A stretch of DNA of 64,000 nucleotides from assembly GCA_052144335.1 (NCBI GenBank), contig JBKQQP010000026.1, positions 135,768 to 199,767 on the forward strand. Reading direction: 5' to 3'. The stretch is from Syntrophales bacterium (GTDB lineage Bacteria; Desulfobacterota; Syntrophia; Syntrophales; UBA2185). Under the pieces are notes generated by a model. The model was not told the DNA's origin. It did not search any database and worked only from the letters and a program-made list of their open reading frames with translations. The position numbers and the translations under genes are program-made. How positions within the stretch are numbered: position 1 is the stretch's first letter; each line of letters starts with the position of its first letter. Positions 1-64,000 of this stretch are shown here, piece by piece.

Positions 1-34
1 AAGATATTCCATTCTTGTTGTCCCTTAAGATTTC

Positions 35-679
35 TTATTTTAAATTGAACCGAACAGAGAGGATTGCTTTGGAAGGCACTTTTTCCCCATTTCTGTAAGC
101 TGGAGAAAAGGTCGATTTTTTTATTGCCGCAACAGCGGCTTCTGTGAAACCAAATTCTGATGGTTCAATAACTTCGATGTCCTGCAAAGTACCGTTCTTA
201 TCGATCAGCAGTTTAAGAACAACCTTTCCCTCTTTGCCCAATCTCCTCGCTAATAAAGGATAAATCGGCATTTCCCGACGGGTAAACGCTGGGGCGCCCG
301 AATTTCCGAATACCGTTTCCGCGGCGTCCAGATTCGCTGCTTTTCCTATGCTTGTGATTTCAGTTTTCGCTAGAGTTGAATTATCTGATTTTTGTACCGC
401 GGCCGTAACTGGCTTTTCATTCAATAAAAACTCATCTTGCCGGTCTTTTATTTCCATGGTCTCTGGCTTGCTGATGCTTTGCACCTGTTCTGCCTTAGAT
501 CGTATTATCGGTTTCACTTCCTTTTGGCTGGTTGAAGGTAAGGATTCCTGTTGCGCAAAACTGATATAGATGGTTTTCGTATACGGAATCGCATGCGCAA
601 CCGGTATCGTGAGAAATAAAATCAGAAACCCGGCATGAATCGCCAAAGAAGTAACTACCCCTATACGCTGCTCATTCAT
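35..679 (-). CDS. tonB: TonB-family energy transducer
   Basis: N-terminal TM helix (VVTSLAIHAGFLILFLTIPV), charged/Pro-containing linker, and a C-terminal TonB_C-like block YPLLARRLGKEGKVVLKLLIDKNGTLQDIEVIEPSEFGFTEAAVAAIKKSTFSPAYRNGEKV. Confidence 0.8.
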   Translation of the reverse strand: MNEQRIGVVTSLAIHAGFLILFLTIPVAHAIPYTKTIYISFAQQESLPSTSQKEVKPIIRSKAEQVQSISKPETMEIKDRQDEFLLNEKPVTAAVQKSDNSTLAKTEITSIGKAANLDAAETVFGNSGAPAFTRREMPIYPLLARRLGKEGKVVLKLLIDKNGTLQDIEVIEPSEFGFTEAAVAAIKKSTFSPAYRNGEKVPSKAILSVRFNLK

Positions 680-785
680 ACTGGTTCAGCCTCGCGTCTG
701 TTTCGCTGGTAATATTTTGACCATTATTTGTGTTACTATATTGATAATTGTGCTACCTTCTGACAAAAAAATAATACCCGCTTCT

Positions 786-1199
786 TTATTTGATTTTACC
801 GGTACCTGACATGCTTAATGATCCGTGCATGACGCCCTTAAGGGCCTTTAAGGTGTCGGAAAGTTTGTTGACTTTCTTGGAATTCCCTTTTACCGCTACG
901 ATCTCCAGGCAATTATGATGATCCAGATGGACATGTTGTGAGGACTGGATGATGTCTTGATAGTCATGCTGGACGTCAATAATTTTATTCAACAGGTTGC
1001 GCTGATGATGGTCATAGATGAAAGTGATTGCGCCGGCAACTTCCCGGTCCTCTGCCAAATCTTTTTTTAGCAATTCCTGACGGATCAAATCACGAATGGC
1101 CTCCGACCGGTTTGAATATTTACGCCGCTTGATCAGGTTATCAAAATTATCAAGCAATTCATTTTCTAATGAAACCCCAAATCTGACGATGTCAGACAT
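786..1199 (-). CDS. nikR: Nickel-responsive transcriptional regulator NikR (ribbon-helix-helix plus metal-binding ACT-like domain)
   Basis: N-terminal RHH signature RFGVSLENELLDNFDNLIKRRKYSNRSEAIRDLIR. C-terminal His/Cys ligand region HHQ...HVHLDHHNCLEIVAVKG is typical of NikR. Confidence 0.85.
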   Translation of the reverse strand: MSDIVRFGVSLENELLDNFDNLIKRRKYSNRSEAIRDLIRQELLKKDLAEDREVAGAITFIYDHHQRNLLNKIIDVQHDYQDIIQSSQHVHLDHHNCLEIVAVKGNSKKVNKLSDTLKALKGVMHGSLSMSGTGKIK

Positions 1200-1313
1200 G
1201 CTTTACCTCAGTATTATTAATGTGACTTTTGTAACACAATTGCCTCTATCTGTCAAGCAGAATATGCATGATAACTATCACATGGCAAAATATTATTTTA
1301 ACCGGCAGCCGCT

Positions 1314-1601
1314 TTACTTCTTCTTTTTGGTATGGGTGTGCACATGAATCTCTGCATCATGGAGCGGATGATCGTGCTCATGGGCACCGTGCTCTCCCTT
1401 ATGTTCATGGTCATGCATATGAGAGTCTCCCATATGTTTATGCTCATGCAAATGCTCGTGCAGGTGCTCGTGGGCGTGTTTATGCTTATGCTCGTGGCTG
1501 TGTTTCGTATCAGCATGGGCATGTTCATGCTCGTGCTGATGGTTGTGCGGATGTCCATGTAGATGCTTGTGCTCATGCTTCCCTTTCATAATGCCTCCCA
1601 T
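1314..1601 (-). CDS. Extremely histidine-rich small protein (Hpn-like putative Ni/metal storage or buffering protein)
   Basis: The 95-aa ORF has 35 His by my count, mostly in alternating H-x-H (HEHKHLHGHPHNHQHEHEHAH...), and a KKKK C-terminus. It lies directly upstream of nikR on the same strand. GGGAGG precedes the second ATG (start possibly 1589). The repetitive CAT/CAC codons generate spurious ORFs in other frames and on the other strand. Confidence 0.7.
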   Translation of the reverse strand: MGGIMKGKHEHKHLHGHPHNHQHEHEHAHADTKHSHEHKHKHAHEHLHEHLHEHKHMGDSHMHDHEHKGEHGAHEHDHPLHDAEIHVHTHTKKKK

Positions 1602-1919
1602 AACATTGAACGTCAGGACTCTAAAATTACTTTGGTCGCTTTAATCGGCACTCGAACTCTTTTTATATTTTAGTTTAAAACTGTTTGTCTTTCAATGGAT
1701 AAATGTCAACTGTGTTAACAGCTTGTGACTAACCCTGGCCGCAGATTTGTATTGATTGGCCGCTTGCGAAATTACGCAGGTAGCGGTCATTATCCATCTT
1801 GCGGCTATCCGTTCTATGAAATGCTTATTTTTGCAATATATTATTTGCATTGATAATCACCATTTCTTTTGATACTTTAGCGACGTCCTACAAAAAAATG
1901 TGGGAGGAATAGTTTTCCA

Positions 1920-2996
1920 ATGTATGCGGTGATCATGGCGGGGGGCAAGGGCACCCGTTTCTGGCCCAAGAGCAGGGAGAAGATGCCTAAGCATCTGCTG
2001 GATATTGTCTCTCCCAGGACTATTATCCAGGAAACGATAGAGAGGATAGAGCCTCTTATTCCCAAGGAGAATATCCTTATCGTCACAGGAGAGAGCCATG
2101 CAGATGAGCTGATGAGGCAGGTGCCGCATATCCCACAAGAGAACATCATAATCGAACCTCTCGGCAGGAATACCTCTCCCTGTATAGGTCTTGCCGCTCT
2201 CCATATCAGGCGGAAGTCTCCTCACGATGTTATGGTTGTGCTCCCTGCCGACCATATGATTACTGACGCGTCGCGATTTCGTAACCTCCTTTCCATCGCC
2301 GCCGACATGGCCAGTAGCGGAGATTACCTTGTCACGATCGGCATAAGACCTATCAGTCCCGAGACCGGCTATGGCTATATTGAAAGGGGCGATCTCAGAG
2401 CTGCTATCAAAGGCGAAAACATTTACGCGGTAAAATCTGTCCGGGAAAAACCTCCGCTCAAACAAGCGAAGGCATTCTTGAAAAAAGGAGGCTTTTACTG
2501 GAACAGCGGTATGTTTGTATGGAATGTTGACACAATACTCAGGGCAATAAAAAAGTGGCTTCCCCAGATCCATGAAGGCCTCATATGCATAGAAGACGCC
2601 GCAGGGACAGAGGGGGAAAGGGAAGCCGTCCGGTTTGCATACCAAACAATTCCCTCAATTTCTATTGATTACGGCGTCATGGAAAAGGCCGATAATATCC
2701 TTCTCATTGAAGGTGATTTCGGCTGGTCCGATATGGGCTCCTGGGATGCACTCTGGGAGGTGTCAGACAAGGACGAAAATGGAAATGCCGCAAATTGTCG
2801 TGATCTCTTCATCGGTGTCGATACCAGGAATTCTCTTATCCACAGTTCCCGGAAGCTTGTCACTCTAATTAGTGTGGAAGATCTGATTGTTGTGGACACG
2901 GAAGATTCCCTGCTGGTCTGCAGGAGAGGCAGTTCCCAGGATGTGAAGAAGGTCGTTGAAATCCTGGAAGAGAAGAAAAAGAAGGAATATCTGTAG
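1920..2996 (+). CDS. Mannose-1-phosphate guanylyltransferase (nucleotidyltransferase domain only, ManC/CpsB-like)
   Basis: N-terminal MYAVIMAGGKGTRFWPKSR nucleotidyl-transferase G-loop, with LPADH, ETGYGYI and FVWN motifs. Confidence 0.85.
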   Translation: MYAVIMAGGKGTRFWPKSREKMPKHLLDIVSPRTIIQETIERIEPLIPKENILIVTGESHADELMRQVPHIPQENIIIEPLGRNTSPCIGLAALHIRRKSPHDVMVVLPADHMITDASRFRNLLSIAADMASSGDYLVTIGIRPISPETGYGYIERGDLRAAIKGENIYAVKSVREKPPLKQAKAFLKKGGFYWNSGMFVWNVDTILRAIKKWLPQIHEGLICIEDAAGTEGEREAVRFAYQTIPSISIDYGVMEKADNILLIEGDFGWSDMGSWDALWEVSDKDENGNAANCRDLFIGVDTRNSLIHSSRKLVTLISVEDLIVVDTEDSLLVCRRGSSQDVKKVVEILEEKKKKEYL

Positions 2997-3589
2997 TGGT
3001 GACCACGTCCGGAAGGTTTATCCTCGCGTCCGCATCTCCCCGCCGGATTGAGCTTTTGACTCTCCTCGGATTACGCTTCGAGATAATGCCGAGCAACGTC
3101 GATGAGAAGTTCATAAAAGGGGAAGCACCGATGGATCATGTCCTGAGACTCTCGGCAGTAAAAGCGAACATTGCCTCCGCCCTCCATCCGGAGGCCTGGG
3201 TAATGGGTGCGGATACGATCGTCACTATGGATGGCGACATACTCGGGAAGCCCCGGACGCCCGAAGAGGCGAAAGAGATGCTGGGCAGGCTAAGCGGACA
3301 AATCCATACGGTGTATACAGGCTTCACGGTTGCCAGAAAGAGCGTTGATATCCTCACCAGTGATGCCGTTTCATCTTTTGTCCGTTTCAGGGAAATTCCG
3401 GAAGACGAAATGGCATGGTACATAGGGTCGCAGGAACCGTACGATAAGGCCGGAGGATACGCCGTGCAGGGGATGGGCGCCTTTTTCATAAAAGAGATAT
3501 ACGGCTCGTATACAAATGTCATGGGACTTCCCATGTGTGAGGTCGTGGATGTGCTGAGAGGGATTGGAGCCATAGACTTTGCCGGGTGA
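2996..3589 (+). CDS. maf: Maf-family nucleoside triphosphate pyrophosphatase (septum formation protein Maf)
   Basis: FILASASPRRIELL, GADTIV, DKAGGYAVQG motifs. GTG start overlaps the upstream TAG stop by 1 nt. Confidence 0.85.
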   Translation: MVTTSGRFILASASPRRIELLTLLGLRFEIMPSNVDEKFIKGEAPMDHVLRLSAVKANIASALHPEAWVMGADTIVTMDGDILGKPRTPEEAKEMLGRLSGQIHTVYTGFTVARKSVDILTSDAVSSFVRFREIPEDEMAWYIGSQEPYDKAGGYAVQGMGAFFIKEIYGSYTNVMGLPMCEVVDVLRGIGAIDFAG

Positions 3590-3592
3590 GCA

Positions 3593-4288
3593 ATGGAATC
3601 GATGGTAAAGGCTAATGTCGAAAGAATCAGAGCAGCCATTGCCCATGCCGCTTTACGGGTGGGACGGAGGGTTTCTGATGTGAGGCTCATGGCCGTAACT
3701 AAGACGGTGGATGACGACCGGATCATGGCGGCCATAGAGGCCGGCGTCGATATCATCGGAGAAAGTTATGTACAGGAAGCGAAAAGAAAGATTGAAAAAA
3801 TGGGGAGGACGCTTGAGTGGCATATGATCGGCTACCTCCAGAGCAACAAGGCCAAGTATGCAGTGAAGCTATTTGATATGATCCATTCTCTAGACAGGAT
3901 GGATTTGGCAGTTGAACTTAACAGGAGAGCCGGGGCTCAAGACATGGCTATGAAAGTTTTGATCGAGATAAATGTCAGCGGCGAGAAGACGAAAAGCGGT
4001 GTCCCGTACGATAAATCCCTCCAACTCGTCAAGGATATTTCATCCCTCGATAATATTTCCATACAGGGTCTCATGACCATGGCCCCCTGGTTTGATAACC
4101 CCGAAGATGCAAGACCCTATTTTAAGGCATTGCGGGAGTTGAGAGACAGGATTATCGATGCGAATATACCGTGTGCCGCGATGCGGGAACTCTCCATGGG
4201 TATGTCCGGAGATTACGAAGTCGCCGTTGAGGAAGGGGCGACGATCGTAAGAGTAGGCAGGAGCATCTTCGGTGAGAGGCAATATTGA
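3593..4288 (+). CDS. yggS: YggS-family pyridoxal-phosphate homeostasis protein
   Basis: LMAVTKTV (PLP lysine), HMIGYLQSNKAKY, LSMGMSGDYEVAVEEGATIVRVGRSIFG. Confidence 0.85.
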   Translation: MESMVKANVERIRAAIAHAALRVGRRVSDVRLMAVTKTVDDDRIMAAIEAGVDIIGESYVQEAKRKIEKMGRTLEWHMIGYLQSNKAKYAVKLFDMIHSLDRMDLAVELNRRAGAQDMAMKVLIEINVSGEKTKSGVPYDKSLQLVKDISSLDNISIQGLMTMAPWFDNPEDARPYFKALRELRDRIIDANIPCAAMRELSMGMSGDYEVAVEEGATIVRVGRSIFGERQY

Positions 4289-4376
4289 AACAATTTAAGT
4301 ATGGCTACATTTATATAAAGACGGGAATATACCTTTAGGATAGGTGTCTCGCGCGGATAAATTAGGAAGAGGAAAC

Positions 4377-5120
4377 ATGAAACAGATAAAATGGAAAATT
4401 TTCTTTGGGGCCTCCATGATTGCTCTCTCTGTGACTTTTTACCTCATCCATTATTTCATTTTCAGGGATGCCAAGCACATAATCTTATATCTGATCGGCG
4501 ATACGGCGTTTGTCTTCATTCAGGTCTTGCTGGTTACACTGATCATCGATGAAGTCATCGCCCTAAGACAAAAGCGCGCCATGTTGAACAAATTGAATAT
4601 TATCATTGGGTCGTTTTTCAGTGAGGTCGGCAAGAAACTTCTGAAATCCATGTCCGAGTTTGATCCCAGTTCCAAGAGAATCGGGCAGGAACTTGTCGTA
4701 ACGGACAGATGGACGTTGCGAGAATTCATTGAAATATCGACCCGTTTGAAGAAGTACTCTTATGATATAGATATGAAGAGAGGTGACCTTGATTACCTGA
4801 GACAGTTACTCATAAAAGAGCGGACATTTCTTCTCCGGCTCCTGGAGAATCAAAATCTCCTGGAACATGATACATTTACCAACCTTCTCATGGCGGTCTT
4901 TCATCTGACGGAGGAACTGGAGTCGCGGATGGATGTGAGGGATCTGTCGCAGGCGGACATGAAACATATCGCCAATGACATTAAGAGGGTCTACACCCTC
5001 CTGATTTCAGAATGGCTGGATTATATGAAGCACATGAAGGAAAACTATCCCTACCTCTTTTCCTTTGCCATGAGAACAAATCCCTTTGACCCGGGCGCAT
5101 CGCCGGAGGTCAGAGAATAG
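4377..5120 (+). CDS. Membrane protein of unknown function (two N-terminal TM helices plus helical cytoplasmic domain)
   Basis: The ORF has a good RBS (AGGAAGAGGAAAC) before the ATG at 4377. I recognise no family. Confidence 0.5.
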
Positions 5121-5136
5121 AACGGGGGAGAGAATA

Positions 5137-5820
5137 ATGGATAAAGCGGTGCTATTTAAATTGAGTTACGGCCTGTATGTTGTCAGTGGCAGAAAAGACG
5201 ATCAATTCAACGCGCAGATCGCTAATACTGCTTTTCAAGTAACATCAGAACCTCCGACTATTGCCGTCGGCATAAATAAGCAAAATCTTACCCATGAGTA
5301 TATTCAGGCGAGCGGGAAATTTGCCGTATCCGTCATCTCGAAATCGGCGCCCATGCAATTTATAGGCCTTTTAGGATTTAAGTGCGGACGAGATATTGAC
5401 AAATTTGAAAATCTAAATATGAGAGCGGGTCAAACAGGTGTTCCCATTGTGTTGGATAACGCGATAGCCTACATTGAGGCCGAAGTTGTAAATGAAATGG
5501 ACTGTGGCAGCCATACGATCTTTGTGGGTAAGGTGCGGGATTGTGGTGTCCTCAATGCTGATGAGGAACCTATGACTTATGCCTATTATCATGAAGTGAA
5601 ACGCGGCAAGTCCCCGAAGACTGCGCCGACCTATCAGGCGCCTGACAAAGTAGAAAGGGAAGATAGATATACCTGCTCAGTATGTGGATACGTTTATGAT
5701 CCGGAGAAAGGAGATCGCGATTCCGGTGTCAAACCGGGAACAAAATTCACAGGTCTCCCCGTAGACTGGACTTGTCCTATCTGCGGCGCCGATAAATCGA
5801 AGTTTGAAAAAGAAGGATGA
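5137..5820 (+). CDS. Flavin reductase-like domain fused to C-terminal rubredoxin (high-molecular-weight rubredoxin type)
   Basis: The N-terminal flavin_reduct-like block is [40 protein letters not shown]. The C-terminal rubredoxin has two CxxC pairs ([12 protein letters not shown] ... [13 protein letters not shown]). Start chosen at MDKAV (5137), not the upstream in-frame ATG at 5086. Confidence 0.8.
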
Positions 5821-5842
5821 CGTCGGCTCGCGCAGCAGCCTG

Positions 5843-8116
5843 TCATTTCGAAGCAACTAATGGACCGAGAAATCTTGTCCTTCTCAGGCGCAGAGAGTTG
5901 CTCACTACAGATACGGAGCTCAGTGCCATGGCGGCGGCGGCAAACTGCGGGTTGAGGAGAATGCCCCAAAAAGGATACAAAGCGCCCGCGGCAATGGGTA
6001 TGCCTAGGATGTTATAGATAAAGGCCCAGAAGAGGTTCTGCCTGATTACCTTTACCGTCTCCTGGGAAAGTCTGATGGCCATAGGCACGGAGCGTAAGTC
6101 ATCCTTGATAAGCGTGATATCACTCGCTTCTATCGCTACGTCCGTGCCGGCGCCGATAGCAATCCCGATATCCGCCGCTGCTAAAGCGGGTGCATCATTA
6201 ATGCCGTCGCCCACCATGGCAACAACCTCACCCCGCTCGTGTAGTCGTCTTATTTCCGCCGCCTTCTCTCCCGGCAAGACCTCCGCCATGATGTGATCTA
6301 TGTCGAGGATGCCACCGACGGCTGTCGCCGTATTCATATTGTCTCCCGTGATGAGGGCGACTTTCAAGCCCATATTCTTCAGCGTGGTTACAGTTTCTTT
6401 TGCTGATTCTCTGGGTACGTCGGCAAGGCCGATAAGGCCGATTGCTTGCCTTTCCTCGGCGATGAATACGCATGTCTTCCCTTCAAAGGCGAGGGTTTCC
6501 GCCTTACCCGTGAGGCCGTCGAGGCTGATCTCTTTCATTTCCATGAACCTCCGGTTCCCGAGAAGGCAAAGCCGTTCTCTCATAAACGCCGCGGCTCCGA
6601 GACCCGCGAACGCCTCGAATTTTTCCACAGGAAGAGCGGCAATGCCGGCACGGCGTCCCTTCTCTACGATGGCCGCAGCAACGGGATGTTCGGAGACGGC
6701 CTCGATGGACATGGCAATCTGCAGTACACTGTCGTTCTCATAGCCGGGCGCGGCTGCTATATCCGTTACCTCTGGTTCTCCTTTAGTCAGTGTACCGGTC
6801 TTGTCAAAGACCACCGTCGTGAGCTTGTAGGCGTTTTCCAGACTTTCCCCCCCTTTAATAAGAATACCATGCTCGGCCCCGAGGCCGGTTCCCACCATAA
6901 TCGCCGTTGGCGTCGCGAGACCCAAGGCGCAAGGGCAGGCGATCACTAGGACAGATGCAAAATTCAATAACGCCCGGCTGAAAATGTGATCGGGAACGAA
7001 GAAGTACCAGACTACGAATGTAATTATACCAATGGCAAAGACAACAGGCACAAAGATGGATGCGACCTTATCAGCCAGTCTCTGAATGGGGGCCTTGGAA
7101 CCCTGTGCCTCTTCGACGAGACGAATGATCTGGGCCAGGGCGGTCTCTGCCCCTACCTTTGTCGCCCTGAAGGTGAAGCTGCCGGTCTTATTCAGCGTAG
7201 CGCCAAACACATGCTCGCCGACCTCTTTGACGACAGGCATACTTTCACCGGTCAGCATGGATTCATCGACGGAAGAGTTGCCGGAAACGACGACACCGTC
7301 CGCGGGGACCTTTTCTCCCGGCCGGACGATGATCAGATCTCCTTTTGCTACTTCATCGATGGGAATGTTCTCCTCTTTATCGCCCCTGATTACACGTGCC
7401 GTCTTCGGCCTGAGCCCCATCAGTTTCTTGATCGCCGCGGATGTTCTGCCTTTTGCTCTTGCCTCTAGCAGGCGGCCCAGGATTATCAGAGTGACGATCA
7501 TGGCGGCGCCGTCATAATATACGTGGGGGGCTATATCGGCGGTGGAAAAAATCCGGGGGAAAAAAGTAGCTAAAGCTGAGTATAAATATGCTGAAAGCGC
7601 CCCCACCGCCACGAGCGTATTCATATCCGTCGTCTTTTGTTGGGCCGCTTTTATGGCGCCGATATAGAACCTGCTCCCCACCCAGAAAACCACAGGGGTC
7701 GTAAGGAAAAATAGGATAACGAGCACCGTCTGCCTCGGTACAGTTGCCAAAAAGGGAAACCAGTGCTGCATGGAGCCAAGGAAGATGATGATACTGAGAG
7801 CCGCGCCAACTGCAAATTTGATCTGGAGTTCCTTGACCTCTCTGGCCCTGGCGGCGGTTATGGGGTCTTCCTTCGTCTCGTCAAGGATGCCGAGAAAATC
7901 GTAGCCATGGTCGGAGACCATATCCTTGACTGCCTCGATCCCTCCCCATGTTTCGTCATGCTCGATTGTCGCCCTGGCTGTGGCGAGGTTGACCGCCACG
8001 TCTGTCACACCGTCAACAGATTTTAGCGCCTGCTCCACGCGGCGCACACAGGCGGCGCAGGTCATGCCTCCTACGGAGATCGTTGTCTTAAAGGCCGTCT
8101 TATCAGGCGATGTCAT
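5843..8116 (-). CDS. copA: Copper-translocating P1B-type ATPase
   Basis: N-terminal HMA domain [19 protein letters not shown] in a TM helix ([11 protein letters not shown]), DKTGTLT phosphorylation site, [12 protein letters not shown] hinge. Confidence 0.92.
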
Positions 8117-8300
8117 ATCCTGCCTTCCGGATGCGTTCCTTTACTGCTTTCATATCTACAGGCTTGACCTCATCGAATGTCGCCTCCGCCTTTTGCAGGT
8201 CCACTTTGATGTTGCTGATCCCATCGATTTCTTTTAAAGCCTTGGTCACGGCCATGACACAGTGATTGCATGTCATACCTTTGATCTTGACGGCTTGCAT
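8103..8300 (-). CDS. copZ: Copper chaperone, single HMA domain
   Basis: [22 protein letters not shown] carries the MxCxxC motif. Start at 8300 is preceded by GGGGGA. The gene overlaps the copA start by 14 nt, giving an operon copZ-copA. Confidence 0.8.
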
Positions 8301-8332
8301 AATATCCCCCTCTCTTGATTTTTCGTTCATGT

Positions 8333-8357
8333 AATAAAATGTACAGTTTATTGTCAA
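8333..8357 (-). promoter_or_regulatory. Candidate copZA promoter/operator: TTGACA -35 hexamer abutting a 20-nt near-palindrome
   Basis: On the minus strand TTGACA lies at 8352-8357. AATAAAATGTACAGTTTATT (8333-8352) is an inverted repeat with one mismatched pair around TGTACA. No clean -10 at 17-nt spacing. Confidence 0.3.
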
Positions 8358-8605
8358 GCAAATCAAAACCTTTTTGTGGCACATTATAATGAAGCGAAAT
8401 TCAAGATTAGCCTCAGGGCGCGTTTAAAAAGTATATGGCATACTATTCGGGAACGGCAATAGGACACATCCCTATCCCCACGAACATGCTGAGCATATAA
8501 ATTCTTGACAATGAATACATGAGCGGCTATTTTTTAAAGAATAACGCAATTTTAATAGCTTCATTCTGAAGGCTGATTTCTGTCGAACGTTGTGAGTGGT
8601 GGCCT

Positions 8606-9478
8606 ATGAAGAAAGAATATCCTTACGGCAGCGGAATAGTAAAGTGGGTTTCCACAGATTGGCTTCATGAAAATCTGAAAAAGCAGGAGATGGTGATACT
8701 GGATGTGCAGCCGAATATTCATGACTACATAGAGCAGCATATTCCGGGCGCCATTTATCTTAACGAGGGTCTGCTTCGCACTTATATTGACGGGATGCCT
8801 GCCAGGTATGTTCCTCCGGATACCATCCAGCCTGTGCTTCGCTATGCCGGTCTAAAGTCGGGTGTCCCTGCAGTGGTCTATACGGGGACAGGCGCCGCGA
8901 AAGGTTGGGGCGATGGGCTGGAACAGACGATGATGGCATACAGCCTGGCACGTTTCGGTCATGACTGCGTCTATGTCCTTGACGGCGGTCTCGACAAATG
9001 GAAAGGGGAGGAGAAGCCTCTGACGAAAGAGTTTCCAAGAGCAGTAACCTCCAATTTCGCCGTCCGCGTCCAATCGGATTTCTACATGCAATACGAGGAA
9101 TTCAAGGCGGCAAAGGATCGCAAAGATGTCATGGTTCTCGATGCGCGGCCTCCCGATGTCTACGAAGGCCAGTCATACTGGATCAAGCCTGGCCACATCC
9201 CCGGCGCCGTCAATGTGCCCTGGGCGTCTTTAATGACTGGTGCAAATAAGGGCCTTCTAAAATCCGATGAAGAGATATCTGCCATTCTTAAGGCAAACGA
9301 CGTGCGCCCGGACAAGACCATTATCTGCATGTGCGGCACTGGTCGTGAAGCGACTAATGAATTCATTCTATTCAAATGGTACCTCAATTATCCGAGTGTT
9401 AAGATCTATGAAGGGTCATTCACCGAATGGACCGCATATCCTGAGAATCCCACAATAACGGGCAAGAATCCGCGGTAG
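8606..9478 (+). CDS. Tandem-rhodanese sulfurtransferase (thiosulfate/3-mercaptopyruvate sulfurtransferase type)
   Basis: Two rhodanese-like halves are present. The active-site loop CMCGTGREAT is in the second domain. HIPGA motifs occur in both halves. Confidence 0.8.
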   Translation: MKKEYPYGSGIVKWVSTDWLHENLKKQEMVILDVQPNIHDYIEQHIPGAIYLNEGLLRTYIDGMPARYVPPDTIQPVLRYAGLKSGVPAVVYTGTGAAKGWGDGLEQTMMAYSLARFGHDCVYVLDGGLDKWKGEEKPLTKEFPRAVTSNFAVRVQSDFYMQYEEFKAAKDRKDVMVLDARPPDVYEGQSYWIKPGHIPGAVNVPWASLMTGANKGLLKSDEEISAILKANDVRPDKTIICMCGTGREATNEFILFKWYLNYPSVKIYEGSFTEWTAYPENPTITGKNPR

Positions 9479-9539
9479 GCATCCTCTATCTCTGAGGACA
9501 TTAAATAACCAGATAATAAAATCCGGAGATTCACATATA

Positions 9540-10382
9540 ATGATTGTCAGATTCTATGGTGCAAGGGGTTCCATCCCGGTTTCGGGAAAGGAATACCTGA
9601 AGTACGGCGGTAATACGACCTGTCTTGAAATAAGAACGAAAGATGATGAAATAATCATCATTGACGCCGGCTCGGGTATTAGGACTCTCGGTCACAGGCT
9701 TATTTCCGAAAATCGCTTTCGGTATACGATGATCTTTACCCATGCCCATTGGGACCATATCATGGGATTCCCTTTCTTCCAGCCCATATATTTTGCGAAG
9801 ACTGAGATTACCATGTACGGATGCCCGTTTGCGCAGGCGTCCGTAAAAGAGATGATTTCAAAGATCATGGCGCCTCCCAACTTCCCCGTCAAATTTGAAG
9901 ATATAAGAGCCGGTATCATCTACCATGAAGCCTGCGAGGAGCCTTTTGCCATAAAATCAATGTCCGTTGCCCCTATTCCGCTGAGCCATCCCAATCAAGG
10001 CGTGGGGTACAGATTTACGGAAGACGGTAAAAGTTTTGTCTTCCTCACGGACAATGAACTGACTTTTAAACATCCCGGCGGCGTTGATTTCCAGGCCTAT
10101 CGTGATTTTTCCGCCGGCGCAGACCTTCTTGTGCATGATGCGGAATTCACCGATGAAGAGTATAATAGGAAGACGAAAACCTGGGGACATTCTGTTTATC
10201 GGGATGCTCTAAGGTTAGCGCTGGAGGCGGGGGTTAGGAAATTCGGATTATTCCATCACAATCAGGAAAGGTCCGATGAGGATATAGACGAGATAGTGGC
10301 GGATTGTCGGAAAATTGCAGACGGCAGCAGTGAAGAACTGGAGTGTTTTGCCGTTTACCAGGGTATGGAAATAAGGCTGTAG
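9540..10382 (+). CDS. MBL-fold metallo-hydrolase
   Basis: HAHWDH metal-binding motif (HxHxDH), plus later conserved His/Asp (HD, HH). Confidence 0.75.
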   Translation: MIVRFYGARGSIPVSGKEYLKYGGNTTCLEIRTKDDEIIIIDAGSGIRTLGHRLISENRFRYTMIFTHAHWDHIMGFPFFQPIYFAKTEITMYGCPFAQASVKEMISKIMAPPNFPVKFEDIRAGIIYHEACEEPFAIKSMSVAPIPLSHPNQGVGYRFTEDGKSFVFLTDNELTFKHPGGVDFQAYRDFSAGADLLVHDAEFTDEEYNRKTKTWGHSVYRDALRLALEAGVRKFGLFHHNQERSDEDIDEIVADCRKIADGSSEELECFAVYQGMEIRL

Positions 10383-10463
10383 GCGAGAGTTCCTTGGGTC
10401 GCGGATAGATCCATTTCCATAATTTCCGATCCCTCAGTGTATCCTTCTCTCTTCAGTGTGAAT

Positions 10464-11234
10464 ATGTTAGGGGCAATTGCAGGTGATGTTATCGGTTCCG
10501 TGTACGAGGCTAATCCGATAAAGTATACGGACTTTCCTCTCTTCGGCCGCTGTTCGCATTTTACCGACGATACGGTCCTGACAGTGGCAGCTGCCTATTC
10601 AATTTTAGAAAAATGCGATTACGCCACAGCCTTTAAGACATTCGGGAGAAGGTACCCTGGCGCGGGTTACGGGGCGTCGTTCTATGAATGGTTATTTTCG
10701 CCGCAGAGTGGGCCATACAACAGCTGGGGCAACGGCTCCGCCATGAGAGTGAGCCCCATAGGCTTCGCCTTCGATTCCATTGAAGCGGTTTTGAATGAAG
10801 CGGAAAGAAGCGCCTCCGTTACTCACAATCACCCCGAAGGAATAAAAGGCGCTCAGGCAACGGCTCTCTCGGTTTTTTTTGCCCGCATGGGCGAAGATAA
10901 GAATTCTATAAGAAGCGAGATAGAGAAACGCTTCGCATATGACCTTAGCCGCACCCTCGATGATATAAGACCTGGATACCGGTTTGATGTGTCGTCTCAG
11001 GGTTCGGTACCGGAGGCCGTCACAGCATTTCTGGAGTCCGAAGATTTCGAAGATGCGATTAGAAAAGCCGTATCCCTCGGGGGTGACAGTGACACGATGG
11101 CGTGTATTGCCGGAGGCATTGCCCAGGCATTTTACGGGGAGATACCGGAGAATATTGTCGCGAACGTGAGAGAGAGATTGCCCGCTGAGTTCCTGGAGAT
11201 CATAGACAGGTTTGCCGACGTCTACGGCTTATAG
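10464..11234 (+). CDS. ADP-ribosylglycohydrolase family protein
   Basis: GAIAGDVIGS, FTDDT, GNGSAMR and GGDSDTMACIAGG motifs are typical of the DraG/ARH family. Start taken at MLGAIAGD. Confidence 0.75.
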   Translation: MLGAIAGDVIGSVYEANPIKYTDFPLFGRCSHFTDDTVLTVAAAYSILEKCDYATAFKTFGRRYPGAGYGASFYEWLFSPQSGPYNSWGNGSAMRVSPIGFAFDSIEAVLNEAERSASVTHNHPEGIKGAQATALSVFFARMGEDKNSIRSEIEKRFAYDLSRTLDDIRPGYRFDVSSQGSVPEAVTAFLESEDFEDAIRKAVSLGGDSDTMACIAGGIAQAFYGEIPENIVANVRERLPAEFLEIIDRFADVYGL

Positions 11235-11293
11235 AAAATCAAGGGTAGCAATCGCTATAGCGATTGGATATTGAAAGGAGGGGATTTTACGTC

Positions 11294-11677
11294 ATGCCCG
11301 AGCAGGTGAAAATAACCATAGGTAATGTAACGTTAAGGGCCGAGCTCTTTGACACAGCATGCGCCAAAGCAATAGCAGCAAGGCTTCCCATCAAGGCAAG
11401 GCCTGACGAATGGGGCGATGAATATTACTTTGAAATATCCTTGACGGTTCCTCTCGATGAAACGGCGACGACAAAGGTAAAAGTCGGAGATATCGGCTAC
11501 TGGCCGCCGGGAAGGGCAATGGCTATATTTTTCGGACGGACGCCGATAAGCACCGGGTCTGCCCCCGTCCCCGCAAGCGCGGTCAATCTCGTCGGAAAAA
11601 TCATCGATGATGCAACCCTACTTAAGAAGGCAAGAGGGGCCGCCGAAATAATAATCGAAACATTGCAGGGTGTGTAA
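11294..11677 (+). CDS. Cyclophilin-like fold protein of unknown function
   Basis: The pattern ITIGNVTLRAELFDT...A..I...LP, GDIGYWPPGRAMAIFFG resembles the cyclophilin-like superfamily. Strong RBS GAAAGGAGGGG lies upstream of 11294. Confidence 0.6.
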   Translation: MPEQVKITIGNVTLRAELFDTACAKAIAARLPIKARPDEWGDEYYFEISLTVPLDETATTKVKVGDIGYWPPGRAMAIFFGRTPISTGSAPVPASAVNLVGKIIDDATLLKKARGAAEIIIETLQGV

Positions 11678-11711
11678 GCTGCAGTACCATACACCCCCAG
11701 CGGATATTTCC

Positions 11712-12389
11712 ATGCAAGGAATCATTCAGATAGCCGGTGTCGTCGATAGAGCAGAAGCCATGATGCTTGTGGAGGCTGGCGTCCATCAGATCGGATTTCC
11801 GTTTGGTCTCACAGTTCATGAAGAAGACATTTCCGCAGAGGATGCGGCCAGAATCATCCGTCTTTTGAAGCCGCCTGCATCTTCCGTATTGATTACCTAT
11901 TTGAGCAAGGCGGAAAACATTCTTGATCTTTGCAAAAAGATCGGAGCCCACAAGGTGCAGCTTCATGGCGGTATATCTCTTACGGAGATCGCGAGACTCA
12001 AATCGCTCGCGCCTGATGTCAACGTGATCAAGAGCCTTATTGTGAAAGATGATAATCTCAGAGAACTGGAGTCATCTGTTGCCGCGTTCGGTCCTCATTG
12101 CGACGCATTTATAACGGATACATACGATCAGGCATCCGGCGCGTGCGGAGCAACCGGTAAAGCCCATGACTGGGATATCAGTCGCCGGCTTTGCGATATC
12201 TCTCCCAGGCCGGTCATGCTGGCCGGCGGTCTCAATCCGGAGAATGTCTGTAAAGCCATAACCCATGTGCGGCCGGCCGGCGTGGATGCACATACGGGTG
12301 TCGAAGGGCCCGATGGGAGAAAAGATGCCGCCCTCGTCAGGGCATTTGTCAGGGAGGCGCTCGCTGCCTTTCAGAATTCCTCCCTCTGA
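11712..12389 (+). CDS. Phosphoribosylanthranilate isomerase-like (TrpF family) TIM-barrel protein, not in a trp operon
   Basis: IQIAGV...A......GV..IGF, VQLHG and MLAGGLNPENV blocks resemble TrpF. No other trp genes are nearby. Confidence 0.6.
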   Translation: MQGIIQIAGVVDRAEAMMLVEAGVHQIGFPFGLTVHEEDISAEDAARIIRLLKPPASSVLITYLSKAENILDLCKKIGAHKVQLHGGISLTEIARLKSLAPDVNVIKSLIVKDDNLRELESSVAAFGPHCDAFITDTYDQASGACGATGKAHDWDISRRLCDISPRPVMLAGGLNPENVCKAITHVRPAGVDAHTGVEGPDGRKDAALVRAFVREALAAFQNSSL

Positions 12390-12470
12390 AAAAAGAGCGC
12401 ACGGGTGATTTTAATTAACCCCCTATGTAAGTTTACAGACTTTTCAATAAGGGAGAGATGGGGTGAGAAC

Positions 12471-12878
12471 ATGAAACAGTTTGCTGTGCGAACCAATGCA
12501 AGGGCTGAAATGATCGACATCACCGACCGCATAAGAATCCTTGTCAAAGAGAGCGGGATCAAGAGCGGCTTCTGCCATGTCTTTGTTCCACATACAACGG
12601 CGGCCATTACCATAAACGAAAATGCGGATCCTGATGTGCCTCGGGACATACTGGCGGAGCTGGGGAAAATTATTCCCTTCAATAATCACTACCGGCACGT
12701 GGAAGGAAACTCCGCGGCCCACATCAAAGCCTCTATCGTAGGGGCTTCAGAAACAGTATTTATAGAAAATGGCGAGCTGGTTTTGGGCACATGGCAGTCT
12801 ATCTTCTTCTGTGAATTTGATGGTCCGCGGTCGCGGCAGGTCAATGTCATGCTATCACCGTCTCAAGCACCTAAATAG
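12471..12878 (+). CDS. YjbQ/UPF0047 family protein
   Basis: IDITD, GFCHVFVPHTTAAITINENADPDV, GNSAAHIKASIVG and GTWQSIFFCEFDGPRSR are characteristic of the family. Confidence 0.8.
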   Translation: MKQFAVRTNARAEMIDITDRIRILVKESGIKSGFCHVFVPHTTAAITINENADPDVPRDILAELGKIIPFNNHYRHVEGNSAAHIKASIVGASETVFIENGELVLGTWQSIFFCEFDGPRSRQVNVMLSPSQAPK

Positions 12879-13001
12879 CATCTGCAAAGAGAATGCATGG
12901 GCATGGGAGTGATCATTCTAGGATCTGCAACCTGCGTCCCTTCATTGAGGCAAAGCTCATCCTCTTTCGTTCTTCATTAATGGCACTTTGGCTATTTAAG
13001 G

Positions 13002-13313
13002 CTATAATTTTTCGAACATGGCCTGGAGTTCTTTGATCAAAGCGATCTCCATGTCGATGAAGCGCATGTCGGTGAGTATGAATTCGACTTCGTAATAAGT
13101 CTGGTACTCCACGGCGCTGGTGGCATGCTCGACGACCCTCGTGATGGCGATGTCTCTGAGGCCTTCGTAGTCTTTAGTACGGGATATCTCCGTCTTGCGG
13201 AGGATGAGGAGCATGGCCTTCTTGGCATCTTCTACTGTCTTAAGAATAATATCAATCCCCTCCAGGTTCTTGATGGCCTTGGTGATCTTTTCATCCCTTA
13301 CCCTGATTTTCAT
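13002..13313 (-). CDS. Hypothetical protein (103 aa)
   Basis: Clean ORF with protein-like composition. No recognisable motif. Confidence 0.45.
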   Translation of the reverse strand: MKIRVRDEKITKAIKNLEGIDIILKTVEDAKKAMLLILRKTEISRTKDYEGLRDIAITRVVEHATSAVEYQTYYEVEFILTDMRFIDMEIALIKELQAMFEKL

Positions 13314-13527
13314 AGTCCCCCCCGCTTCCGGTGATTGCTTCTCTCGTCGCGCACGGTCGCTTAATTCAAGAGGAGTGTATTAAATTTGAGGCGGGACGTC
13401 AATAAGATTGACGCGACGAAGCCTAATCATAAAGACAAACAAATGCCGCACAGCCTTGCCGATCCGGAAAACATGTGCTCAGTCATAAATCCTTGTGAAG
13501 TAAGGTTACGACGGGTGAGCTGATTGA

Positions 13528-13797
13528 TCACTTTTTTTTCTTCCGCCTGTCCAGAATTTCGGTAAGAATTGGAAGTAGGACTAATCCAGAGGGCAAGACA
13601 ATTATCATCAAGAGTGGGGCATGGAGGGACAAACGCTTCACATGTGACTTAAGATGATGAGTTTCTTTTTCTGTCCATTGAATGCCGGTGTTTCTATATT
13701 TCATCAAAAGGCGCATGAAACCCATCATATGCAGGCCTTCCTCAAGTACCATATCCCTATTCTTTGCAAAGAGCTCCCTGAAAAATAATTTTATCAT
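13528..13797 (-). CDS. Hypothetical small protein with C-terminal TM helix and basic tail
   Basis: The ORF has a hydrophobic segment APLLMIIVLPSGLVLLPIL followed by RRKKKK. No family recognised. Confidence 0.4.
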   Translation of the reverse strand: MIKLFFRELFAKNRDMVLEEGLHMMGFMRLLMKYRNTGIQWTEKETHHLKSHVKRLSLHAPLLMIIVLPSGLVLLPILTEILDRRKKKK

Positions 13798-13833
13798 GGA
13801 CGAGAAATTTCATATGGGCAGTACTTGTGCAAG

Positions 13834-16644
13834 TCAATGCAATACTTTTCGCAGGAACTGACCGGTAAACGATTCCTTCGCACAGGCAACTTCTTCGGGG
13901 GTGCCGGACGAGACGATTCGGCCTCCGCCGGGTCCACCCTCCGGCCCAAGATCAATAATATGGTCAGCACACTTGATTACATCAAGATTATGTTCTATCA
14001 CAAGAACTGTATTACCCATATCTACCAGTCTTACGAGGACATCAAGTAATTTCTGAATATCAGCGGAATGAAGGCCGATAGTCGGCTCATCGAGGATATA
14101 GAGGGTGTTGCTGTTCATGCGCTTTCCCAGCTCCCTCGATAATTTGATACGCTGGGCTTCTCCCCCGGAGAGAGTTGTCGCCGACTGACCCAATCTGATG
14201 TAACTAAGACCGACATCGAAAAGAAGCTGGAGTTTGGATCGTACAGCAGGAATATTATCGAAGAAGGACAGGGCCTGATTTACGGACATGTCGAGGACGT
14301 CGGCAATGTTTTTGTCTTTATATTTGATTTCCAAGGTGTCGCGGTTAAATCTTTTCCCGCGACAGACATCGCACGTCACATATACATCAGGGAGAAAATG
14401 CATTTCGATCTTGATGAGGCCGTTTCCCTCGCAGGCCTCGCATCTGCCTCCCTTGACGTTGAAACTGAAACGGCCGGGCTTATAGCCTCTGATCCTCGAT
14501 TCCGGAAGACCCGTGAAAAGATCCCGGATATGCGAGAAAATTCCCGTGTACGTCACAGGATTGGAACGGGGTGTGCGCCCTATAGGCTGCTGGTTCATGA
14601 TGATGACCCTTTCAATTCCGCCGAGGTCCACGATCCGCTTGATCTTTCCCATGCCGCCTTGATAGTTATCGAGTCTCCTGGCCATGGCCTTATATAATGT
14701 TTCGATCACCATGGTGCTTTTCCCGGAACCGGAAACACCTGTCACGGCTGTAAATAGTCCCACAGGAATCTTGATATCTATGTTTTTTAGATTATGCTCA
14801 CGCGCCCCTTCTATAACAATACACCTGTCCGGCATAGATCTCCTCTTTTCGGGAATAGGGATGGCAAGTTTTCCCGAGAGATACAACCCTGTCAAGGATT
14901 TATCGCTTTCGCAGATTTCCTCAGGTGTACCATGGAAGACGACTTCGCCTCCGTCGAATCCAGCGCCTGGCCCCATGTCGAGAATGTAATCGGACGACAT
15001 CATCATGGCCGGGTCATGCTCCACAACCAAGACCGTATTCCCCATATCTCTCAGTCGCTTGAGAGTGGAAATCAGTCTTGCATTATCTCTTTGGTGGAGA
15101 CCTATCGTCGGTTCATCAAGAACATAAAGGACGCCCACAAGTCCCGATCCTATCTGAGTCGCCAGTCTGATACGCTGGCCTTCGCCGCCGGAAAGGCTGC
15201 CTGACGAACGTTCCAGGCTAAGGTAATCCATGCCCACATCGGCTAAGAATTTCAGTCTCTCCTTAATTTCCTTAAGGATTCTTTCGGAGATGAGGGCTTC
15301 CTGGTTTGACAGAGGCAGCCTTTCGAAGAAAGCAAGGCACTCTTTTATACAGAGCCTGCACACTTCATAGATATTCTTGTCTTCCACGGTGACAGCGAGG
15401 CTCTCTTTCTTCAGACGTGCACCGTGGCAGGTCGGACATTCCTGCAAGTTGATGTAACGCGACAGCTCCATCCTAACGGCATTGGAGTTGGTTTCCTTAT
15501 AGCGCCGGTCAAGCTGTTTAAGTATCCCTTCAAATGGCCTGCTGTAAAAAAAGCGCCGGCCCTCCCTGTCAAGATAGAACCTGATCATCTCCTTTCCCGA
15601 GCCATACAGAAGAACAGTTTGGATCTCCTTCGGCAGTTGATGGAAGGGGCTGTTTAGATTGAAACCATAGTGCTGCGACAGGGCGTCCAGCATCTGGTAG
15701 TGATAAACGGAACTCCTCCCAGACCAAGGGGCGATTGCGCCTTCCCGCACGGAAAGTTCCCGATCGGGCACTACGAGATTCTCGTCAAAATACATCCTGG
15801 TGCCGAGTCCATCGCAATCGAGGCAGGCGCCATAGGGGCTATTAAATGAAAAATTACGGGGAGCCAGTTCGGGCATGCTGATGCCGCATTCCGGGCAAGC
15901 ATACTTCTCGCTGAAAAGAATCTCGTCGCCCCCCGCAACATCGACGCGCACGAGCCCATCGGATAAATGGGCGGCAATCTCGAGGGAATCCCTGAGGCGC
16001 CTTCTGATCCCTTCCTTAACAAATAACCTGTCAACTACCACATCGATGTTATGGCGTTTATTCTTGTCGAGAGCAATATCATCGCCGAGTTCGCGGAGTT
16101 CCCCGTCGATACGCACTCGGACGAACCCATCTTTCTGCAGCTTCTTCAATTCTTTTTGATATTCACCTTTTTTGCCCCTGGCGACCGGGGCGAGGATACT
16201 GATTTTGGTCTTTTCAGGAAAGGCCAGGATGCTGTCAAGCATCATGTCGATAGTCTGGGATCTGATCTCTTTTCCGCATTGATAGCAGTGTGGAACCCCT
16301 ATCCGGGCGTAAAGCAGGCGGAAGTAGTCGTAGATCTCGGTGACCGTCCCTACGGTAGAACGGGGGTTATGGCTTGCTGTTCTCTGCTCAATGGCTATGG
16401 CGGGAGACAATCCCTCTATAGATTCTACGTCAGGTTTGTCCATCTGACCGATAAATTGCCTGGCATAGGCGGAGAGGGATTCCACGTAGCGTCTCTGTCC
16501 TTCAGCATAGATGGTATCGAAGGCAAGTGATGACTTGCCTGAGCCGCTGACCCCGGTTATAATAACCAACTTATCCCGAGGGATATCGATATTTATGTTT
16601 TTAAGATTGTGCTGTGATGCTCCTTTTATTCTTATGTGACTCAT
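13834..16644 (-). CDS. uvrA: Excinuclease ABC subunit A
   Basis: Two ABC modules ([20 protein letters not shown]; [16 protein letters not shown]), zinc-finger CxxC pairs, length 936 aa. Confidence 0.95.
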
Positions 16645-16813
16645 TCCTTGATTAACTCTTCAAAGGTTAAAAAACGTGCCTCTCAGTTATTGCCATCTTT
16701 TCCCTTTGCCCAGGGCAAAATCGGCAAATTATCTCGCAGCACTTTTGGATAAAAAAATATTGAGGCGGCGTCGCGATCACCGGTCCGGCCTCTTTCCCAC
16801 GATAATGTTATCC

Positions 16814-17791
16814 CTACAGTTTTATCTCAATGAGGGACTTTTTTCTCATCTCTTTAATCCAATCTTCGTACTTCTTATCGATCTTTTCCTCCTCAAGTTT
16901 TGCCTTGATTTCTTCGCGTACGGATTCGATGGGTTTTATTCCTGCACCTCTTCTGTCTGAAGCTTGGATTATGTGTAAACCGACAGGGGATTCGATTACC
17001 TGGCTTATCTCGTCCTTCTTCAAGCCAAAAGCAACACTCTCGACTGCAGGAAGCATTGACCCCTTTTCAATAAAACCGAGATCATTAAAGGCAGCGGCAG
17101 AGGGGCCGCGGGAATATTCTACCGCGAGCAGTTCAAATTGCTCTCCATTCAGCAGGCGCTTATGTATTGCATCCATTTCTCCCCGGAGCTGGGTCTTAAT
17201 TTTTGCATCAGCCCCTTTGGGAAACAGGATCAGTATCTGTTTGATCCGGACAGCTTCCTTGCCCTCATAAGCATCACGGTTCTTGCGATAATATTCACCT
17301 ATCTCTTCTTCAGTGACTGCAACCTTGGATTTTATTTCGCGGCTGAGCAATCTCATGCGGAGGAGGTGCGCCTTGACTTCTTTCCTGTGCGCCTCGAGGG
17401 AGGAGTTCTCTTTCGCCAGCTCATTAACCAGGTCCTCCATCTTCATCTTTCTCCGGGCAAGGAAGTCGTTTATGGTATCGGTAACTTCCTCGTCCTTAAT
17501 TATCATTTGCGTTTTCTTCGCCTCCTGATCAATAATAATGTTGTCAATCATCTTGTTCAACAATGCGAGTCTGTTTTCTGCCATGACCTTTTCCTTGTCC
17601 GGGCCTTTATATCCTTCCTCTATCCTTTTGATGAAAGGTTCAAAAGCGGAATTAAGCTCTGATAGGGTTATAACGTCGCCGTTTACGACGGCAACGATTC
17701 TTTCCGCGATTTCCGCTATGGCGGGAACGGATATGAATATCCCCGCAGCGATGATAATATATTTCCATGTAGCTGATATTTTCACTATCAC
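16814..17791 (-). CDS. SurA-like periplasmic chaperone / parvulin-type peptidyl-prolyl isomerase
   Basis: Signal sequence, SurA_N-like region (IVAVVNGDVITLSEL) and parvulin domain (GDLGFIEKGSMLPAVE..., SPVGLHII). Confidence 0.8.
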   Translation of the reverse strand: MIVKISATWKYIIIAAGIFISVPAIAEIAERIVAVVNGDVITLSELNSAFEPFIKRIEEGYKGPDKEKVMAENRLALLNKMIDNIIIDQEAKKTQMIIKDEEVTDTINDFLARRKMKMEDLVNELAKENSSLEAHRKEVKAHLLRMRLLSREIKSKVAVTEEEIGEYYRKNRDAYEGKEAVRIKQILILFPKGADAKIKTQLRGEMDAIHKRLLNGEQFELLAVEYSRGPSAAAFNDLGFIEKGSMLPAVESVAFGLKKDEISQVIESPVGLHIIQASDRRGAGIKPIESVREEIKAKLEEEKIDKKYEDWIKEMRKKSLIEIKL

Positions 17792-17797
17792 ACCTCG

Positions 17798-18859
17798 TCA
17801 TTCTGCTTCACTAATCGAGAGGACAATTTCTTTTTTCAGAAGGTCCCTGTTAATTCTTATTTCTGCCTTTGATCTCAGAGCGCTCAGCCATAGTGCATAC
17901 TCCTCTTCCTCTTTTTGCTTCCTCAGATCGGTTAGGACCTGGCTCTTGATAACGTCCCACCTTTTCTTGTCCTTTTCTATGATCTTAAAAATGTGATATC
18001 CAAAGGGACTTCTTATGACCGGTCCGATTTCTCCGGGTTGTTGCGAAAAGATAGCGGCATCAATTTCTTCTGGCATGAAGCCCTGACTTACAAAACCAAG
18101 GTCTCCACCTGACTTCGCCTCGGGACCAATGGATTCTTCACGGGCTACCTTACCAAAATCCTCGCCCCTCATCAACCTCTTCAGGATGGCTGCAGCCTTT
18201 TCCCGCTCCCTCACAACTATCTGGGCTACGTGCACTCTTTTTTCCGGAGCATACATGCCCTTGTGCCCTCTGCGATACGCCTTTCCTTCATCCTCTTTCA
18301 CTTGAACTTTAGAACTTACCTCCGCTGCAATCAGCTTTTCCAGGATTGTCCGTTTTCTCAGCTCCTCTTTCCATTGGCCATAATCGATTTTTCGCGTCGC
18401 CAGGACATTGTCAAAACCGCCTTCTTCCAGCGAATAGCTTTCTCTAATATCTTCAATCTTCTGCGCCAATTCAGCATCGCTGACGGATATGGATAGCTCT
18501 TTGGCGCGAAGCAGCATGACCTTTTCATCAATCAAGATATTTAGAACCTCCTCTTTGAGGCGGTCACTGTCTTCCGGGGCTAGAGATGATCTGTCCAGTA
18601 ATGAATTCACATCTCTAACAAATCTCTTATTAAACTCAGCAATCGAGATCTCCATGCCGTTTACTGTTGCCAGCGGTCTTGACGTACCATCTCCCCCGCA
18701 ACTGTATGTGGCGTAGATTAATATGGCCGTAAGAAGGCAAAGCATGATTCTGCAAGCGGGGAATACCAGCTTCCCTGCATCAAAGTTCAATTTCCGAGAG
18801 AAAGAAGAAATGAAGCTGCCCACGACGGCCGTTGTAATTTTCAATAAGAGATTCATCAA
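17798..18859 (-). CDS. Parvulin-type peptidyl-prolyl isomerase (PrsA/PpiD-like), probably lipoprotein
   Basis: The parvulin block is HVAQIVV...GGDLGFVSQGFMPEEID...SPFGYHIFK. The true start may be the internal MLCLLTAILIYATYSCGG (about 18745). The longest ORF overlaps the mfd stop by 4 nt. Confidence 0.7.
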   Translation of the reverse strand: MMNLLLKITTAVVGSFISSFSRKLNFDAGKLVFPACRIMLCLLTAILIYATYSCGGDGTSRPLATVNGMEISIAEFNKRFVRDVNSLLDRSSLAPEDSDRLKEEVLNILIDEKVMLLRAKELSISVSDAELAQKIEDIRESYSLEEGGFDNVLATRKIDYGQWKEELRKRTILEKLIAAEVSSKVQVKEDEGKAYRRGHKGMYAPEKRVHVAQIVVREREKAAAILKRLMRGEDFGKVAREESIGPEAKSGGDLGFVSQGFMPEEIDAAIFSQQPGEIGPVIRSPFGYHIFKIIEKDKKRWDVIKSQVLTDLRKQKEEEEYALWLSALRSKAEIRINRDLLKKEIVLSISEAE

Positions 18860-21800
18860 TTGATTAGCAGCCTCAGCAGTTCCTTTGCCTGCCTTGTGAC
18901 ATCGCCCGCCCTGAGACCCGGCATGAGGACGCTGAGTTTGAAATCACGTGTCAGCCTTATTCCCTCCATCTTCTTCCGCGCGAGTTCGACGATCCGCGAT
19001 GGATTGACGGGGCTTTCCCGGCTAAAGTCGATCAGCATATTTTTTCCATCGTATACCATCTTCTTCCCTTTGACAACGGTCAGTAGGTTTCTGATGCCTA
19101 TCACCTGGAAGAGATTTTCCAACTGAGACGGCACAAACCCGTAGCAGTCGACAATCTCCTCTCTGATCTTTTCTACGTCTTCATCACTGGAGGCCATGGA
19201 TAATCTCTTGTAAGTGACCAACCTGCGGTGGACATCGGGCATGTAGTCCTCGGGTATGAATGCAGGCAATCCCAAATGTATTTCCGGTTTTGCGTCTTCG
19301 ACAGGCTTTTCCTCTCCCTTGATTTCCCTGATGGTTCGCTCCATTAATTCTGTATATAACTCATATCCAACGGCCGCAATCTGTCCTGATTGGGATGTTC
19401 CGAGAATATTCCCAGCCCCTCTTATCTCCAGGTCATTGGAGGCAAGGCGGAAACCGGAACCCGGTTCGGTAAAGTCCATTATAACACGAAGCCGCCTCCG
19501 AGTATCCCGCGATAACATCACCCCCTTGGGCACCAGAAGGCAGGCATAAGCCTCTTCTTTAGACCTCCCGACTCTTCCCCTGATTTGATAGAGTTGCGCG
19601 AGTCCGAACCGGTCTGCCCGGTTGATGATTATCGTGTTCGCCGTGGGGATATCTAAACCGGAAGCTATTATGGATGTGCAGACTAAGCAATTGTAATCTC
19701 CCCGGACAAACTTTGCCATCGTATCCTCAATATCGGCGCTCTTCATCCGGCCGTGGACGACCCCGATTCTGGCTTCCGGAACAAGTCTTTCAACCAGCCT
19801 AGCCATAGTGTATATGGATTGCACCCTGTCATGGAGAAAAAATACCTGGCCGTTTCTATTAATTTCCTGCCGGATTGAGTCTCTTATTATGTCCTCGCTG
19901 AACTCGAATACTGAGGTTCTTATAGGAAGCCTATCTTCCGGAGCGGTATTGATGATGGACAAATCGCGGATGCCGACGAGTGAAAGATGCAAAGTCCTCG
20001 GTATGGGTGTCGCGGTCAAGGTGAGGACGTCCACAAGGGTTCTCAGCTTCTTAAGCTTCTCCTTATGGGTGACGCCAAAACGCTGCTCCTCATCTATAAT
20101 CACCAATCCCAGATCCTTGAACACGACATCTTTCTGCAGCAGACGATGAGTTCCGATGACGATATCCACGATGCCTGTATTCACTCCCTCCACAATTGCC
20201 CTTTGCGCCTTCTTCGTCTTCAAACGATTCAGGACCTCTACGCAGACGGGATAGTCTTTCAATCTCCGGGAAAATGTCTGATAGTGCTGTTCTGCCAGTA
20301 TCGTCGTAGGGACCAGAATGGCCACCTGTTTCGCTTCCATGGCGGCCCGGAATGACGCCCTTAAAGCAACTTCGGTCTTTCCGAATCCTGCATCGCCGCA
20401 AACCAGCCTGTCCATAGGCTTTTCATGGCCCATGTCAAGAAGGACATCCTCGATTGATCTGGACTGATCGGGTGTTTCCTCGTATTCAAAGGTGGAACAG
20501 AATTCATCGTAAATCCTATCTGGAGCCGAAAAGGCATGGCCTTCCATTACCTCCCTTGCGGCGTATATGGAAACTAGCTCTTCCGCGACCTCGCGAACTG
20601 ACTTTTTCACCTTCTCTTTTGCCGCTTCCCACGAAGAGCCGCCAAGCTTGTCAATTCTCGGAGTGACGCCTTCGGGACCGATATACCTCTGGATCTGATC
20701 TAGTCTGTCTATCGGTATATAGAGTTTGTCGCAATCCAGATATTCAAGAAGGAGGAAGTCGTTCTCGATTTCACTAATGACAAGCTTCTGAAGCCCGCGG
20801 TACACACCTATGCCGTGGTCCGTGTGGACTGCATAATCTCCCTCTTTCAGATCGCCGAATGACTTTAGGAAGTACCCTTCCCTAACATGTCTCGCCCGCC
20901 TTCGCGGTATCTTTTTGCCAAATATTTCCTCTTCCGTAATTACAATCAGTTTCAGATCTGGCAGACGGAATCCTCCCGTCAGCTTGCCCTCTCTGATGAC
21001 GAGGAGCCCGCCGCCTCTGTGCGCTTCTACGTCGACTGTGAAAGACGTTTTTGATCTGGTGACGGGCAGGCTGTATTGTTCGAGGAGATGATCCAAACGC
21101 TCCACCTCTTCCTGCCCCGTTCCTAAGAATTGTACCAGATACCCTTCATGAAGCCACTCCTTTATCTTCTCTGCGAGAGGCTTGAGCAATCCGTCTCCCT
21201 CACGTGGCCTCGGTGATGCGGGAGACGGCCTCCAATCCATGTCCGTACGAATTTCTATAGTTGAAGAAGCCGTGTCATTTTCGTTATGACGCGCATCCGT
21301 AATATGCAGGCTCTCAAGCAATACTTTTTGAAAATTATCGGATTGCCTGAGAATAGCTTCTTCCGTGAGATAAAAAGATTCTTTTTGCAAATAGAATTTC
21401 TCTCCGCCGCGGGCCTTGAGCAAGAAACGATCTATTTCGTCTTCAATATTCTCCCGGGCCTTTTCGATTGCGGGCGGATCGTCAAGAGTAAGAATGGAGT
21501 TCTCAGGTACGAAATCAAATAACGTCCCCAGCGCGCCCGCGGCATCTTGTCTTTCCGCTTCTGCTTGATGCTCGGAGACGTTCCCGACCGCTCCTTTCTC
21601 CAATGATTCGTAAAATAGAGGCAGGTACATGGGATTCACGGAAGAGATAAGGCCGTTTTCCAGCATCCCGATAAGGTTGTTCTTCACCATCCGGGAAAGC
21701 TCCAGTTCGAGAGACCTGTGCTTGATATTTTCTATGGCATGCTGTCTTCTCTCTTCAGAAAGAATCACCTCTCTCGCAGGGGTCAGCGTAAAATCTGCCA

Positions 21801-22467
21801 ATTCACCCGTGGATCTCTGGGATGCGGGATCATACTCCCTGATTGATTCCAGTTCGTCCCCGATGAACTCCATCCTGACCGGTCGGAGAGTCGTGGGAGG
21901 AAAGATATCTATCACGTGGCCGCGCAAACTGAATTGGCCTTTTTCATCCGCCAGTGTAACCCTCTTGTAACCCCCTTGTGATAATTTTTGAACGAGATTA
22001 TCCCTGTCTATCATGTCCCCGATGGAGATCAATTCGATGTAGGCTCGGAGGACTTTTCGAGGCATGACCTTTTGCATAAGAGCCTTGAGCGGTACTACGA
22101 CTACGGCCTGCTTACCCATGATGAATCTGCAGAGGATCTCCATGCGGGACAATTCCACATCCTGATGAAAATCCAGCATGTCCATAGAAGAAAAATCCCA
22201 CGGCGGATAGAGGAAGGTGTTGTTTTCGCCGTTTATGAAAAAGGAAATATCCTGGCGGATATCATTAGCTTCCTTCTCCGTTGGTGCGATCACGATCAGT
22301 GTCCTGTGAGTATGTTTGGAGATTAACGAGAGGAGGAAGGATCTTGCCGAACCTCGAAGGCCGCTGACAGTCAGTTCTTTCTCTCCCCCCCTTATCCGAT
22401 CAAAGAGGGATGTAAAGGGAGGACTGCCCAAATTTTTTTCTTTGTGAATGAATTTTCTCACGTACAC
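18856..22467 (-). CDS. mfd: Transcription-repair coupling factor
   Basis: 1203 aa with a UvrB-homology N-terminus, a CarD/RNAP-interacting domain and SF2 helicase motifs (GDAGFGKTEVA, DEEQRFGV, TATPIPRT, QLYQIRGRVGRS). Confidence 0.95.
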   Translation of the reverse strand: MYVRKFIHKEKNLGSPPFTSLFDRIRGGEKELTVSGLRGSARSFLLSLISKHTHRTLIVIAPTEKEANDIRQDISFFINGENNTFLYPPWDFSSMDMLDFHQDVELSRMEILCRFIMGKQAVVVVPLKALMQKVMPRKVLRAYIELISIGDMIDRDNLVQKLSQGGYKRVTLADEKGQFSLRGHVIDIFPPTTLRPVRMEFIGDELESIREYDPASQRSTGELADFTLTPAREVILSEERRQHAIENIKHRSLELELSRMVKNNLIGMLENGLISSVNPMYLPLFYESLEKGAVGNVSEHQAEAERQDAAGALGTLFDFVPENSILTLDDPPAIEKARENIEDEIDRFLLKARGGEKFYLQKESFYLTEEAILRQSDNFQKVLLESLHITDARHNENDTASSTIEIRTDMDWRPSPASPRPREGDGLLKPLAEKIKEWLHEGYLVQFLGTGQEEVERLDHLLEQYSLPVTRSKTSFTVDVEAHRGGGLLVIREGKLTGGFRLPDLKLIVITEEEIFGKKIPRRRARHVREGYFLKSFGDLKEGDYAVHTDHGIGVYRGLQKLVISEIENDFLLLEYLDCDKLYIPIDRLDQIQRYIGPEGVTPRIDKLGGSSWEAAKEKVKKSVREVAEELVSIYAAREVMEGHAFSAPDRIYDEFCSTFEYEETPDQSRSIEDVLLDMGHEKPMDRLVCGDAGFGKTEVALRASFRAAMEAKQVAILVPTTILAEQHYQTFSRRLKDYPVCVEVLNRLKTKKAQRAIVEGVNTGIVDIVIGTHRLLQKDVVFKDLGLVIIDEEQRFGVTHKEKLKKLRTLVDVLTLTATPIPRTLHLSLVGIRDLSIINTAPEDRLPIRTSVFEFSEDIIRDSIRQEINRNGQVFFLHDRVQSIYTMARLVERLVPEARIGVVHGRMKSADIEDTMAKFVRGDYNCLVCTSIIASGLDIPTANTIIINRADRFGLAQLYQIRGRVGRSKEEAYACLLVPKGVMLSRDTRRRLRVIMDFTEPGSGFRLASNDLEIRGAGNILGTSQSGQIAAVGYELYTELMERTIREIKGEEKPVEDAKPEIHLGLPAFIPEDYMPDVHRRLVTYKRLSMASSDEDVEKIREEIVDCYGFVPSQLENLFQVIGIRNLLTVVKGKKMVYDGKNMLIDFSRESPVNPSRIVELARKKMEGIRLTRDFKLSVLMPGLRAGDVTRQAKELLRLLIN

Positions 22468-22841
22468 AAAACTCTACAATCCCCCTTCAAGGGAAAAACA
22501 GAGGATCAAACTTATTTCTTATACTATGCACTAAGTTGCGAAATGGCAAGCATCATCCCATGGCTTGCTCGCCAGGAAATCTCACCTATATCATACACAT
22601 GTTTTATTCAAGGGCAAAGATTCTCACCTTAGTTATTGACAAGGAAGAGCATTTGGGATAGCTATTTCCCGGGACCATTATATAGAGAGAGCTTTGAAAA
22701 TCTCCCCTCTGTCATTACGGCGGAAGGGAGAAATATTATAAACCGATGAAAAATTGTATCATTGCACATGCGTGAACTGTGTGCATTGCTGATGCAACGG
22801 TTGGACTTCGCAGGAGATCAGGATTTTTTCGATATTAAACT

Positions 22842-24083
22842 ATGATCAGCCTTGAAGATGCTTTGCATAAGATTCTTGAGGCCTTTGTTCCCTTAGGGCA
22901 GGAGAATGTTAACATTCTGGATTCCTTGGGGAGGGTTATCGGCGAGGATATTTACGCAACCAGAAAGATCCCGCCGAGAGATAACTCAGCCATGGATGGA
23001 TACGCCGTACGCTGGGAAGATACCCGTGGCGCTTCGAAAGAAAAGCCCATCATCCTCAATGTCATCGAGGACATACCCGCAGGAGCCATTCCCAAGGAAG
23101 ACGTCGGCGAAGGTGAGTCATCGAGAATCATGACCGGTGCTCCTGTCCCCGGTGGCGCCAATGCCGTTGTGAGGGTGGAAGATACGGCGAAGTGCGGGCG
23201 GAGAGTCAAAATATTCGCGCAGGCCCAAAAAGGTCAGGATATCAGGCTTGCAGGCGAAGATATCAGAGATGGAGAACTCGTCATTTCTCATGGCGACGTC
23301 ATCAGGCCGGCGGAAATAGGAATGCTTGCGTCACTGGGCCGCTCTTTTGTAAGCGTATACCAGAAACCCTTGGTTGCCGTAGTCGCAACTGGAGATGAAC
23401 TGGTTGACATTGACGAAAGTCCGAATCCGTGGCAGATAGTGAGCAGCAATAGCTATTCCCTTGCCGCTCAGATTATTGACTGTGGTGGGATTCCCCTTCA
23501 GATAGGCATAGCGAAAGATACCAGAGATGACCTTGTCTCGAAATTCAAAGCCGCCCTGCGGGCCGATATTATTGTCTCATCGGGCGGCGTATCAGTAGGA
23601 GATTATGATCTCGTTAAGGATGTCATGAAGGAAGTGGGGAACAAAATGCAATTCTGGAAGGTTGCCATGAGACCTGGAAGACCACTTGCCTTCGGCTCGA
23701 TGGGTGGCGTACCGATGTTCGGGCTTCCCGGCAATCCCGTATCATCGATGGTGGCCTTTGAACAGTTTGTCAGACCGTCTATGTTGAAGATGATGGGCCA
23801 TAAGAATCTGTTTAGGAGAACTGTCAAGGCGACGATCCTTAAAGACATCACAAAAAACAGAGGGGCGAAGCATTTCATAAGAGCCAGCGTTGAATATAGA
23901 AACGGAAAGTTTACCGTCGTATCTACGGGAAATCAGGGTTCCGGCATACTGAAGTCAATGGTCAAGGCAAATGGTCTGATCATTCTGCCGGAGAATTCGA
24001 CATCAGCCAAAAAGGGTGATGAGGTAACCGTTCAGTTGCTTGACGGATCTCTCGAACATACACTTAAACCTCAGTATCCATAA
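22842..24083 (+). CDS. moeA: Molybdopterin molybdotransferase
   Basis: NSAMDGYAV, TGAPVP.GA.AVV, VSSGGVSVGDYD and PGNPVSS motifs. Confidence 0.9.
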   Translation: MISLEDALHKILEAFVPLGQENVNILDSLGRVIGEDIYATRKIPPRDNSAMDGYAVRWEDTRGASKEKPIILNVIEDIPAGAIPKEDVGEGESSRIMTGAPVPGGANAVVRVEDTAKCGRRVKIFAQAQKGQDIRLAGEDIRDGELVISHGDVIRPAEIGMLASLGRSFVSVYQKPLVAVVATGDELVDIDESPNPWQIVSSNSYSLAAQIIDCGGIPLQIGIAKDTRDDLVSKFKAALRADIIVSSGGVSVGDYDLVKDVMKEVGNKMQFWKVAMRPGRPLAFGSMGGVPMFGLPGNPVSSMVAFEQFVRPSMLKMMGHKNLFRRTVKATILKDITKNRGAKHFIRASVEYRNGKFTVVSTGNQGSGILKSMVKANGLIILPENSTSAKKGDEVTVQLLDGSLEHTLKPQYP

Positions 24084-24089
24084 CAGTGC

Positions 24090-24187
24090 GGAAGTGCCAA
24101 GGTCACTGGTGGGCCTCCTGGACTTCAAATCCAGTGTGGGGCGCTAGAACCGTCCCAGGTGGGTTCGATTCCCATGCACTTCCGCCA
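24090..24187 (+). tRNA. selC: tRNA-Sec (anticodon UCA)
   Basis: The 98-nt sequence GGAAGTGC...GCACTTCC-G-CCA forms a perfect 8-bp acceptor stem. It has a 5-bp T stem with a TTCGATT loop, an anticodon loop CTTCAAA (TCA at 24125-24127) and a long variable arm. The segment CTGGACTTCAAATCCAG is identical to that of E. coli selC as I remember it. Confidence 0.9.
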
Positions 24188-24416
24188 TTTTATCTTTAAG
24201 TTTCAATCACTTAACATTTTAAAAGCGTGCCGATGGCGTGCCGATAGACATGGATAATTCTGGGTGAATATCAGTAGCAGAAATGTGTCTTGGATTGATT
24301 ATTGCATTTACTACTTAAAGAGATCGAGTAAATGACCGATAGATGATTCAGGTATTTCCCTATTGAATTTTTATCAAAAGCAATGGTATAGAAGCAAGCA
24401 CCATACGGTGCAAAAC

Positions 24417-24971
24417 ATGATTCCCTACCAAAAAGAGAAAATTGAGAACGCGATTCTTTTCTTCGCAAACGAACAGGCTAAGTCTGCCCGCAAGCCTTTA
24501 TATCAGACCTATCTATTTAAATATCTCGCCTTCCTTGATTTTGAATGCTTAAAGGAAACTGGACGTCCGTCTCTCGGATTGACTTATAAGGCCCTTAAGA
24601 AAGGGCCAGTCCCTATAGATTTGTATAATCAGAATATCACATTTGAAAGTTTTGAGTATGTAACTGATGAATTGGGAAAATTCATTAAGCCAAAGAAAAA
24701 GCCAGACATGAATTTCTTTTCCAAATTGGAGTTGAAAATAATGAATCGCCTGGTAGAAATCTATGCACAAAATTACATCATGTCAAAGCATATAAGCGAT
24801 GCCAGCCACGAGGCAATTTTGGCATGGAAAAGAACGTGGCGAAGCGATCCAAACGGAATTATAGATTACAGCTTGAATTTTGACGGGAACGTACTTAAGA
24901 AGTCACACGATAAGTTAACCTACCAAGAAGAAAATTATCTCTTACATTGCGCTTTTGATGATCCCCATTGA
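24417..24971 (+). CDS. Panacea-domain (DUF4065, SocA-like) putative antitoxin
   Basis: The block KIENAILFFANE...LYQTYLFKYLAFLDFECLKETGRPSLGLTYKALKKGPVPIDLY matches the Panacea/DUF4065 pattern (KLxKLLYfaD...G.PL....Y.A...GPV). The region is AT-richer than its flanks. Start taken at MIPYQ (24417). Confidence 0.7.
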   Translation: MIPYQKEKIENAILFFANEQAKSARKPLYQTYLFKYLAFLDFECLKETGRPSLGLTYKALKKGPVPIDLYNQNITFESFEYVTDELGKFIKPKKKPDMNFFSKLELKIMNRLVEIYAQNYIMSKHISDASHEAILAWKRTWRSDPNGIIDYSLNFDGNVLKKSHDKLTYQEENYLLHCAFDDPH

Positions 24972-25420
24972 AACCTGGCTCCGTATTTAGATGGATAGAT
25001 TTTCCCCCTCGGTTTGGTGAAATCGTAAAGCCGCGATGGTTTGTCTTACTCGGAACCACTGGCTACTTTGCCCAGGTTGCTTTGGTTCATTGTGCTACAA
25101 CTACAGCCCAAACCGAACATTACCTCCCAGGTGGTAGCCGAGAAAAAAAGGATCATTGGAAAATTCAAGTGAGAGAAATTTCTTTCTTTGAACAGGATTG
25201 CATTCTTGATTTTGATGAGCAGCCATTTTCTATTCCATTGTCTCAACTTGAAGGAGCCTTAAGTCAGGGACAAATAGAGGAAAAGGGGGTATTACCCGAA
25301 GATAAAATCCGAATGGTTTATAATCGAATCTTGAAATCAGAAGGATATTCGCGACAAATTCTTATGGATATACATGACAGCCTAAACAGGATTGGAATTT
25401 CAAATCTGAAAAAACCTTGA
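24968..25420 (+). CDS. Unknown 150-aa protein translationally coupled to the Panacea gene (candidate toxin partner)
   Basis: The TTG start overlaps the upstream TGA (TTGA). The N-terminus GSVFRWIDFPPRFGEIVKPRWFVLLG is reminiscent of the PemK/MazF-type SH3-like N-terminal strand pattern. This is inference only. Confidence 0.5.
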   Translation: MKPGSVFRWIDFPPRFGEIVKPRWFVLLGTTGYFAQVALVHCATTTAQTEHYLPGGSREKKDHWKIQVREISFFEQDCILDFDEQPFSIPLSQLEGALSQGQIEEKGVLPEDKIRMVYNRILKSEGYSRQILMDIHDSLNRIGISNLKKP

Positions 25421-25603
25421 ATCAAATCCTTACCCCAGCCTAAGCATTCAATTTGTCGCCCTCGCAATAATTTCCCGAATCGTTCAGCGCGGGTCCTCTC
25501 CCGCGGCCACTGGAAGAAAACAGGATGAAACAACGGGTTCACTCAAGGGCGGTAGGGTCGCCAGCAAACCAAAAGATGGCAATTTACAGTTATTGAGTAC
25601 ACC

Positions 25604-25625
25604 TACTCTTATAAGGCCTCCTCCT
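25604..25625. repeat. Inverted repeat, left copy (TACTCTTATAAGGCCTCCTCCT)
   Basis: TAAGGCCTCCTCCT (25612-25625) is the exact reverse complement of 27257-27270. The outer 8 nt match 6 of 8. Confidence 0.8.
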
Positions 25626-26152
25626 GTCAATAGATAAATTTATCCACCAACGAAAATTGTTTTCTTCCGCTCTTTCAAAAAACGAACCATCTGACCGTTG
25701 TCAGTAATTCTGACTTGGTTTCAAAATGGGTGCCGGGAGAATGATCCTGCACCATACACTTATAGAGGTTCAACTACCTGTTCAATCTGCCCAGGGGAAA
25801 GATAGAGTCCCTTGAGCGTTTAGGCAGCTGCAAGGAGAACGCATCTCCTTGCGACCTAGAAAATATACCGTACCCTCGTGCCGTCCTAATCAAATGACGG
25901 GGTATAGGGATCATCCCCAGTAAGTAGCAGGTTCGGTTGAGGGGCAGAACCTTTCCAACGAGCCAAAGAGCACGTTATGGAAAATTGCAGGAGCGGAACA
26001 GACCTCCAATCAACTCAAGGGAATACCGGGTTTATTCGTCATATCATCGAATATGCGTTCATGGACGCAAGGGCTTTCTCTCTCGATGCGGATATATGCT
26101 CGTACCCATAGTTGTTCCATTAGGTGTCCGGGCTGATCCGTTCCCTCCATGA

Positions 26153-27196
26153 TTATAGGTTTAAGAATTTCTTTTGGTCGAAAGCCTCCTTGTTCTTGAG
26201 CATGAAGTAAACAGCCCGTCCCAATTTATGGGCAAGGATAGACAGGGCTTTTGATTTGCCGTGTTTCCTGGTAAGCCTGTCCAGATATTTCTTTGCCGGG
26301 TCATTGCCTTTGAGAAAAAAGACGGCGGCCTCGGAGAAGGCCCACTTGAGGTGAACGTTTCCTATTTTACTGCCGCCGGAGCCGCATTTTTTCCCATTGG
26401 ATTCTTTTGCACATTTTACGAGGCGGCTGTATGAGGCAAAGTCCTGCACACTGGCAAAGCGGCGGATATTTTCTATTTCGTACAGTATGATCAGGGCGAT
26501 GATTTTTCCAACCCCGTGGATGGTCTGGAGTAAGGCATAAGAAACCGGGTCGTGGTTATTGGCCAGTTTAATGATCGATTTCTCGAGTTGCGATAAGATG
26601 CCGTCATAAGTCCTGATCATTTCAATATCCACGGCAATGCTTTTCTGCACGGAAGGATGTTCAAATTGCCCGGCAATGCCGTTCCTGTTCTGATGTCTTG
26701 AGATGGGGCCAAAGGAATCAGGCAGGTTGTACTGGCTGTTGGTGTTCTGGATGTGAGCGTAGAGTTCGGAGCGTTTTCTCATAAGGTGATTCCGGCGTCT
26801 CATGAGATCACGCGTGGCTCTCATCTTCGCTGGATATACATAGGCCATGGGCATCATGCCCCCCCTGAGGAGTACGGCGATCTTTTGGGAGTCGATCTTG
26901 TCGTTTTTTGCTTTTCCGCCATGGATTGCCTTCATGTAGAGTGCATGTCCGAGGACAAAGGGAATGCCTTCTTTGTGGCAAAGATCGGCTACCCAGTACC
27001 AGGTAAAGATGCATTCTACGGCAACAACGATGTCCTCACGAAAGGGAGCGATGGCTTTGAGAAAGGCATCACTGTCGGTTTTCAGGTTGCGGTGTTCCCT
27101 GATTTCTCCTCTTTCATCAAGGATGCAGATATACATTTTTCTTGTGTGCAGGTCGATTCCACAGTAGTACTTGTGCTGATTGGTGTAAAATCTCAT
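26153..27196 (-). CDS. IS110-family transposase (DEDD recombinase)
   Basis: N-terminal YCGIDLHTRKMYICILDERGE (DEDD_Tnp_IS110-like) and a C-terminal Transposase_20-like block (IHGVGKIIALIILYEIENIRRF...FASYSRLV...SGG...GN..LKWAF.EAA). Confidence 0.9.
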   Translation of the reverse strand: MRFYTNQHKYYCGIDLHTRKMYICILDERGEIREHRNLKTDSDAFLKAIAPFREDIVVAVECIFTWYWVADLCHKEGIPFVLGHALYMKAIHGGKAKNDKIDSQKIAVLLRGGMMPMAYVYPAKMRATRDLMRRRNHLMRKRSELYAHIQNTNSQYNLPDSFGPISRHQNRNGIAGQFEHPSVQKSIAVDIEMIRTYDGILSQLEKSIIKLANNHDPVSYALLQTIHGVGKIIALIILYEIENIRRFASVQDFASYSRLVKCAKESNGKKCGSGGSKIGNVHLKWAFSEAAVFFLKGNDPAKKYLDRLTRKHGKSKALSILAHKLGRAVYFMLKNKEAFDQKKFLNL

Positions 27197-27197
27197 G

Positions 27198-27267
27198 GGC
27201 TTCCTCCTTCTTCTGGTATTATTTTGTCTTGCTAAAAACGAAATATACCATGTTTTAGGAGGAGGCC
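27198..27267 (-). promoter_or_regulatory. RBS-sequestering long-range hairpin in the transposase 5' leader
   Basis: GGCTTCCTCCT (27198-27208, which contains the complement of the transposase SD AGGAGGAAGCC) pairs with AGGAGGAGGCC (27257-27267) with one mismatch over 11 bp. The loop is about 48 nt. Confidence 0.45.
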
Positions 27268-27277
27268 TTAAATAGTA
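27257..27277. repeat. Inverted repeat, right copy (AGGAGGAGGCCTTAAATAGTA)
   Basis: Reverse complement of the left copy. It also pairs with the transposase RBS region. Confidence 0.8.
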
Positions 27278-27460
27278 TCAAATCCACAGGCTTCAGGTAA
27301 GAAATACACTGAAGATTATCATTTGAATTATAGTATCTAACGGTACTTTTAAATTATCCAGCAAGCACGAGCAGAAATCTAAAGTTTACCAGTTGTTCGC
27401 AACTAATCGTCAAGTTGCCTGACCATGTAAAACATAGAATGAGTAGGGACGATATGGATA

Positions 27461-27871
27461 CTACTTTAACTTTTCTCTCGTAAGGTCGTCAGCGATCTTG
27501 TCATGCACGAGTTGTGATCCAAGCCTGTCACCCATAACGCCTATCCGCACGGAAACAGTGGTAACATCTTTCGCCTTATAATTTGCGGTAATCTGAACCT
27601 TTTCATTTTCAACCATCGCGGTTATCTTCCCTGAGCCTATCTCTTTGACGGGTTCAACGTCTAAACCGCGCATATCTGCCAGAGTTTTTTCACAGGCTGA
27701 CCATACCCTATCAAAAGAATAGTAGTAATCCGTTTTGAGCTCGCCATTGACGTAGAAGTATGTTCCCGAACCTGCTCCAACGGCAGCGCCGCTTACGACT
27801 GCTGCTGCGCAGCCGGAGGTGAAGAAAACTACGATGATTAATAATGCTAGCCAGTCTTTTTCGACAGTCAT
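27461..27871 (-). CDS. Lipoprotein, DUF3568-like
   Basis: Signal peptide with lipobox FFTSGC, Gly/Ala-rich stretch, then a YYYSFDRVWSACEKTLADM...KITA block resembling DUF3568. Confidence 0.65.
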   Translation of the reverse strand: MTVEKDWLALLIIVVFFTSGCAAAVVSGAAVGAGSGTYFYVNGELKTDYYYSFDRVWSACEKTLADMRGLDVEPVKEIGSGKITAMVENEKVQITANYKAKDVTTVSVRIGVMGDRLGSQLVHDKIADDLTREKLK

Positions 27872-28098
27872 AGAACCTCCTCTCCATGTAAGATCATTTA
27901 TCGGCTATCTCTGTTTGGTCATTTCTTCTTCACCGGCATGAATAGGAATGGGTTCCGGTTTCATCTCAGTGAAAAATAACGCCGTGGGGATCATATTTAT
28001 ATGTTCTAACATTCTCAAAACAGTCTACCTCTCAATCAGTACAAAGAACTGAGTCCTTTCATGAGAATAAAAGGCACGAGTATAATTATATTATATAA

Positions 28099-28467
28099 TC
28101 ATACTGAATATGTTTCTGTACCATGGCGGAGAATTTTCCTGAAGAGGACTTTTGTGGCATATTTAATCAATGTCCGTGCGTATTGGGCTCCTGCAAGCCA
28201 GGCGCCGGCGAGAAATACCAGGTGGGAAAAACCGTAGGTAATCGGTCCGCAAAGAACGATGATCATTGGTTCCCGTGAGTGGACTGCCAGTATGCCCAGT
28301 GCCATGACTGCCGGCCATCCGATGATATAACTGAATCCGACGAGTGCAAGACCGATGATCATCCTTGGTGTGGGCCGTTTCCAGATAACCTTCATATCCG
28401 TCTGATCTTCCATTGCTTCACGGATGTATTTCGTTTTGGCAAGACGTTCGGCGATTTTTCGAATCAT
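28099..28467 (-). CDS. Small integral membrane protein (about 3 TM helices), unknown function
   Basis: Hydrophobic segments MIIGLALVGFSYIIGWPAVMALGILAV, MIIVLCGPITYGFSHLVFLAGAWLAG. Confidence 0.5.
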   Translation of the reverse strand: MIRKIAERLAKTKYIREAMEDQTDMKVIWKRPTPRMIIGLALVGFSYIIGWPAVMALGILAVHSREPMIIVLCGPITYGFSHLVFLAGAWLAGAQYARTLIKYATKVLFRKILRHGTETYSV

Positions 28468-28500
28468 ATGTGCAGGCTTTTCTTAATGGAATATGGAAAT

Positions 28501-30576
28501 CTAACGACTCACGCGAATGTTCTCAAACGCAAGGTCGTGCTCTTGCCATTTCCAGGCAAAAACTGTGCGCCGATAGATGAAAGGATGGATCGTCAGGTTC
28601 TTAATTATTTTCAGGGTGGAAGAGACTCTCTTGAAAATGAGTTGTGCCGTCTGCTTCGCTCCCGCGTCCACAGGTACTCCCCTGGTTCCTGCATCGTACA
28701 TAGAGATTTTTTGTTGTCCTTTCCAGAAAACTACCTGTGAGACTTCATATTCATTGCCCTCGGTGTCTGTCAACTTCGATTTCGACCAGCGGAAGGTTTC
28801 GTCGTAGATTGCGATATTCCGGGTGGAGTCCTGCGATATGTTCGTCATGTCTACAAAGACGGAGATGTCATTGCCAGATATCTTAACGCTAGTTATCTCG
28901 AACAAGAACTCATTGGCCTCAGCGACCCCAAGCGCTTTAGCGTTCCGTTTTACCGGTTCCCTCACTGGAGCAACCTTTTCTGGGTCAGGCGTCCTTAAAG
29001 TTTCTTTCTCTCCCTCATCCGTCGGCTTGGTGATCGACGGAATCAAACGGGAAAACTTTTTCTCGGCATGGGGTATCGAAACCGGCTGCGGTTTTTCCCG
29101 TGGGACTTCTCCCCCCGGCTCTTCCAGCAAGGTCCTCACCCGAAAGGCCATTCTCACCCGGACGCTGTCTCCCTCATTGATGAAAGATATCAGGCGAACA
29201 GCTGTAATATGTGCCTCCGTGACGGCCCGTGATGATGATTCGGCTGAAACCTGAAAATTTGTCACTTCCGTGGTTGAACGGGAGTGCTGCGTCTTCGCAT
29301 CGTTCTTTACTTCAGCCAGTTTATCGATGATAGCTTCTGCCGAGACCTCAGCAGGACTTTCGGACCCTCGAGCGGTGGTAAGGGCAGTCTTAATGATGAT
29401 GGATTCCCGTATGCGCCGGATATCATGGAGCGCTTTCTGGGTCTCCTGAAAAAGCCGGTCAGCCTCATCTTTTTTAGATTGCACAGCGGCCGCGTCCAGT
29501 AAAGTCTTCTTGTATGGTTCCTCCTTCTTGCTGATGAGGGATAACTGGGTCTCCTTTTCCAGCCTGGCGGAGGTAATCTTTTCCTGGACGGAATTGATCC
29601 TCTCCCGGAATGATCGGACTTGTTCCTGAAGATTTTCTTCGGCAGCGGTGTTCATCTGTGAGGTTTCCTTGATCAAGTTGTTAGCGCGGTCCAAATCATA
29701 ACTGCCTGGGGAATAACCGTTCGCCTTAAGAAAATCATCCAGTTCCTTCCTGGTGGTGATTAAGGAGGCCTTGATATATTTTGAGGCCGGAGCAGGTTTG
29801 ACTCGTCCACCTTTTGGATTCTGGAACGGGTATAGCTCGTAACACTTAAGCCGCAGATAGGTAGTGCCCTTATCCCCCTTTTCAAGTTCGATCCGCAGAG
29901 GTTCCTCGGTGTTCCACTTGGCGGTACCTTCCTCTATGGCGCGGACGAAATCTACAGAAAGGACAGAATTGATGACTTTTGTGAATGACTGGATATAAGT
30001 TCCCATGAGCTGTGCCATCAGAGGAGCGGATGCCTGATCGGCTATGCTTTCCAGAGTGTGGGCCGCATCCTTGAATCCCCTGGTATAGATCACAGCCGCA
30101 AGAGCCTCCCCTTGCTTTTCGGTCTGAAGCCATTTCTTGAGTGCATCCTGCTGCGACTTGATATCCTGGCTGTAGCGGGCAATCTGGCTGTCGAGGTTTT
30201 CGATGCCAGTTTTTATTGTCTTGATGTTTTTCTGCTGATCTTCCAGTTCTGTCGAAACTGCTTGGAACTGGGTTGTAAGATCGTCTCGTCGCTTTTTGGC
30301 TTTGGTGAATTCCTTGTTGGCAGCGGCCAGTGCCTTCTTGTATCCTATATCCTCTCTCTCCTTCTCGTCTTCCACGGCATTCAGGTTTGCCTTCTCTTCC
30401 TGCGGGGCGGAGAAACCTTCCCGTCTGTTCACCTCGGAGTGGATGATCTTCTTGACCTGTTCTCCGGAGTCAGAACGGAGTGTTACCCAACTGCTTAGGA
30501 AGGATGATGCGGAATGGCCCTGAGGGGTCAGGAGAAGGATGAAGATAATAATTAGAGGTATCCTAAATTTTAACAT
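28501..30576 (-). CDS. Large secreted coiled-coil protein with C-terminal beta-rich domain, unknown function
   Basis: Start taken at MLKFRIPLIIIFILLLTPQGHSASS (signal peptide). A long heptad-like charged region follows (KEFTKAKKRRDDLTTQFQAVSTELEDQQKNIKTIKTGIENLDSQIARYSQDIK...). The C-terminal roughly 130 aa are beta-strand-like. Confidence 0.6.
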   Translation of the reverse strand: MLKFRIPLIIIFILLLTPQGHSASSFLSSWVTLRSDSGEQVKKIIHSEVNRREGFSAPQEEKANLNAVEDEKEREDIGYKKALAAANKEFTKAKKRRDDLTTQFQAVSTELEDQQKNIKTIKTGIENLDSQIARYSQDIKSQQDALKKWLQTEKQGEALAAVIYTRGFKDAAHTLESIADQASAPLMAQLMGTYIQSFTKVINSVLSVDFVRAIEEGTAKWNTEEPLRIELEKGDKGTTYLRLKCYELYPFQNPKGGRVKPAPASKYIKASLITTRKELDDFLKANGYSPGSYDLDRANNLIKETSQMNTAAEENLQEQVRSFRERINSVQEKITSARLEKETQLSLISKKEEPYKKTLLDAAAVQSKKDEADRLFQETQKALHDIRRIRESIIIKTALTTARGSESPAEVSAEAIIDKLAEVKNDAKTQHSRSTTEVTNFQVSAESSSRAVTEAHITAVRLISFINEGDSVRVRMAFRVRTLLEEPGGEVPREKPQPVSIPHAEKKFSRLIPSITKPTDEGEKETLRTPDPEKVAPVREPVKRNAKALGVAEANEFLFEITSVKISGNDISVFVDMTNISQDSTRNIAIYDETFRWSKSKLTDTEGNEYEVSQVVFWKGQQKISMYDAGTRGVPVDAGAKQTAQLIFKRVSSTLKIIKNLTIHPFIYRRTVFAWKWQEHDLAFENIRVSR

Positions 30577-30947
30577 GAAATGTTCTTCTGGCCAACACGG
30601 ATTTGATTGCAATTTAATCTGATGAAAAGTCAATATGTTGTCAAATCATTTTTAGAATCATTTTTAGGAAATGAGATATTTAATAACCAGTTTTATCTAT
30701 AGACTTCCACTATGCTGCCAGAGACGACGCCGGAATTTGCTACGCCAATCAGGATCTGAGCGGATGGACAAAAGCTATACGCTTTTTTGATAGAAATACC
30801 CTTTTTTATTGGTCAAGTGTAATTAAAATGCCCTTACGTGTCAAAAGAATTATGATAAGAATACTTCAATACAAGTCACAAGGGTTTCATGTCTGTTATG
30901 AAAACCTCGAATAGCAGAAAGATGAGACGGCACTGGTCCGTTTCCTC

Positions 30948-30976
30948 TTGACACATCATCGGCATCTTCCTATACT
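30948..30976 (+). promoter_or_regulatory. Sigma70-type promoter in front of the lipid cluster
   Basis: TTGACA (30948-30953), 17-nt spacer, TATACT (30971-30976), 25 nt upstream of the ATG at 31002. Confidence 0.55.
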
Positions 30977-31001
30977 CCCTCAGTAAAAAAGGTAAATCAT
31001 C

Positions 31002-31421
31002 ATGACAGGGAAGTATCATCCCAGCTGCGAAATTGTGCATAGGGTGCCATTTTACGATCTTGACCCCATGCAGATCGTATGGCACGGAAATTATTTTCTT
31101 TACTTTGAGGATGCCAGAGTGGCCCTTTTCGCACAGGTGGGTGTAGATCTCTATGAGTTTTATCTGCGGACGCAGTATCTTTTCCCCATCATCAAGACGA
31201 CCACAAAACACATCTATCCCCTGAGGCACGGCGATGAATTTATCTGCAAGGCCACCGTGGTTGAGGGAAAGACAAAAATCGTCGTGGATTTTGAAATCAG
31301 GCTTAAAGCTGACGGCAGAGTTTGTACCCGCGGGAGAACCGAGCAGGTTGCCGTAAAGGCACCAGAGATGGAGATTATGTTCACCATCCCCGATGAAATC
31401 AGACAAGCCCTTGGATTCTGA
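31002..31421 (+). CDS. Hotdog-fold acyl-CoA/acyl-ACP thioesterase (4HBT/YbgC-like)
   Basis: VPFYDLDPMQIVWHGNYFLYFEDARVALF matches the YbgC/4HBT N-terminal catalytic Asp block. Confidence 0.8.
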   Translation: MTGKYHPSCEIVHRVPFYDLDPMQIVWHGNYFLYFEDARVALFAQVGVDLYEFYLRTQYLFPIIKTTTKHIYPLRHGDEFICKATVVEGKTKIVVDFEIRLKADGRVCTRGRTEQVAVKAPEMEIMFTIPDEIRQALGF

Positions 31422-31473
31422 TCAATTGGGGAGTTGACTTAAATTGATCGGAATGAAAATAAAATCTATTTTC

Positions 31474-31502
31474 ACACACCCCCTTTTATAAAGGGGGTGT
31501 GT
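31474..31502. terminator. Perfect 12-13 bp GC-rich hairpin between thioesterase and FabH-like gene
   Basis: ACACACCCCCTTT-TAT-AAAGGGGGTGTGT. No clean T-tract follows on the plus strand, so terminator function is uncertain. It may be a REP-like or attenuating structure. Confidence 0.35.
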
Positions 31503-31562
31503 AAGAGACTATATATTTTATTGGTAAAGGTTCAAGTTATAGGGTGAGGAAAAATTATTGAA

Positions 31563-32543
31563 ATGCGCAATTCGGTTATTGCATCAACCGGCAGCTACCT
31601 ACCGGAAAGAGTCGTCCGTAATGAAGACCTGAAACAATTTCCACAGGAGGCGATTCAACTGATCGGCGAGAAGACCGGTGTGTTTTTCCGAAGGATGGCA
31701 TCCGATAAGGAATGTACATCGGATCTGGCGGTGCAAGCGGCGATTGCGTGTCTTGACAGGATTGCTTATTCACCGGAAGGAGTAGAAGGGATTCTTCTTG
31801 CCACCTCCTCCCCGGATCGCATGCAGCCCGCGACAGCGGCGCGGGTGCAGCATATTATAGGTGCGAAAAAAGCCTTTGCCTTCGATATCAATTCAGTCTG
31901 TTCGGGAAGCACCTTCGGCATCGCCGTGGCTGATGCCCTCATTAAATCAGGATATTGCGAGAATATCCTTTTGGTTGCTTCGGAAATGTATTCCAAAATC
32001 ATGAATAGAAAGGATTTTTCATCATACCCCTTTTTCGGAGACGGTGCCGGTGCCGTCTTCTTTCAAGCAGGCGACACCTCTGCCGAAGGAGTTATTCACT
32101 CCTGTTTGAGGACAGACGGAGGCGGCAGCGATACCATCAGCGTTCCCGCAGGGGGGACGATGCTGCCTTTTGCAAAAATGACCAATACCAGGTCTGCTTT
32201 TTTCAAGATGAGAGGCATCGATGTATTTAACTTTGCGGTGGACAAGGGTTCCGAGATAATCCTCCAACTCCTCAAGGATGCTGACGAGGATATAAAAGAT
32301 ATCAAGTGTTTTGTCTGTCATCAGGCGAATGTGAATATCATCCGCAAGATCGCAGACATTCTCGCTGTATCTGCGGACCGGTTTTTTATGAACATCTCTT
32401 CCTACGGCAATACCGCTGCCGCGTCCGTCCTGATAGCCCTCGATGAAGCGATTTCCAAGGGTGTCATTGCGAAAGGAGATCTCGTCGTCACAGTATCTTT
32501 TGGTGGCGGGCTGTCCTGGGGGGCGAACTTGATACGTATCTAA
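31563..32543 (+). CDS. FabH-like 3-oxoacyl-ACP synthase III
   Basis: Cys-His-Asn triad contexts FDINSVCSGSTFG, CHQANVNII, SSYGNTAAASV. Confidence 0.85.
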   Translation: MRNSVIASTGSYLPERVVRNEDLKQFPQEAIQLIGEKTGVFFRRMASDKECTSDLAVQAAIACLDRIAYSPEGVEGILLATSSPDRMQPATAARVQHIIGAKKAFAFDINSVCSGSTFGIAVADALIKSGYCENILLVASEMYSKIMNRKDFSSYPFFGDGAGAVFFQAGDTSAEGVIHSCLRTDGGGSDTISVPAGGTMLPFAKMTNTRSAFFKMRGIDVFNFAVDKGSEIILQLLKDADEDIKDIKCFVCHQANVNIIRKIADILAVSADRFFMNISSYGNTAAASVLIALDEAISKGVIAKGDLVVTVSFGGGLSWGANLIRI

Positions 32544-32558
32544 TGTGAGGAACATGGC

Positions 32559-32834
32559 GTGAATGATATTTGGCAAACGATGAAACAAGTTCTTTTAGAT
32601 AATTTTTTTGAAAGTGGCAATGGATCTATCACCCCGGAGACAAAACTGGGTGAAATGCCCGACTGGGATTCAATGGAGGCTGTGAATTTACAGGTTCTTC
32701 TACACGATACCTTCCATGTAGACCTCCCGCTGGAACTTCTGCATGAAGAAACAATATTTAATGATCTGGTCATGTTTATGGAACAGCCGGACAGGATCGC
32801 CGCAGCGATGAAAAAGTTTAGGGAGAGGACTTAG
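32559..32834 (+). CDS. Acyl carrier protein (ACP 1)
   Basis: GEMPDWDSMEAVNL phosphopantetheine-Ser context. GTG start at 32559 or ATG at 32580. Confidence 0.65.
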   Translation: MNDIWQTMKQVLLDNFFESGNGSITPETKLGEMPDWDSMEAVNLQVLLHDTFHVDLPLELLHEETIFNDLVMFMEQPDRIAAAMKKFRERT

Positions 32835-32907
32835 AATTTGAGGCGACACATTTAGTTCCCTGTGTATTCGATTAGGGAATGATCATTTGGAGTGAGAAAG
32901 CGGACTG

Positions 32908-33624
32908 ATGAACAAAGACCGCGTTGCTGTCGTGATTCCCGTTTACAATCATGAGGGGAAGGTTACGCAGGTGGTCAGGGAAGCCCTGAAGCTTCACGTG
33001 CCCCTGTTTGTTATCGATGACGGCTCGACAGATTCCACTTACGACCGTATAAAGGACATATCGCCTGTCACCATCATACGTCATGAAACCAACAGAGGAA
33101 AGGGTGCTGCAATTCTGACCGGTTTAGCAGCAGCAGCCCCATTGGCGGACTGGGTCATCACCATGGATGCCGATGGACAACATCATCCCGAAGATGTCTG
33201 GAATCTGATCATGGCTGTTCCATCCGGCCAAAGGCCTATCGTTGTCGGTCACAGGGAAGGAATGAATCACCGCCATGTACCGTGGACGAGCCGCTTCGGC
33301 AGAGCGTTTTCAAACTTCTGGGTCCGGAAATCAGGAGGTCCGGACATCGGTGACACGCAAAGCGGATTCAGGCTGTATCCTCTTCCGGAGACCATGGATC
33401 TCGGTGTGAGGGCGCAGCGCTTCCAATTTGAGGTTGAAATTCTGGTCAGGGCTAAATGGCACGGTATACCTGTTCTGGAGACGCCCGTCAGAGTGACGTA
33501 TGAAGCCGAAGGTGAGAGGGACTCCCACTATCGCGGCTTTGTCGATTTCTACCGGAATGCAGGTACCTTCTGCCGTCTGATTTTTACGAGATTATGTGTA
33601 TTGCCCTTTATACGAAGAAAATAG
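32908..33624 (+). CDS. Family 2 glycosyltransferase (DPM1/ArnC-like polyprenol-phosphate glycosyltransferase type)
   Basis: VAVVIPVYNHEG, VIDDGSTDST, MDADGQHHPED, TQSGFRLY. Confidence 0.85.
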   Translation: MNKDRVAVVIPVYNHEGKVTQVVREALKLHVPLFVIDDGSTDSTYDRIKDISPVTIIRHETNRGKGAAILTGLAAAAPLADWVITMDADGQHHPEDVWNLIMAVPSGQRPIVVGHREGMNHRHVPWTSRFGRAFSNFWVRKSGGPDIGDTQSGFRLYPLPETMDLGVRAQRFQFEVEILVRAKWHGIPVLETPVRVTYEAEGERDSHYRGFVDFYRNAGTFCRLIFTRLCVLPFIRRK

Positions 33625-33640
33625 CCTTTAATGATCTTTC

Positions 33641-36600
33641 ATGATGAACGCACACAGACACCTCTTGAGATGGTCCCTTGTGATCGTCGTGATCTTAGCT
33701 GTCATAGGGCTATTCACAACAGGGATATACCGTCTCCAAATTGATACCGATATCCTGCCCTCTCTGCCCCAGGGCGATCCCGTATTAGCCGATGCCCGCT
33801 ATGTCATCATGCATCATCCGATTCATGACAGGGTGGTCGTCGATGTGGGAAATCCCGGCGGGGACATTGATGTCCTCATTGAAGGCGCTAACTTGGTTGA
33901 AGCTAAAATGCGGGCAAGCGGCCTCTTCAAAGAGGTGGGATTCAGTCACATCAGTCAACTGATGCCGGAGCTGATACGGTATATTATCGATCATCTACCG
34001 ATCCTTTTCGATAAGAAGGAGCTTGAAGAAAACGTTAAACCAATGCTCTCGCCCGAAAAAGTGCGGCAGACCATGGGGGATTATTTATATTCCCTGCACC
34101 TTCTTGAAGGGATCGGCGAGATGAGGCTTATCTCCGATGATCCTCTCGCATTGCGAAATTTGGTTCTTTCACGCTTATCGTTTCTTTCACCCGTAAAGGG
34201 CGCCAAAATATATAAAGGTCAGCTCGTCTCATCGGATGGGAAGCATATCTTAATCATGGCCGATCCTTTAATCTCAGGCATGGATACGAGGTTTTCAAGA
34301 CATGTCACGGCGCTGTTGGATAATATCTCTGAAGAGCTGCACGGGAAATATGGCCGGCAGAACGGATTCACCCTGATGCCAATTGGCGCCTATCGTGCCG
34401 CTCTCGATAATGAGTTGAGCGCCAAACGTAATGTTAAAAAAGCAGTTCTGTTTTCCACTGTCGTCATCACCCTCCTGCTATTCGTAGGCTTTCCCAGACC
34501 TCTGATCGGTCTCTTGTCCCTTCTGCCGGCCTTCGCCGGAACCATGATGGCGATCTTCGTGTATTCCCTTTTTCACCATTCCATTTCCATGCTGGCCGTC
34601 GGTTTTGGCGGGGCGATTATTTCCTTTACCGTTGATTACGGCATCACCTATCTTCTTTTTCTTGACCGTCCATACGAAACACGCGGCTTGGAAACTACCA
34701 AGGAGGTCTGGTCTTTGGGTCTTCTTGCCATGCTGACAACTGCCGTCAGCTTTGCATTTCTGTCCGTAAGCGGATTCCCAGCCCTGATGGAAATAGGCCA
34801 ATTTGCCGCTCTGGGAGTTGTATTTACCTATATATTTGTTCATACTTTCTTCCCGTTGTTATTCCCTGTGATGCCCCCCGCAAAACGCCCGCCCTATCTA
34901 CCGCTTCAGCGCATCGTCAGCAGAATCGCATCTTCCGGCGGTATGTGGAAGACTTATGCCGCTTTAGCTCTTGCCGTTGTAATGCTGTTTTTCGCCAGGC
35001 CGGAATTTCGTGTCGATCTGAATACAATGAACGCGGTCAGTCAGGAGACGCTAAGCGCTGAGAAACTCATCCGGGACGTCTGGGGCGATATCATGAGCCG
35101 GCTGTATGTTATGGTGGAGGGATGCGATCAGCACGATCTGCAGCGGAAAAGCGACCGTCTGGCTGATATGCTTGCTCAGGAAGTTGCAGCCGGACGGCTT
35201 TCCCAGGCATTTGTCCCTTCCATGCTTTTCCCAGGCAAGGAGATGGCACGAAAAAATCTTGCGGCGTGGCAGAGTTTCTGGAATCCGGATCGGGTTGCCG
35301 GGCTTCGAAAGAGTATGGGTGAAGCTTCACAGTCATTGGGGTTTTCACCTTCCGCTTTTAATCATTTTTTCGCAATTTTAAATAGACGGGACTTACAGGG
35401 GATCGACATGCCCGAGAAATATTCCGGCCTCCTTGGCATATCGGTAAATAAGGATCGGACTTCGTGGGTAGCGGTTGCGACCCTGAAGCCGGGACCATCA
35501 TACGAGGGAGAGGACTTTTACAGACGCTTCACGGCAACAGGACTGGCAAGGGTGTTTGACCCGTCCCTTTTCGTAAAACGGTTTGAAGCAACCTTGCTTT
35601 CCGCCTTCATCAAGATGGCTGTTATCGTGGGAATAATCACGATATTGACTGCCTTCTTCTATTTTTTCGACTGGCAGCTTACCCTGGTCGGCATGGCGCC
35701 GACACTCTTTGCCCTGATATGCACACTCGGCACACTGAATCTCACAGGGCAGCCCCTCACTATACCGACCCTCATGGTATCCGTCGTAGTCATCGGGATG
35801 GGAACAGACTATGCTCTTTATCTGGTGCGCTCTTATCAGCGCTATTTCGATGAAGATGATCATTCTTTGGGGCTTATACGCCTCTCCGTTTTTCTTTCCT
35901 TCGCCACAACGTTTCTGGGGTTCGGCATTCTGGCACTCGCCGACAATGCCATGCTGAAAAGTGCTGGGTTGGGCCTTGCCTTGGGAATTGGTTATTCCTT
36001 CTTGGGTGCTGTGACGATTACACCGCCCATCTTGAAACGGATGTTTGCGCCTATACCTCCGATGGATGAGGAAATAGTGCCCGGTTCGAAAAGGCACCTT
36101 CAGCGTGCAGTTGGGCGCTACCGGCATATGGAGGCCTATCCGAGACTCTTTGCCCGTTTTAAAATCATCCTCGATCCCATGTTTCCGCGCCTCGCCGAGT
36201 TCATCAGGAAGCCGGAGATCATCATAGATGTGGGGACCGGCTATGGCGTACCCGCTGTCTGGCTTCTCGAGTTGTTTCCCCGGGCGCAAATCTACGGGAT
36301 CGAACCGGATCGCAAGCGTGTGCGTTTCGCATCGCGGGCGATAGGTAAAAGGGGTACCGTCGAGATCGGCCGCGCTCCCGATATACCCGACGTTCCCGGG
36401 ATGGCCGACACGGCCCTTCTCTTGGATATGATTCATCTGATAACCGATGATGCGTTAAGGTTGACTTTACAGCGTCTTCACGGGAAACTTTGTCCTGACG
36501 GTTCTTTGATAGTCAGAGCGACTGTGCCATCGGGAAAACGCATTCCCTGGACGCGCTGGATCGAAACGACGAGGATCAGGCTGCAAAAAGGAACGCCGTA

Positions 36601-36721
36601 CTTCCGTTCGAAGGAGGATATCTTGACCATGATGGCGGAGACTAGTTTTGAGATCACGCGGACAGAAATCAGTTCACCGGGGAAGGAAGAATGGTGGTTT
36701 ATCGCCAAGGTGATCATCTAG
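33641..36721 (+). CDS. MMPL/RND-superfamily exporter fused to a C-terminal SAM-dependent methyltransferase domain
   Basis: About 800 aa form two 6-TM bundles plus two large loops (the MMPL pattern). Residues from about 808 (nt 36062) carry the class I methyltransferase motif I IIIDVGTGYGVPAVWL, then IYGIEPD and LLLDMIHL. Confidence 0.8.
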   Translation: MMNAHRHLLRWSLVIVVILAVIGLFTTGIYRLQIDTDILPSLPQGDPVLADARYVIMHHPIHDRVVVDVGNPGGDIDVLIEGANLVEAKMRASGLFKEVGFSHISQLMPELIRYIIDHLPILFDKKELEENVKPMLSPEKVRQTMGDYLYSLHLLEGIGEMRLISDDPLALRNLVLSRLSFLSPVKGAKIYKGQLVSSDGKHILIMADPLISGMDTRFSRHVTALLDNISEELHGKYGRQNGFTLMPIGAYRAALDNELSAKRNVKKAVLFSTVVITLLLFVGFPRPLIGLLSLLPAFAGTMMAIFVYSLFHHSISMLAVGFGGAIISFTVDYGITYLLFLDRPYETRGLETTKEVWSLGLLAMLTTAVSFAFLSVSGFPALMEIGQFAALGVVFTYIFVHTFFPLLFPVMPPAKRPPYLPLQRIVSRIASSGGMWKTYAALALAVVMLFFARPEFRVDLNTMNAVSQETLSAEKLIRDVWGDIMSRLYVMVEGCDQHDLQRKSDRLADMLAQEVAAGRLSQAFVPSMLFPGKEMARKNLAAWQSFWNPDRVAGLRKSMGEASQSLGFSPSAFNHFFAILNRRDLQGIDMPEKYSGLLGISVNKDRTSWVAVATLKPGPSYEGEDFYRRFTATGLARVFDPSLFVKRFEATLLSAFIKMAVIVGIITILTAFFYFFDWQLTLVGMAPTLFALICTLGTLNLTGQPLTIPTLMVSVVVIGMGTDYALYLVRSYQRYFDEDDHSLGLIRLSVFLSFATTFLGFGILALADNAMLKSAGLGLALGIGYSFLGAVTITPPILKRMFAPIPPMDEEIVPGSKRHLQRAVGRYRHMEAYPRLFARFKIILDPMFPRLAEFIRKPEIIIDVGTGYGVPAVWLLELFPRAQIYGIEPDRKRVRFASRAIGKRGTVEIGRAPDIPDVPGMADTALLLDMIHLITDDALRLTLQRLHGKLCPDGSLIVRATVPSGKRIPWTRWIETTRIRLQKGTPYFRSKEDILTMMAETSFEITRTEISSPGKEEWWFIAKVII

Positions 36722-36757
36722 GATTTGGCCGCATAGGCATGACCAAATGAGGACAGA

Positions 36758-37666
36758 ATGAAGGACATTTTCTATAAGCTTTTAATCGGCCTAACAAAGC
36801 GAATGGGACTATGGGTGTTCCGTGTGATGGCTTGGTTCGTTGCAACCGGATATTTTTTCCTTTTTCCGGGAAGGGTGGCGGCAAGTATTCAATTTTACGG
36901 GGCGCTTTTTCCGTCAAGGACACTATTGTACCATGTCTGGTGCGCATGGAGGCAATATCACAATTTCACCAATGTCTACTTGGACCGGTTTCTCATCTTC
37001 GAGGAACATAATATTACCGTCACCCCTAAGGGGTGGGAATTCCTTGAGGATGCCGTTAAAAGAAAGGTGGGCGGTATAATTCTTATGTCCCATGTAGGGA
37101 ACTGGGAAATTGCGGCTCATATGCTCAAGGTTCATGGCCGCAACAATCCGCAGATGAATCTGCTTCTCTACCTCGGCCAGAAGCACAAGGACCAGATTGA
37201 GCACACGCAGAAGGAAAGCCTCGTCCATAGCGGCGTGAAGATTATAGTTGCGGAAGAGAATGGAGGATCCCCCGCCGATATCATCGAAGGCATGAACTTT
37301 CTGAGAGCGGGCGGGTTGGTTTCTCTGACGGGTGACCGAATATGGCGTAAAGACCAGCGTTCCATACCTGTTAGATTCCTTGGGCATGAGGCATTTCTGC
37401 CAGAAACTCCCTTCATATTTGCCCTGCTGTCTGGCGCCCCACTGTTTATTTTTTTTGGGTATCGAATGGGAAAACATGCGTATCACTTTCAAATCCTACC
37501 TCCGGAATATGTCCACGCGGAAGACCGGAAGGACAGACAGGAAGCCATCAGAAGGGCGGCTCAGTTCTATGCCGACCGTATTGAGGAAATGGTGCGGAAA
37601 TGTCCCTTTGAATGGTTCCACTTTGAACATTTTATCGGACGAAAACTGGATGAGGATTTGAGTTGA
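36758..37666 (+). CDS. LpxL/HtrB-type lysophospholipid (lipid A biosynthesis) acyltransferase family protein
   Basis: N-terminal TM and HX4E catalytic motif SHVGNWEIAA, with size and layout as LPLAT_LABLAT. Confidence 0.75.
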   Translation: MKDIFYKLLIGLTKRMGLWVFRVMAWFVATGYFFLFPGRVAASIQFYGALFPSRTLLYHVWCAWRQYHNFTNVYLDRFLIFEEHNITVTPKGWEFLEDAVKRKVGGIILMSHVGNWEIAAHMLKVHGRNNPQMNLLLYLGQKHKDQIEHTQKESLVHSGVKIIVAEENGGSPADIIEGMNFLRAGGLVSLTGDRIWRKDQRSIPVRFLGHEAFLPETPFIFALLSGAPLFIFFGYRMGKHAYHFQILPPEYVHAEDRKDRQEAIRRAAQFYADRIEEMVRKCPFEWFHFEHFIGRKLDEDLS

Positions 37667-37715
37667 GCATCTGTCATTCACCTTCTATCATCACCTGACA
37701 AACAAGAATTTAACT

Positions 37716-39215
37716 ATGAAGAGAAGAATATACCTCATTAATCCCAAAAATCCCGAAAATTTTTGGGCAATGCAAGGAGCCCTTGACATTGTGGGAAAGC
37801 ATAAAACACTTATGCCCAACATCGCCCTGCTCACCATAATTGCTCTTACCCCCAAAGACATAGATGTCGAATACATCATATGCGATGAAAATGTTGCACC
37901 TATCAATTGGAACATATCATGTGATCTTATTGGGCTTACCGGCTACACACTCCAGTTTGAGCGGATGCAAATAATAAGCGCAAAATTTAGAAAGCGTGGC
38001 ATATCTGTTGCCGTGGGTGGCATTCACGCGACCATTGATCCCGGCAAAGTAACAAACATTGCAGACCATCTCTTTATCGGAGAGGCGGAATATACCTGGC
38101 CTCATTTCTTAAGGGACTGGACAGCAGGCAAGCCCAAGCCTGTCTACAGGCAAGATGCATTTATTGACATGAAAGACAGCCCTGCACCCGATCTATCGTA
38201 CACAACGGCAAAAAACTACCATTACTTTTCGGTGCAGACGAGCCGCGGATGCCCCAACGAATGCGACTTCTGCGATGTTGTGCGGGTTGCGGGAAGAAAG
38301 TATCGGAGTAAGTCCATTGATCGAATTATGTGCGAGGTGAAAAATGCCCATGTATACGGCGCAGAAACTATATTTTTCTCCGATGATAATTTTTTTGTTA
38401 ACAAGAAATTCACCATTGATCTTTTATTGGAACTCATTAAATGGAATAAAACACTTGATCGGCCCCTTTCCTTCAGCACGCAGGCGACAGTAATGATCGG
38501 GGCAGACGAAGAGCTCCTGAAGCTTCTTGCTGATGCACGCTTCAGTGTCATTTTCATCGGGCTCGAAACACTCCGTAAAGAATGCCTTGAGGAAGTCAAT
38601 AAGGGGCAGATGGCCCGCTATAATCCTTACGAAGTCATCCCACGCATCTCGAGTTATGGGATTGTCCCCTTTCTCGGGATGATCGTCGGATTCGATCATG
38701 ACACCCCTGAAGTATTTGAGGAAATCGAGGAATTTCTTAATAAAACGGCGAGTCCCCTCGCCTCGATCAGTGTTCTCAATGCACCGAAAAACACCGTGTT
38801 ATACGAAAGAATGAAAAAGGAAGACCGGATAATTGAAGACTTCAAGGGATTTTGGCACCGTACTACTAATATCACTCCAAAGCGAATGTCTCTGCAGGAG
38901 CTTTATCTGGGACATAAAAATCTTTTCAAAAAAATATACGAACCCGAGCATTTTGAACGGCGCATGATTCGGTGGCTCGAGAATGTAAAATATTTCTCTG
39001 ATCTCTATTCTACCAGGAAGAAAAATATTTATAGATTCTTTATAATAATAAGAATCATGCGGCATTTTCTTTTCCAGGTGCCTCCTTCCGTACGGGCCAT
39101 GTTCTGGAATATTTTACAGGCTGCATGGAAAATCAATCCGCGGCTAATTTCGCGAGTCATGTCGATGTTGGTCCAATACTGGCACTACTACGACTTCGGA
39201 CACAAGGATTCATGA
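37716..39215 (+). CDS. B12-binding-domain radical SAM enzyme (1)
   Basis: N-terminal Rossmann-like B12-binding region (DLIGLTGYT...VAVGGIHAT) and radical SAM cluster motif SRGCPNECDFCDV (CxxxCxxC). Confidence 0.85.
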   Translation: MKRRIYLINPKNPENFWAMQGALDIVGKHKTLMPNIALLTIIALTPKDIDVEYIICDENVAPINWNISCDLIGLTGYTLQFERMQIISAKFRKRGISVAVGGIHATIDPGKVTNIADHLFIGEAEYTWPHFLRDWTAGKPKPVYRQDAFIDMKDSPAPDLSYTTAKNYHYFSVQTSRGCPNECDFCDVVRVAGRKYRSKSIDRIMCEVKNAHVYGAETIFFSDDNFFVNKKFTIDLLLELIKWNKTLDRPLSFSTQATVMIGADEELLKLLADARFSVIFIGLETLRKECLEEVNKGQMARYNPYEVIPRISSYGIVPFLGMIVGFDHDTPEVFEEIEEFLNKTASPLASISVLNAPKNTVLYERMKKEDRIIEDFKGFWHRTTNITPKRMSLQELYLGHKNLFKKIYEPEHFERRMIRWLENVKYFSDLYSTRKKNIYRFFIIIRIMRHFLFQVPPSVRAMFWNILQAAWKINPRLISRVMSMLVQYWHYYDFGHKDS

Positions 39216-39494
39216 CAGAAAGCGGGGCTTGCGGAAGAGATAACTACCTATTGGGCTCAAGTCTTGCCTTGTGCCTTTACTATATTATGATTGCAAAATG
39301 CGAGATTTGAGCCTTTGCCTTCTTAATGCCCACGGGGGTGTCATCAGAAAAACCATTGATGTTGGATGTGATCTTCGTGTATATACTAAGCAGCCGACGG
39401 TATTTGTTATAACTGCTTTATATCTCATTCGGATCAGTTACCTCATCGACTGTTCTGCCCTCGGTTCGAGATGACCAATCTATGACGAAATGAA

Positions 39495-39761
39495 ATGAAT
39501 GAATTAATCCAAGAACTGAAATTTAAAATCATCGAGAGCTTGAATCTTATCGGTGTTTCTCCGGAGGATATCAATGAGAATGCTCAATTCATCGGAGGCG
39601 ATCTTGGGCTGGATTCCATCGATGTCCTGGAACTGGTCATGATGCTTGAAAAAGATTACGGTGTAAAAATTGAAAGCAGAGAGCTAGGCGTTAAGGTCTT
39701 CGCATCCGTTGCGGCTTTAGCGGATTATGTCCATCATTTCCGGTCGGAGAAAAATAATTGA
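39495..39761 (+). CDS. Acyl carrier protein (ACP 2)
   Basis: GGDLGLDSIDVLELVMMLEKDYG. Confidence 0.8.
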   Translation: MNELIQELKFKIIESLNLIGVSPEDINENAQFIGGDLGLDSIDVLELVMMLEKDYGVKIESRELGVKVFASVAALADYVHHFRSEKNN

Positions 39762-41938
39762 ATGGCACACGTGTTTTTATTTCATCAATGGGGATCATAA
39801 GCCCTTTCGGACAAGGCATATGCGATACAATCGACTCCATCAGAACAGCCACACGAGGAATTAAACCTATCCACCTTTTCCCAACTGTTGAGACACCGCT
39901 TCCTGTTGGTGAGATTAGTTCATTTTCTTCCAAGGAAGATGTCCCCCGGACCCATGCATTGGCGTATACTGCTGCCGAAGAGGCTATGCAAAATGGGGGA
40001 GGCCAGCCGGATGCAGTTGTCATTGGCATCACCACGGGAGGAATGCCTGTTACAGAGGAACTTTTAAAACAATGCGTCGTTGATCCTGAAAGATACAGAA
40101 ATCACTCCACCGGGTCCATTGCCGAAAATATAGCCCACCGCGTGGGATGTAAAGGCCCCGTCCTCACTGTTTCGACAGCGTGCTCATCAGGAGCTGTTGC
40201 GCTGAAAATCGCTCTTGAAATGCTGCGGTCGGGCAGGGTGAAAAGGGTTCTTGCAGGAGGCGTTGACGCGCTCTGCAAGTTGACCTACTATGGTTTTCAT
40301 TCTCTTCAGCTTGTGGACTCTACAGGCGCTCATCCTTTCGACAAAGGGAGACGCGGTATGTCCGTCGGTGAAGGTGCCGCAATGCTGTTTCTTAGCGCCG
40401 CGGAAATACCACCGGGCGATGTCCTTGCGGAATTGTTTGGGGCCGGCTTATCCTGCGATGCGTATCATTCCGCTTCGCCTCATCCGGAAGGCATTGGAGC
40501 GCTGCATGCAATGAAAGAAGCTCTTTCCGATGCCCGCATTTCACCTGCCGATATCGATTATATTCATCTCCACGGAACGGGTACAATCGATAACGATCTT
40601 GCCGAGGCAAGGGCAGTACATGCACTTTTCGGGAACCAACCTTTGCCGCTGCTTTCTTCCATCAAAGGGTCTATCGGGCATTCCCTGGCAGCAGCAGGGG
40701 CGATTGGCGCTGTTGTTTCCACATTAAGCATTACCCAGGGCATCATACCTGCGAATACGGGCTTTCATAATCCCGATCCCTGCTTACGTTTGACTCCGGT
40801 GAAAGAGCCTTTGGAGGCGAAGATCAATACAGTTCTTGTAAATGCCTTCGGTTTCGGCGGAAATAACGCTGCCCTCGTTATCGGCCGCCCGGGGGGTCAA
40901 GAAGATTTAAGTGCTCCGGTTTGCGTGTCAAAACCCAGAGCATTTGCCATATTGGGAAGCTCCTGCTTCACAGGGGCCGGGGATGCTGGACAAACAATGG
41001 AACGCATCAGTCGTGGTGAAGGAGCAGGAGGAATAGTCCCATCTGCCGAAATACTGAGGTTCCTCTCCGAGAAAGACGTCCGCCGTATGAAGCGTCTTTG
41101 CCGCATGGTCCTATCGCTGGCGGTTTCTGCCTGTGGAGATACAACAATGACGGAACCACCGGCCTCGGTTTTTTTTGGAACGGGTTGGGGCGGGCTTTCT
41201 GAAACCCATGATTTCTTGACAAAGCTCTTTGCATCGAGTGAGAGGTTTACCAGCCCGACGGATTTTGTCGGCTCCGTGCACAACGCGGCCGCAGGCCATG
41301 TAGCGATGCACTTGAAGGCCACAGGGCCGAATGTGACAATGACAGGCGGCGATTGTTCCTTCGAGCAGGCACTGCTGAGCGCGAGCCTTCTCACCCGAAA
41401 TAGCGCTGACCCTCTTCTCGTAATCGGCGCGGACGAATATCACGAAAAATTATCTCCGTTGTTTGATGCCTCCGTGGCGCAGGCAAGAGTCCCGGCAGAC
41501 GGAGGGGGCGCGCTCTGCCTCATGCCGGCGACGTCGCTATCCCCCCTGCAAATATATCCTTCGTTTTTCTCTTATACTGGAAACAACGGGAAATGCATCA
41601 CGGAACTCATCACTGCGCTTGGTGGAAGAGAAAGAATCAATGACGAATTCGGAGCCGTACTGGCGGGGATTCCTGCCGCACAAAGAGAAAAGGGAGGGGG
41701 GCAATTAAACAAATTCCTGTCTCTCACGGAATACCCCCATCCCGTTATCGATTATCGGAGGTTAGTCGGTGAGTTTGCATCGGCGTCGGCCGTCGCAGCG
41801 ATTCTGGCAGCCTCGTTTGTAAAGGCCGGTGAAATACCCGGGACCCTCTGCCATCAAGGCCCGGTGCCATTGCGGGGGAAGGGTGTTCTTGTAATGGGAT
41901 TCGGTAATTACATAACGGCGGTGGAGATAAGGCCATGA
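39758..41938 (+). CDS. Fused beta-ketoacyl synthase plus KS-like/chain-length-factor-like domain
   Basis: The N-terminal half has the intact triad contexts TVSTACSSGAVAL, HLHGTGTIDND and KGSIGHSLAAAGA, then NAFGFGGNNAALV. The C-terminal roughly 330 aa is thiolase-like (FFGTGWGG...HNAAAGHVAM...GGDCSFEQALL) but lacks the two His motifs. Confidence 0.8.
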   Translation: MNGTRVFISSMGIISPFGQGICDTIDSIRTATRGIKPIHLFPTVETPLPVGEISSFSSKEDVPRTHALAYTAAEEAMQNGGGQPDAVVIGITTGGMPVTEELLKQCVVDPERYRNHSTGSIAENIAHRVGCKGPVLTVSTACSSGAVALKIALEMLRSGRVKRVLAGGVDALCKLTYYGFHSLQLVDSTGAHPFDKGRRGMSVGEGAAMLFLSAAEIPPGDVLAELFGAGLSCDAYHSASPHPEGIGALHAMKEALSDARISPADIDYIHLHGTGTIDNDLAEARAVHALFGNQPLPLLSSIKGSIGHSLAAAGAIGAVVSTLSITQGIIPANTGFHNPDPCLRLTPVKEPLEAKINTVLVNAFGFGGNNAALVIGRPGGQEDLSAPVCVSKPRAFAILGSSCFTGAGDAGQTMERISRGEGAGGIVPSAEILRFLSEKDVRRMKRLCRMVLSLAVSACGDTTMTEPPASVFFGTGWGGLSETHDFLTKLFASSERFTSPTDFVGSVHNAAAGHVAMHLKATGPNVTMTGGDCSFEQALLSASLLTRNSADPLLVIGADEYHEKLSPLFDASVAQARVPADGGGALCLMPATSLSPLQIYPSFFSYTGNNGKCITELITALGGRERINDEFGAVLAGIPAAQREKGGGQLNKFLSLTEYPHPVIDYRRLVGEFASASAVAAILAASFVKAGEIPGTLCHQGPVPLRGKGVLVMGFGNYITAVEIRP

Positions 41939-43416
41939 TGCGGGAAAGACGCGTACATGGAGATGTCCTGATCATCGGTTCCGGTGTCGGTGGTCTGACG
42001 GCCGGTATAATTCTGTCGAAACTTAACCACCGGGTCACGGTCGTGGAAAGAAATCCTCTGCCGGGGGGATTAATGCGGAGCTATGTCCGGTCCGGCATTG
42101 AATGTCCTGTGGGCGTCCATTACATGGGGTCTCTTGATAAGGGGCAGCCTCTCCGGAGGCTGTGGGACTATCTCGGAGTAACCCCGTTGATACCTGTCGA
42201 GCGCATGGGCGTAAATGGCGTCATAGACCGCTATATTTTCGATGAGTTTTCCTTCGATCTTCCCGAAGGCATCGATGCCTTCGAAGACAACTTGAGGCGG
42301 GCCTTTCCCCTGGAGTACAGCCAGATTATAACGATCATGGGCGATCTAAGGCAAATATCCCGCTCCTTGTCCTCGCTCGACATACCGATGTCTCCCGAGA
42401 TGAATCTTCTTTCGCCGGAGAACTTTGAATCTATGGGGGAACGCCTCCTGCGCATGTGTTGTTCCACACGGTTGTTCGCTGTTCTAAGTGTTTCTTCCAC
42501 ACTGATCGGAGTTGATCTACGGGAATGTCCCGCTTTATATTATTATATGACCCTTGCCTCCTATCTCCTTTCCTCCTGGCGATTGACCTGCAGCGGTTCA
42601 CAGATGGCTGATGCTTTTGTATCCTGTCTCAGATCACATGGTGGTGATGTCGTTACCGGTGACGGTGTCGAAAGAATCCTGGTAGATTCGGGACGGGTGA
42701 AAGGAGTCGTTTTGCAGTCCGGCCGCGTCCTTGAGGCAGAAGCTGTCATCGCCGCCGTTCATCCCGAGATCCTGATTGCCATGCTGCCCCGTGATGCCCT
42801 CCGGCCCGCATATGCAGAGAGAGTCAAACAACTTGAAAATACGAAAGGACTCTTTTCCGTCAATCTTGCCATTGATGCTGAGGCGCATGAGTCATTATCC
42901 TATAACATCTACCGGCTCCACTCGGAGGAAGACGGCACCCTGTCACGTGGAACATTCCATCAACTGCGAAACAGCGGGCAGCCTGGAGTAAATATCTTAT
43001 CCATGATTACAATGAGCGGCATTGATGAATGGCGGAAGTGGGAGGGAACAATGTCAGGATGGCGGGGCAGGGATTATGCGGAGGCAAAGGAAGAGAAAGC
43101 CCGTTTCCTCATCGATGAGGCCTCAAAGTTATTCGGACATCTCAGGGGAATGAAGATACTTGATATCTATACCCCGTTGACTATCAGAGACCAGGTGAAC
43201 TCTCCGGACGGTTCAGCATACGGAATTATTCGTTCGACAAGACAATTGATGAAGACGGCATCTTTGAGGCGTACATCCATCGGGGGCTTGTTCCTTGCCG
43301 GTCAGAACAGCCTGGCACCAGGGATTATGGGGACAATTCTGGGATCTTTCCAGGCGGTCAAACAAGTCATAGGTCATGAAAGATTCACCCGGGAAGTCAC
43401 AGGGGATTTTCTGTGA
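41935..43416 (+). CDS. FAD-dependent oxidoreductase of the phytoene desaturase (CrtI/CrtD) family
   Basis: DVLIIGSGVGGLTAGIILSKLNHRVTVVERN dinucleotide fold, length 493 aa, C-terminal GLFLAGQNSLAPGIMG. ATGA overlap with the upstream gene. Confidence 0.8.
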   Translation: MMRERRVHGDVLIIGSGVGGLTAGIILSKLNHRVTVVERNPLPGGLMRSYVRSGIECPVGVHYMGSLDKGQPLRRLWDYLGVTPLIPVERMGVNGVIDRYIFDEFSFDLPEGIDAFEDNLRRAFPLEYSQIITIMGDLRQISRSLSSLDIPMSPEMNLLSPENFESMGERLLRMCCSTRLFAVLSVSSTLIGVDLRECPALYYYMTLASYLLSSWRLTCSGSQMADAFVSCLRSHGGDVVTGDGVERILVDSGRVKGVVLQSGRVLEAEAVIAAVHPEILIAMLPRDALRPAYAERVKQLENTKGLFSVNLAIDAEAHESLSYNIYRLHSEEDGTLSRGTFHQLRNSGQPGVNILSMITMSGIDEWRKWEGTMSGWRGRDYAEAKEEKARFLIDEASKLFGHLRGMKILDIYTPLTIRDQVNSPDGSAYGIIRSTRQLMKTASLRRTSIGGLFLAGQNSLAPGIMGTILGSFQAVKQVIGHERFTREVTGDFL

Positions 43417-44762
43417 AGGTATTGCTCATATCGACAAACACTGTTACCAAGCCTTATCCGTCGTACCCAATCGGACTTGATTATGTGGCGAATGCCATAT
43501 CAACACTGCACCAGGTGAAAACAGTCGACATGAATGAACTTAAGGACGGGAATGCCCTCGCCGGGGTTCTATCTCAATTCGTCCCAGATGTCGTCGGGGT
43601 ATCCATCAGAAACGTCGATAATGTCGACTATACCAATGTGAAAACCTTTATAGGTGAAATCCGGGAATTGATCAGTATCATACGTCGACATTCGAAGGGA
43701 GCGATCGTCCTAGGAGGTAGCGGGTTTACCATACTGCCAGGCGAATTGATTACACTCCTTGATGCTGATTTTGGCGTCGTCGGCGAGGGAGAACGGATCC
43801 AGCTACTTCTTAACGCACTAGAACGGAATGATAGTGTTTCAGGTCTTCAGGGGATTATAACAAGAAACAGTCCTATTGAGTTCCCTGATCCTTGGTCACA
43901 GCCGTTCCCGCGCGGCATTTTCCCAGGTCATTCCTATACATCTTTTTACCTGAAAAGTGGAGGCATCCTTAATATCCAGACAAAGAGGGGATGTCCCTTC
44001 AAGTGTATCTATTGTACCTATCCCCATATAGAGGGAACGCAGTTCCGCTTTGCAGAGCCGGAGGAAGTTGCCGATACGGCCAGAATGCTTCAGCAAGCCG
44101 GTGCCAGATACCTATATGTGACAGATTCGACTTGTAACGGAAGCTATGAGCATAGCTTAAAGGTTGCGGCAGCATTTAAAAGAACGGGTATTTCCATTCC
44201 CTGGGGCGGCCTTTTTGTACCAACGGTCCCACCGCCTGACTATTACAGAATCCTTGCCGATGCGGGGCTTATGCATGTAGAATTCGGCACGGAGAGCCTT
44301 TCTAACCAAGTACTTGAATCATACGGCAAACCTTTTCAAATTGATGATGTCTTTTCTTCACACAGAGCGGCTCTCGCTGCCGGTCTACACGTGGCTCATT
44401 ATCTCATGCTAGGTGGGCCGGGAGAAAATAAGGATACGTTGAAAGAGACTCTGGCCAATGCCAATAAGCTGGAAAAAGCCGCTTTTTTCGTTTTCAGCGG
44501 AATCAGAATTTATCCCAACACTGCCCTGTATGATCTGGCCCTTGAGGAAGGGCAAATAGAACCTAACTGGAATGCACTCGAACCGAAGTTTTACTGGTCG
44601 CCGGCCTTGAGTCGGGAGAAGGTTATGGAAATTGTAATGGATCATGCCCGCAGTCGGAGGAACTGGGTTGTTGGGTCCGGGTCTCAACAGATGTTCAGGA
44701 GTATTGCGAGGCTGCATGAACGGGGCAATGTCGGACCCCTATGGGAGCGATTGATCCAATGA
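43413..44762 (+). CDS. B12-binding-domain radical SAM enzyme (2)
   Basis: MKVLLISTN...PDVVGVSIRN...IVLGGSGFT (B12-like domain) and TKRGCPFKCIYCTY (CxxxCxxC). The GTG start overlaps the upstream TGA. Confidence 0.85.
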   Translation: MKVLLISTNTVTKPYPSYPIGLDYVANAISTLHQVKTVDMNELKDGNALAGVLSQFVPDVVGVSIRNVDNVDYTNVKTFIGEIRELISIIRRHSKGAIVLGGSGFTILPGELITLLDADFGVVGEGERIQLLLNALERNDSVSGLQGIITRNSPIEFPDPWSQPFPRGIFPGHSYTSFYLKSGGILNIQTKRGCPFKCIYCTYPHIEGTQFRFAEPEEVADTARMLQQAGARYLYVTDSTCNGSYEHSLKVAAAFKRTGISIPWGGLFVPTVPPPDYYRILADAGLMHVEFGTESLSNQVLESYGKPFQIDDVFSSHRAALAAGLHVAHYLMLGGPGENKDTLKETLANANKLEKAAFFVFSGIRIYPNTALYDLALEEGQIEPNWNALEPKFYWSPALSREKVMEIVMDHARSRRNWVVGSGSQQMFRSIARLHERGNVGPLWERLIQ

Positions 44763-45577
44763 AGCATGACGTAAAAGGAGCGGGATATATATCTCCGGCT
44801 GCTATGACCGGATTTGTCGCTATTGCACTTGCGGCAATGCTGTCCTTCTTCTTTGTTCGCTTAGCCATTATTCCCCTTTCTGTATTTGTTTTATGCTGTT
44901 TGGCGGCCCCCTTTTTCCCCTCCAGTGGTTTCTTTTTGCCAGTCAACAGCCGGGGGAAGACAGGAAAACCTGCGGTGTCTCTAACATTTGATGACGGCCC
45001 CGATCCCGAGATGACCCGTCCACTTTTGCTACTGCTGGACCGGCACTCCGCAAAGGCCGCTTTTTTCGTTACCGGGGAAAAGGCCGCCAAATACGGCGAC
45101 CTCATTTCAGAGATACTTGCACATGGTCATGACATCGGCAATCATTCATATAGCCACGACCCGCTCTTGATGTTGCGCTGTTCAGAAAGGCTGTATCGGG
45201 AAATCGAATCAACGCAAGTCTTGTTGAGACGTTTCGGTATTTCCCCTGCCGCTTTTCGGCCGCCCGTAGGTATCACCAACCCAAGGCTGGCCAAAGTTCT
45301 GCTTCAACATGGGCTTTACTGCGTTACTTTCAGCTGTCGGGCTTTTGACGGCGGGAACAGATATATCAAAGGATTGTCTAGAAAAATACTGAGTAAGGTG
45401 AATTCAGATGACATCGTCCTTCTTCACGATATCAAACCAAGAGTGGTGACGGATACGGAATACTTTTTACGGGAGATTGATACGATCCTTTCCGGTTTGA
45501 AAAAGAAAGGATTGGAAATAGTTCCTCTTTCCGAGCTTATGGGAAGACCGGTTATGGTGCGGATTAAAAGTAATTGA
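44759..45577 (+). CDS. Membrane-anchored polysaccharide deacetylase (NodB homology domain)
   Basis: Two N-terminal TM helices, then TFDDGPDP, FFVTG, GHDIGNHSYSHD, FRPP.G and LLHD motifs. ATGA overlap with the upstream rSAM stop. Confidence 0.8.
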   Translation: MKHDVKGAGYISPAAMTGFVAIALAAMLSFFFVRLAIIPLSVFVLCCLAAPFFPSSGFFLPVNSRGKTGKPAVSLTFDDGPDPEMTRPLLLLLDRHSAKAAFFVTGEKAAKYGDLISEILAHGHDIGNHSYSHDPLLMLRCSERLYREIESTQVLLRRFGISPAAFRPPVGITNPRLAKVLLQHGLYCVTFSCRAFDGGNRYIKGLSRKILSKVNSDDIVLLHDIKPRVVTDTEYFLREIDTILSGLKKKGLEIVPLSELMGRPVMVRIKSN

Positions 45578-45801
45578 TGATGGCTTTGATCACATTACGA
45601 GATTATGCTGTATTGTCATTTCTATCGAGGGGAGACATCTTATAGACCATCGATACGTGACAAGATTGCGACATCGCTTCGCTCCAATAAGTTTAGATTC
45701 AAAATTTCAAAGCAATCCTGAACTTGTGGAGATCAAAAATATTTTTGACATAATTACGGATAAATGATAGGTGAAATCGCTTATATATACGGCAAATCAT
45801 C

Positions 45802-46194
45802 ATGGATGGGGCATGGCACAGCATATCGTATAAGGGGGAGACGTCAGGCAGTGAGATTCTTGCAGAAGCTCGCGCGGAAACCGGATCACCGTGGTTTTCA
45901 GGGCATTTTCCGGATGTCCCGATTCTGCCCGGCATTGCCATCTTGTCCATGGTGACAGATGCCATCACGCATCATGAATCCGAAAATGGGCATAAAATAC
46001 GGATAGTCGGTATCAGGAGGGTCAGATTCAGGCTACCGGTGAGACCGGACGAGTTGTTGAAAATCTCCCTGTCTTCGTCCTATGAGGACGGCAGACTTTC
46101 CTATCATTTTAATGTCGCGGTAGAGGGCAAAACGGCATGCACAGGCATCATTATGGCTGAGTTGCTACAAAAGGAAAATACAAACCATGGTTGA
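45802..46194 (+). CDS. FabZ/FabA-like hotdog 3-hydroxyacyl-ACP dehydratase
   Basis: WFSGHFPDVPILPGIAILSMV matches the FabZ HFPxxPxxPG catalytic His block. A 224-bp intergenic gap lies upstream. Confidence 0.75.
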   Translation: MDGAWHSISYKGETSGSEILAEARAETGSPWFSGHFPDVPILPGIAILSMVTDAITHHESENGHKIRIVGIRRVRFRLPVRPDELLKISLSSSYEDGRLSYHFNVAVEGKTACTGIIMAELLQKENTNHG

Positions 46195-46260
46195 ATCTCC
46201 ATGGATTTCATTCCCCACCGCTTGAGGCGGGGTAATTCATTTACGCAGTGAGGATTGTGA

Positions 46261-46527
46261 ATGCTCATGAGCATGAATAAAAAAGCACTGATATTTCGCG
46301 TTGCCAAAATTATCATTGACGAACTGAAGCTGAAAGAGATTACGCCGGAAACATTCGATCCCGATCTTGATCTCGTGAATGAACTTGGCGTTGACAGCAT
46401 GGATCTTGCCACCATAGCCCTTGTGCTTCAGGACGAATACTGTATCATCATCGATGAAGACGATTATCCTAAACTCAGAAACATTCGCATGATAGCGGAT
46501 TATATAGAGAAGAAACAGGCAACATGA
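46261..46527 (+). CDS. Acyl carrier protein (ACP 3)
   Basis: NELGVDSMDLATIALVLQDEY. RBS GAGGA lies 7 nt upstream. Confidence 0.8.
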   Translation: MLMSMNKKALIFRVAKIIIDELKLKEITPETFDPDLDLVNELGVDSMDLATIALVLQDEYCIIIDEDDYPKLRNIRMIADYIEKKQAT

Positions 46528-46555
46528 ACCAGATAACCCTCTTCTTGAAAGATTC

Positions 46556-47635
46556 ATGAATACTACGGACAACATAACAATTCTTCAATGCGATAAAGAG
46601 ACAAAAAAGTGGAAATTTTCCGAGCTGCTAGCCGAGCCTGTGGTACGCCGGCGCTGGGAAAGGGTGAGGAAGTTTTTTTTCCTGCGCGAATCTACTTACG
46701 ATATGACGAACCGCTGCAACATACGATGCGACGGTTGTTATTATTACGAAGGGGAAAAGCAGTTCGCACAAGGAAACGAGGACCCAGCGGCATGGCGGAA
46801 ACTGATGAAAGAGGAAAAGGCGAGGGGAATCAACTATGTAGTTCTGGCCGGTGCAGAGCCGTCTATGGTCCCGCAGCTTCTGGGGGTCTGCTACGAAGAA
46901 ATGCCGCTGGGGTGTATTGCCACGAATGGCTTTAAACTCATCCCCACATCAGTCGGCTACAAGATTCATGTCTCCGTCTGGGGAAACGATGAAACGAGCC
47001 TGCGTGTAAGAGGGGCAAAGAATCTGTTGTCGAAACAAATCGACAATTACAGGGGGGACCCCAGGGCTATCTTTGTATATACCTTTACGCGAGATAATAT
47101 AAATGAAGTCTATGAAGTGATGGATATAATTGCCGCACATGATTGCAGGATTACCTTTAATGTTTTTTCATCTCCTGTTGGCTATGCTGGGCCGTTACGA
47201 CATAACAATGATTCCCTTGAACGAATACGGAATGTCATGGTGGACATTCTTTCCCGATATACGGGATATGTACTTTTTTCCCCCTACAGTGTGGTAGCGC
47301 ATACCCATAAATATGGTCTGCACGAGCTCTATGGATGCTCTTATCCGAGAAGGAATCCATCGACAGATATCGGTCTGGGACGATCCTTCAGGCAATATCG
47401 GGCGGATCTATCTTGGGACCGGAACGTGGCCTGCTGTGTTCCCGACACAGATTGTGAAGAATGCAGGCATTATGCAGCCGGCAGTGCCGTTGTTACGGCA
47501 CGTCTGTATCGTCATGTTACTGACCCGGACACGTTCAAATCATGGCTTGACTATGTGGATACATACCTTGCCGTTTGGGTTGTGGGTTATGAAAAGGGCG
47601 ACAACCTCTGCCGCCAGATGATTGCGCCACCATGA
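46556..47635 (+). CDS. Radical SAM enzyme (non-B12 type) with Cys-rich C-terminal region, paralog A
   Basis: MTNRCNIRCDGCYY (CxxxCxxC). C-terminal CCVPDTDCEECRHYAAGS suggests an auxiliary cluster or SPASM-like element. Confidence 0.8.
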   Translation: MNTTDNITILQCDKETKKWKFSELLAEPVVRRRWERVRKFFFLRESTYDMTNRCNIRCDGCYYYEGEKQFAQGNEDPAAWRKLMKEEKARGINYVVLAGAEPSMVPQLLGVCYEEMPLGCIATNGFKLIPTSVGYKIHVSVWGNDETSLRVRGAKNLLSKQIDNYRGDPRAIFVYTFTRDNINEVYEVMDIIAAHDCRITFNVFSSPVGYAGPLRHNNDSLERIRNVMVDILSRYTGYVLFSPYSVVAHTHKYGLHELYGCSYPRRNPSTDIGLGRSFRQYRADLSWDRNVACCVPDTDCEECRHYAAGSAVVTARLYRHVTDPDTFKSWLDYVDTYLAVWVVGYEKGDNLCRQMIAPP

Positions 47636-47698
47636 AAGAAGAGATGATGGACGTCCCAATTTTCCATTTCTTTAGTCGATTAACATGTACCTAAATGG

Positions 47699-48703
47699 GT
47701 GTCTATGAAAACAGTCAGCTCCTTACTGGATGAAGCATGGCATGAGCGTTACAGAAAGATATCCAGTCTAAATATTCGCAGTTCCATCTATGATGTGACT
47801 AATCAGTGCAATTTGCGCTGCATGGGCTGTTTCTTTTTTTCTTCTAACGAACATCAAGCCGCCCATGAGGAAACGGATGTGGGAAAATGGTCGCTGTTTG
47901 TTCAAAAGGAAAAGGAGCGGGGTGTCAATCTCGCCATATTGATCGGCGGAGAACCGACTCTTTACCTTGACCGGGTCGAGGCCTTTTGCAATCTACTGCC
48001 AACCTATTGCGCGACAAATGGTCTGATAAAGATTCCCAGAGAACGTTTTCCCGATATGATGGTGGGCATCTCGCTATGGGGTAATGAGGAAGACGAAAAA
48101 TTACTCAGGGGGAAAGACACGTTTGCCGTATCCAGCAAAAACTATAAGGGAGATCCTAATACCTATTATCTCTATACGATTACGCCAAAGCAAGTTGGAC
48201 GGATAGAGCACGTAATCGGCAAGATTGCCGACGTTGGTCTGAAGGTCCATTTGCAGTTGCTGTCAAATGATGAAAATGTCGATGGCTTTTTCTGGACGGA
48301 AGGGAAGCTGAAAGACGTTCGGGCCGAGATGGACGATATGCTTGAACAATACCCGAGCACCGTTATTTCCTGCAAGTATTATCATGAGATCATCACCACG
48401 GGGAGGATGATGAACCGGACATTTGGATGGACAGAATGCCCATCTGTTACTGAACCGCTGGATAACAGAAATCCCAAGCCAAGAAGGCTCATCCGGTTTA
48501 TCCGATGGGCTTCCGATCTTCAAACTATGCACCGATGCTGCACTTCTGCCACAAGGGATTGTTCGACGTGCAAGGATGGCGCTGCGCATATGAGCTGGGT
48601 TATGGTCAATAAGAGAGAACATCTAAATTCAACGAAGGATCTCCAGAACTGGATTGAAGTGTATGAAATGTTCGCCAAACTTTACCGGTTCATACCATGG
48701 TAG
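47699..48703 (+). CDS. Radical SAM enzyme, paralog B
   Basis: VTNQCNLRCMGCFF. It aligns by eye with paralog A through the first roughly 150 aa (YD.TN.CN.RC.GC...W......K.RG.N...L.G.EP....ATNG..KIP). C-terminal CCTSATRDCSTCKDGAAH. GTG at 47699 or ATG at 47705. Confidence 0.8.
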   Translation: MSMKTVSSLLDEAWHERYRKISSLNIRSSIYDVTNQCNLRCMGCFFFSSNEHQAAHEETDVGKWSLFVQKEKERGVNLAILIGGEPTLYLDRVEAFCNLLPTYCATNGLIKIPRERFPDMMVGISLWGNEEDEKLLRGKDTFAVSSKNYKGDPNTYYLYTITPKQVGRIEHVIGKIADVGLKVHLQLLSNDENVDGFFWTEGKLKDVRAEMDDMLEQYPSTVISCKYYHEIITTGRMMNRTFGWTECPSVTEPLDNRNPKPRRLIRFIRWASDLQTMHRCCTSATRDCSTCKDGAAHMSWVMVNKREHLNSTKDLQNWIEVYEMFAKLYRFIPW

Positions 48704-49995
48704 CGTCACGTACTCCCCCTCTACCCGAAACCAAGCAGACAAGGATGGAAAGAATTCGACCTGTTATACTGGGTTATGACGCAGTATCACCTCTAGGTAT
48801 CGATATGAAAGCCCAGTGGGATCGTGCGTTGAGCGGCGCAAGCGGTATTGGTGCGTTGACGCGCTTCCCGATCCGCCACGGGTTCCCCGTGAGAATCGCC
48901 GGTCAGGTTGAGGATATCGACACTAACGCCTATCCTTTCTTAAAATCCCGCGATATGGCACTGTGGACATCACCCGTTTTCAGCCATGCGATGCTGGTAG
49001 TCCACCGAGCGCTCGCAAAAAGCAGTATCGAAATAAAGGATGACATCGCTCCCAGAGTAGCCATAACCTTCAGTACCGCCGTCGGCGGTCTCGATGCCGT
49101 GATCCGAGCGGACAGGATGTGGGTTTCCGGAGGTAAACTCCCCCATCCGTTTACCAATGCGAACTCCTGCATCAATATGGTAGGAGGAAAAATTTCCATC
49201 ATGACCGGGGCGACAGGACCAATAACCTCGACCATTACCGCATGTGCTACGGGTTCTACCTCCATGATCATCGGGGCTATGTTAATAGAACAAGGTATGG
49301 CAGATGTTGTCATCTGCGGCGCCGTTGATTTCCCTCTTGTTGAGACTATAGTGGGCGGTTTTTTCACGATGAACGGTGCATACAGGCCGAAAGACGGGCA
49401 ACCAGAAGAACCTCCGGAGAAGGCAAGCCGTCCCTTCTCCATCAACAGAAGAGGCTTCGTCGTGTCCGAGGGTGCCGGCTGTATTATCCTCGCAAGTAAG
49501 GATTACGCGAAGGCCCACGGGTTAATACCCCAAATTGAAATGGCGGGATGGGGTATGACATCAGACGCCCATCATTTTGTTGCCCCGAACCTGGAGACGG
49601 TAAGGAGGTGCATCGCGGGGAGCATTGCTCATTCCGGCTTAAAGCCGGCAGATATTGATGCAGTCAATGCCCACGGGACATCGACGAAGATCGGAGATAA
49701 GGTAGAAGGGGATGCATTGAGGGACATTTTCGGCGAGGACATGCCGCCGGTATCGGCAAACAAGTCCCAGACAGGTCATGCAATGGGGGCGTCCTCCGCC
49801 ATTGAGATAATCCTTGCAATGGAAGGGATGATTCATGATACGGTCCTCCCTACGATTAATTATATACCTGATCCTGATTTAGCTATCGATTGCGTACCGG
49901 AAGGGGCAAGACGAGTGGCTCAGGAGCATGTGTTAAAAAATGCATTTGGATTCGGTGGCTCTAATTCATGCATTGTCCTTCGCAGAATTGGATGA
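48697..49995 (+). CDS. FabF/FabB-like beta-ketoacyl-ACP synthase (KS a)
   Basis: TITACATGSTSM, NAHGTSTKIGD, KSQTGHAMGASSA, NAFGFGGSNSCIV. An alternative start is at 48745 (MERIRPVILG). Confidence 0.85.
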   Translation: MVASRTPPLPETKQTRMERIRPVILGYDAVSPLGIDMKAQWDRALSGASGIGALTRFPIRHGFPVRIAGQVEDIDTNAYPFLKSRDMALWTSPVFSHAMLVVHRALAKSSIEIKDDIAPRVAITFSTAVGGLDAVIRADRMWVSGGKLPHPFTNANSCINMVGGKISIMTGATGPITSTITACATGSTSMIIGAMLIEQGMADVVICGAVDFPLVETIVGGFFTMNGAYRPKDGQPEEPPEKASRPFSINRRGFVVSEGAGCIILASKDYAKAHGLIPQIEMAGWGMTSDAHHFVAPNLETVRRCIAGSIAHSGLKPADIDAVNAHGTSTKIGDKVEGDALRDIFGEDMPPVSANKSQTGHAMGASSAIEIILAMEGMIHDTVLPTINYIPDPDLAIDCVPEGARRVAQEHVLKNAFGFGGSNSCIVLRRIG

Positions 49996-50022
49996 GCACT
50001 GCAAACATCAGAATGTAAAAAT

Positions 50023-51288
50023 ATGAAAGCACCAAAGAACAGAAGAGTTTTTGTCATTGGTTATGGTGCTGCGACGCCGCTGGGAAAAACTTTTAAGAAG
50101 ACCTGGGAACGGGCGGTTAGGGGCGAGGCTGGTTTCCGCAAGGTTACCCGATGTCACGTGGAATCCATCAGCAATGTTGTGGGAGAGATACCGGATTGGG
50201 ATCCCACGACTTACGATTTTTCGAGTGAAAAGGAAGTTTACAACTGGAACGCAGCCTTTGTCATTCTTACCATGGCAGTCTGTAAAGAAGCCCTGGAAAA
50301 TTCGGGGCTAGAAATGAACAAAGAAACAGGGCCGAGAACAGCCTGCCTTATCGGCTCTGCCATAAACGGAATGGACTCATTCCGCGTCGCCATGGAAAAT
50401 TTGAGGGAAAAAGGACCGTTGAAAGTGAGTCCTTACCTCCTTCCCAATCTCTGTGCTAATATGCCGTCGGGCAAGGCTGGGATGCTTTTGGGCTTTACCG
50501 GTCCGATATTCTCTCCCCAGGGGGCATGTGCCACGGGGAATCATGCCATTGCCATCGGGTCAAGGATGATAAGGGACGGGGACTGTGACTTTGTTCTCGC
50601 CGGCGGCGTAGAGATGCCTATTATACCGGAGATTATCCATGGCTTTGCCAATATGAATGCCACAGTAAAGATGCATCGCAGTGATCGAGCTTATGACGAT
50701 GCAGGACAGGCGTCGCGGCCTTTCAGCATCGATCGAAGAGGTTTTGTAGTTTCTGAAGGGGGAGGCGTTGTTGTTCTGGCTGCGGATGAGACCCTCTCGA
50801 GTTACGGACTCAAGGCAAAGGCTGAGGTCATGGGTATAGGTTGGACGTCAGATGCCTATCATTTTACGAGGCCGAACAAGTCTACTGCCATACGGGCGAT
50901 CTCGGAAACCATTGAAGATGCGGGACTCATGCCGAATGATGTGGGGTATATAAATGCCCACGGAACATCAACGACAACCGGAGACAGCATGGAAGTAGAA
51001 TGTCTGCAGACCGTTTTCGGAGACAGATTGAAACATATTCCCATATCATCCAACAAATCCCAGATAGGCCATTCCCTGGGTGCCACCGCCGCCATAGAAA
51101 ATGCGCTCACCATCGAAGGAATGCAAAGGGGCGTGCTCCTCCCTACAATAAATTATGTCCCGGATCCGCAGTTTGGCGGCTTGGACTTTGTTCCGAACAA
51201 GGCACGGAGGCAGCGGCATGAGATTGCCCTGTCAAATGCCTTCGGTTTTGGAGGTACAAACTGCTGCGTTATATTCAGAGGAGTGTAG
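50023..51288 (+). CDS. FabF/FabB-like beta-ketoacyl-ACP synthase (KS b)
   Basis: PQGACATGNHAI, NAHGTSTTTGD, KSQIGHSLGATAA, NAFGFGGTNCCVI. Confidence 0.85.
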   Translation: MKAPKNRRVFVIGYGAATPLGKTFKKTWERAVRGEAGFRKVTRCHVESISNVVGEIPDWDPTTYDFSSEKEVYNWNAAFVILTMAVCKEALENSGLEMNKETGPRTACLIGSAINGMDSFRVAMENLREKGPLKVSPYLLPNLCANMPSGKAGMLLGFTGPIFSPQGACATGNHAIAIGSRMIRDGDCDFVLAGGVEMPIIPEIIHGFANMNATVKMHRSDRAYDDAGQASRPFSIDRRGFVVSEGGGVVVLAADETLSSYGLKAKAEVMGIGWTSDAYHFTRPNKSTAIRAISETIEDAGLMPNDVGYINAHGTSTTTGDSMEVECLQTVFGDRLKHIPISSNKSQIGHSLGATAAIENALTIEGMQRGVLLPTINYVPDPQFGGLDFVPNKARRQRHEIALSNAFGFGGTNCCVIFRGV

Positions 51289-51289
51289 G

Positions 51290-51769
51290 ATGAAACCGAA
51301 ACCATTCAGACCGGAAGCAGCCGGGCTTGATGACTGCTATGTCCGTGATCAAGAAACTTGCCTTGTCTGGCACCGCTGCGAGATGCGGACGCTTTACGCC
51401 GATACGGACCGTTCGTCGGTGGTATATCACGCAAACTATCTCCGTTACTTTGAGTTCGGCCGCACCTCGCTGATGCGGCATGCGGCATATCCTTACCGGG
51501 AAATAGAAGAGAGCGGCTACTTATACCCCATTATAGAACTGGGTATATGTTTCCATGAACCGCTCTTTTATGACGATCTCATGTTGGTGTATACCCGTCC
51601 GGTGGAGCTTGCACGGGTGAAGCTTCGTTTTGATTACGTGATCACCCATCCTGAAACCGGGGGAATCATCTGCAAAGGATTTACCAGGCATTGTGCGCTT
51701 AATTCATCGGGGAAGCCTGTAGCCGTTGATCCGAAGACGGTTCATCTGTGGGAAACATTCCCGCAGTGA
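51290..51769 (+). CDS. Hotdog-fold thioesterase (YbgC-like), second copy
   Basis: LYADTDRSSVVYHANYLRYFEFGRTSLM. Start at 51290 is 1 nt after the KS b TAG stop. Confidence 0.8.
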   Translation: MKPKPFRPEAAGLDDCYVRDQETCLVWHRCEMRTLYADTDRSSVVYHANYLRYFEFGRTSLMRHAAYPYREIEESGYLYPIIELGICFHEPLFYDDLMLVYTRPVELARVKLRFDYVITHPETGGIICKGFTRHCALNSSGKPVAVDPKTVHLWETFPQ

Positions 51770-51818
51770 CCGGTCAGGAAACAGCAGAAAAGACTTTTAG
51801 GAATATTCAAGAACACAT

Positions 51819-52097
51819 ATGATACGCGATGAAATCATAACGCAAGTACTCATCTTCTTCCGAGAGGAATTTGAGATTGAAAATCCGGGACTGGATGATA
51901 ACCTGAGAGAAAAGCACGCGTTTGACAGTATAGATGCCATCGAGTTGCTCCTCAAGATCGAAAAAATACTCGGTTACGAATTGACCCAGGAGGAAAAGAA
52001 ACAGGCCATGGATATCCGGACTATCAATCAGATCTGTGATTATATAGAGTCGCTGGCCAGGACAAGACCGTTACTACCAAGTGGTGAGGCTAGCTGA
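51819..52097 (+). CDS. Acyl carrier protein (ACP 4)
   Basis: EKHAFDSIDAIELLLKIEKILG. Confidence 0.8.
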   Translation: MIRDEIITQVLIFFREEFEIENPGLDDNLREKHAFDSIDAIELLLKIEKILGYELTQEEKKQAMDIRTINQICDYIESLARTRPLLPSGEAS

Positions 52098-52114
52098 ACA
52101 TAAACGGGAGCCTT

Positions 52115-53350
52115 ATGGAAAGAAGGGTCGTCATTACAGCGTGTTCATCAATCACCCCCATTGGCCGCACCAAAGAGGAGATTCTTCACAATCTCGTTCA
52201 CGGAATTTCCGGGGTAAAGGCATTGCGGGAGGACGGCCTTCTCTCTCAGTACATCCACTCCAAGGTGTTTGGAACCGTTGACTACCCCATCGTCTATGAT
52301 TTCAAGCGTCAACACCGGAAAACCATGGGTCCTGTTGCCTATTACGCCTGCCAGGTGGCAAAGGAAGTGCTTGAAAACGCCGGACTGGATCAGGCCTTTG
52401 TCACATCCGGTAGATTGGGGGTTGCCTTTGGTTCGACCCACGGAAGCCCTACTGTTCAGCGGGATATCTACAGGACTTTTTTCGGCGCATCACGAACCGA
52501 ATTTTCCACCATAGGCGCCGTCGATTATCTGAAATCCATGGTCCACACCACGGCCGTTAATATTACCAAAATGTTCGGTATTACAGGCCGCGTCATTTCA
52601 TCATCCACGGCGTGCACGACGAGCAGCCAATCCATAGGTTACGGTTATGAAGCGATCAAGTACGGGATGCAGGACGCCATGCTCTGCGGCGGTGCTGACG
52701 AATACGATACGACCACCGTCGCCGTGTTCGATAATCTGCTCGCCTGTTCGACGGCTTTCAATGATACACCCCATCTTACACCCCGTCCCTTTGATGTGAA
52801 GAGGGACGGACTGGTCGTGGGAGAGGGAGCAGGGGCCGTCATGCTGGAGGAATATGGGTATGCACGGAAAAGGGGCGCCCCGATACTCGCCGAGGTCATA
52901 GGATTCGCCTGCAACAACAACGGCGGAGACCTGATCCTGCCGAATCTGAGCGGCATCAGAGAAACCATCCGGATAGGCCTGAAGGATGCAAAAATCAATG
53001 CAGATGAGGTGGATCTCATCAGTGCCCACGCTACGGGAACCAAAATGGGCGATGTGATTGAATCGCAGGCTATTTACGACGTCTACGGGAATCTGCCCCG
53101 CGTTGTCGGGTTGAAAGGTTATATGGGGCACACAATGGGTTCGTGCGGCGCTATTGAAACCGTCATTGCGGTATATCTGATGGAGGAAGGATTTATAGCA
53201 CCGACTCTGAACCTGAATGAGATCGATGAAAGGTGCGCCATGATCAATCACATCGTGAAGCTCCGGGAATATCCTGTCCGGATCGCAACCATCCAGAATT
53301 TTGCATTCGGCGGTGTGAACACCAGTCTAGTTATAAAAAAAATGCCTTGA
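52115..53350 (+). CDS. FabF/FabB-like beta-ketoacyl-ACP synthase (KS c)
   Basis: SSSTACTTSSQSIG, SAHATGTKMGD, KGYMGHTMGSCGA, NFAFGGVNTSLVI. RBS GGGAG. Confidence 0.85.
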   Translation: MERRVVITACSSITPIGRTKEEILHNLVHGISGVKALREDGLLSQYIHSKVFGTVDYPIVYDFKRQHRKTMGPVAYYACQVAKEVLENAGLDQAFVTSGRLGVAFGSTHGSPTVQRDIYRTFFGASRTEFSTIGAVDYLKSMVHTTAVNITKMFGITGRVISSSTACTTSSQSIGYGYEAIKYGMQDAMLCGGADEYDTTTVAVFDNLLACSTAFNDTPHLTPRPFDVKRDGLVVGEGAGAVMLEEYGYARKRGAPILAEVIGFACNNNGGDLILPNLSGIRETIRIGLKDAKINADEVDLISAHATGTKMGDVIESQAIYDVYGNLPRVVGLKGYMGHTMGSCGAIETVIAVYLMEEGFIAPTLNLNEIDERCAMINHIVKLREYPVRIATIQNFAFGGVNTSLVIKKMP

Positions 53351-53426
53351 GAGCTTTATCTTAATAAATTCATCTCGGCAAAAACCCCTTTCGGGTCTCG
53401 CCATGACAATTGATAAAATGTGAGCC

Positions 53427-54191
53427 ATGTTTTCTGCATTGTTAAAACCGGTTAAGGATTTCACCGTTACAGTCACCCTCTGGACATACTACATTATTGG
53501 ATACCTCGTGTTCTTTTCTCCATTCTATCTTTCTGCCTTCTTTTTTTCGGCCAGACGTGAAGAGGCCTTTCAAAAATTTAATTACCAGCTCCACCGTCTC
53601 TTTTTCTCTCTTTTGCGAACCATCGTTCCCAGAGTGAAATGGCACATATCGGAAGAGGTCTCTAGTATTCGCTCCTCTATTATCATTGCCAACCATCTTT
53701 CTTTCCTTGACCCCATTCTCTTCGTGTCTCTGTTTGAAAAACAAAAGACCATCGTCAAAAGCGACTACTTCAGACTTCCCGTTTTTGGCTGGATTTTGAA
53801 AACATCCGGCTATATTCCTTCCACGACGGAAGGCCTGTTTACGGAAAACATGATTGACCAGATAAAAAACATGAAAGATTATCTGTCATCAGGGGGGAAT
53901 CTGTTTATATTTCCCGAGGGGACGAGAAGCCGCAACGGCCGGATAGGCCAATTTGATAAAGGCGCATTCAAGATTGCGAGGCTTTGTCATGCGCCGATTC
54001 AGGTGGTATTAATCAAGAATACCCATAAACTCTTTTCTCCTGGTAAGTTTTTATTTGATACCTGTACCGAAAATGTAATCGCGATAGAACTGGCCGGAAA
54101 CCTTAAACCGGATTATGAAAGCGATGACTTTTCCATATCCGCTCTTATGGCGGAGGTGCGGAGGCTCATGGAAAGAAAAACGGATTTATGA
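53427..54191 (+). CDS. PlsC-type 1-acyl-sn-glycerol-3-phosphate acyltransferase family protein
   Basis: N-terminal TM, HX4D motif ANHLSFLDP and the FPEGTRS block. Confidence 0.8.
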   Translation: MFSALLKPVKDFTVTVTLWTYYIIGYLVFFSPFYLSAFFFSARREEAFQKFNYQLHRLFFSLLRTIVPRVKWHISEEVSSIRSSIIIANHLSFLDPILFVSLFEKQKTIVKSDYFRLPVFGWILKTSGYIPSTTEGLFTENMIDQIKNMKDYLSSGGNLFIFPEGTRSRNGRIGQFDKGAFKIARLCHAPIQVVLIKNTHKLFSPGKFLFDTCTENVIAIELAGNLKPDYESDDFSISALMAEVRRLMERKTDL

Positions 54192-55019
54192 AAATTGTCC
54201 TTATATCAATGCCGGATGTTATCCCTATTGTTATCCATGAAATGGCGCTCTATATGCCCAATCACGGCATCGCCTGTATCGGTGGAAATATCGATGAGGG
54301 GCATGAGGTCTATCTCATTGACCTGGTGCGAAAACGCGGCGGCATCTCAACCTATCTGACGAAAAGCTTGAAAAAAATCAATCCAGACCTAATTGGCCTT
54401 TCTGCCATGACGTGGCAGTATCCAACCAGTGTGGCGGTGATGGGTCTCATTAAAAGCATTCTTCCCCATGTTAAGATCGCTATCGGTGGCCATCATGCCA
54501 CATTGATGAGCAGAGAAATGGCTGCATCTCCCGAATCGAATGGGATGGACTTCATCATTACGGGGGAAGGGGAAGAGGTGTTCCTCGGGTTGGTAAATGC
54601 CCTGGGGGTGGAGACAAACTGAGAGACATACCATCTGCCAGATGTTGACGCCTTATCCAAAAACCAAGCTCAGAGAATATTTGATCAGTGAAAACCTGGT
54701 CACAAATCACGATCGCTATGAAAGGTATAGCGGCTTCTGGGCAAATGTGAAAACCCGGCATCTGGAATCTGATCAGTTACAGTATGCCTTCTGGCGTTAC
54801 CAGCAAACCGCATTGAGGTGGTGGAAACCATAGGTCTTTCCATGTAAACAAGGCAAGGTATGGACGCCCTTCTGGATGTATATGGTGAAGCCTGTCATGA
54901 AATTTTTCATAGAAAGGCAGCCCCGCAAGATCGGCTGGGAAGAAAAGTATCGAAGATATGTCCGTCGATTGGAAATGATGAATCGCTCCTACGATCTGGA
55001 GAGGTTCAGAGGAGATTAA
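54188..55019 (+). pseudogene. Remnant of a B12-binding radical SAM gene (core deleted, frameshift, in-frame TAG)
   Basis: Piece 1 (54188-54622) is an intact-looking B12-binding domain (KIVLISMP...DLIGLSAMT...IAIGGHHAT...FIITGEGE) ending in TGA. The sequence continues in another frame with the C-terminal-type segment QMLTPYPKTKLREYLISENLV. A TAG at 54831-54833 interrupts the same frame before a further tail ending at 55019. No CxxxCxxC motif is present anywhere. Confidence 0.55.
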
Positions 55020-55022
55020 ACC

Positions 55023-55283
55023 ATGGAAGACCATTTCCTGGTAAGGCAACATATCCGTCTACCCCTTATAATCCCCGTTGATCCTTATCTCAAAGATCGT
55101 CATTTTGAAGGAAGAGTCATTCTTCCCGCTGCTAAGATTCTTCACCGCTGGCCGGTTCCGTACAGGCTTACTGCTCTGATGCCCATGTTAGTTGTATTCG
55201 TTCAGCTTCATTCGATAAGTTTTTGCAGATCGAAGAGCATTCCCAAGTCCCCCTTTGAAAAGGGTGAGGGGATTTCAGTTTAA
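55023..55283 (+). pseudogene. Probable N-terminal fragment of a PKS-type dehydratase gene
   Basis: PVDPYLKDRHFEGRVILPAAKIL fits the PKS DH HxxxGxxxxP motif context. After about 45 aa the sequence becomes non-protein-like and runs into a CCCCCTTTGAAAAGGG hairpin-like repeat. Confidence 0.35.
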
Positions 55284-55348
55284 AGCTCACAGGAAATACT
55301 TTTCGTCCCTACCACTATTTCATATCGACCACAGGGAGAAATTTTACA

Positions 55349-55918
55349 ATGATAGTGGCGCTTCTGCTCACATTAGCCTATTTCGCAGGTTCAGTTAATT
55401 TTTCCATCCTGCTCTTCAGGATATTGGGAAAGGATGATCCAAGATATCACTTTAGCAGGAATGCCGGAGTTACGAATGTCTATCGACAGGCCGGTATATT
55501 CTGGGCCGGCGTCGTACTTTCACTTGACTTAGGCAGGGCGCTGGCAATCGGCACCGCCGCTCTCTATTTACTTGATAAACCACTCGTGCCGTGGGTCGGA
55601 TTAGCCCTGGTTGTTGGCAACACCTATCCCTGCTTTCATGGGTTCCAAGGAGGGAAAGGTGTGGCGAGTTATATCGGCTTTACCGCGGCTATGTCTCCCG
55701 TCTCTTCCATACTCTCTTGCATTATTTGGGTAATTGTGTTCCGCATTTGCCGGATTCCCTTCATAGCTTCCTTTTTCATGATCATCGCAATTGCCACAGG
55801 AATCATTTACACATACAGTCATGAGGTTATTGCTGTTTCCGGTGTTTTGGCAACATCCCTGTTGATATTCTATAATCATAAAAGGAATATCATATCCATG
55901 ATTGAGAAAAGTAAGTGA
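55349..55918 (+). CDS. plsY: Acyl-phosphate:glycerol-3-phosphate acyltransferase
   Basis: 189-aa polytopic protein. YFAGSVNFSILL, SRNAGVTNVYR (the GSGNxGATN-type motif, slightly divergent) and HGFQGGKGVA. RBS GGGAGA. Confidence 0.8.
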   Translation: MIVALLLTLAYFAGSVNFSILLFRILGKDDPRYHFSRNAGVTNVYRQAGIFWAGVVLSLDLGRALAIGTAALYLLDKPLVPWVGLALVVGNTYPCFHGFQGGKGVASYIGFTAAMSPVSSILSCIIWVIVFRICRIPFIASFFMIIAIATGIIYTYSHEVIAVSGVLATSLLIFYNHKRNIISMIEKSK

Positions 55919-56072
55919 GAAAAGAAAGACATTCAGGCGCAGGATACGGGAAAGCTTATAGTACCACCCCGAACGCATTCAAGGATATTATATCCACAAT
56001 TCTTAACAAACATGAAATGAAGTCTTCTATCACAACCTAGGAGATATGCCTTCCCCTTTTTAAAGTGGCTGT

Positions 56073-56155
56073 ATGATAATGACGATCATCTTTATCGAGA
56101 CCACGAATACTCCTGGGACACTTATATCCAGATTTAATCCTGAAATGAGAACAGG
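56073..56155. repeat. Dispersed repeat, copy A
   Basis: The core 56104-56145 (CGAATACTCCTGGGACACTTATATCCAGATTTAATCCTGAAA) matches 57331-57372 at 37 of 42 positions. Weaker similarity extends about 30 nt upstream. Confidence 0.7.
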
Positions 56156-56717
56156 ATGATGTTGAAAGGTGCGCCCGGATTATGCCTGAAAATGTCCACT
56201 GCATCTGGTAACACCAGCAAAATATTTCAACGCACGCCTTTATTGACCATTAAGAAACTCGTACAGTCATACTTTTTGAAATCGACAGCGGTACCTTCCA
56301 TATTTTGTGAGAAAATTGACTTGACGTGGAAGAAAAAATTCTGTTATAATTATAAAGTAAAAAGGGAGTTCTTATCAATTAACTGATTTGAAAACTGACG
56401 CTCTCTCGTACCCTGTGGTCGGAAAGTTGCGTAGAATCATTTTATGATGAGCGCTACACAGCATGAATTGGGCGAGGTTTCTATCCAAGGCTTCAAGTTC
56501 TGACTAACCTCATAGCATAAACTATATCATCTGGAGTGCCATATGAGAACGTATTACCGGAACGTGCCAATACGATGCCTCCAAGCGGGTATTGACGCCC
56601 CTTGGAGGGTCTTGATTTCTTGCCGATGTTGAAACATTACATGTCGCTCAACAGGTCTTTACAGTTCATATACGTGATTAGCAAAAAAGGACATTCTTAT
56701 CAAATTGGAGGTGTTGT

Positions 56718-57125
56718 ATGAATTTGAGAAATGATTATTTTAGAATGATACTAGTCATATGTTTTGGTCTCTTCCTTGCGTCTTGCGCAGTGCCCATGAT
56801 TGAAGGCCAAAAATGGCTGGATTCGAGGAACGATAGACCTGAAATAAATATTTCAGGTGTGTGGAGTTCTCCCGAATGGGGTATAGCAATATTCAAACAA
56901 GACGGGAAGAATATCACTGGAATGCTTGGCGATTATCCTGTAAAAGGCGTTGTCAGTGGGAACAGCGTATCTCTACTACTGTATCACACTGACGGTGTAC
57001 ATTATTTTGCAGAACTAAAAGCATTAGATGATAATACGTTGAACGGATTTTACTCCCTTAAATATGCGACTCTTGAGCAAAATAAAAAGCCAATGAGTCT
57101 TAGATTCATTTCTGCCCTGCGATGA
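56718..57125 (+). CDS. Small lipoprotein, unknown function
   Basis: Strong RBS GGAGG. Signal peptide with lipobox LFLASC. Confidence 0.6.
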   Translation: MNLRNDYFRMILVICFGLFLASCAVPMIEGQKWLDSRNDRPEINISGVWSSPEWGIAIFKQDGKNITGMLGDYPVKGVVSGNSVSLLLYHTDGVHYFAELKALDDNTLNGFYSLKYATLEQNKKPMSLRFISALR

Positions 57126-57300
57126 TCGCATTGGTGATAATTGTAGGCTTTCCATGATGCCTCCCTAGAAATGAAATTCATGGTCATCAGGGCGTATAAT
57201 GGAGTCACGCTCATGGCTGAGGTCTACCCCATAGGGATCAAAAATAGATTGGTTGGCATTCACGACCCTCAGATCTCTGAGAAAAAAGGGATCAGCTTCC

Positions 57301-57385
57301 GATGAATGAAGATCACATCTATGGAGCTTCCGAATACGCCTGGGACGCTTGTATCCAGACCTAATCCTGAAAGGAAAAACGGAGC
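57301..57385. repeat. Dispersed repeat, copy B
   Basis: See copy A. Same orientation. It lies about 130 nt from the 3' end of the IS1182-like transposase gene. Confidence 0.7.
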
Positions 57386-57491
57386 AACTGTCTGGAAAGA
57401 ATTTGTAATACAGGGATATGCTGCACGACTGAGGCTCGCAAGCGAAGGTGAGGCGAGAAACAAAATCGCCTAGGGACTCGCCAAGGTCTCA

Positions 57492-57518
57492 ATGGCTTGT
57501 TGCCGAAAGCCATTTTTT
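57492..57518 (+). terminator. Rho-independent terminator-like hairpin with T-tract
   Basis: ATGGCTT-gttgccga-AAGCCAT followed by TTTTTT (57513-57518). It abuts the stop codon of the minus-strand transposase. Confidence 0.45.
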
Positions 57519-59022
57519 ACGATCTGCATAGAGCAAGATAAAGATATCTTTGCACAGAGGGAAAAGGTGCTGTGCATAATTTATAAAAGGCTTCGCGAAT
57601 ATTCAAAAACAATGCATGGCGGCTGAAAGAAAGCTTCTTTGTTAAGGGTAATGCGAATGTCTTTGCAATACGCCGCTCTTTCCCGTAGGACAGAAGTGTC
57701 AAGATATTTTGTATGGCAGATATGAGGTATTCTTGGATACGGACGCTCCAGAGTCTTCGCCAACGCGCTCGCTTGAAGCTGTATCGTGTTGCGCGGGCAA
57801 ACGAACGTTCCATGAGATGCTGCCGGGTGTGTATATCATTTTTGGCTATGGATGATTGCGCAGCGTTTCGCATCCTGTCCAACTCTTCCTGAGGGCGATG
57901 TCTCTTGAGTGACCTGCCGTATTTTGAAGTCGTGCACTGGCTGACAAGATGGCGGGCAAGGCAAACCTTGGCCGCGCATTTATACTCAAACGCATCTCTT
58001 TGGGGGTTGTAATTTCTTTTCTTTAAATAATGACCGGCAGGACACAGGTAACTATCGGTTTTCGGATAATACCGGAAAGCCTCCTCGGTGAAGATGCCGC
58101 TGCGGTTATCTTTTTCTTGCTGGCTGCCGTTAAGGTCGGGGATGTGGGCATTTATACCCAGATCGCAGCAAGTGAGATAATTCTCAACGGTCCCGTATTT
58201 CGTATCCGCCGCAACCGTGTTGGCCGGCTTCTTCGTATTCTTCCGGTGCATTTCCAGGAGAGGCAATAAAAGATGGGCTTCATTGATCTCGCCCGGTGTC
58301 ACTTCTGTTGCGGTGATGATTTCTGATTGTCTATCTACGCTTCTGTGCGCTTTGTATTGGAGCTTCGATCCTCCCGAACCCTGGCGTGTTACGGATGCGT
58401 CAGGATCGGTGGTGGAGACATGGCAGAGATTGGCGCTGCCTGATTTTGGCTCATGGTCATCTTCAGATGAGGGATCCTTTTCTTCCAATCGCCTTTCAAG
58501 CTCATGAAAGCCTTGGACGAGATAGGGCTTTAAGGTCTCCCTTTTTATGACGGAATTATTGGATGCATAGGCCTGAATAAGACTCGAATCCATGAAAAGC
58601 TTTGTGCCATCTGCCAAACCGGCTTCGACACACTGCCAAACGATGCGCTCGAAGAAATTCTTAAACACGGAAAAACCCTAGCGGGCTCTCGCTTTGCTTA
58701 ATACGCTGTGATTGGAGATAATGCTGTCGAGATCATAGCCGAGGAACCATAGCCAGTCTAAACGAAGGGGAATGGTATTCATCAATTCCCGCTCGGATCG
58801 CACGTTATAGAGTATGAGAAGCAGTATCATCTTGAGAAGAACGGGAGGAGGAACTGAGACATTGCCGTTTTCTCCATAGCTGTCTCTAACTTCGTGATAG
58901 ATAAAATCGAAGTCTATCCTGCTTCTGATCCGTCGCAGAATATGATGCTCAGGGATTCGTTCTTCAAGATTGATATCGGGATAGAAAAGCTTCGGCTGAT
59001 AGCCGGATTGGTAACCCATCAT
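57517..59022 (-). pseudogene. IS1182-family (DUF772 N-terminal plus DDE) transposase gene interrupted by an in-frame TAG
   Basis: 58681-59022 encodes the InsH-N/DUF772-like domain (...LLKMILLLILYNVRSERELM...WFLGYDL...NHSVLSKARAR). A TAG lies at 58678-58680 in the same frame. GFSVFKNFFERIVWQCVEAGLADG... then continues to 57517. Total is about 500 codons. The position matches a Trp (KRWG) in relatives as I recall, suggesting TGG to TAG. Confidence 0.75.
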
Positions 59023-59336
59023 GTGCGATACTCCAAAAACATGTCGTTGCCAATCTTATAGATGGTACTTGTGATCTTTTCAAAGGTTATTTGGGTAACA
59101 GGCCGTCAAGACCTAACTTATAGGTTAGCAGTTGAAGCGCTGATAAATCATAAACAAGCCTTTCTATCTTCGGGGAAAACAGATCGCGGTGGCAAGACGC
59201 CTCACTTCGTTGAAAAGGAGATTATCAGTCAGAGACCATTCATTAAGGTAAGTCAACTGGGATGATCAACGCCATGTGTACCCATGTCCCGGACAAAGGA
59301 GTACATACGATCCGCTATCATTAGTTACTATAAGAA

Positions 59337-60704
59337 CTAATAATTCGGATTTTTACCGGTTAACAGATTTATGCCGTGCCTGTAACCATCGTTGAATGGA
59401 CTTTTAATTTTGCTGATTGAGAAAATAATAGTGGATTTGTCATCGGGTTTCAATGCTGCTTCCTTAATGGCTGCAGTCTTGCCAATAAGTTTCACACCGG
59501 CAAGATCGACACTGCTTTTTGATGTAAGTATGGCGATATCTGACTCAACGCTGCATCCGCTCAAATTCACGACGGAATCAATCGTCTTCACTCCAATGTC
59601 TTTTGATTTTATATAACTGCTTTCAATTGATACTATAGACTTCTCTATGTATATGTGCTTTGCACTTACATTTACAATCTGTGTAGAGTTGCTGTTTTTT
59701 ACTTCTATACGATCATAACCACCGGATATCACACAGTCTCTTCCTTCGCATATATATACTTTTTCACTTGTGAATGAAGGTTCTTTGATTTCCTTTCTCT
59801 TTACCGGAACCAAAAGCCAGTCCATAACTATCTTATTGAAGTCATCTGGACGTTCTTCCATAGGGCAATGTCCAAGCTCCGGCATGATTCTCAAATCTGA
59901 TTCGGCGACCATCCATTCCAGCAATCTCCCGGTGCGTAACGGTGTTACAGGGTCTTTCTCGCCCCATACCACGAGTACAGGCACTTTTATTTTATTGATG
60001 ATTTCGCTGAAATCGGTGTGGAGCAGGGTCATGTTGGCAATTTTCGTGGGATTTCCTCCATACAGTATTTTAATGAGAAGTTTAGATCGCAGCGTTTCGT
60101 CTATTTTTTCCGGCGTCAGGTCTTTGTCCATCTTATCGAGGCCTGAGATTATGAAGTTATTAATGACTGACGTCGGAGTATCGATTATATCAAAAAATTT
60201 ATTTGGTTTTACATTGATGAAGCTTTTAATGAATGCAGCGCGGTACAGTATCCCGGCTGCATCCACGACAATAAGACGTTCCAGATTTTCCGGATATGTG
60301 CCAGCATAATAAAGTGAAATTGCTCCGCCTAGTGAATGTCCTATGATAATTACTGGTCCAGTCGTGTATTTCTTAACGATCCAGTTAACGAAGGCAGAGA
60401 AGTTTGCGGGAGAATAGAGTTGGTTCCCCTCGCTTGAACGGGCCAGTCCCGGGAGGTCGAAGGCAACCACATGAAATTGCTTCTCAAGCTGCGGTATAAG
60501 GTTCATCCATATTCTGGCGCCTTCATCCCCGACTCCGTGTATCAGCACGACGCTCTTAGTATGTTGTTTGCCTGCTTCGTAAAGATAGATCTTCGAGCCA
60601 AATATGGGTTCATGCACAAATTCTTCCCTACTACCGGTATTCCCGTTTGCATCTGTTGAGAATAAAATGGAACAAGCCATTAATATTATTATTAGATTTT
60701 TCAT
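59337..60704 (-). CDS. Secreted alpha/beta hydrolase with C-terminal repetitive beta-rich domain
   Basis: Signal peptide MKNLIIILMACSILFS. The HGVGD oxyanion region and the nucleophile elbow GHSLGG are present. The C-terminal roughly 150 aa has repetitive V/I-x-S patterns. Start at 60704 fits the promoter immediately upstream. Confidence 0.75.
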   Translation of the reverse strand: MKNLIIILMACSILFSTDANGNTGSREEFVHEPIFGSKIYLYEAGKQHTKSVVLIHGVGDEGARIWMNLIPQLEKQFHVVAFDLPGLARSSEGNQLYSPANFSAFVNWIVKKYTTGPVIIIGHSLGGAISLYYAGTYPENLERLIVVDAAGILYRAAFIKSFINVKPNKFFDIIDTPTSVINNFIISGLDKMDKDLTPEKIDETLRSKLLIKILYGGNPTKIANMTLLHTDFSEIINKIKVPVLVVWGEKDPVTPLRTGRLLEWMVAESDLRIMPELGHCPMEERPDDFNKIVMDWLLVPVKRKEIKEPSFTSEKVYICEGRDCVISGGYDRIEVKNSNSTQIVNVSAKHIYIEKSIVSIESSYIKSKDIGVKTIDSVVNLSGCSVESDIAILTSKSSVDLAGVKLIGKTAAIKEAALKPDDKSTIIFSISKIKSPFNDGYRHGINLLTGKNPNY

Positions 60705-60731
60705 GATAATATGAACCTCAAGCTTTCTATA

Positions 60732-60761
60732 AGTATAAAGATAAAGTGAGCAATTTGTCAA
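60732..60761 (-). promoter_or_regulatory. Sigma70-type promoter for the hydrolase gene
   Basis: Minus strand: TTGACA (60756-60761), 18-nt spacer, TATACT (60732-60737), about 28 nt upstream of the ATG at 60704. Confidence 0.5.
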
Positions 60762-60783
60762 GGGAAGGGAGGGAAGGGAAGGG
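60762..60783 (+). other. G-quadruplex-forming motif (GGGAA-type run)
   Basis: GGGAAGGGAGGGAAGGGAAGGG has five G3 tracts with 1-2 nt loops. It lies directly upstream of the -35 box of the hydrolase promoter. Confidence 0.6.
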
Positions 60784-60940
60784 AACCCTCCGAATGAAGG
60801 TATTCGATATTTCCTCGATCAAGATCAAGGACATGCCTGTGATTCCATGCCGCATAATACCGGAAGCGATCACGAAGAGGAACACAAATACAGCGGTGTC
60901 AAAGTTAAAAACCGGAAGTAGCGTGGAAGGGGAAAGGTGG

Positions 60941-62662
60941 TCATGGCATTTGGATGTCAGGAAGAAAAGCTATCGCCCATGTACCGGGTCCCATGTGAGA
61001 GCCTGAAGTCAGAGACAGGGGATGTACAATAATCTGTGCTCTCGGATAGCGCATTGTCACCTCACTTCTGACCTCTTCCACCCAGGAAAGGTTATCCGAA
61101 TATTCCAGCATGATAAGAGCCTTATCCTGCGGCTGCAGGGCTCGTCCCAGGGCTTCCAGGGCGAAGTGCAACTGATCTTTCCGATTACGCACAAAGCCAA
61201 CCCTGCGAGCACCTTCGGCCATGGGGGTCACAATAGGTTTCATTCGGATCATATCACCGAATAAAGCGCCTGTTGTCGAGAGCCGACCTCCGGCAGCCAA
61301 ATATTTAAGGCAGTCAAGAAAGATATATTCCTCTGCCCGCGTTATGGCTTGTTTGGAGAATTCTATAACTTTTCCTGAATCATTGGCCTTGAGGGCATAA
61401 TCGGCCACAGAGAGGGCGATGAGCCCGAGACGTCCCGATGCCGTGCCGGTGTCTATGACCTTGAGGTGGTCTTCCGGATCATGTTCCCGCTTCCAATCCA
61501 TGACCACGCGGTAGTTCCCGGTGAATGCTGAACCGACGCACAAATAAAGCACACTCTTGTGACGACTCATAACACTTGCGTAGATTTGATGTCGCTCAAA
61601 GACGGAAGACTGGGCGGTCGATACCCGTGTGCCCGACCGCATGGCACCGTAGAGTTCCTCCGGCCTGAAATATGTCTCGGGCAGAGATCGTTCCCCGATG
61701 ATAATGTAGCTGTCCAGGAGGCTCATCCCCAATATCTTCGCCTCCCGCCTCGTTAGTGAACCGGCTGCATCGGTCATGATATGGATGACGGGTTCTCTGA
61801 CGGATTCGGCGAATGCAGAAGTTTGTTGATGCAGATCATCCTCAGCCCACTCGATTACCCGGCCAAGATGGATAAGCTTCCGGCGGGCATCCTTCCGGTC
61901 ATGTGTATGAAAGTGGACTTTCAGATAGGCATCCTTCTGGGTTACGATAAGGGATTCACAAAGAGAGGCAAGAGCCTGTGTAGCTTTTCTCACATCCGCC
62001 CCGCTGTGGAGAACTGTATCCACGCAATAACCAGCCTCCAGTTCTTCACTGTAGGCAGGCGAGACTTGAATTCCATCCCGAAATGTCTCTGTCACGTCAC
62101 GGAGGTGTATCCGGCCGCCTGTGAGGACATGGAAGAATCCCTCAAAATACAGGAACATGCCCAGAGCGCCCGCATCCACAACCCCGGCTTTTTGCAGCTT
62201 CGGCTGCTGGCTAATTGTATCCCGGACAGTATGCTCCAAGTGCATCAGGATTACTGCGATCTCCTCGTAATTGGATGAGGCGTCAAAGTCGGCAAGAGCC
62301 GCCGCGAGGGCATCGAAGAAGCTCAGCATCGTTCCCGGGCGGGGATCGTGCACAGCCTGCCAGGCGCGGTCACGGCCCAGCCGGACGGCATCGAAGAGGT
62401 CATCCATTGAGCTTGCATGGATGAAATATTGGAAGAACCAGGAGGCGATGTTTCCTGAATTCCCCCGTGCCGAGAGAAGGAGATCACGGGAGAGGGACTG
62501 CTTATCCCGGTCAGGCCGGCGGAGTGGCGCTAAACTTATGACAAGGTTACGTCCTGTATCCCCATCGGCAATGGGAAAGACATTGATCTGGTCAAGAATA
62601 TCCGACCAGGCCGAGAGGCGCTCAACGCCCGTGACAAGAGCCTGCCGGAAATCCTTCATCAT
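60941..62662 (-). CDS. DAK2 (DhaL/FakA-like) domain fused to a DegV (FakB-like fatty-acid-binding) domain
   Basis: The N-terminus INVFPIADGDTGRNL is the Dak2 signature. The C-terminal half is DegV-like: IHIMTDAAGSL, VSTAQSSVFE, YLCVGSAFTGNY, VIDTGTASGRLG, LDCLKYLAAGGRLS. Confidence 0.8.
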   Translation of the reverse strand: MMKDFRQALVTGVERLSAWSDILDQINVFPIADGDTGRNLVISLAPLRRPDRDKQSLSRDLLLSARGNSGNIASWFFQYFIHASSMDDLFDAVRLGRDRAWQAVHDPRPGTMLSFFDALAAALADFDASSNYEEIAVILMHLEHTVRDTISQQPKLQKAGVVDAGALGMFLYFEGFFHVLTGGRIHLRDVTETFRDGIQVSPAYSEELEAGYCVDTVLHSGADVRKATQALASLCESLIVTQKDAYLKVHFHTHDRKDARRKLIHLGRVIEWAEDDLHQQTSAFAESVREPVIHIMTDAAGSLTRREAKILGMSLLDSYIIIGERSLPETYFRPEELYGAMRSGTRVSTAQSSVFERHQIYASVMSRHKSVLYLCVGSAFTGNYRVVMDWKREHDPEDHLKVIDTGTASGRLGLIALSVADYALKANDSGKVIEFSKQAITRAEEYIFLDCLKYLAAGGRLSTTGALFGDMIRMKPIVTPMAEGARRVGFVRNRKDQLHFALEALGRALQPQDKALIMLEYSDNLSWVEEVRSEVTMRYPRAQIIVHPLSLTSGSHMGPGTWAIAFLPDIQMP

Positions 62663-62955
62663 GGCGCGAAACCAAGAGTCTGTTTCATCTCATGCCACTT
62701 AGGGGTTCTCATATTTTCCCTCGAAAGGGTCTGATTCGGCGATAGTAGTGGCAATGCGTTCGATGTCAGCATCCATCTCGCGGTCTTCCAGGACAGCCGC
62801 TGAAAGTGACCGAATTTGCCCGATAAGGGTAGCCAGCATGGGACGGGCATCGAGGTTCCCCCGGCTCTTGCAGCCCTGACTGGCAGCAAGAAGATGGGAG
62901 GAAGTATAACCGGTCCCTCGCCAATAATCACTTCTTCTGTTGTCCCTCGTTTCAT
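62659..62955 (-). CDS. Hypothetical 98-aa ORF translationally coupled at both ends (reading frame uncertain)
   Basis: ATGA overlaps occur with the upstream rSAM stop (62952-62955) and with the downstream DAK2-DegV start (62659-62662). The translated sequence is unusually W/R/P-rich. An alternative frame reads more protein-like (see findings). Confidence 0.35.
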   Translation of the reverse strand: MKRGTTEEVIIGEGPVILPPIFLLPVRAARAGGTSMPVPCWLPLSGKFGHFQRLSWKTARWMLTSNALPLLSPNQTLSRENMRTPKWHEMKQTLGFAP

Positions 62956-64000
62956 GACTGATCTCCGGTGCTCCCTTCCATTTTTCCGAACCGGCTATGC
63001 ATCAGTTCGCGTCGGCGGCCTCGGAACGTCCCGTCGGCCTTCTCCTTTTCCACCACCTTCTGCAAGAGCTTAAACATCTTGTAGCTCTGCGGTTCACTCT
63101 TATAAAATGCATCCCAGGCGTGTGTGTAAAGATCCTGGAGCTTCTCCGGTGTCATATTCTTTGGCTGGAACACTACCTTGTCCCCTGTATAATTGTTCCA
63201 GTCGTAGGAGATGATACGCCCTGCTTGGTACAGGTCGTCAAAGGCCTGAGTTTGAGGAAACGGTGTGAGGACGGTAAACTCTGCGAGGTCCAGATTAATT
63301 TTCGTGAGAAAATCAATGAGACGCCGGATGTCGTCCTCTGTATGGTTATCAAGTCCTAATAAGATCGTCCCCTCGACGGCGATGCCATGGTCATGGTAGC
63401 GCCTGATGCGGTCCCGGATATAGTCGGACGTATCGAAAATGGCTTGATAGACGTACCAGGCCCCTGCTTGGGCAGCCAGATCGAGGATCTCATCATCATC
63501 TTCGATAGGATGGCAGCACCATTTTTTCTTCATGGGAATCATTGCGGTAAACAACTCTCGCTCCCAGTCCTTGTCCTGGGCGAGGGAATTGTCCACGATG
63601 AATAGGCGGTTGTTATCTATTGTCTCCAGTTCCTCCGTCACCCGATCGATGGGGCGGGGGCGGAACTTCTTCCCTCCCAGAAAGGCTACGCAACATGGGT
63701 AGCAGTCGAAGCGGCATCCCCGCGATGCATGAACGAGATCCACCATCTCTACACCCCTGTAATAGTAATATTTCCTTTTTAATATGCTTCGTCTGGCAGT
63801 TCCGATAGATTCAGCGGAGGGAAAATCGGTCATGTAATCATATCGCTTATGGAGTCGGCCGTCTCTGAAATCACGAAATACGCCCTCCATTCTCCCTTCC
63901 GCTTCGCCGAGAAAGACGGCATCAGCATGTTGCATAGTTTCTTCGGAATGAAGCATCGTCGCGATGCCGCCGAAAATGACTTTGATACCCTTCTGCCTAT
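62952..64000 (-). CDS. B12-binding-domain radical SAM enzyme (5' end beyond the window)
   Basis: The reading frame stays open upstream of the first ATG to the window edge (...RQKGIKVIFGGIATMLHSEE = end of the B12-binding domain). Radical SAM motif SRGCRFDCYPC. C-terminal VLTPFPQT block. Confidence 0.85.
   Translation of the reverse strand, partial: RQKGIKVIFGGIATMLHSEETMQHADAVFLGEAEGRMEGVFRDFRDGRLHKRYDYMTDFPSAESIGTARRSILKRKYYYYRGVEMVDLVHASRGCRFDCYPCCVAFLGGKKFRPRPIDRVTEELETIDNNRLFIVDNSLAQDKDWERELFTAMIPMKKKWCCHPIEDDDEILDLAAQAGAWYVYQAIFDTSDYIRDRIRRYHDHGIAVEGTILLGLDNHTEDDIRRLIDFLTKINLDLAEFTVLTPFPQTQAFDDLYQAGRIISYDWNNYTGDKVVFQPKNMTPEKLQDLYTHAWDAFYKSEPQSYKMFKLLQKVVEKEKADGTFRGRRRELMHSRFGKMEGSTGDQS

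Follow-up and report, generated by a model that had tools for sequence, protein, structure and literature searches.

A family of "extended FAS II" or "ladderane-like" gene clusters occurs in strict anaerobes, and includes the Kuenenia genes kuste3335–3352 and loci in Desulfotalea. The published kuste3335–3352 gene list matches, at the family level, the gene order of the cluster described below, and the Kuenenia flavoenzyme homologues failed to complement CrtI (PMC4790861). The lipids reported for Desulfotalea are only ordinary fatty acids plus the acyclic hydrocarbons C31:8 and C31:9 (PMC2649909). For the anammox protein amxFabF2, a KS/CLF-like heterodimer with mutant FabF has been described, along with malonyl-ACP decarboxylation (bioRxiv 10.64898/2026.05.19.726425). 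In agreement with the original prediction, the literature up to 2026 still holds no established product for this type of cluster.

Gene content and packing of the Syntrophales cluster

The window, i.e., the whole 64,000-nucleotide stretch of DNA that was analysed, derives from a Syntrophales MAG representing an uncultured syntrophic deltaproteobacterium, and the exact proteins of the cluster are annotated as Syntrophales MAG proteins.

31002–55918, + strand: gene cluster, with 22 genes intact and co-directional, plus two remnants
30948–30976, + strand: sigma-70-like promoter TTGACA-17-TATACT, a consensus match only (11/12 positions)

The + strand gene order and the gene-by-gene annotation originally put forward proved essentially right by ORF listing and by Pfam and NCBIfam scans. 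The near-consensus promoter-like site at 30948 also holds up, and precedes the first ATG by 26 nt. The "about 23 intact genes" are indeed co-directional, but they number 22, with the two remnants beside them. Packing is tight, with a 4-nt overlap at four junctions and overlaps of 7 nt and 22 nt at two others, and the widest intergenic gaps are 279, 224 and 141 nt. Five KS-type domains occur in the locus, four with a Cys-His-His triad and one CLF-like (Pfam, triad alignment), together with three clear ACPs bearing a DS motif, one divergent ACP-like protein that also carries it, and five intact radical SAM genes plus one remnant. The boundaries first drawn (31.0–55.9 kb) were too narrow, as syntenic genes continue downstream and past the window end. 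The whole set of FAS-like, radical SAM and lipid-export genes spans ~40 kb and is confirmed to be real and well conserved.

Priming, glycosyl and export genes

The front section (31002–39215) contains the following genes.

31002–31421, + strand: TE1, hotdog (4HBT/YbgC-like) thioesterase (Pfam 4HBT_2, 4HBT)
31563–32543, + strand: FabH-type KAS III, priming condensing enzyme (PRK09352, Pfam ACP_syn_III)
32559–32834, + strand: ACP1, divergent ACP-like protein with a DWDSM serine motif
32908–33624, + strand: GT2 glycosyltransferase of the polyprenyl-phosphate-sugar synthase type (PpgS/ArnC-like; Pfam Glycos_transf_2)
33641–36721, + strand: MMPL/RND (HpnN-like) transporter with a class I SAM methyltransferase as C-terminal fusion partner (Pfam MMPL, Sterol-sensing, Methyltransf_25/11/23)
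36758–37666, + strand: LpxL/ApeD-type lysophospholipid/lipid A acyltransferase, LPLAT (Pfam Lip_A_acyltrans, 47 bits vs. cut-off 22)
37716–39215, + strand: B12rSAM_a, cobalamin-binding radical SAM protein with DUF4070 (Pfam)

FabH scores 309 bits with NCBIfam PRK09352 (cut-off 249), and GT2 matches NCBIfam PpgS at 1.6e-24, under the family cut-off. Matches to ACP1 are sub-threshold only, every one being a carrier protein, and the gene is kept in three related loci (L001, L029 and L034). In three others (L041, L045 and L048), TE1 orthologues are found with GT2 and LPLAT. The MMPL fusion has ~11–12 hydrophobic segments; in related locus L086, the methyltransferase is joined to NodB instead of MMPL. 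B12rSAM_a is a variable accessory gene that occupies the same position in L001 only, and is placed after NodB in L007 and L059.

KS-CLF, flavoenzyme and radical SAM core

39495–39761, + strand: ACP2 (Pfam PP-binding; NCBIfam PRK09184, 65 bits vs. cut-off 70)
39758–41938, + strand: KS-CLF fusion (Pfam ketoacyl-synt and Ketoacyl-synt_2)
41935–43416, + strand: PDH, CrtI/CrtD/RetSat-like FAD flavoenzyme (Pfam Amino_oxidase, NAD_binding_8)
43413–44762, + strand: B12rSAM_b, "lipid biosynthesis B12-binding/radical SAM protein" (TIGR04072), the signature gene
44741–45577, + strand: membrane-anchored NodB-family deacetylase (Pfam Polysacc_deac_1)
45802–46194, + strand: FabZ/ApeI-like hotdog dehydratase (Pfam FabA and ApeI-like, both above cut-off)
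46261–46527, + strand: ACP3 (Pfam PP-binding)
46556–47635, + strand: rSAM_c, radical SAM protein with CxxxCxxC and conserved C-terminal cysteines (CCx5Cx2C motif)
47699–48703, + strand: rSAM_d, rSAM_c paralogue with the highest conservation in the core
48697–49995, + strand: KS_a, FabF-like ketosynthase, Cys-His-His triad intact
50023–51288, + strand: KS_b, FabF-like ketosynthase, triad intact
51290–51769, + strand: TE2, YbgC/FadM-type thioesterase (TIGR00051, 79.6 bits vs. cut-off 68.7)
51819–52097, + strand: ACP4 (Pfam PP-binding)
52115–53350, + strand: KS_c, PRK09116-type ketosynthase, triad intact

In the KS-CLF fusion, which is kept in 39 loci, triad alignment marks the N-terminal half as an active ketosynthase with Cys-His-His and the C-terminal half as CLF-like, its triad positions being taken by Asp, Val and Glu. 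PDH, for which 731 homologues and 298 species loci were collected, falls under all NCBIfam carotenoid cut-offs and lies far from every characterised carotenoid enzyme; its targets are probably C–C or C=C bonds. B12rSAM_b passes the curated NCBI family TIGR04072 (rSAM_ladder_B12) over its full length (395 bits vs. cut-off 360), followed by the methyltransferase families BzaD and TsrM as the next-ranking matches. In NodB, the TFDDGP and HSYSH motifs are intact and an N-terminal segment is hydrophobic. In the hotdog dehydratase, the histidine of HFPxxPxxPG is kept, and a Ser aligns with the catalytic Glu position of FabZ.

Median identities among the rSAM and KS genes are 74–82%, with rSAM_d at 82% (32 loci). 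Only 31 matches to rSAM_d at E ≤ 1e-30 were found among 1.84 billion representative proteins. No solved structure compared with rSAM_c was close, and an AF2 model of rSAM_d (pLDDT 86) is likewise without a close structural relative in the PDB, the best folds (TM 0.43–0.51) being SkfB, BlsE, anSME, viperin and GDGT-MAS. In Streptomyces and Burkholderia, the wider rSAM_c/d family adjoins AMP-ligase-ACP-KS, ACP and thioesterase genes, so ACP-tethered substrates would fit this pair. The start of TE2 is probably at 51290 rather than at 51155, where the ORF opens, since the conserved protein is ~159 aa long (159 aa in the L083 orthologue).

Glycerolipid genes and decayed genes

53427–54191, + strand: PlsC, divergent 1-acylglycerol-3-phosphate acyltransferase (Pfam Acyltransferase)
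54188–55010, + strand: BchE-like B12 radical SAM pseudogene (tblastn with intact orthologues of 495–502 aa)
55023–55283, + strand: remnant of a PKS-type double-hotdog dehydratase (only ~41 N-terminal residues match intact genes)
55349–55918, + strand: PlsY, divergent acyl-phosphate:glycerol-3-phosphate acyltransferase (Pfam G3P_acyltransf)

PlsC reaches 72 bits with TIGR00530 (cut-off 103) and PlsY 94 bits with TIGR00023 (cut-off 137), and on the strength of these sub-cut-off scores both look like divergent paralogues. In relatives they recur beside KS_c and TE2, and KS_c is linked with PlsC in many related loci. The operon is also without fabD, fabI and acc genes, and the view that it is not the housekeeping FAS is thus upheld.

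The "two decayed genes" noticed before PlsY can now be identified. Of the B12 radical SAM protein, originally ~497 aa, residues 1–139 and 373–496 remain, each in its own frame, and an internal deletion has removed the radical SAM core; an independent Logan assembly has the identical sequence. Intact counterparts of the dehydratase remnant are PS-DH proteins with or without ACPS domains, and related locus L031 has a fusion of the dehydratase with a phosphopantetheinyl transferase.

Flanking genes and downstream extension

28501–30633, - strand: 710-aa exported coiled-coil protein with a hydrophobic N-terminal segment, divergent from the cluster
56718–57125, + strand: small predicted lipoprotein (LASC lipobox, from sequence)
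57517–58668, - strand: DDE transposase (Pfam DDE_Tnp_1_6)
60941–62662, - strand: FakA-DegV (FakB) fusion, fatty-acid kinase (Pfam Dak2, FakA-like_M, DegV)
62952–64000, - strand, running off the window: B12rSAM_f, a further B12-binding radical SAM protein (Pfam)

The Pfam and NCBIfam scans gave no family for the 710-aa protein. Its orthologues lie within or beside the cluster in L007 (68%), L059 (54%) and L035, and it is possibly an accessory envelope component of uncertain membership. The lipoprotein is another possible accessory gene, with a homologue inside the L007 cluster beside genes resembling B12rSAM_a and the 710-aa protein. The transposase separates the locus into its two halves and is outside the pathway. 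FakA-DegV adjoins PDH clusters in 21 other loci.

A locus that matches the window exactly and reaches past its end (L088) extends B12rSAM_f to 426 aa (window-equivalent 64232); orthologues with 68–72% identity occur in 16 loci. Directly beyond the window end are genes for LolA, an SDR ketoreductase, a second hotdog dehydratase and an AMP-ligase, syntenic in 16–18 other species.

Conservation and possible unity of the locus

At least 21 other species share the core gene order, most of them Syntrophales but with three Spirochaetota or Leptospirales MAGs among them, and parts of the cluster recur in Desulfobulbales and Desulfobacterales. For instance, PDH-B12b-NodB-DH-ACP-rSAMc-rSAMd-KSa-KSb is found in the same order in 21 of 80 species loci. 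None of the 80 best related loci comes from anammox bacteria; all are Desulfobacterota apart from a few Spirochaetota, in line with the deltaproteobacterial counterpart that had been anticipated.

A "single pathway" may merge two systems, as some Syntrophales (L083) are without KS-CLF and the export genes at the corresponding position. Desulfocapsa-type loci, on the other hand, hold GT2 and LPLAT alongside ACP4, KS_c, PlsC, the B12 gene and PDH, and the KR, LolA, AMP-ligase, lipoprotein, B12f and FakA-DegV genes co-travel with PDH in 16–21 loci. This co-location and co-travel favour a single system.

Proposed pathway

The single system would be one auxiliary, ACP-dependent type II FAS/PKS-like pathway yielding a specialised envelope or membrane lipid in an oxygen-free manner, a reading given a probability of about 0.55, with all steps assigned by homology and synteny. 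FabH and KS-CLF would prime the chain and build it on dedicated ACPs, drawing on the post-window ketoreductase and the two hotdog dehydratases. Since no enoyl reductase is encoded in the locus, an unsaturated, aryl-polyene-like intermediate is likely. The flavoenzyme and the radical SAM proteins might then methylate the ACP-bound chain, desaturate or saturate it, or form C–C bonds; the radical SAM proteins in question are the TIGR04072 B12 enzyme, the rSAM_c/rSAM_d pair with its additional cysteine motif, and the other B12 enzymes. The nearest characterised relatives of the TIGR04072 enzyme are cobalamin C-methyltransferases. The chemistry of B12 radical SAM enzymes is much wider than methylation, and the roles given to the radical SAM enzymes here are guesses.

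Further elongation on ACP3 and ACP4 would fall to the three additional active ketosynthases. TE2 would release the acid, FakA-DegV would convert it to acyl-phosphate, a private PlsY would transfer this to glycerol-3-phosphate, and a private PlsC would add a second chain from ACP. Alternatively, a PlsX elsewhere in the genome could feed PlsY, or Fak may simply salvage fatty acids; the low PlsY and PlsC scores, their recurrence by KS_c and TE2, and the syntenic kinase fusion argue for a dedicated loading line. With the chain so loaded, GT2, NodB, LPLAT, the methyltransferase, MMPL and LolA would decorate the lipid with a (deacetylated) sugar or an additional acyl group and export it to the outer membrane. 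Since two late genes are broken, this Syntrophales genome may make a truncated product variant.

Several observations count against the pathway reading: the two pseudogenes, the transposase inside the locus, the lipid profile of Desulfotalea, the distance of the flavoenzyme from carotenoid enzymes, the failed CrtI complementation, and the lack of a close structural relative of rSAM_d.

Comparison with known systems

The likeness to aryl-polyene clusters raised in the original prediction is borne out: the CLF half matches PF13723, the dehydratase matches ApeI-like, and GT2, LPLAT, MMPL, thioesterase and methyltransferase genes are present. LolA, the SDR ketoreductase, the hotdog dehydratase and the AMP-ligase past the window end extend it, and the downstream and post-window genes jointly complete an aryl-polyene-like toolkit.

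The suggested resemblance to candidate ladderane clusters also stands, as the TIGR04072 cut-off is passed and the gene order parallels the published kuste3336–3350 (PDH, B12-rSAM, FabZ-like, ACP, rSAM, rSAM, KS, KS, ACP, KS). Compared with the anammox-specific Cluster I, however, identity is only 22–34% and the match is in architecture alone; the window's best match to a Cluster I radical SAM protein is B12rSAM_a (28% identity, E 2e-46). The best PDB sequence match of KS-CLF, 9s5h_B (E 2e-62), has only anammox amxFabF2 proteins as homologues, and amxFabF2 is the closest of the solved structures to the KS half. These sequence comparisons indicate a relation to Cluster I of family and architecture, not of orthology. 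Rather than a new kind of system, the cluster is a Syntrophales member of the "ladderane-like" family, which was noticed first in 2009 and is still uncharacterised.

Gene content and extent of the locus

Positions 31002-55918 (+) of the window carry an unbroken series of same-strand ORFs in the ORF listing, and the gene-by-gene calls and gene order of the original prediction were borne out by Pfam and NCBIfam scans. The series begins with a thioesterase (TE1, 31002-31421), FabH, a divergent ACP-like protein, GT2, and a fusion of an MMPL transporter with a class I methyltransferase, followed by an acyltransferase of the LpxL type and a DUF4070-containing B12 radical SAM enzyme (B12rSAM_a, 37716-39215). 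These are succeeded by an ACP, a fusion of a ketosynthase with a chain length factor (KS-CLF, 39758-41938), a CrtI-like flavoenzyme (PDH, 41935-43416), a second B12 radical SAM enzyme (B12rSAM_b, 43413-44762), and a NodB deacetylase. A FabZ/ApeI-like dehydratase (45802-46194) then precedes another ACP, two radical SAM enzymes (rSAM_c, 46556-47635, and rSAM_d, 47699-48703), two ketosynthases (KS_a, 48697-49995, and KS_b, 50023-51288), a thioesterase (TE2, 51290-51769), an ACP, and a third ketosynthase (KS_c, 52115-53350); ACPs are referred to as ACP1-ACP4 in window order. PlsC, two gene remnants, and PlsY close the series. Spacing is operon-like, with 4-nt overlaps at four junctions and only three gaps of more than 140 nt, and the consensus-like promoter proposed ahead of TE1 is a candidate by consensus match, with 11 of 12 consensus positions present at 30948-30976.

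Limits of 31002-55918 had been proposed for the cluster, and these proved too narrow. Syntenic genes were found on both sides, some of them past the window end on L088, a contig that shares 11,877 bp of identical sequence with the window and whose 4.9-kb extension reaches window-equivalent position 68908. The features concerned, together with the remnants, the transposase genes, and a neighbouring hydrolase gene, are as follows.

Features of the locus in addition to the intact + strand genes
26153-27196 (-), IS110-family transposase, upstream of the cluster
28501-30633 (-), 710-aa exported coiled-coil protein, upstream; recurs in relatives
54188-55010 (+), remnant of a BchE-like B12 radical SAM gene (~497 aa); radical SAM core deleted, the two ends in different frames
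55023-55283 (+), remnant of a PKS-type dehydratase gene; ~41 N-terminal residues kept, intact gene in related locus L031 fused to a phosphopantetheinyl transferase
56718-57125 (+), small lipoprotein; recurs in relatives
57517-58668 (-), DDE (IS4/IS5-like) transposase; splits the locus into the + strand operon and a minus-strand kinase/B12 operon
59337-60761 (-), 474-aa alpha/beta hydrolase, directly downstream of the fatty-acid kinase gene
60941-62662 (-), FakA-DegV (fatty-acid kinase) fusion; orthologues adjoin flavoenzyme clusters in ~20 other species
62952 onward (-), B12f radical SAM gene, a 426-aa B12 enzyme per L088; orthologues adjoin flavoenzyme clusters in ~20 other species
Beyond the window end (L088), same strand as B12f and after it: lipoprotein, LolA, SDR ketoreductase, hotdog dehydratase
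Beyond the window end (L088), divergent from the LolA/SDR genes: AMP-ligase

On L088, the AMP-ligase and SDR genes occupy window-equivalent positions 65694-68477, and the cofactor and YxxxK motifs of the SDR ketoreductase are intact. In 16-18 other species, the extension genes, from B12f to the AMP-ligase, are likewise found no more than 10 kb from the gene for the flavoenzyme. Given the syntenic genes on both flanks, the system spans at least 28.5-68.5 kb. In the related locus L007 (14098-18472), homologues of the lipoprotein, the DUF4070 B12 enzyme, and the 710-aa protein are contiguous between NodB and the dehydratase; in the window they are scattered. None of the related loci compared contains a counterpart of the alpha/beta hydrolase, which makes its membership of the system doubtful.

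The two genes originally described as decayed were confirmed as remnants and given identities by comparison with intact relatives. Since these broken genes are adjacent, late in the series, and accompanied by a DDE transposase that splits the locus and an IS110 transposase upstream, the cluster could be regarded as a decaying, non-functional relic in this genome. Such a reading is quite unlikely, as 22 genes of the + strand, like the kinase and B12 genes farther downstream, are intact and keep their catalytic motifs, identity to relatives is high, and identical proteins occur in two sets of NCBI MAG records and on independent Logan assemblies. The sequence of the remnant region is likewise identical in an independent Logan assembly. 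Decay in this genome is limited to the two late genes.

The base composition of the cluster is that of its flanks, and an Rfam scan of the window yielded no cobalamin or other riboswitch. Unrelated to the cluster, a selenocysteine tRNA gene (anticodon TCA; 24090-24187, +) is located just downstream of moeA (22842-24083), and a flavin reductase-rubredoxin domain fusion (5086-5820, +) is found amid housekeeping genes, namely maf, a YggS-like gene, a copper P-type ATPase gene, uvrA, mfd, and two SurA-like genes.

Catalytic motifs and the radical SAM enzymes

The Cys-His-His residues and the lysine are kept in the N-terminal half of KS-CLF and in all three free ketosynthases. At the triad positions of the C-terminal half of the fusion stand Asp, Val, and Glu, which marks that half as a chain length factor. 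A DS motif is present in ACP2, ACP3, ACP4, and the divergent ACP-like protein, while NodB is membrane-anchored and has its metal motifs and catalytic motifs in place. In rSAM_c and rSAM_d alike, CxxxCxxC is joined by a second conserved cysteine motif, CCx5-6Cx2C, in the C-terminal part.

The nearest characterised families of B12rSAM_b are the cobalamin methyltransferases BzaD and TsrM. Much narrower is the family represented by rSAM_d: of 1.84 billion representative proteins, no more than 31 match it at E<=1e-30. At 50% clustering the orthologues form a single cluster, and all other matches share <=38% identity. In that 50%-clustered search, no anammox orthologue of rSAM_d was found among the named proteins, which belong to Acidobacteria, Streptomyces, Burkholderia, and Tistrella (<=38% identity). 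Neither rSAM_c nor rSAM_d has an informative PDB sequence match, and a fold search with the AF2 model of rSAM_d (pLDDT 86) led to generic SPASM/twitch/viperin-type cores at TM 0.43-0.51. The pair is therefore a small family without a characterised structural relative. Specific functions for the two enzymes, including C-C coupling of the tetraether-synthase kind, were considered and dropped, as these fold matches are generic.

Distant relatives of rSAM_c and rSAM_d are encoded in Streptomyces chattanoogensis (L084, 9240-17828) and Burkholderia ambifaria (L085, 8375-11718), with 25-36% identity to rSAM_d. In both organisms their genes are translationally coupled to one for a ferritin-fold protein resembling PaaA/PaaC, and neighbouring genes encode an AMP-ligase-ACP-KS, an ACP, and a thioesterase, plus AurF-like and Rieske oxygenases in Streptomyces. 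These cassettes look like the secondary-metabolite type and distinct from the system in the window. The recurrence of AMP-ligase-ACP-KS, ACP, and thioesterase neighbours in both inspected contexts suggests that the substrates are bound to carrier proteins.

For the methyltransferase domain of the MMPL fusion (36101-36721, +), the only PDB sequence matches are 9sm3/9sm5 and 9sls, at E ~2e-4 to 5e-4. Kinship of this domain to AmxMT1 was discarded as a candidate, the anammox structure 8HD2 giving no match.

Distribution and conservation

At E<=1e-20, 731 homologues of the flavoenzyme were identified, and a pattern scan with one genome per species found relatives of it in 298 of ~185,000 species genomes. 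The best 80 of these 298 loci are from Syntrophales, Desulfobulbales, Desulfobacterales, and a few Spirochaetota/Leptospirales MAGs; isolates among them are Desulfopila sp. IMCC35006 and Desulforhopalus sp. IMCC35007, and no anammox genome is among these 80.

Within the same best 80 loci, tblastn located PDH, B12rSAM_b, NodB, the dehydratase, ACP, rSAM_c, rSAM_d, KS_a, and KS_b in window order in 21 species, and the ACP-rSAM-rSAM-KS-KS block is kept in 27 species. Conservation is strongest in the radical SAM and ketosynthase genes, whose median identities are 74-82%. Conservation of order and identity far above chance points to a working, selected system. The nine-gene core also occurs in window order in three Spirochaetota/Leptospirales MAGs (L042, L043, and L061), with 48-78% protein identity, and its presence in MAGs of a different phylum suggests either horizontal transfer or mis-binning. 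In sum, Syntrophales carry the family widely and with strong conservation, Desulfobulbales and Desulfobacterales have parts of it, and the core is present in some Spirochaetota.

Domain partners are exchanged between species. For example, a methyltransferase is fused to NodB in L086 (7661-9139) and to MMPL in the window, while L031 (9420-10943) joins a PKS-type dehydratase to a phosphopantetheinyl transferase. Shuffled fusions of this kind support a functional coupling of the parts.

Membership in the kuste3335-3352/Desulfotalea family

Clusters of this kind have been known since 2009, when striking synteny was reported between the kuste3335-3352 cluster of Kuenenia and loci of Desulfotalea psychrophila (Rattray et al. 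2009, PMC2649909). For kuste3335-3352, the genes listed by Javidpour et al. 2016 (PMC4790861) encode, in order, a glycosyltransferase, PDH, a membrane protein, a SAM enzyme, FabZ, ACP, FabG, two radical SAM enzymes, a CoA ligase, FabF, a methyltransferase, a non-canonical FabF, FabF, ACP, and a deacetylase. The window order parallels this list as far as family names and order go. B12rSAM_b passes the curated NCBI model TIGR04072 (rSAM_ladder_B12) at 395 bits against a cut-off of 360, covering model positions 1-443 of 443, and the adjacent non-B12 enzymes rSAM_c and rSAM_d (46556-48703), between ACP3 and KS_a, hold the published position of kuste3342/3343 by order alone. Also present are a PDH-like flavoenzyme, several FabF paralogues of which one is without the catalytic triad, several ACPs, and GT2, the MMPL-methyltransferase fusion, and NodB in the window, with a ligase and an SDR on L088.

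The features shared by kuste3335-3352 and the window are thus a glycosyltransferase, a PDH-like flavoenzyme, a membrane transporter, a SAM enzyme, FabZ, ACP, an adjacent radical SAM pair, several FabF paralogues including a non-canonical one, a methyltransferase, a polysaccharide deacetylase, an acyl-CoA ligase, and FabG, in largely the same order. The Kuenenia and Desulfotalea hosts and the host of the window are all strict anaerobes. Unlike kuste3335-3352, the window fuses KS with CLF and methyltransferase with MMPL transporter, includes PlsC, PlsY, and the FakA-DegV kinase, has its FabG and ligase in a divergent operon, and has an extra B12 radical SAM enzyme with DUF4070.

Because the cluster kind had already been described and has a curated model, the locus is not a new discovery; it is an unusually complete further member of the family. 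Surveys based on antiSMASH report such clusters as 'ladderane' in non-anammox phyla. The statement that no product has been established for the type still holds for literature to 2026, and searches on TIGR04072, Desulfotalea pfa/ole, and ladderane with Geobacter or Syntrophus returned no product assignment.

Relation to anammox Cluster I and ladderanes

Among solved structures, the KS half of KS-CLF matches 9s5h_B best (E 2e-62), and every FabF ranks lower. All close homologues of 9s5h_B are from Brocadia, Jettenia, Kuenenia, and Scalindua, which identifies it as amxFabF2, a protein of anammox Cluster I (kuste3603-3608: amxACP, amxFabZ, amxFabF2, amxFabFmut, PDH, and B12-rSAM). The window has the same sub-architecture: ACP, KS, an inactive KS partner, PDH, B12-rSAM, and a FabZ-like dehydratase at 39495-46194 match the layout of L081 (9194-15449), a Cluster I locus. 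One difference is that the CLF half in the window is of the Pfam PF13723 type, while Cluster I has a full-length mutated FabF.

Cluster I is represented here by loci of the Brocadiaceae type (L081, L082) and the Scalindua type (L090), none of which has a large cluster of the kuste3335-3352 type within 10 kb. Protein identities refer to a Brocadiaceae-type locus.

Identities between Cluster I and window proteins
amxFabF2 and the KS half of KS-CLF: 34%
Cluster I PDH and window PDH: 22%
Cluster I B12-rSAM and B12rSAM_a: 28%
Cluster I B12-rSAM and B12rSAM_b: 23%
amxFabZ and window dehydratase: 29% over 79 residues

The CLF half aligns with amxFabFmut over only 118 residues, and amxACP has no match among the window proteins. 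On TIGR04072, the Cluster I B12-rSAM reaches 88 bits and fails the cut-off of 360, so it belongs to a different family from B12rSAM_b. Judged by sequence comparison, what the window shares with Cluster I is architecture and not orthology. This agrees with reports that restrict Cluster I to ladderane producers, to which it is said to be exclusive; the window bacterium is a member of the Syntrophales and not a ladderane-producing anammox organism. The likeness to anammox ladderane clusters noted in the original prediction survives in the TIGR04072 membership and in the order parallel to kuste3335-3352, and does not extend to orthology with Cluster I (22-34%).

Synthesis of true ladderane fatty acids with concatenated cyclobutanes, as proposed for the anammox clusters, would account for enzyme families like those of the anammox candidates, the identical partial order of ACP, KS, CLF, PDH, and B12-rSAM, the placement of B12rSAM_b in 'rSAM_ladder_B12', and the closeness of the KS half to amxFabF2. 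It is nevertheless very improbable here, in view of the host and the distance of the window proteins from Cluster I, with no amxACP match and the low TIGR04072 score of the Cluster I enzyme. Moreover, ladderane lipids are reported from anammox bacteria only, and none were detected in Desulfotalea despite its syntenic clusters.

Proposed pathway and its significance

In the most likely scheme, FabH and KS-CLF would start and extend a chain on dedicated ACPs with the help of the ketoreductase and dehydratases. The absence of an enoyl reductase gene makes an unsaturated, polyene-like intermediate probable, the kind of substrate that relatives of CrtI, CrtD, and RetSat handle. The flavoenzyme and the radical SAM enzymes could then tailor the chain without oxygen, and KS_a, KS_b, and KS_c could extend it further. 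TE2 would free the acid, FakA-DegV would phosphorylate it, and the divergent PlsY and PlsC would convert it to phosphatidic acid, a thioesterase-Fak-PlsY step that synteny suggests. Possession of its own fatty-acid kinase, PlsY, and PlsC points to a phospholipid as the end product. GT2, NodB, the LpxL-type acyltransferase, the methyltransferase, MMPL, and LolA may derivatise and export the lipid.

A more novel and less likely reading is an oxygen-independent pathway in which an aryl-polyene-like acyl-ACP would be converted by the CrtI-like flavoenzyme and radical SAM enzymes to a methyl-branched, cross-linked, or carbocyclic non-ladderane acid, which a private thioesterase, kinase, PlsY, and PlsC would place in phospholipids. 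A probability of roughly 0.18 is assigned to it.

A possible, if doubtful, alternative is the anaerobic route to polyunsaturated fatty acids feeding long hydrocarbons that Rattray and co-workers hypothesised for Desulfotalea. That organism makes C31:8 and C31:9 hydrocarbons with no recognisable PUFA-type polyketide synthase in its genome (Rattray et al., PMC2649909), and the present locus combines a desaturase-like flavoenzyme, several ketosynthases, and dehydratases with no enoyl reductase. On the other hand, ole genes are absent from the window and the 4.9-kb extension, as is the FabA-type isomerase signature from the locus, Kuenenia genes expressed in E. coli yielded no polyunsaturated acids, and the route gives no role to the five radical SAM enzymes or to the genes for sugar and export functions. 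A synthase of the Pfa type is not what the locus encodes either, as only discrete proteins were found, with TIGR02813 matches of 40-75 bits at the KS-domain level against a cut-off of 1010.

It might also be supposed that the locus is the primary fatty-acid synthase and phospholipid acyltransferase set, since FabH, FabZ-like, FabF-like, ACP, PlsC, and PlsY functions are all encoded. This can be given almost no weight and is rejected because FabD, an enoyl reductase, and acetyl-CoA carboxylase are missing from the stretch read (64 kb plus the 4.9-kb extension); PlsX is missing there as well, and the housekeeping FAS arrangement was not found. Scores fall under the curated cut-offs for PlsY (94 bits against 137), PlsC (72 against 103), and the KS genes (fabF cut-off). 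Further points against it are that PDH relatives are confined to 298 of ~185,000 species genomes, that the locus contains pseudogenes and a transposase, and that Kuenenia has a separate, canonical plsX-fabH-fabD-acp-fabF operon.

How ladderanes are made has been an open question since 2002. No genetic system exists for anammox bacteria, and 'ladderane-like' clusters outside anammox are the only handle on the shared enzymes. On the more novel reading, the pathway would be a sister or ancestor of anammox ladderane synthesis, and a carbocyclic or cross-linked product would have a direct bearing on ladderane formation. The chemistry would then be within reach of culture, related sub-clusters being present in Desulfopila sp. 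IMCC35006 and Desulforhopalus sp. IMCC35007 and reported in Desulfotalea psychrophila. Should the product be an ordinary branched or unsaturated lipid, the main interest would be in how lipids are tailored without oxygen. Measured against the literature searched, the new elements are how far the locus really extends, its aryl-polyene-type scaffold, the private kinase-PlsY-PlsC line, amxFabF2 as nearest solved relative of the fused KS-CLF, and the narrow rSAM_c/rSAM_d family. Its wide conservation, aryl-polyene-type toolkit, own kinase-PlsY-PlsC line, and distinctive radical SAM pair make what was a loosely defined 'unusual FAS cluster' accessible to concrete experiments in relatives that can be cultured.

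Comparison with other known systems

The roles of the ApeA-R genes of aryl polyene (APE) clusters are reportedly those described by Cimermancic in 2014 and Grammbitter in 2019. APE clusters and the present locus share a KS/CLF (Pfam PF13723 in the window), an extra KS, at least two ACPs, an SDR ketoreductase, an AMP-ligase, a methyltransferase, a thioesterase, an LpxL-type acyltransferase, GT2, a LolA-like carrier, and an MMPL exporter. The window dehydratase scores 33.7 bits on ApeI-like (cut-off 28.5), and the second hotdog protein, in the extension, scores 18.7 bits on ApeP-like, under the Pfam cut-off of 27. The lipid-anchoring and export set of APE clusters is complete in the thioesterase, LpxL-type acyltransferase, GT2, LolA-like protein, and MMPL transporter. 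The aryl-polyene resemblance already remarked upon thus reaches nearly the whole toolkit once the extension is counted. Foreign to APE clusters, which are without radical SAM enzymes, CrtI-like flavoenzyme, NodB, PlsC, PlsY, and fatty-acid kinase, are the five intact radical SAM genes, PDH, PlsC, PlsY, and Fak of the locus. Unlike APE clusters, moreover, the window gives no evidence of an aryl starter, and its hosts are strict anaerobes. The term 'aryl polyene' does not occur in the anammox structural literature examined.

So near-complete a toolkit raises the matter of whether two independent neighbours are present: an APE-type pigment/export cluster made up of the thioesterase, FabH, ACP, GT2, MMPL-methyltransferase, LPLAT, KS-CLF, KR, dehydratases, LolA, and AMP-ligase, and a separate radical SAM lipid core. 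This is unlikely, although it keeps some probability because the core lacks KS-CLF and export genes at that position in some Syntrophales (L083; L012-L022). In Desulfocapsa-type and Desulfobacterales loci, however, GT2, LPLAT, and TE1 are interspersed among ACP4, KS_c, PlsC, the B12 gene, and PDH, and in Desulfobulbales KS-CLF lies directly between ACP2 and B12rSAM_b-PDH. KR, LolA, and AMP-ligase travel with PDH in 16-18 loci, and the Kuenenia cluster likewise mixes a glycosyltransferase, a membrane protein, FabG, a CoA ligase, and a methyltransferase with radical SAM genes. Since APE-type genes are interleaved with radical SAM, PDH, and PlsC genes in other lineages, the locus is treated as one system.

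Highly reducing type II PKSs, such as ishigamide Iga11/12 and cispentacin AmcF/AmcG, also use a KS and a catalytically dead partner on ACP-bound chains. Iga11 (6kxd) and AmcF are among the significant matches and score below amxFabF2 and below FabF itself; these systems share none of the tailoring or lipid-assembly genes of the window.

FakA/FakB-PlsY-PlsC is an established route of phospholipid acylation in Firmicutes. It has three activities in common with the window: a Dak2 kinase together with a DegV-type protein that binds fatty acids, a PlsY that depends on acyl phosphate, and PlsC. In contrast to the Firmicutes route, PlsY and PlsC of the window are divergent paralogues that may be coupled to Fak, and the kinase and binding protein are fused, encoded inside a biosynthetic cluster, and paired with a pathway thioesterase.
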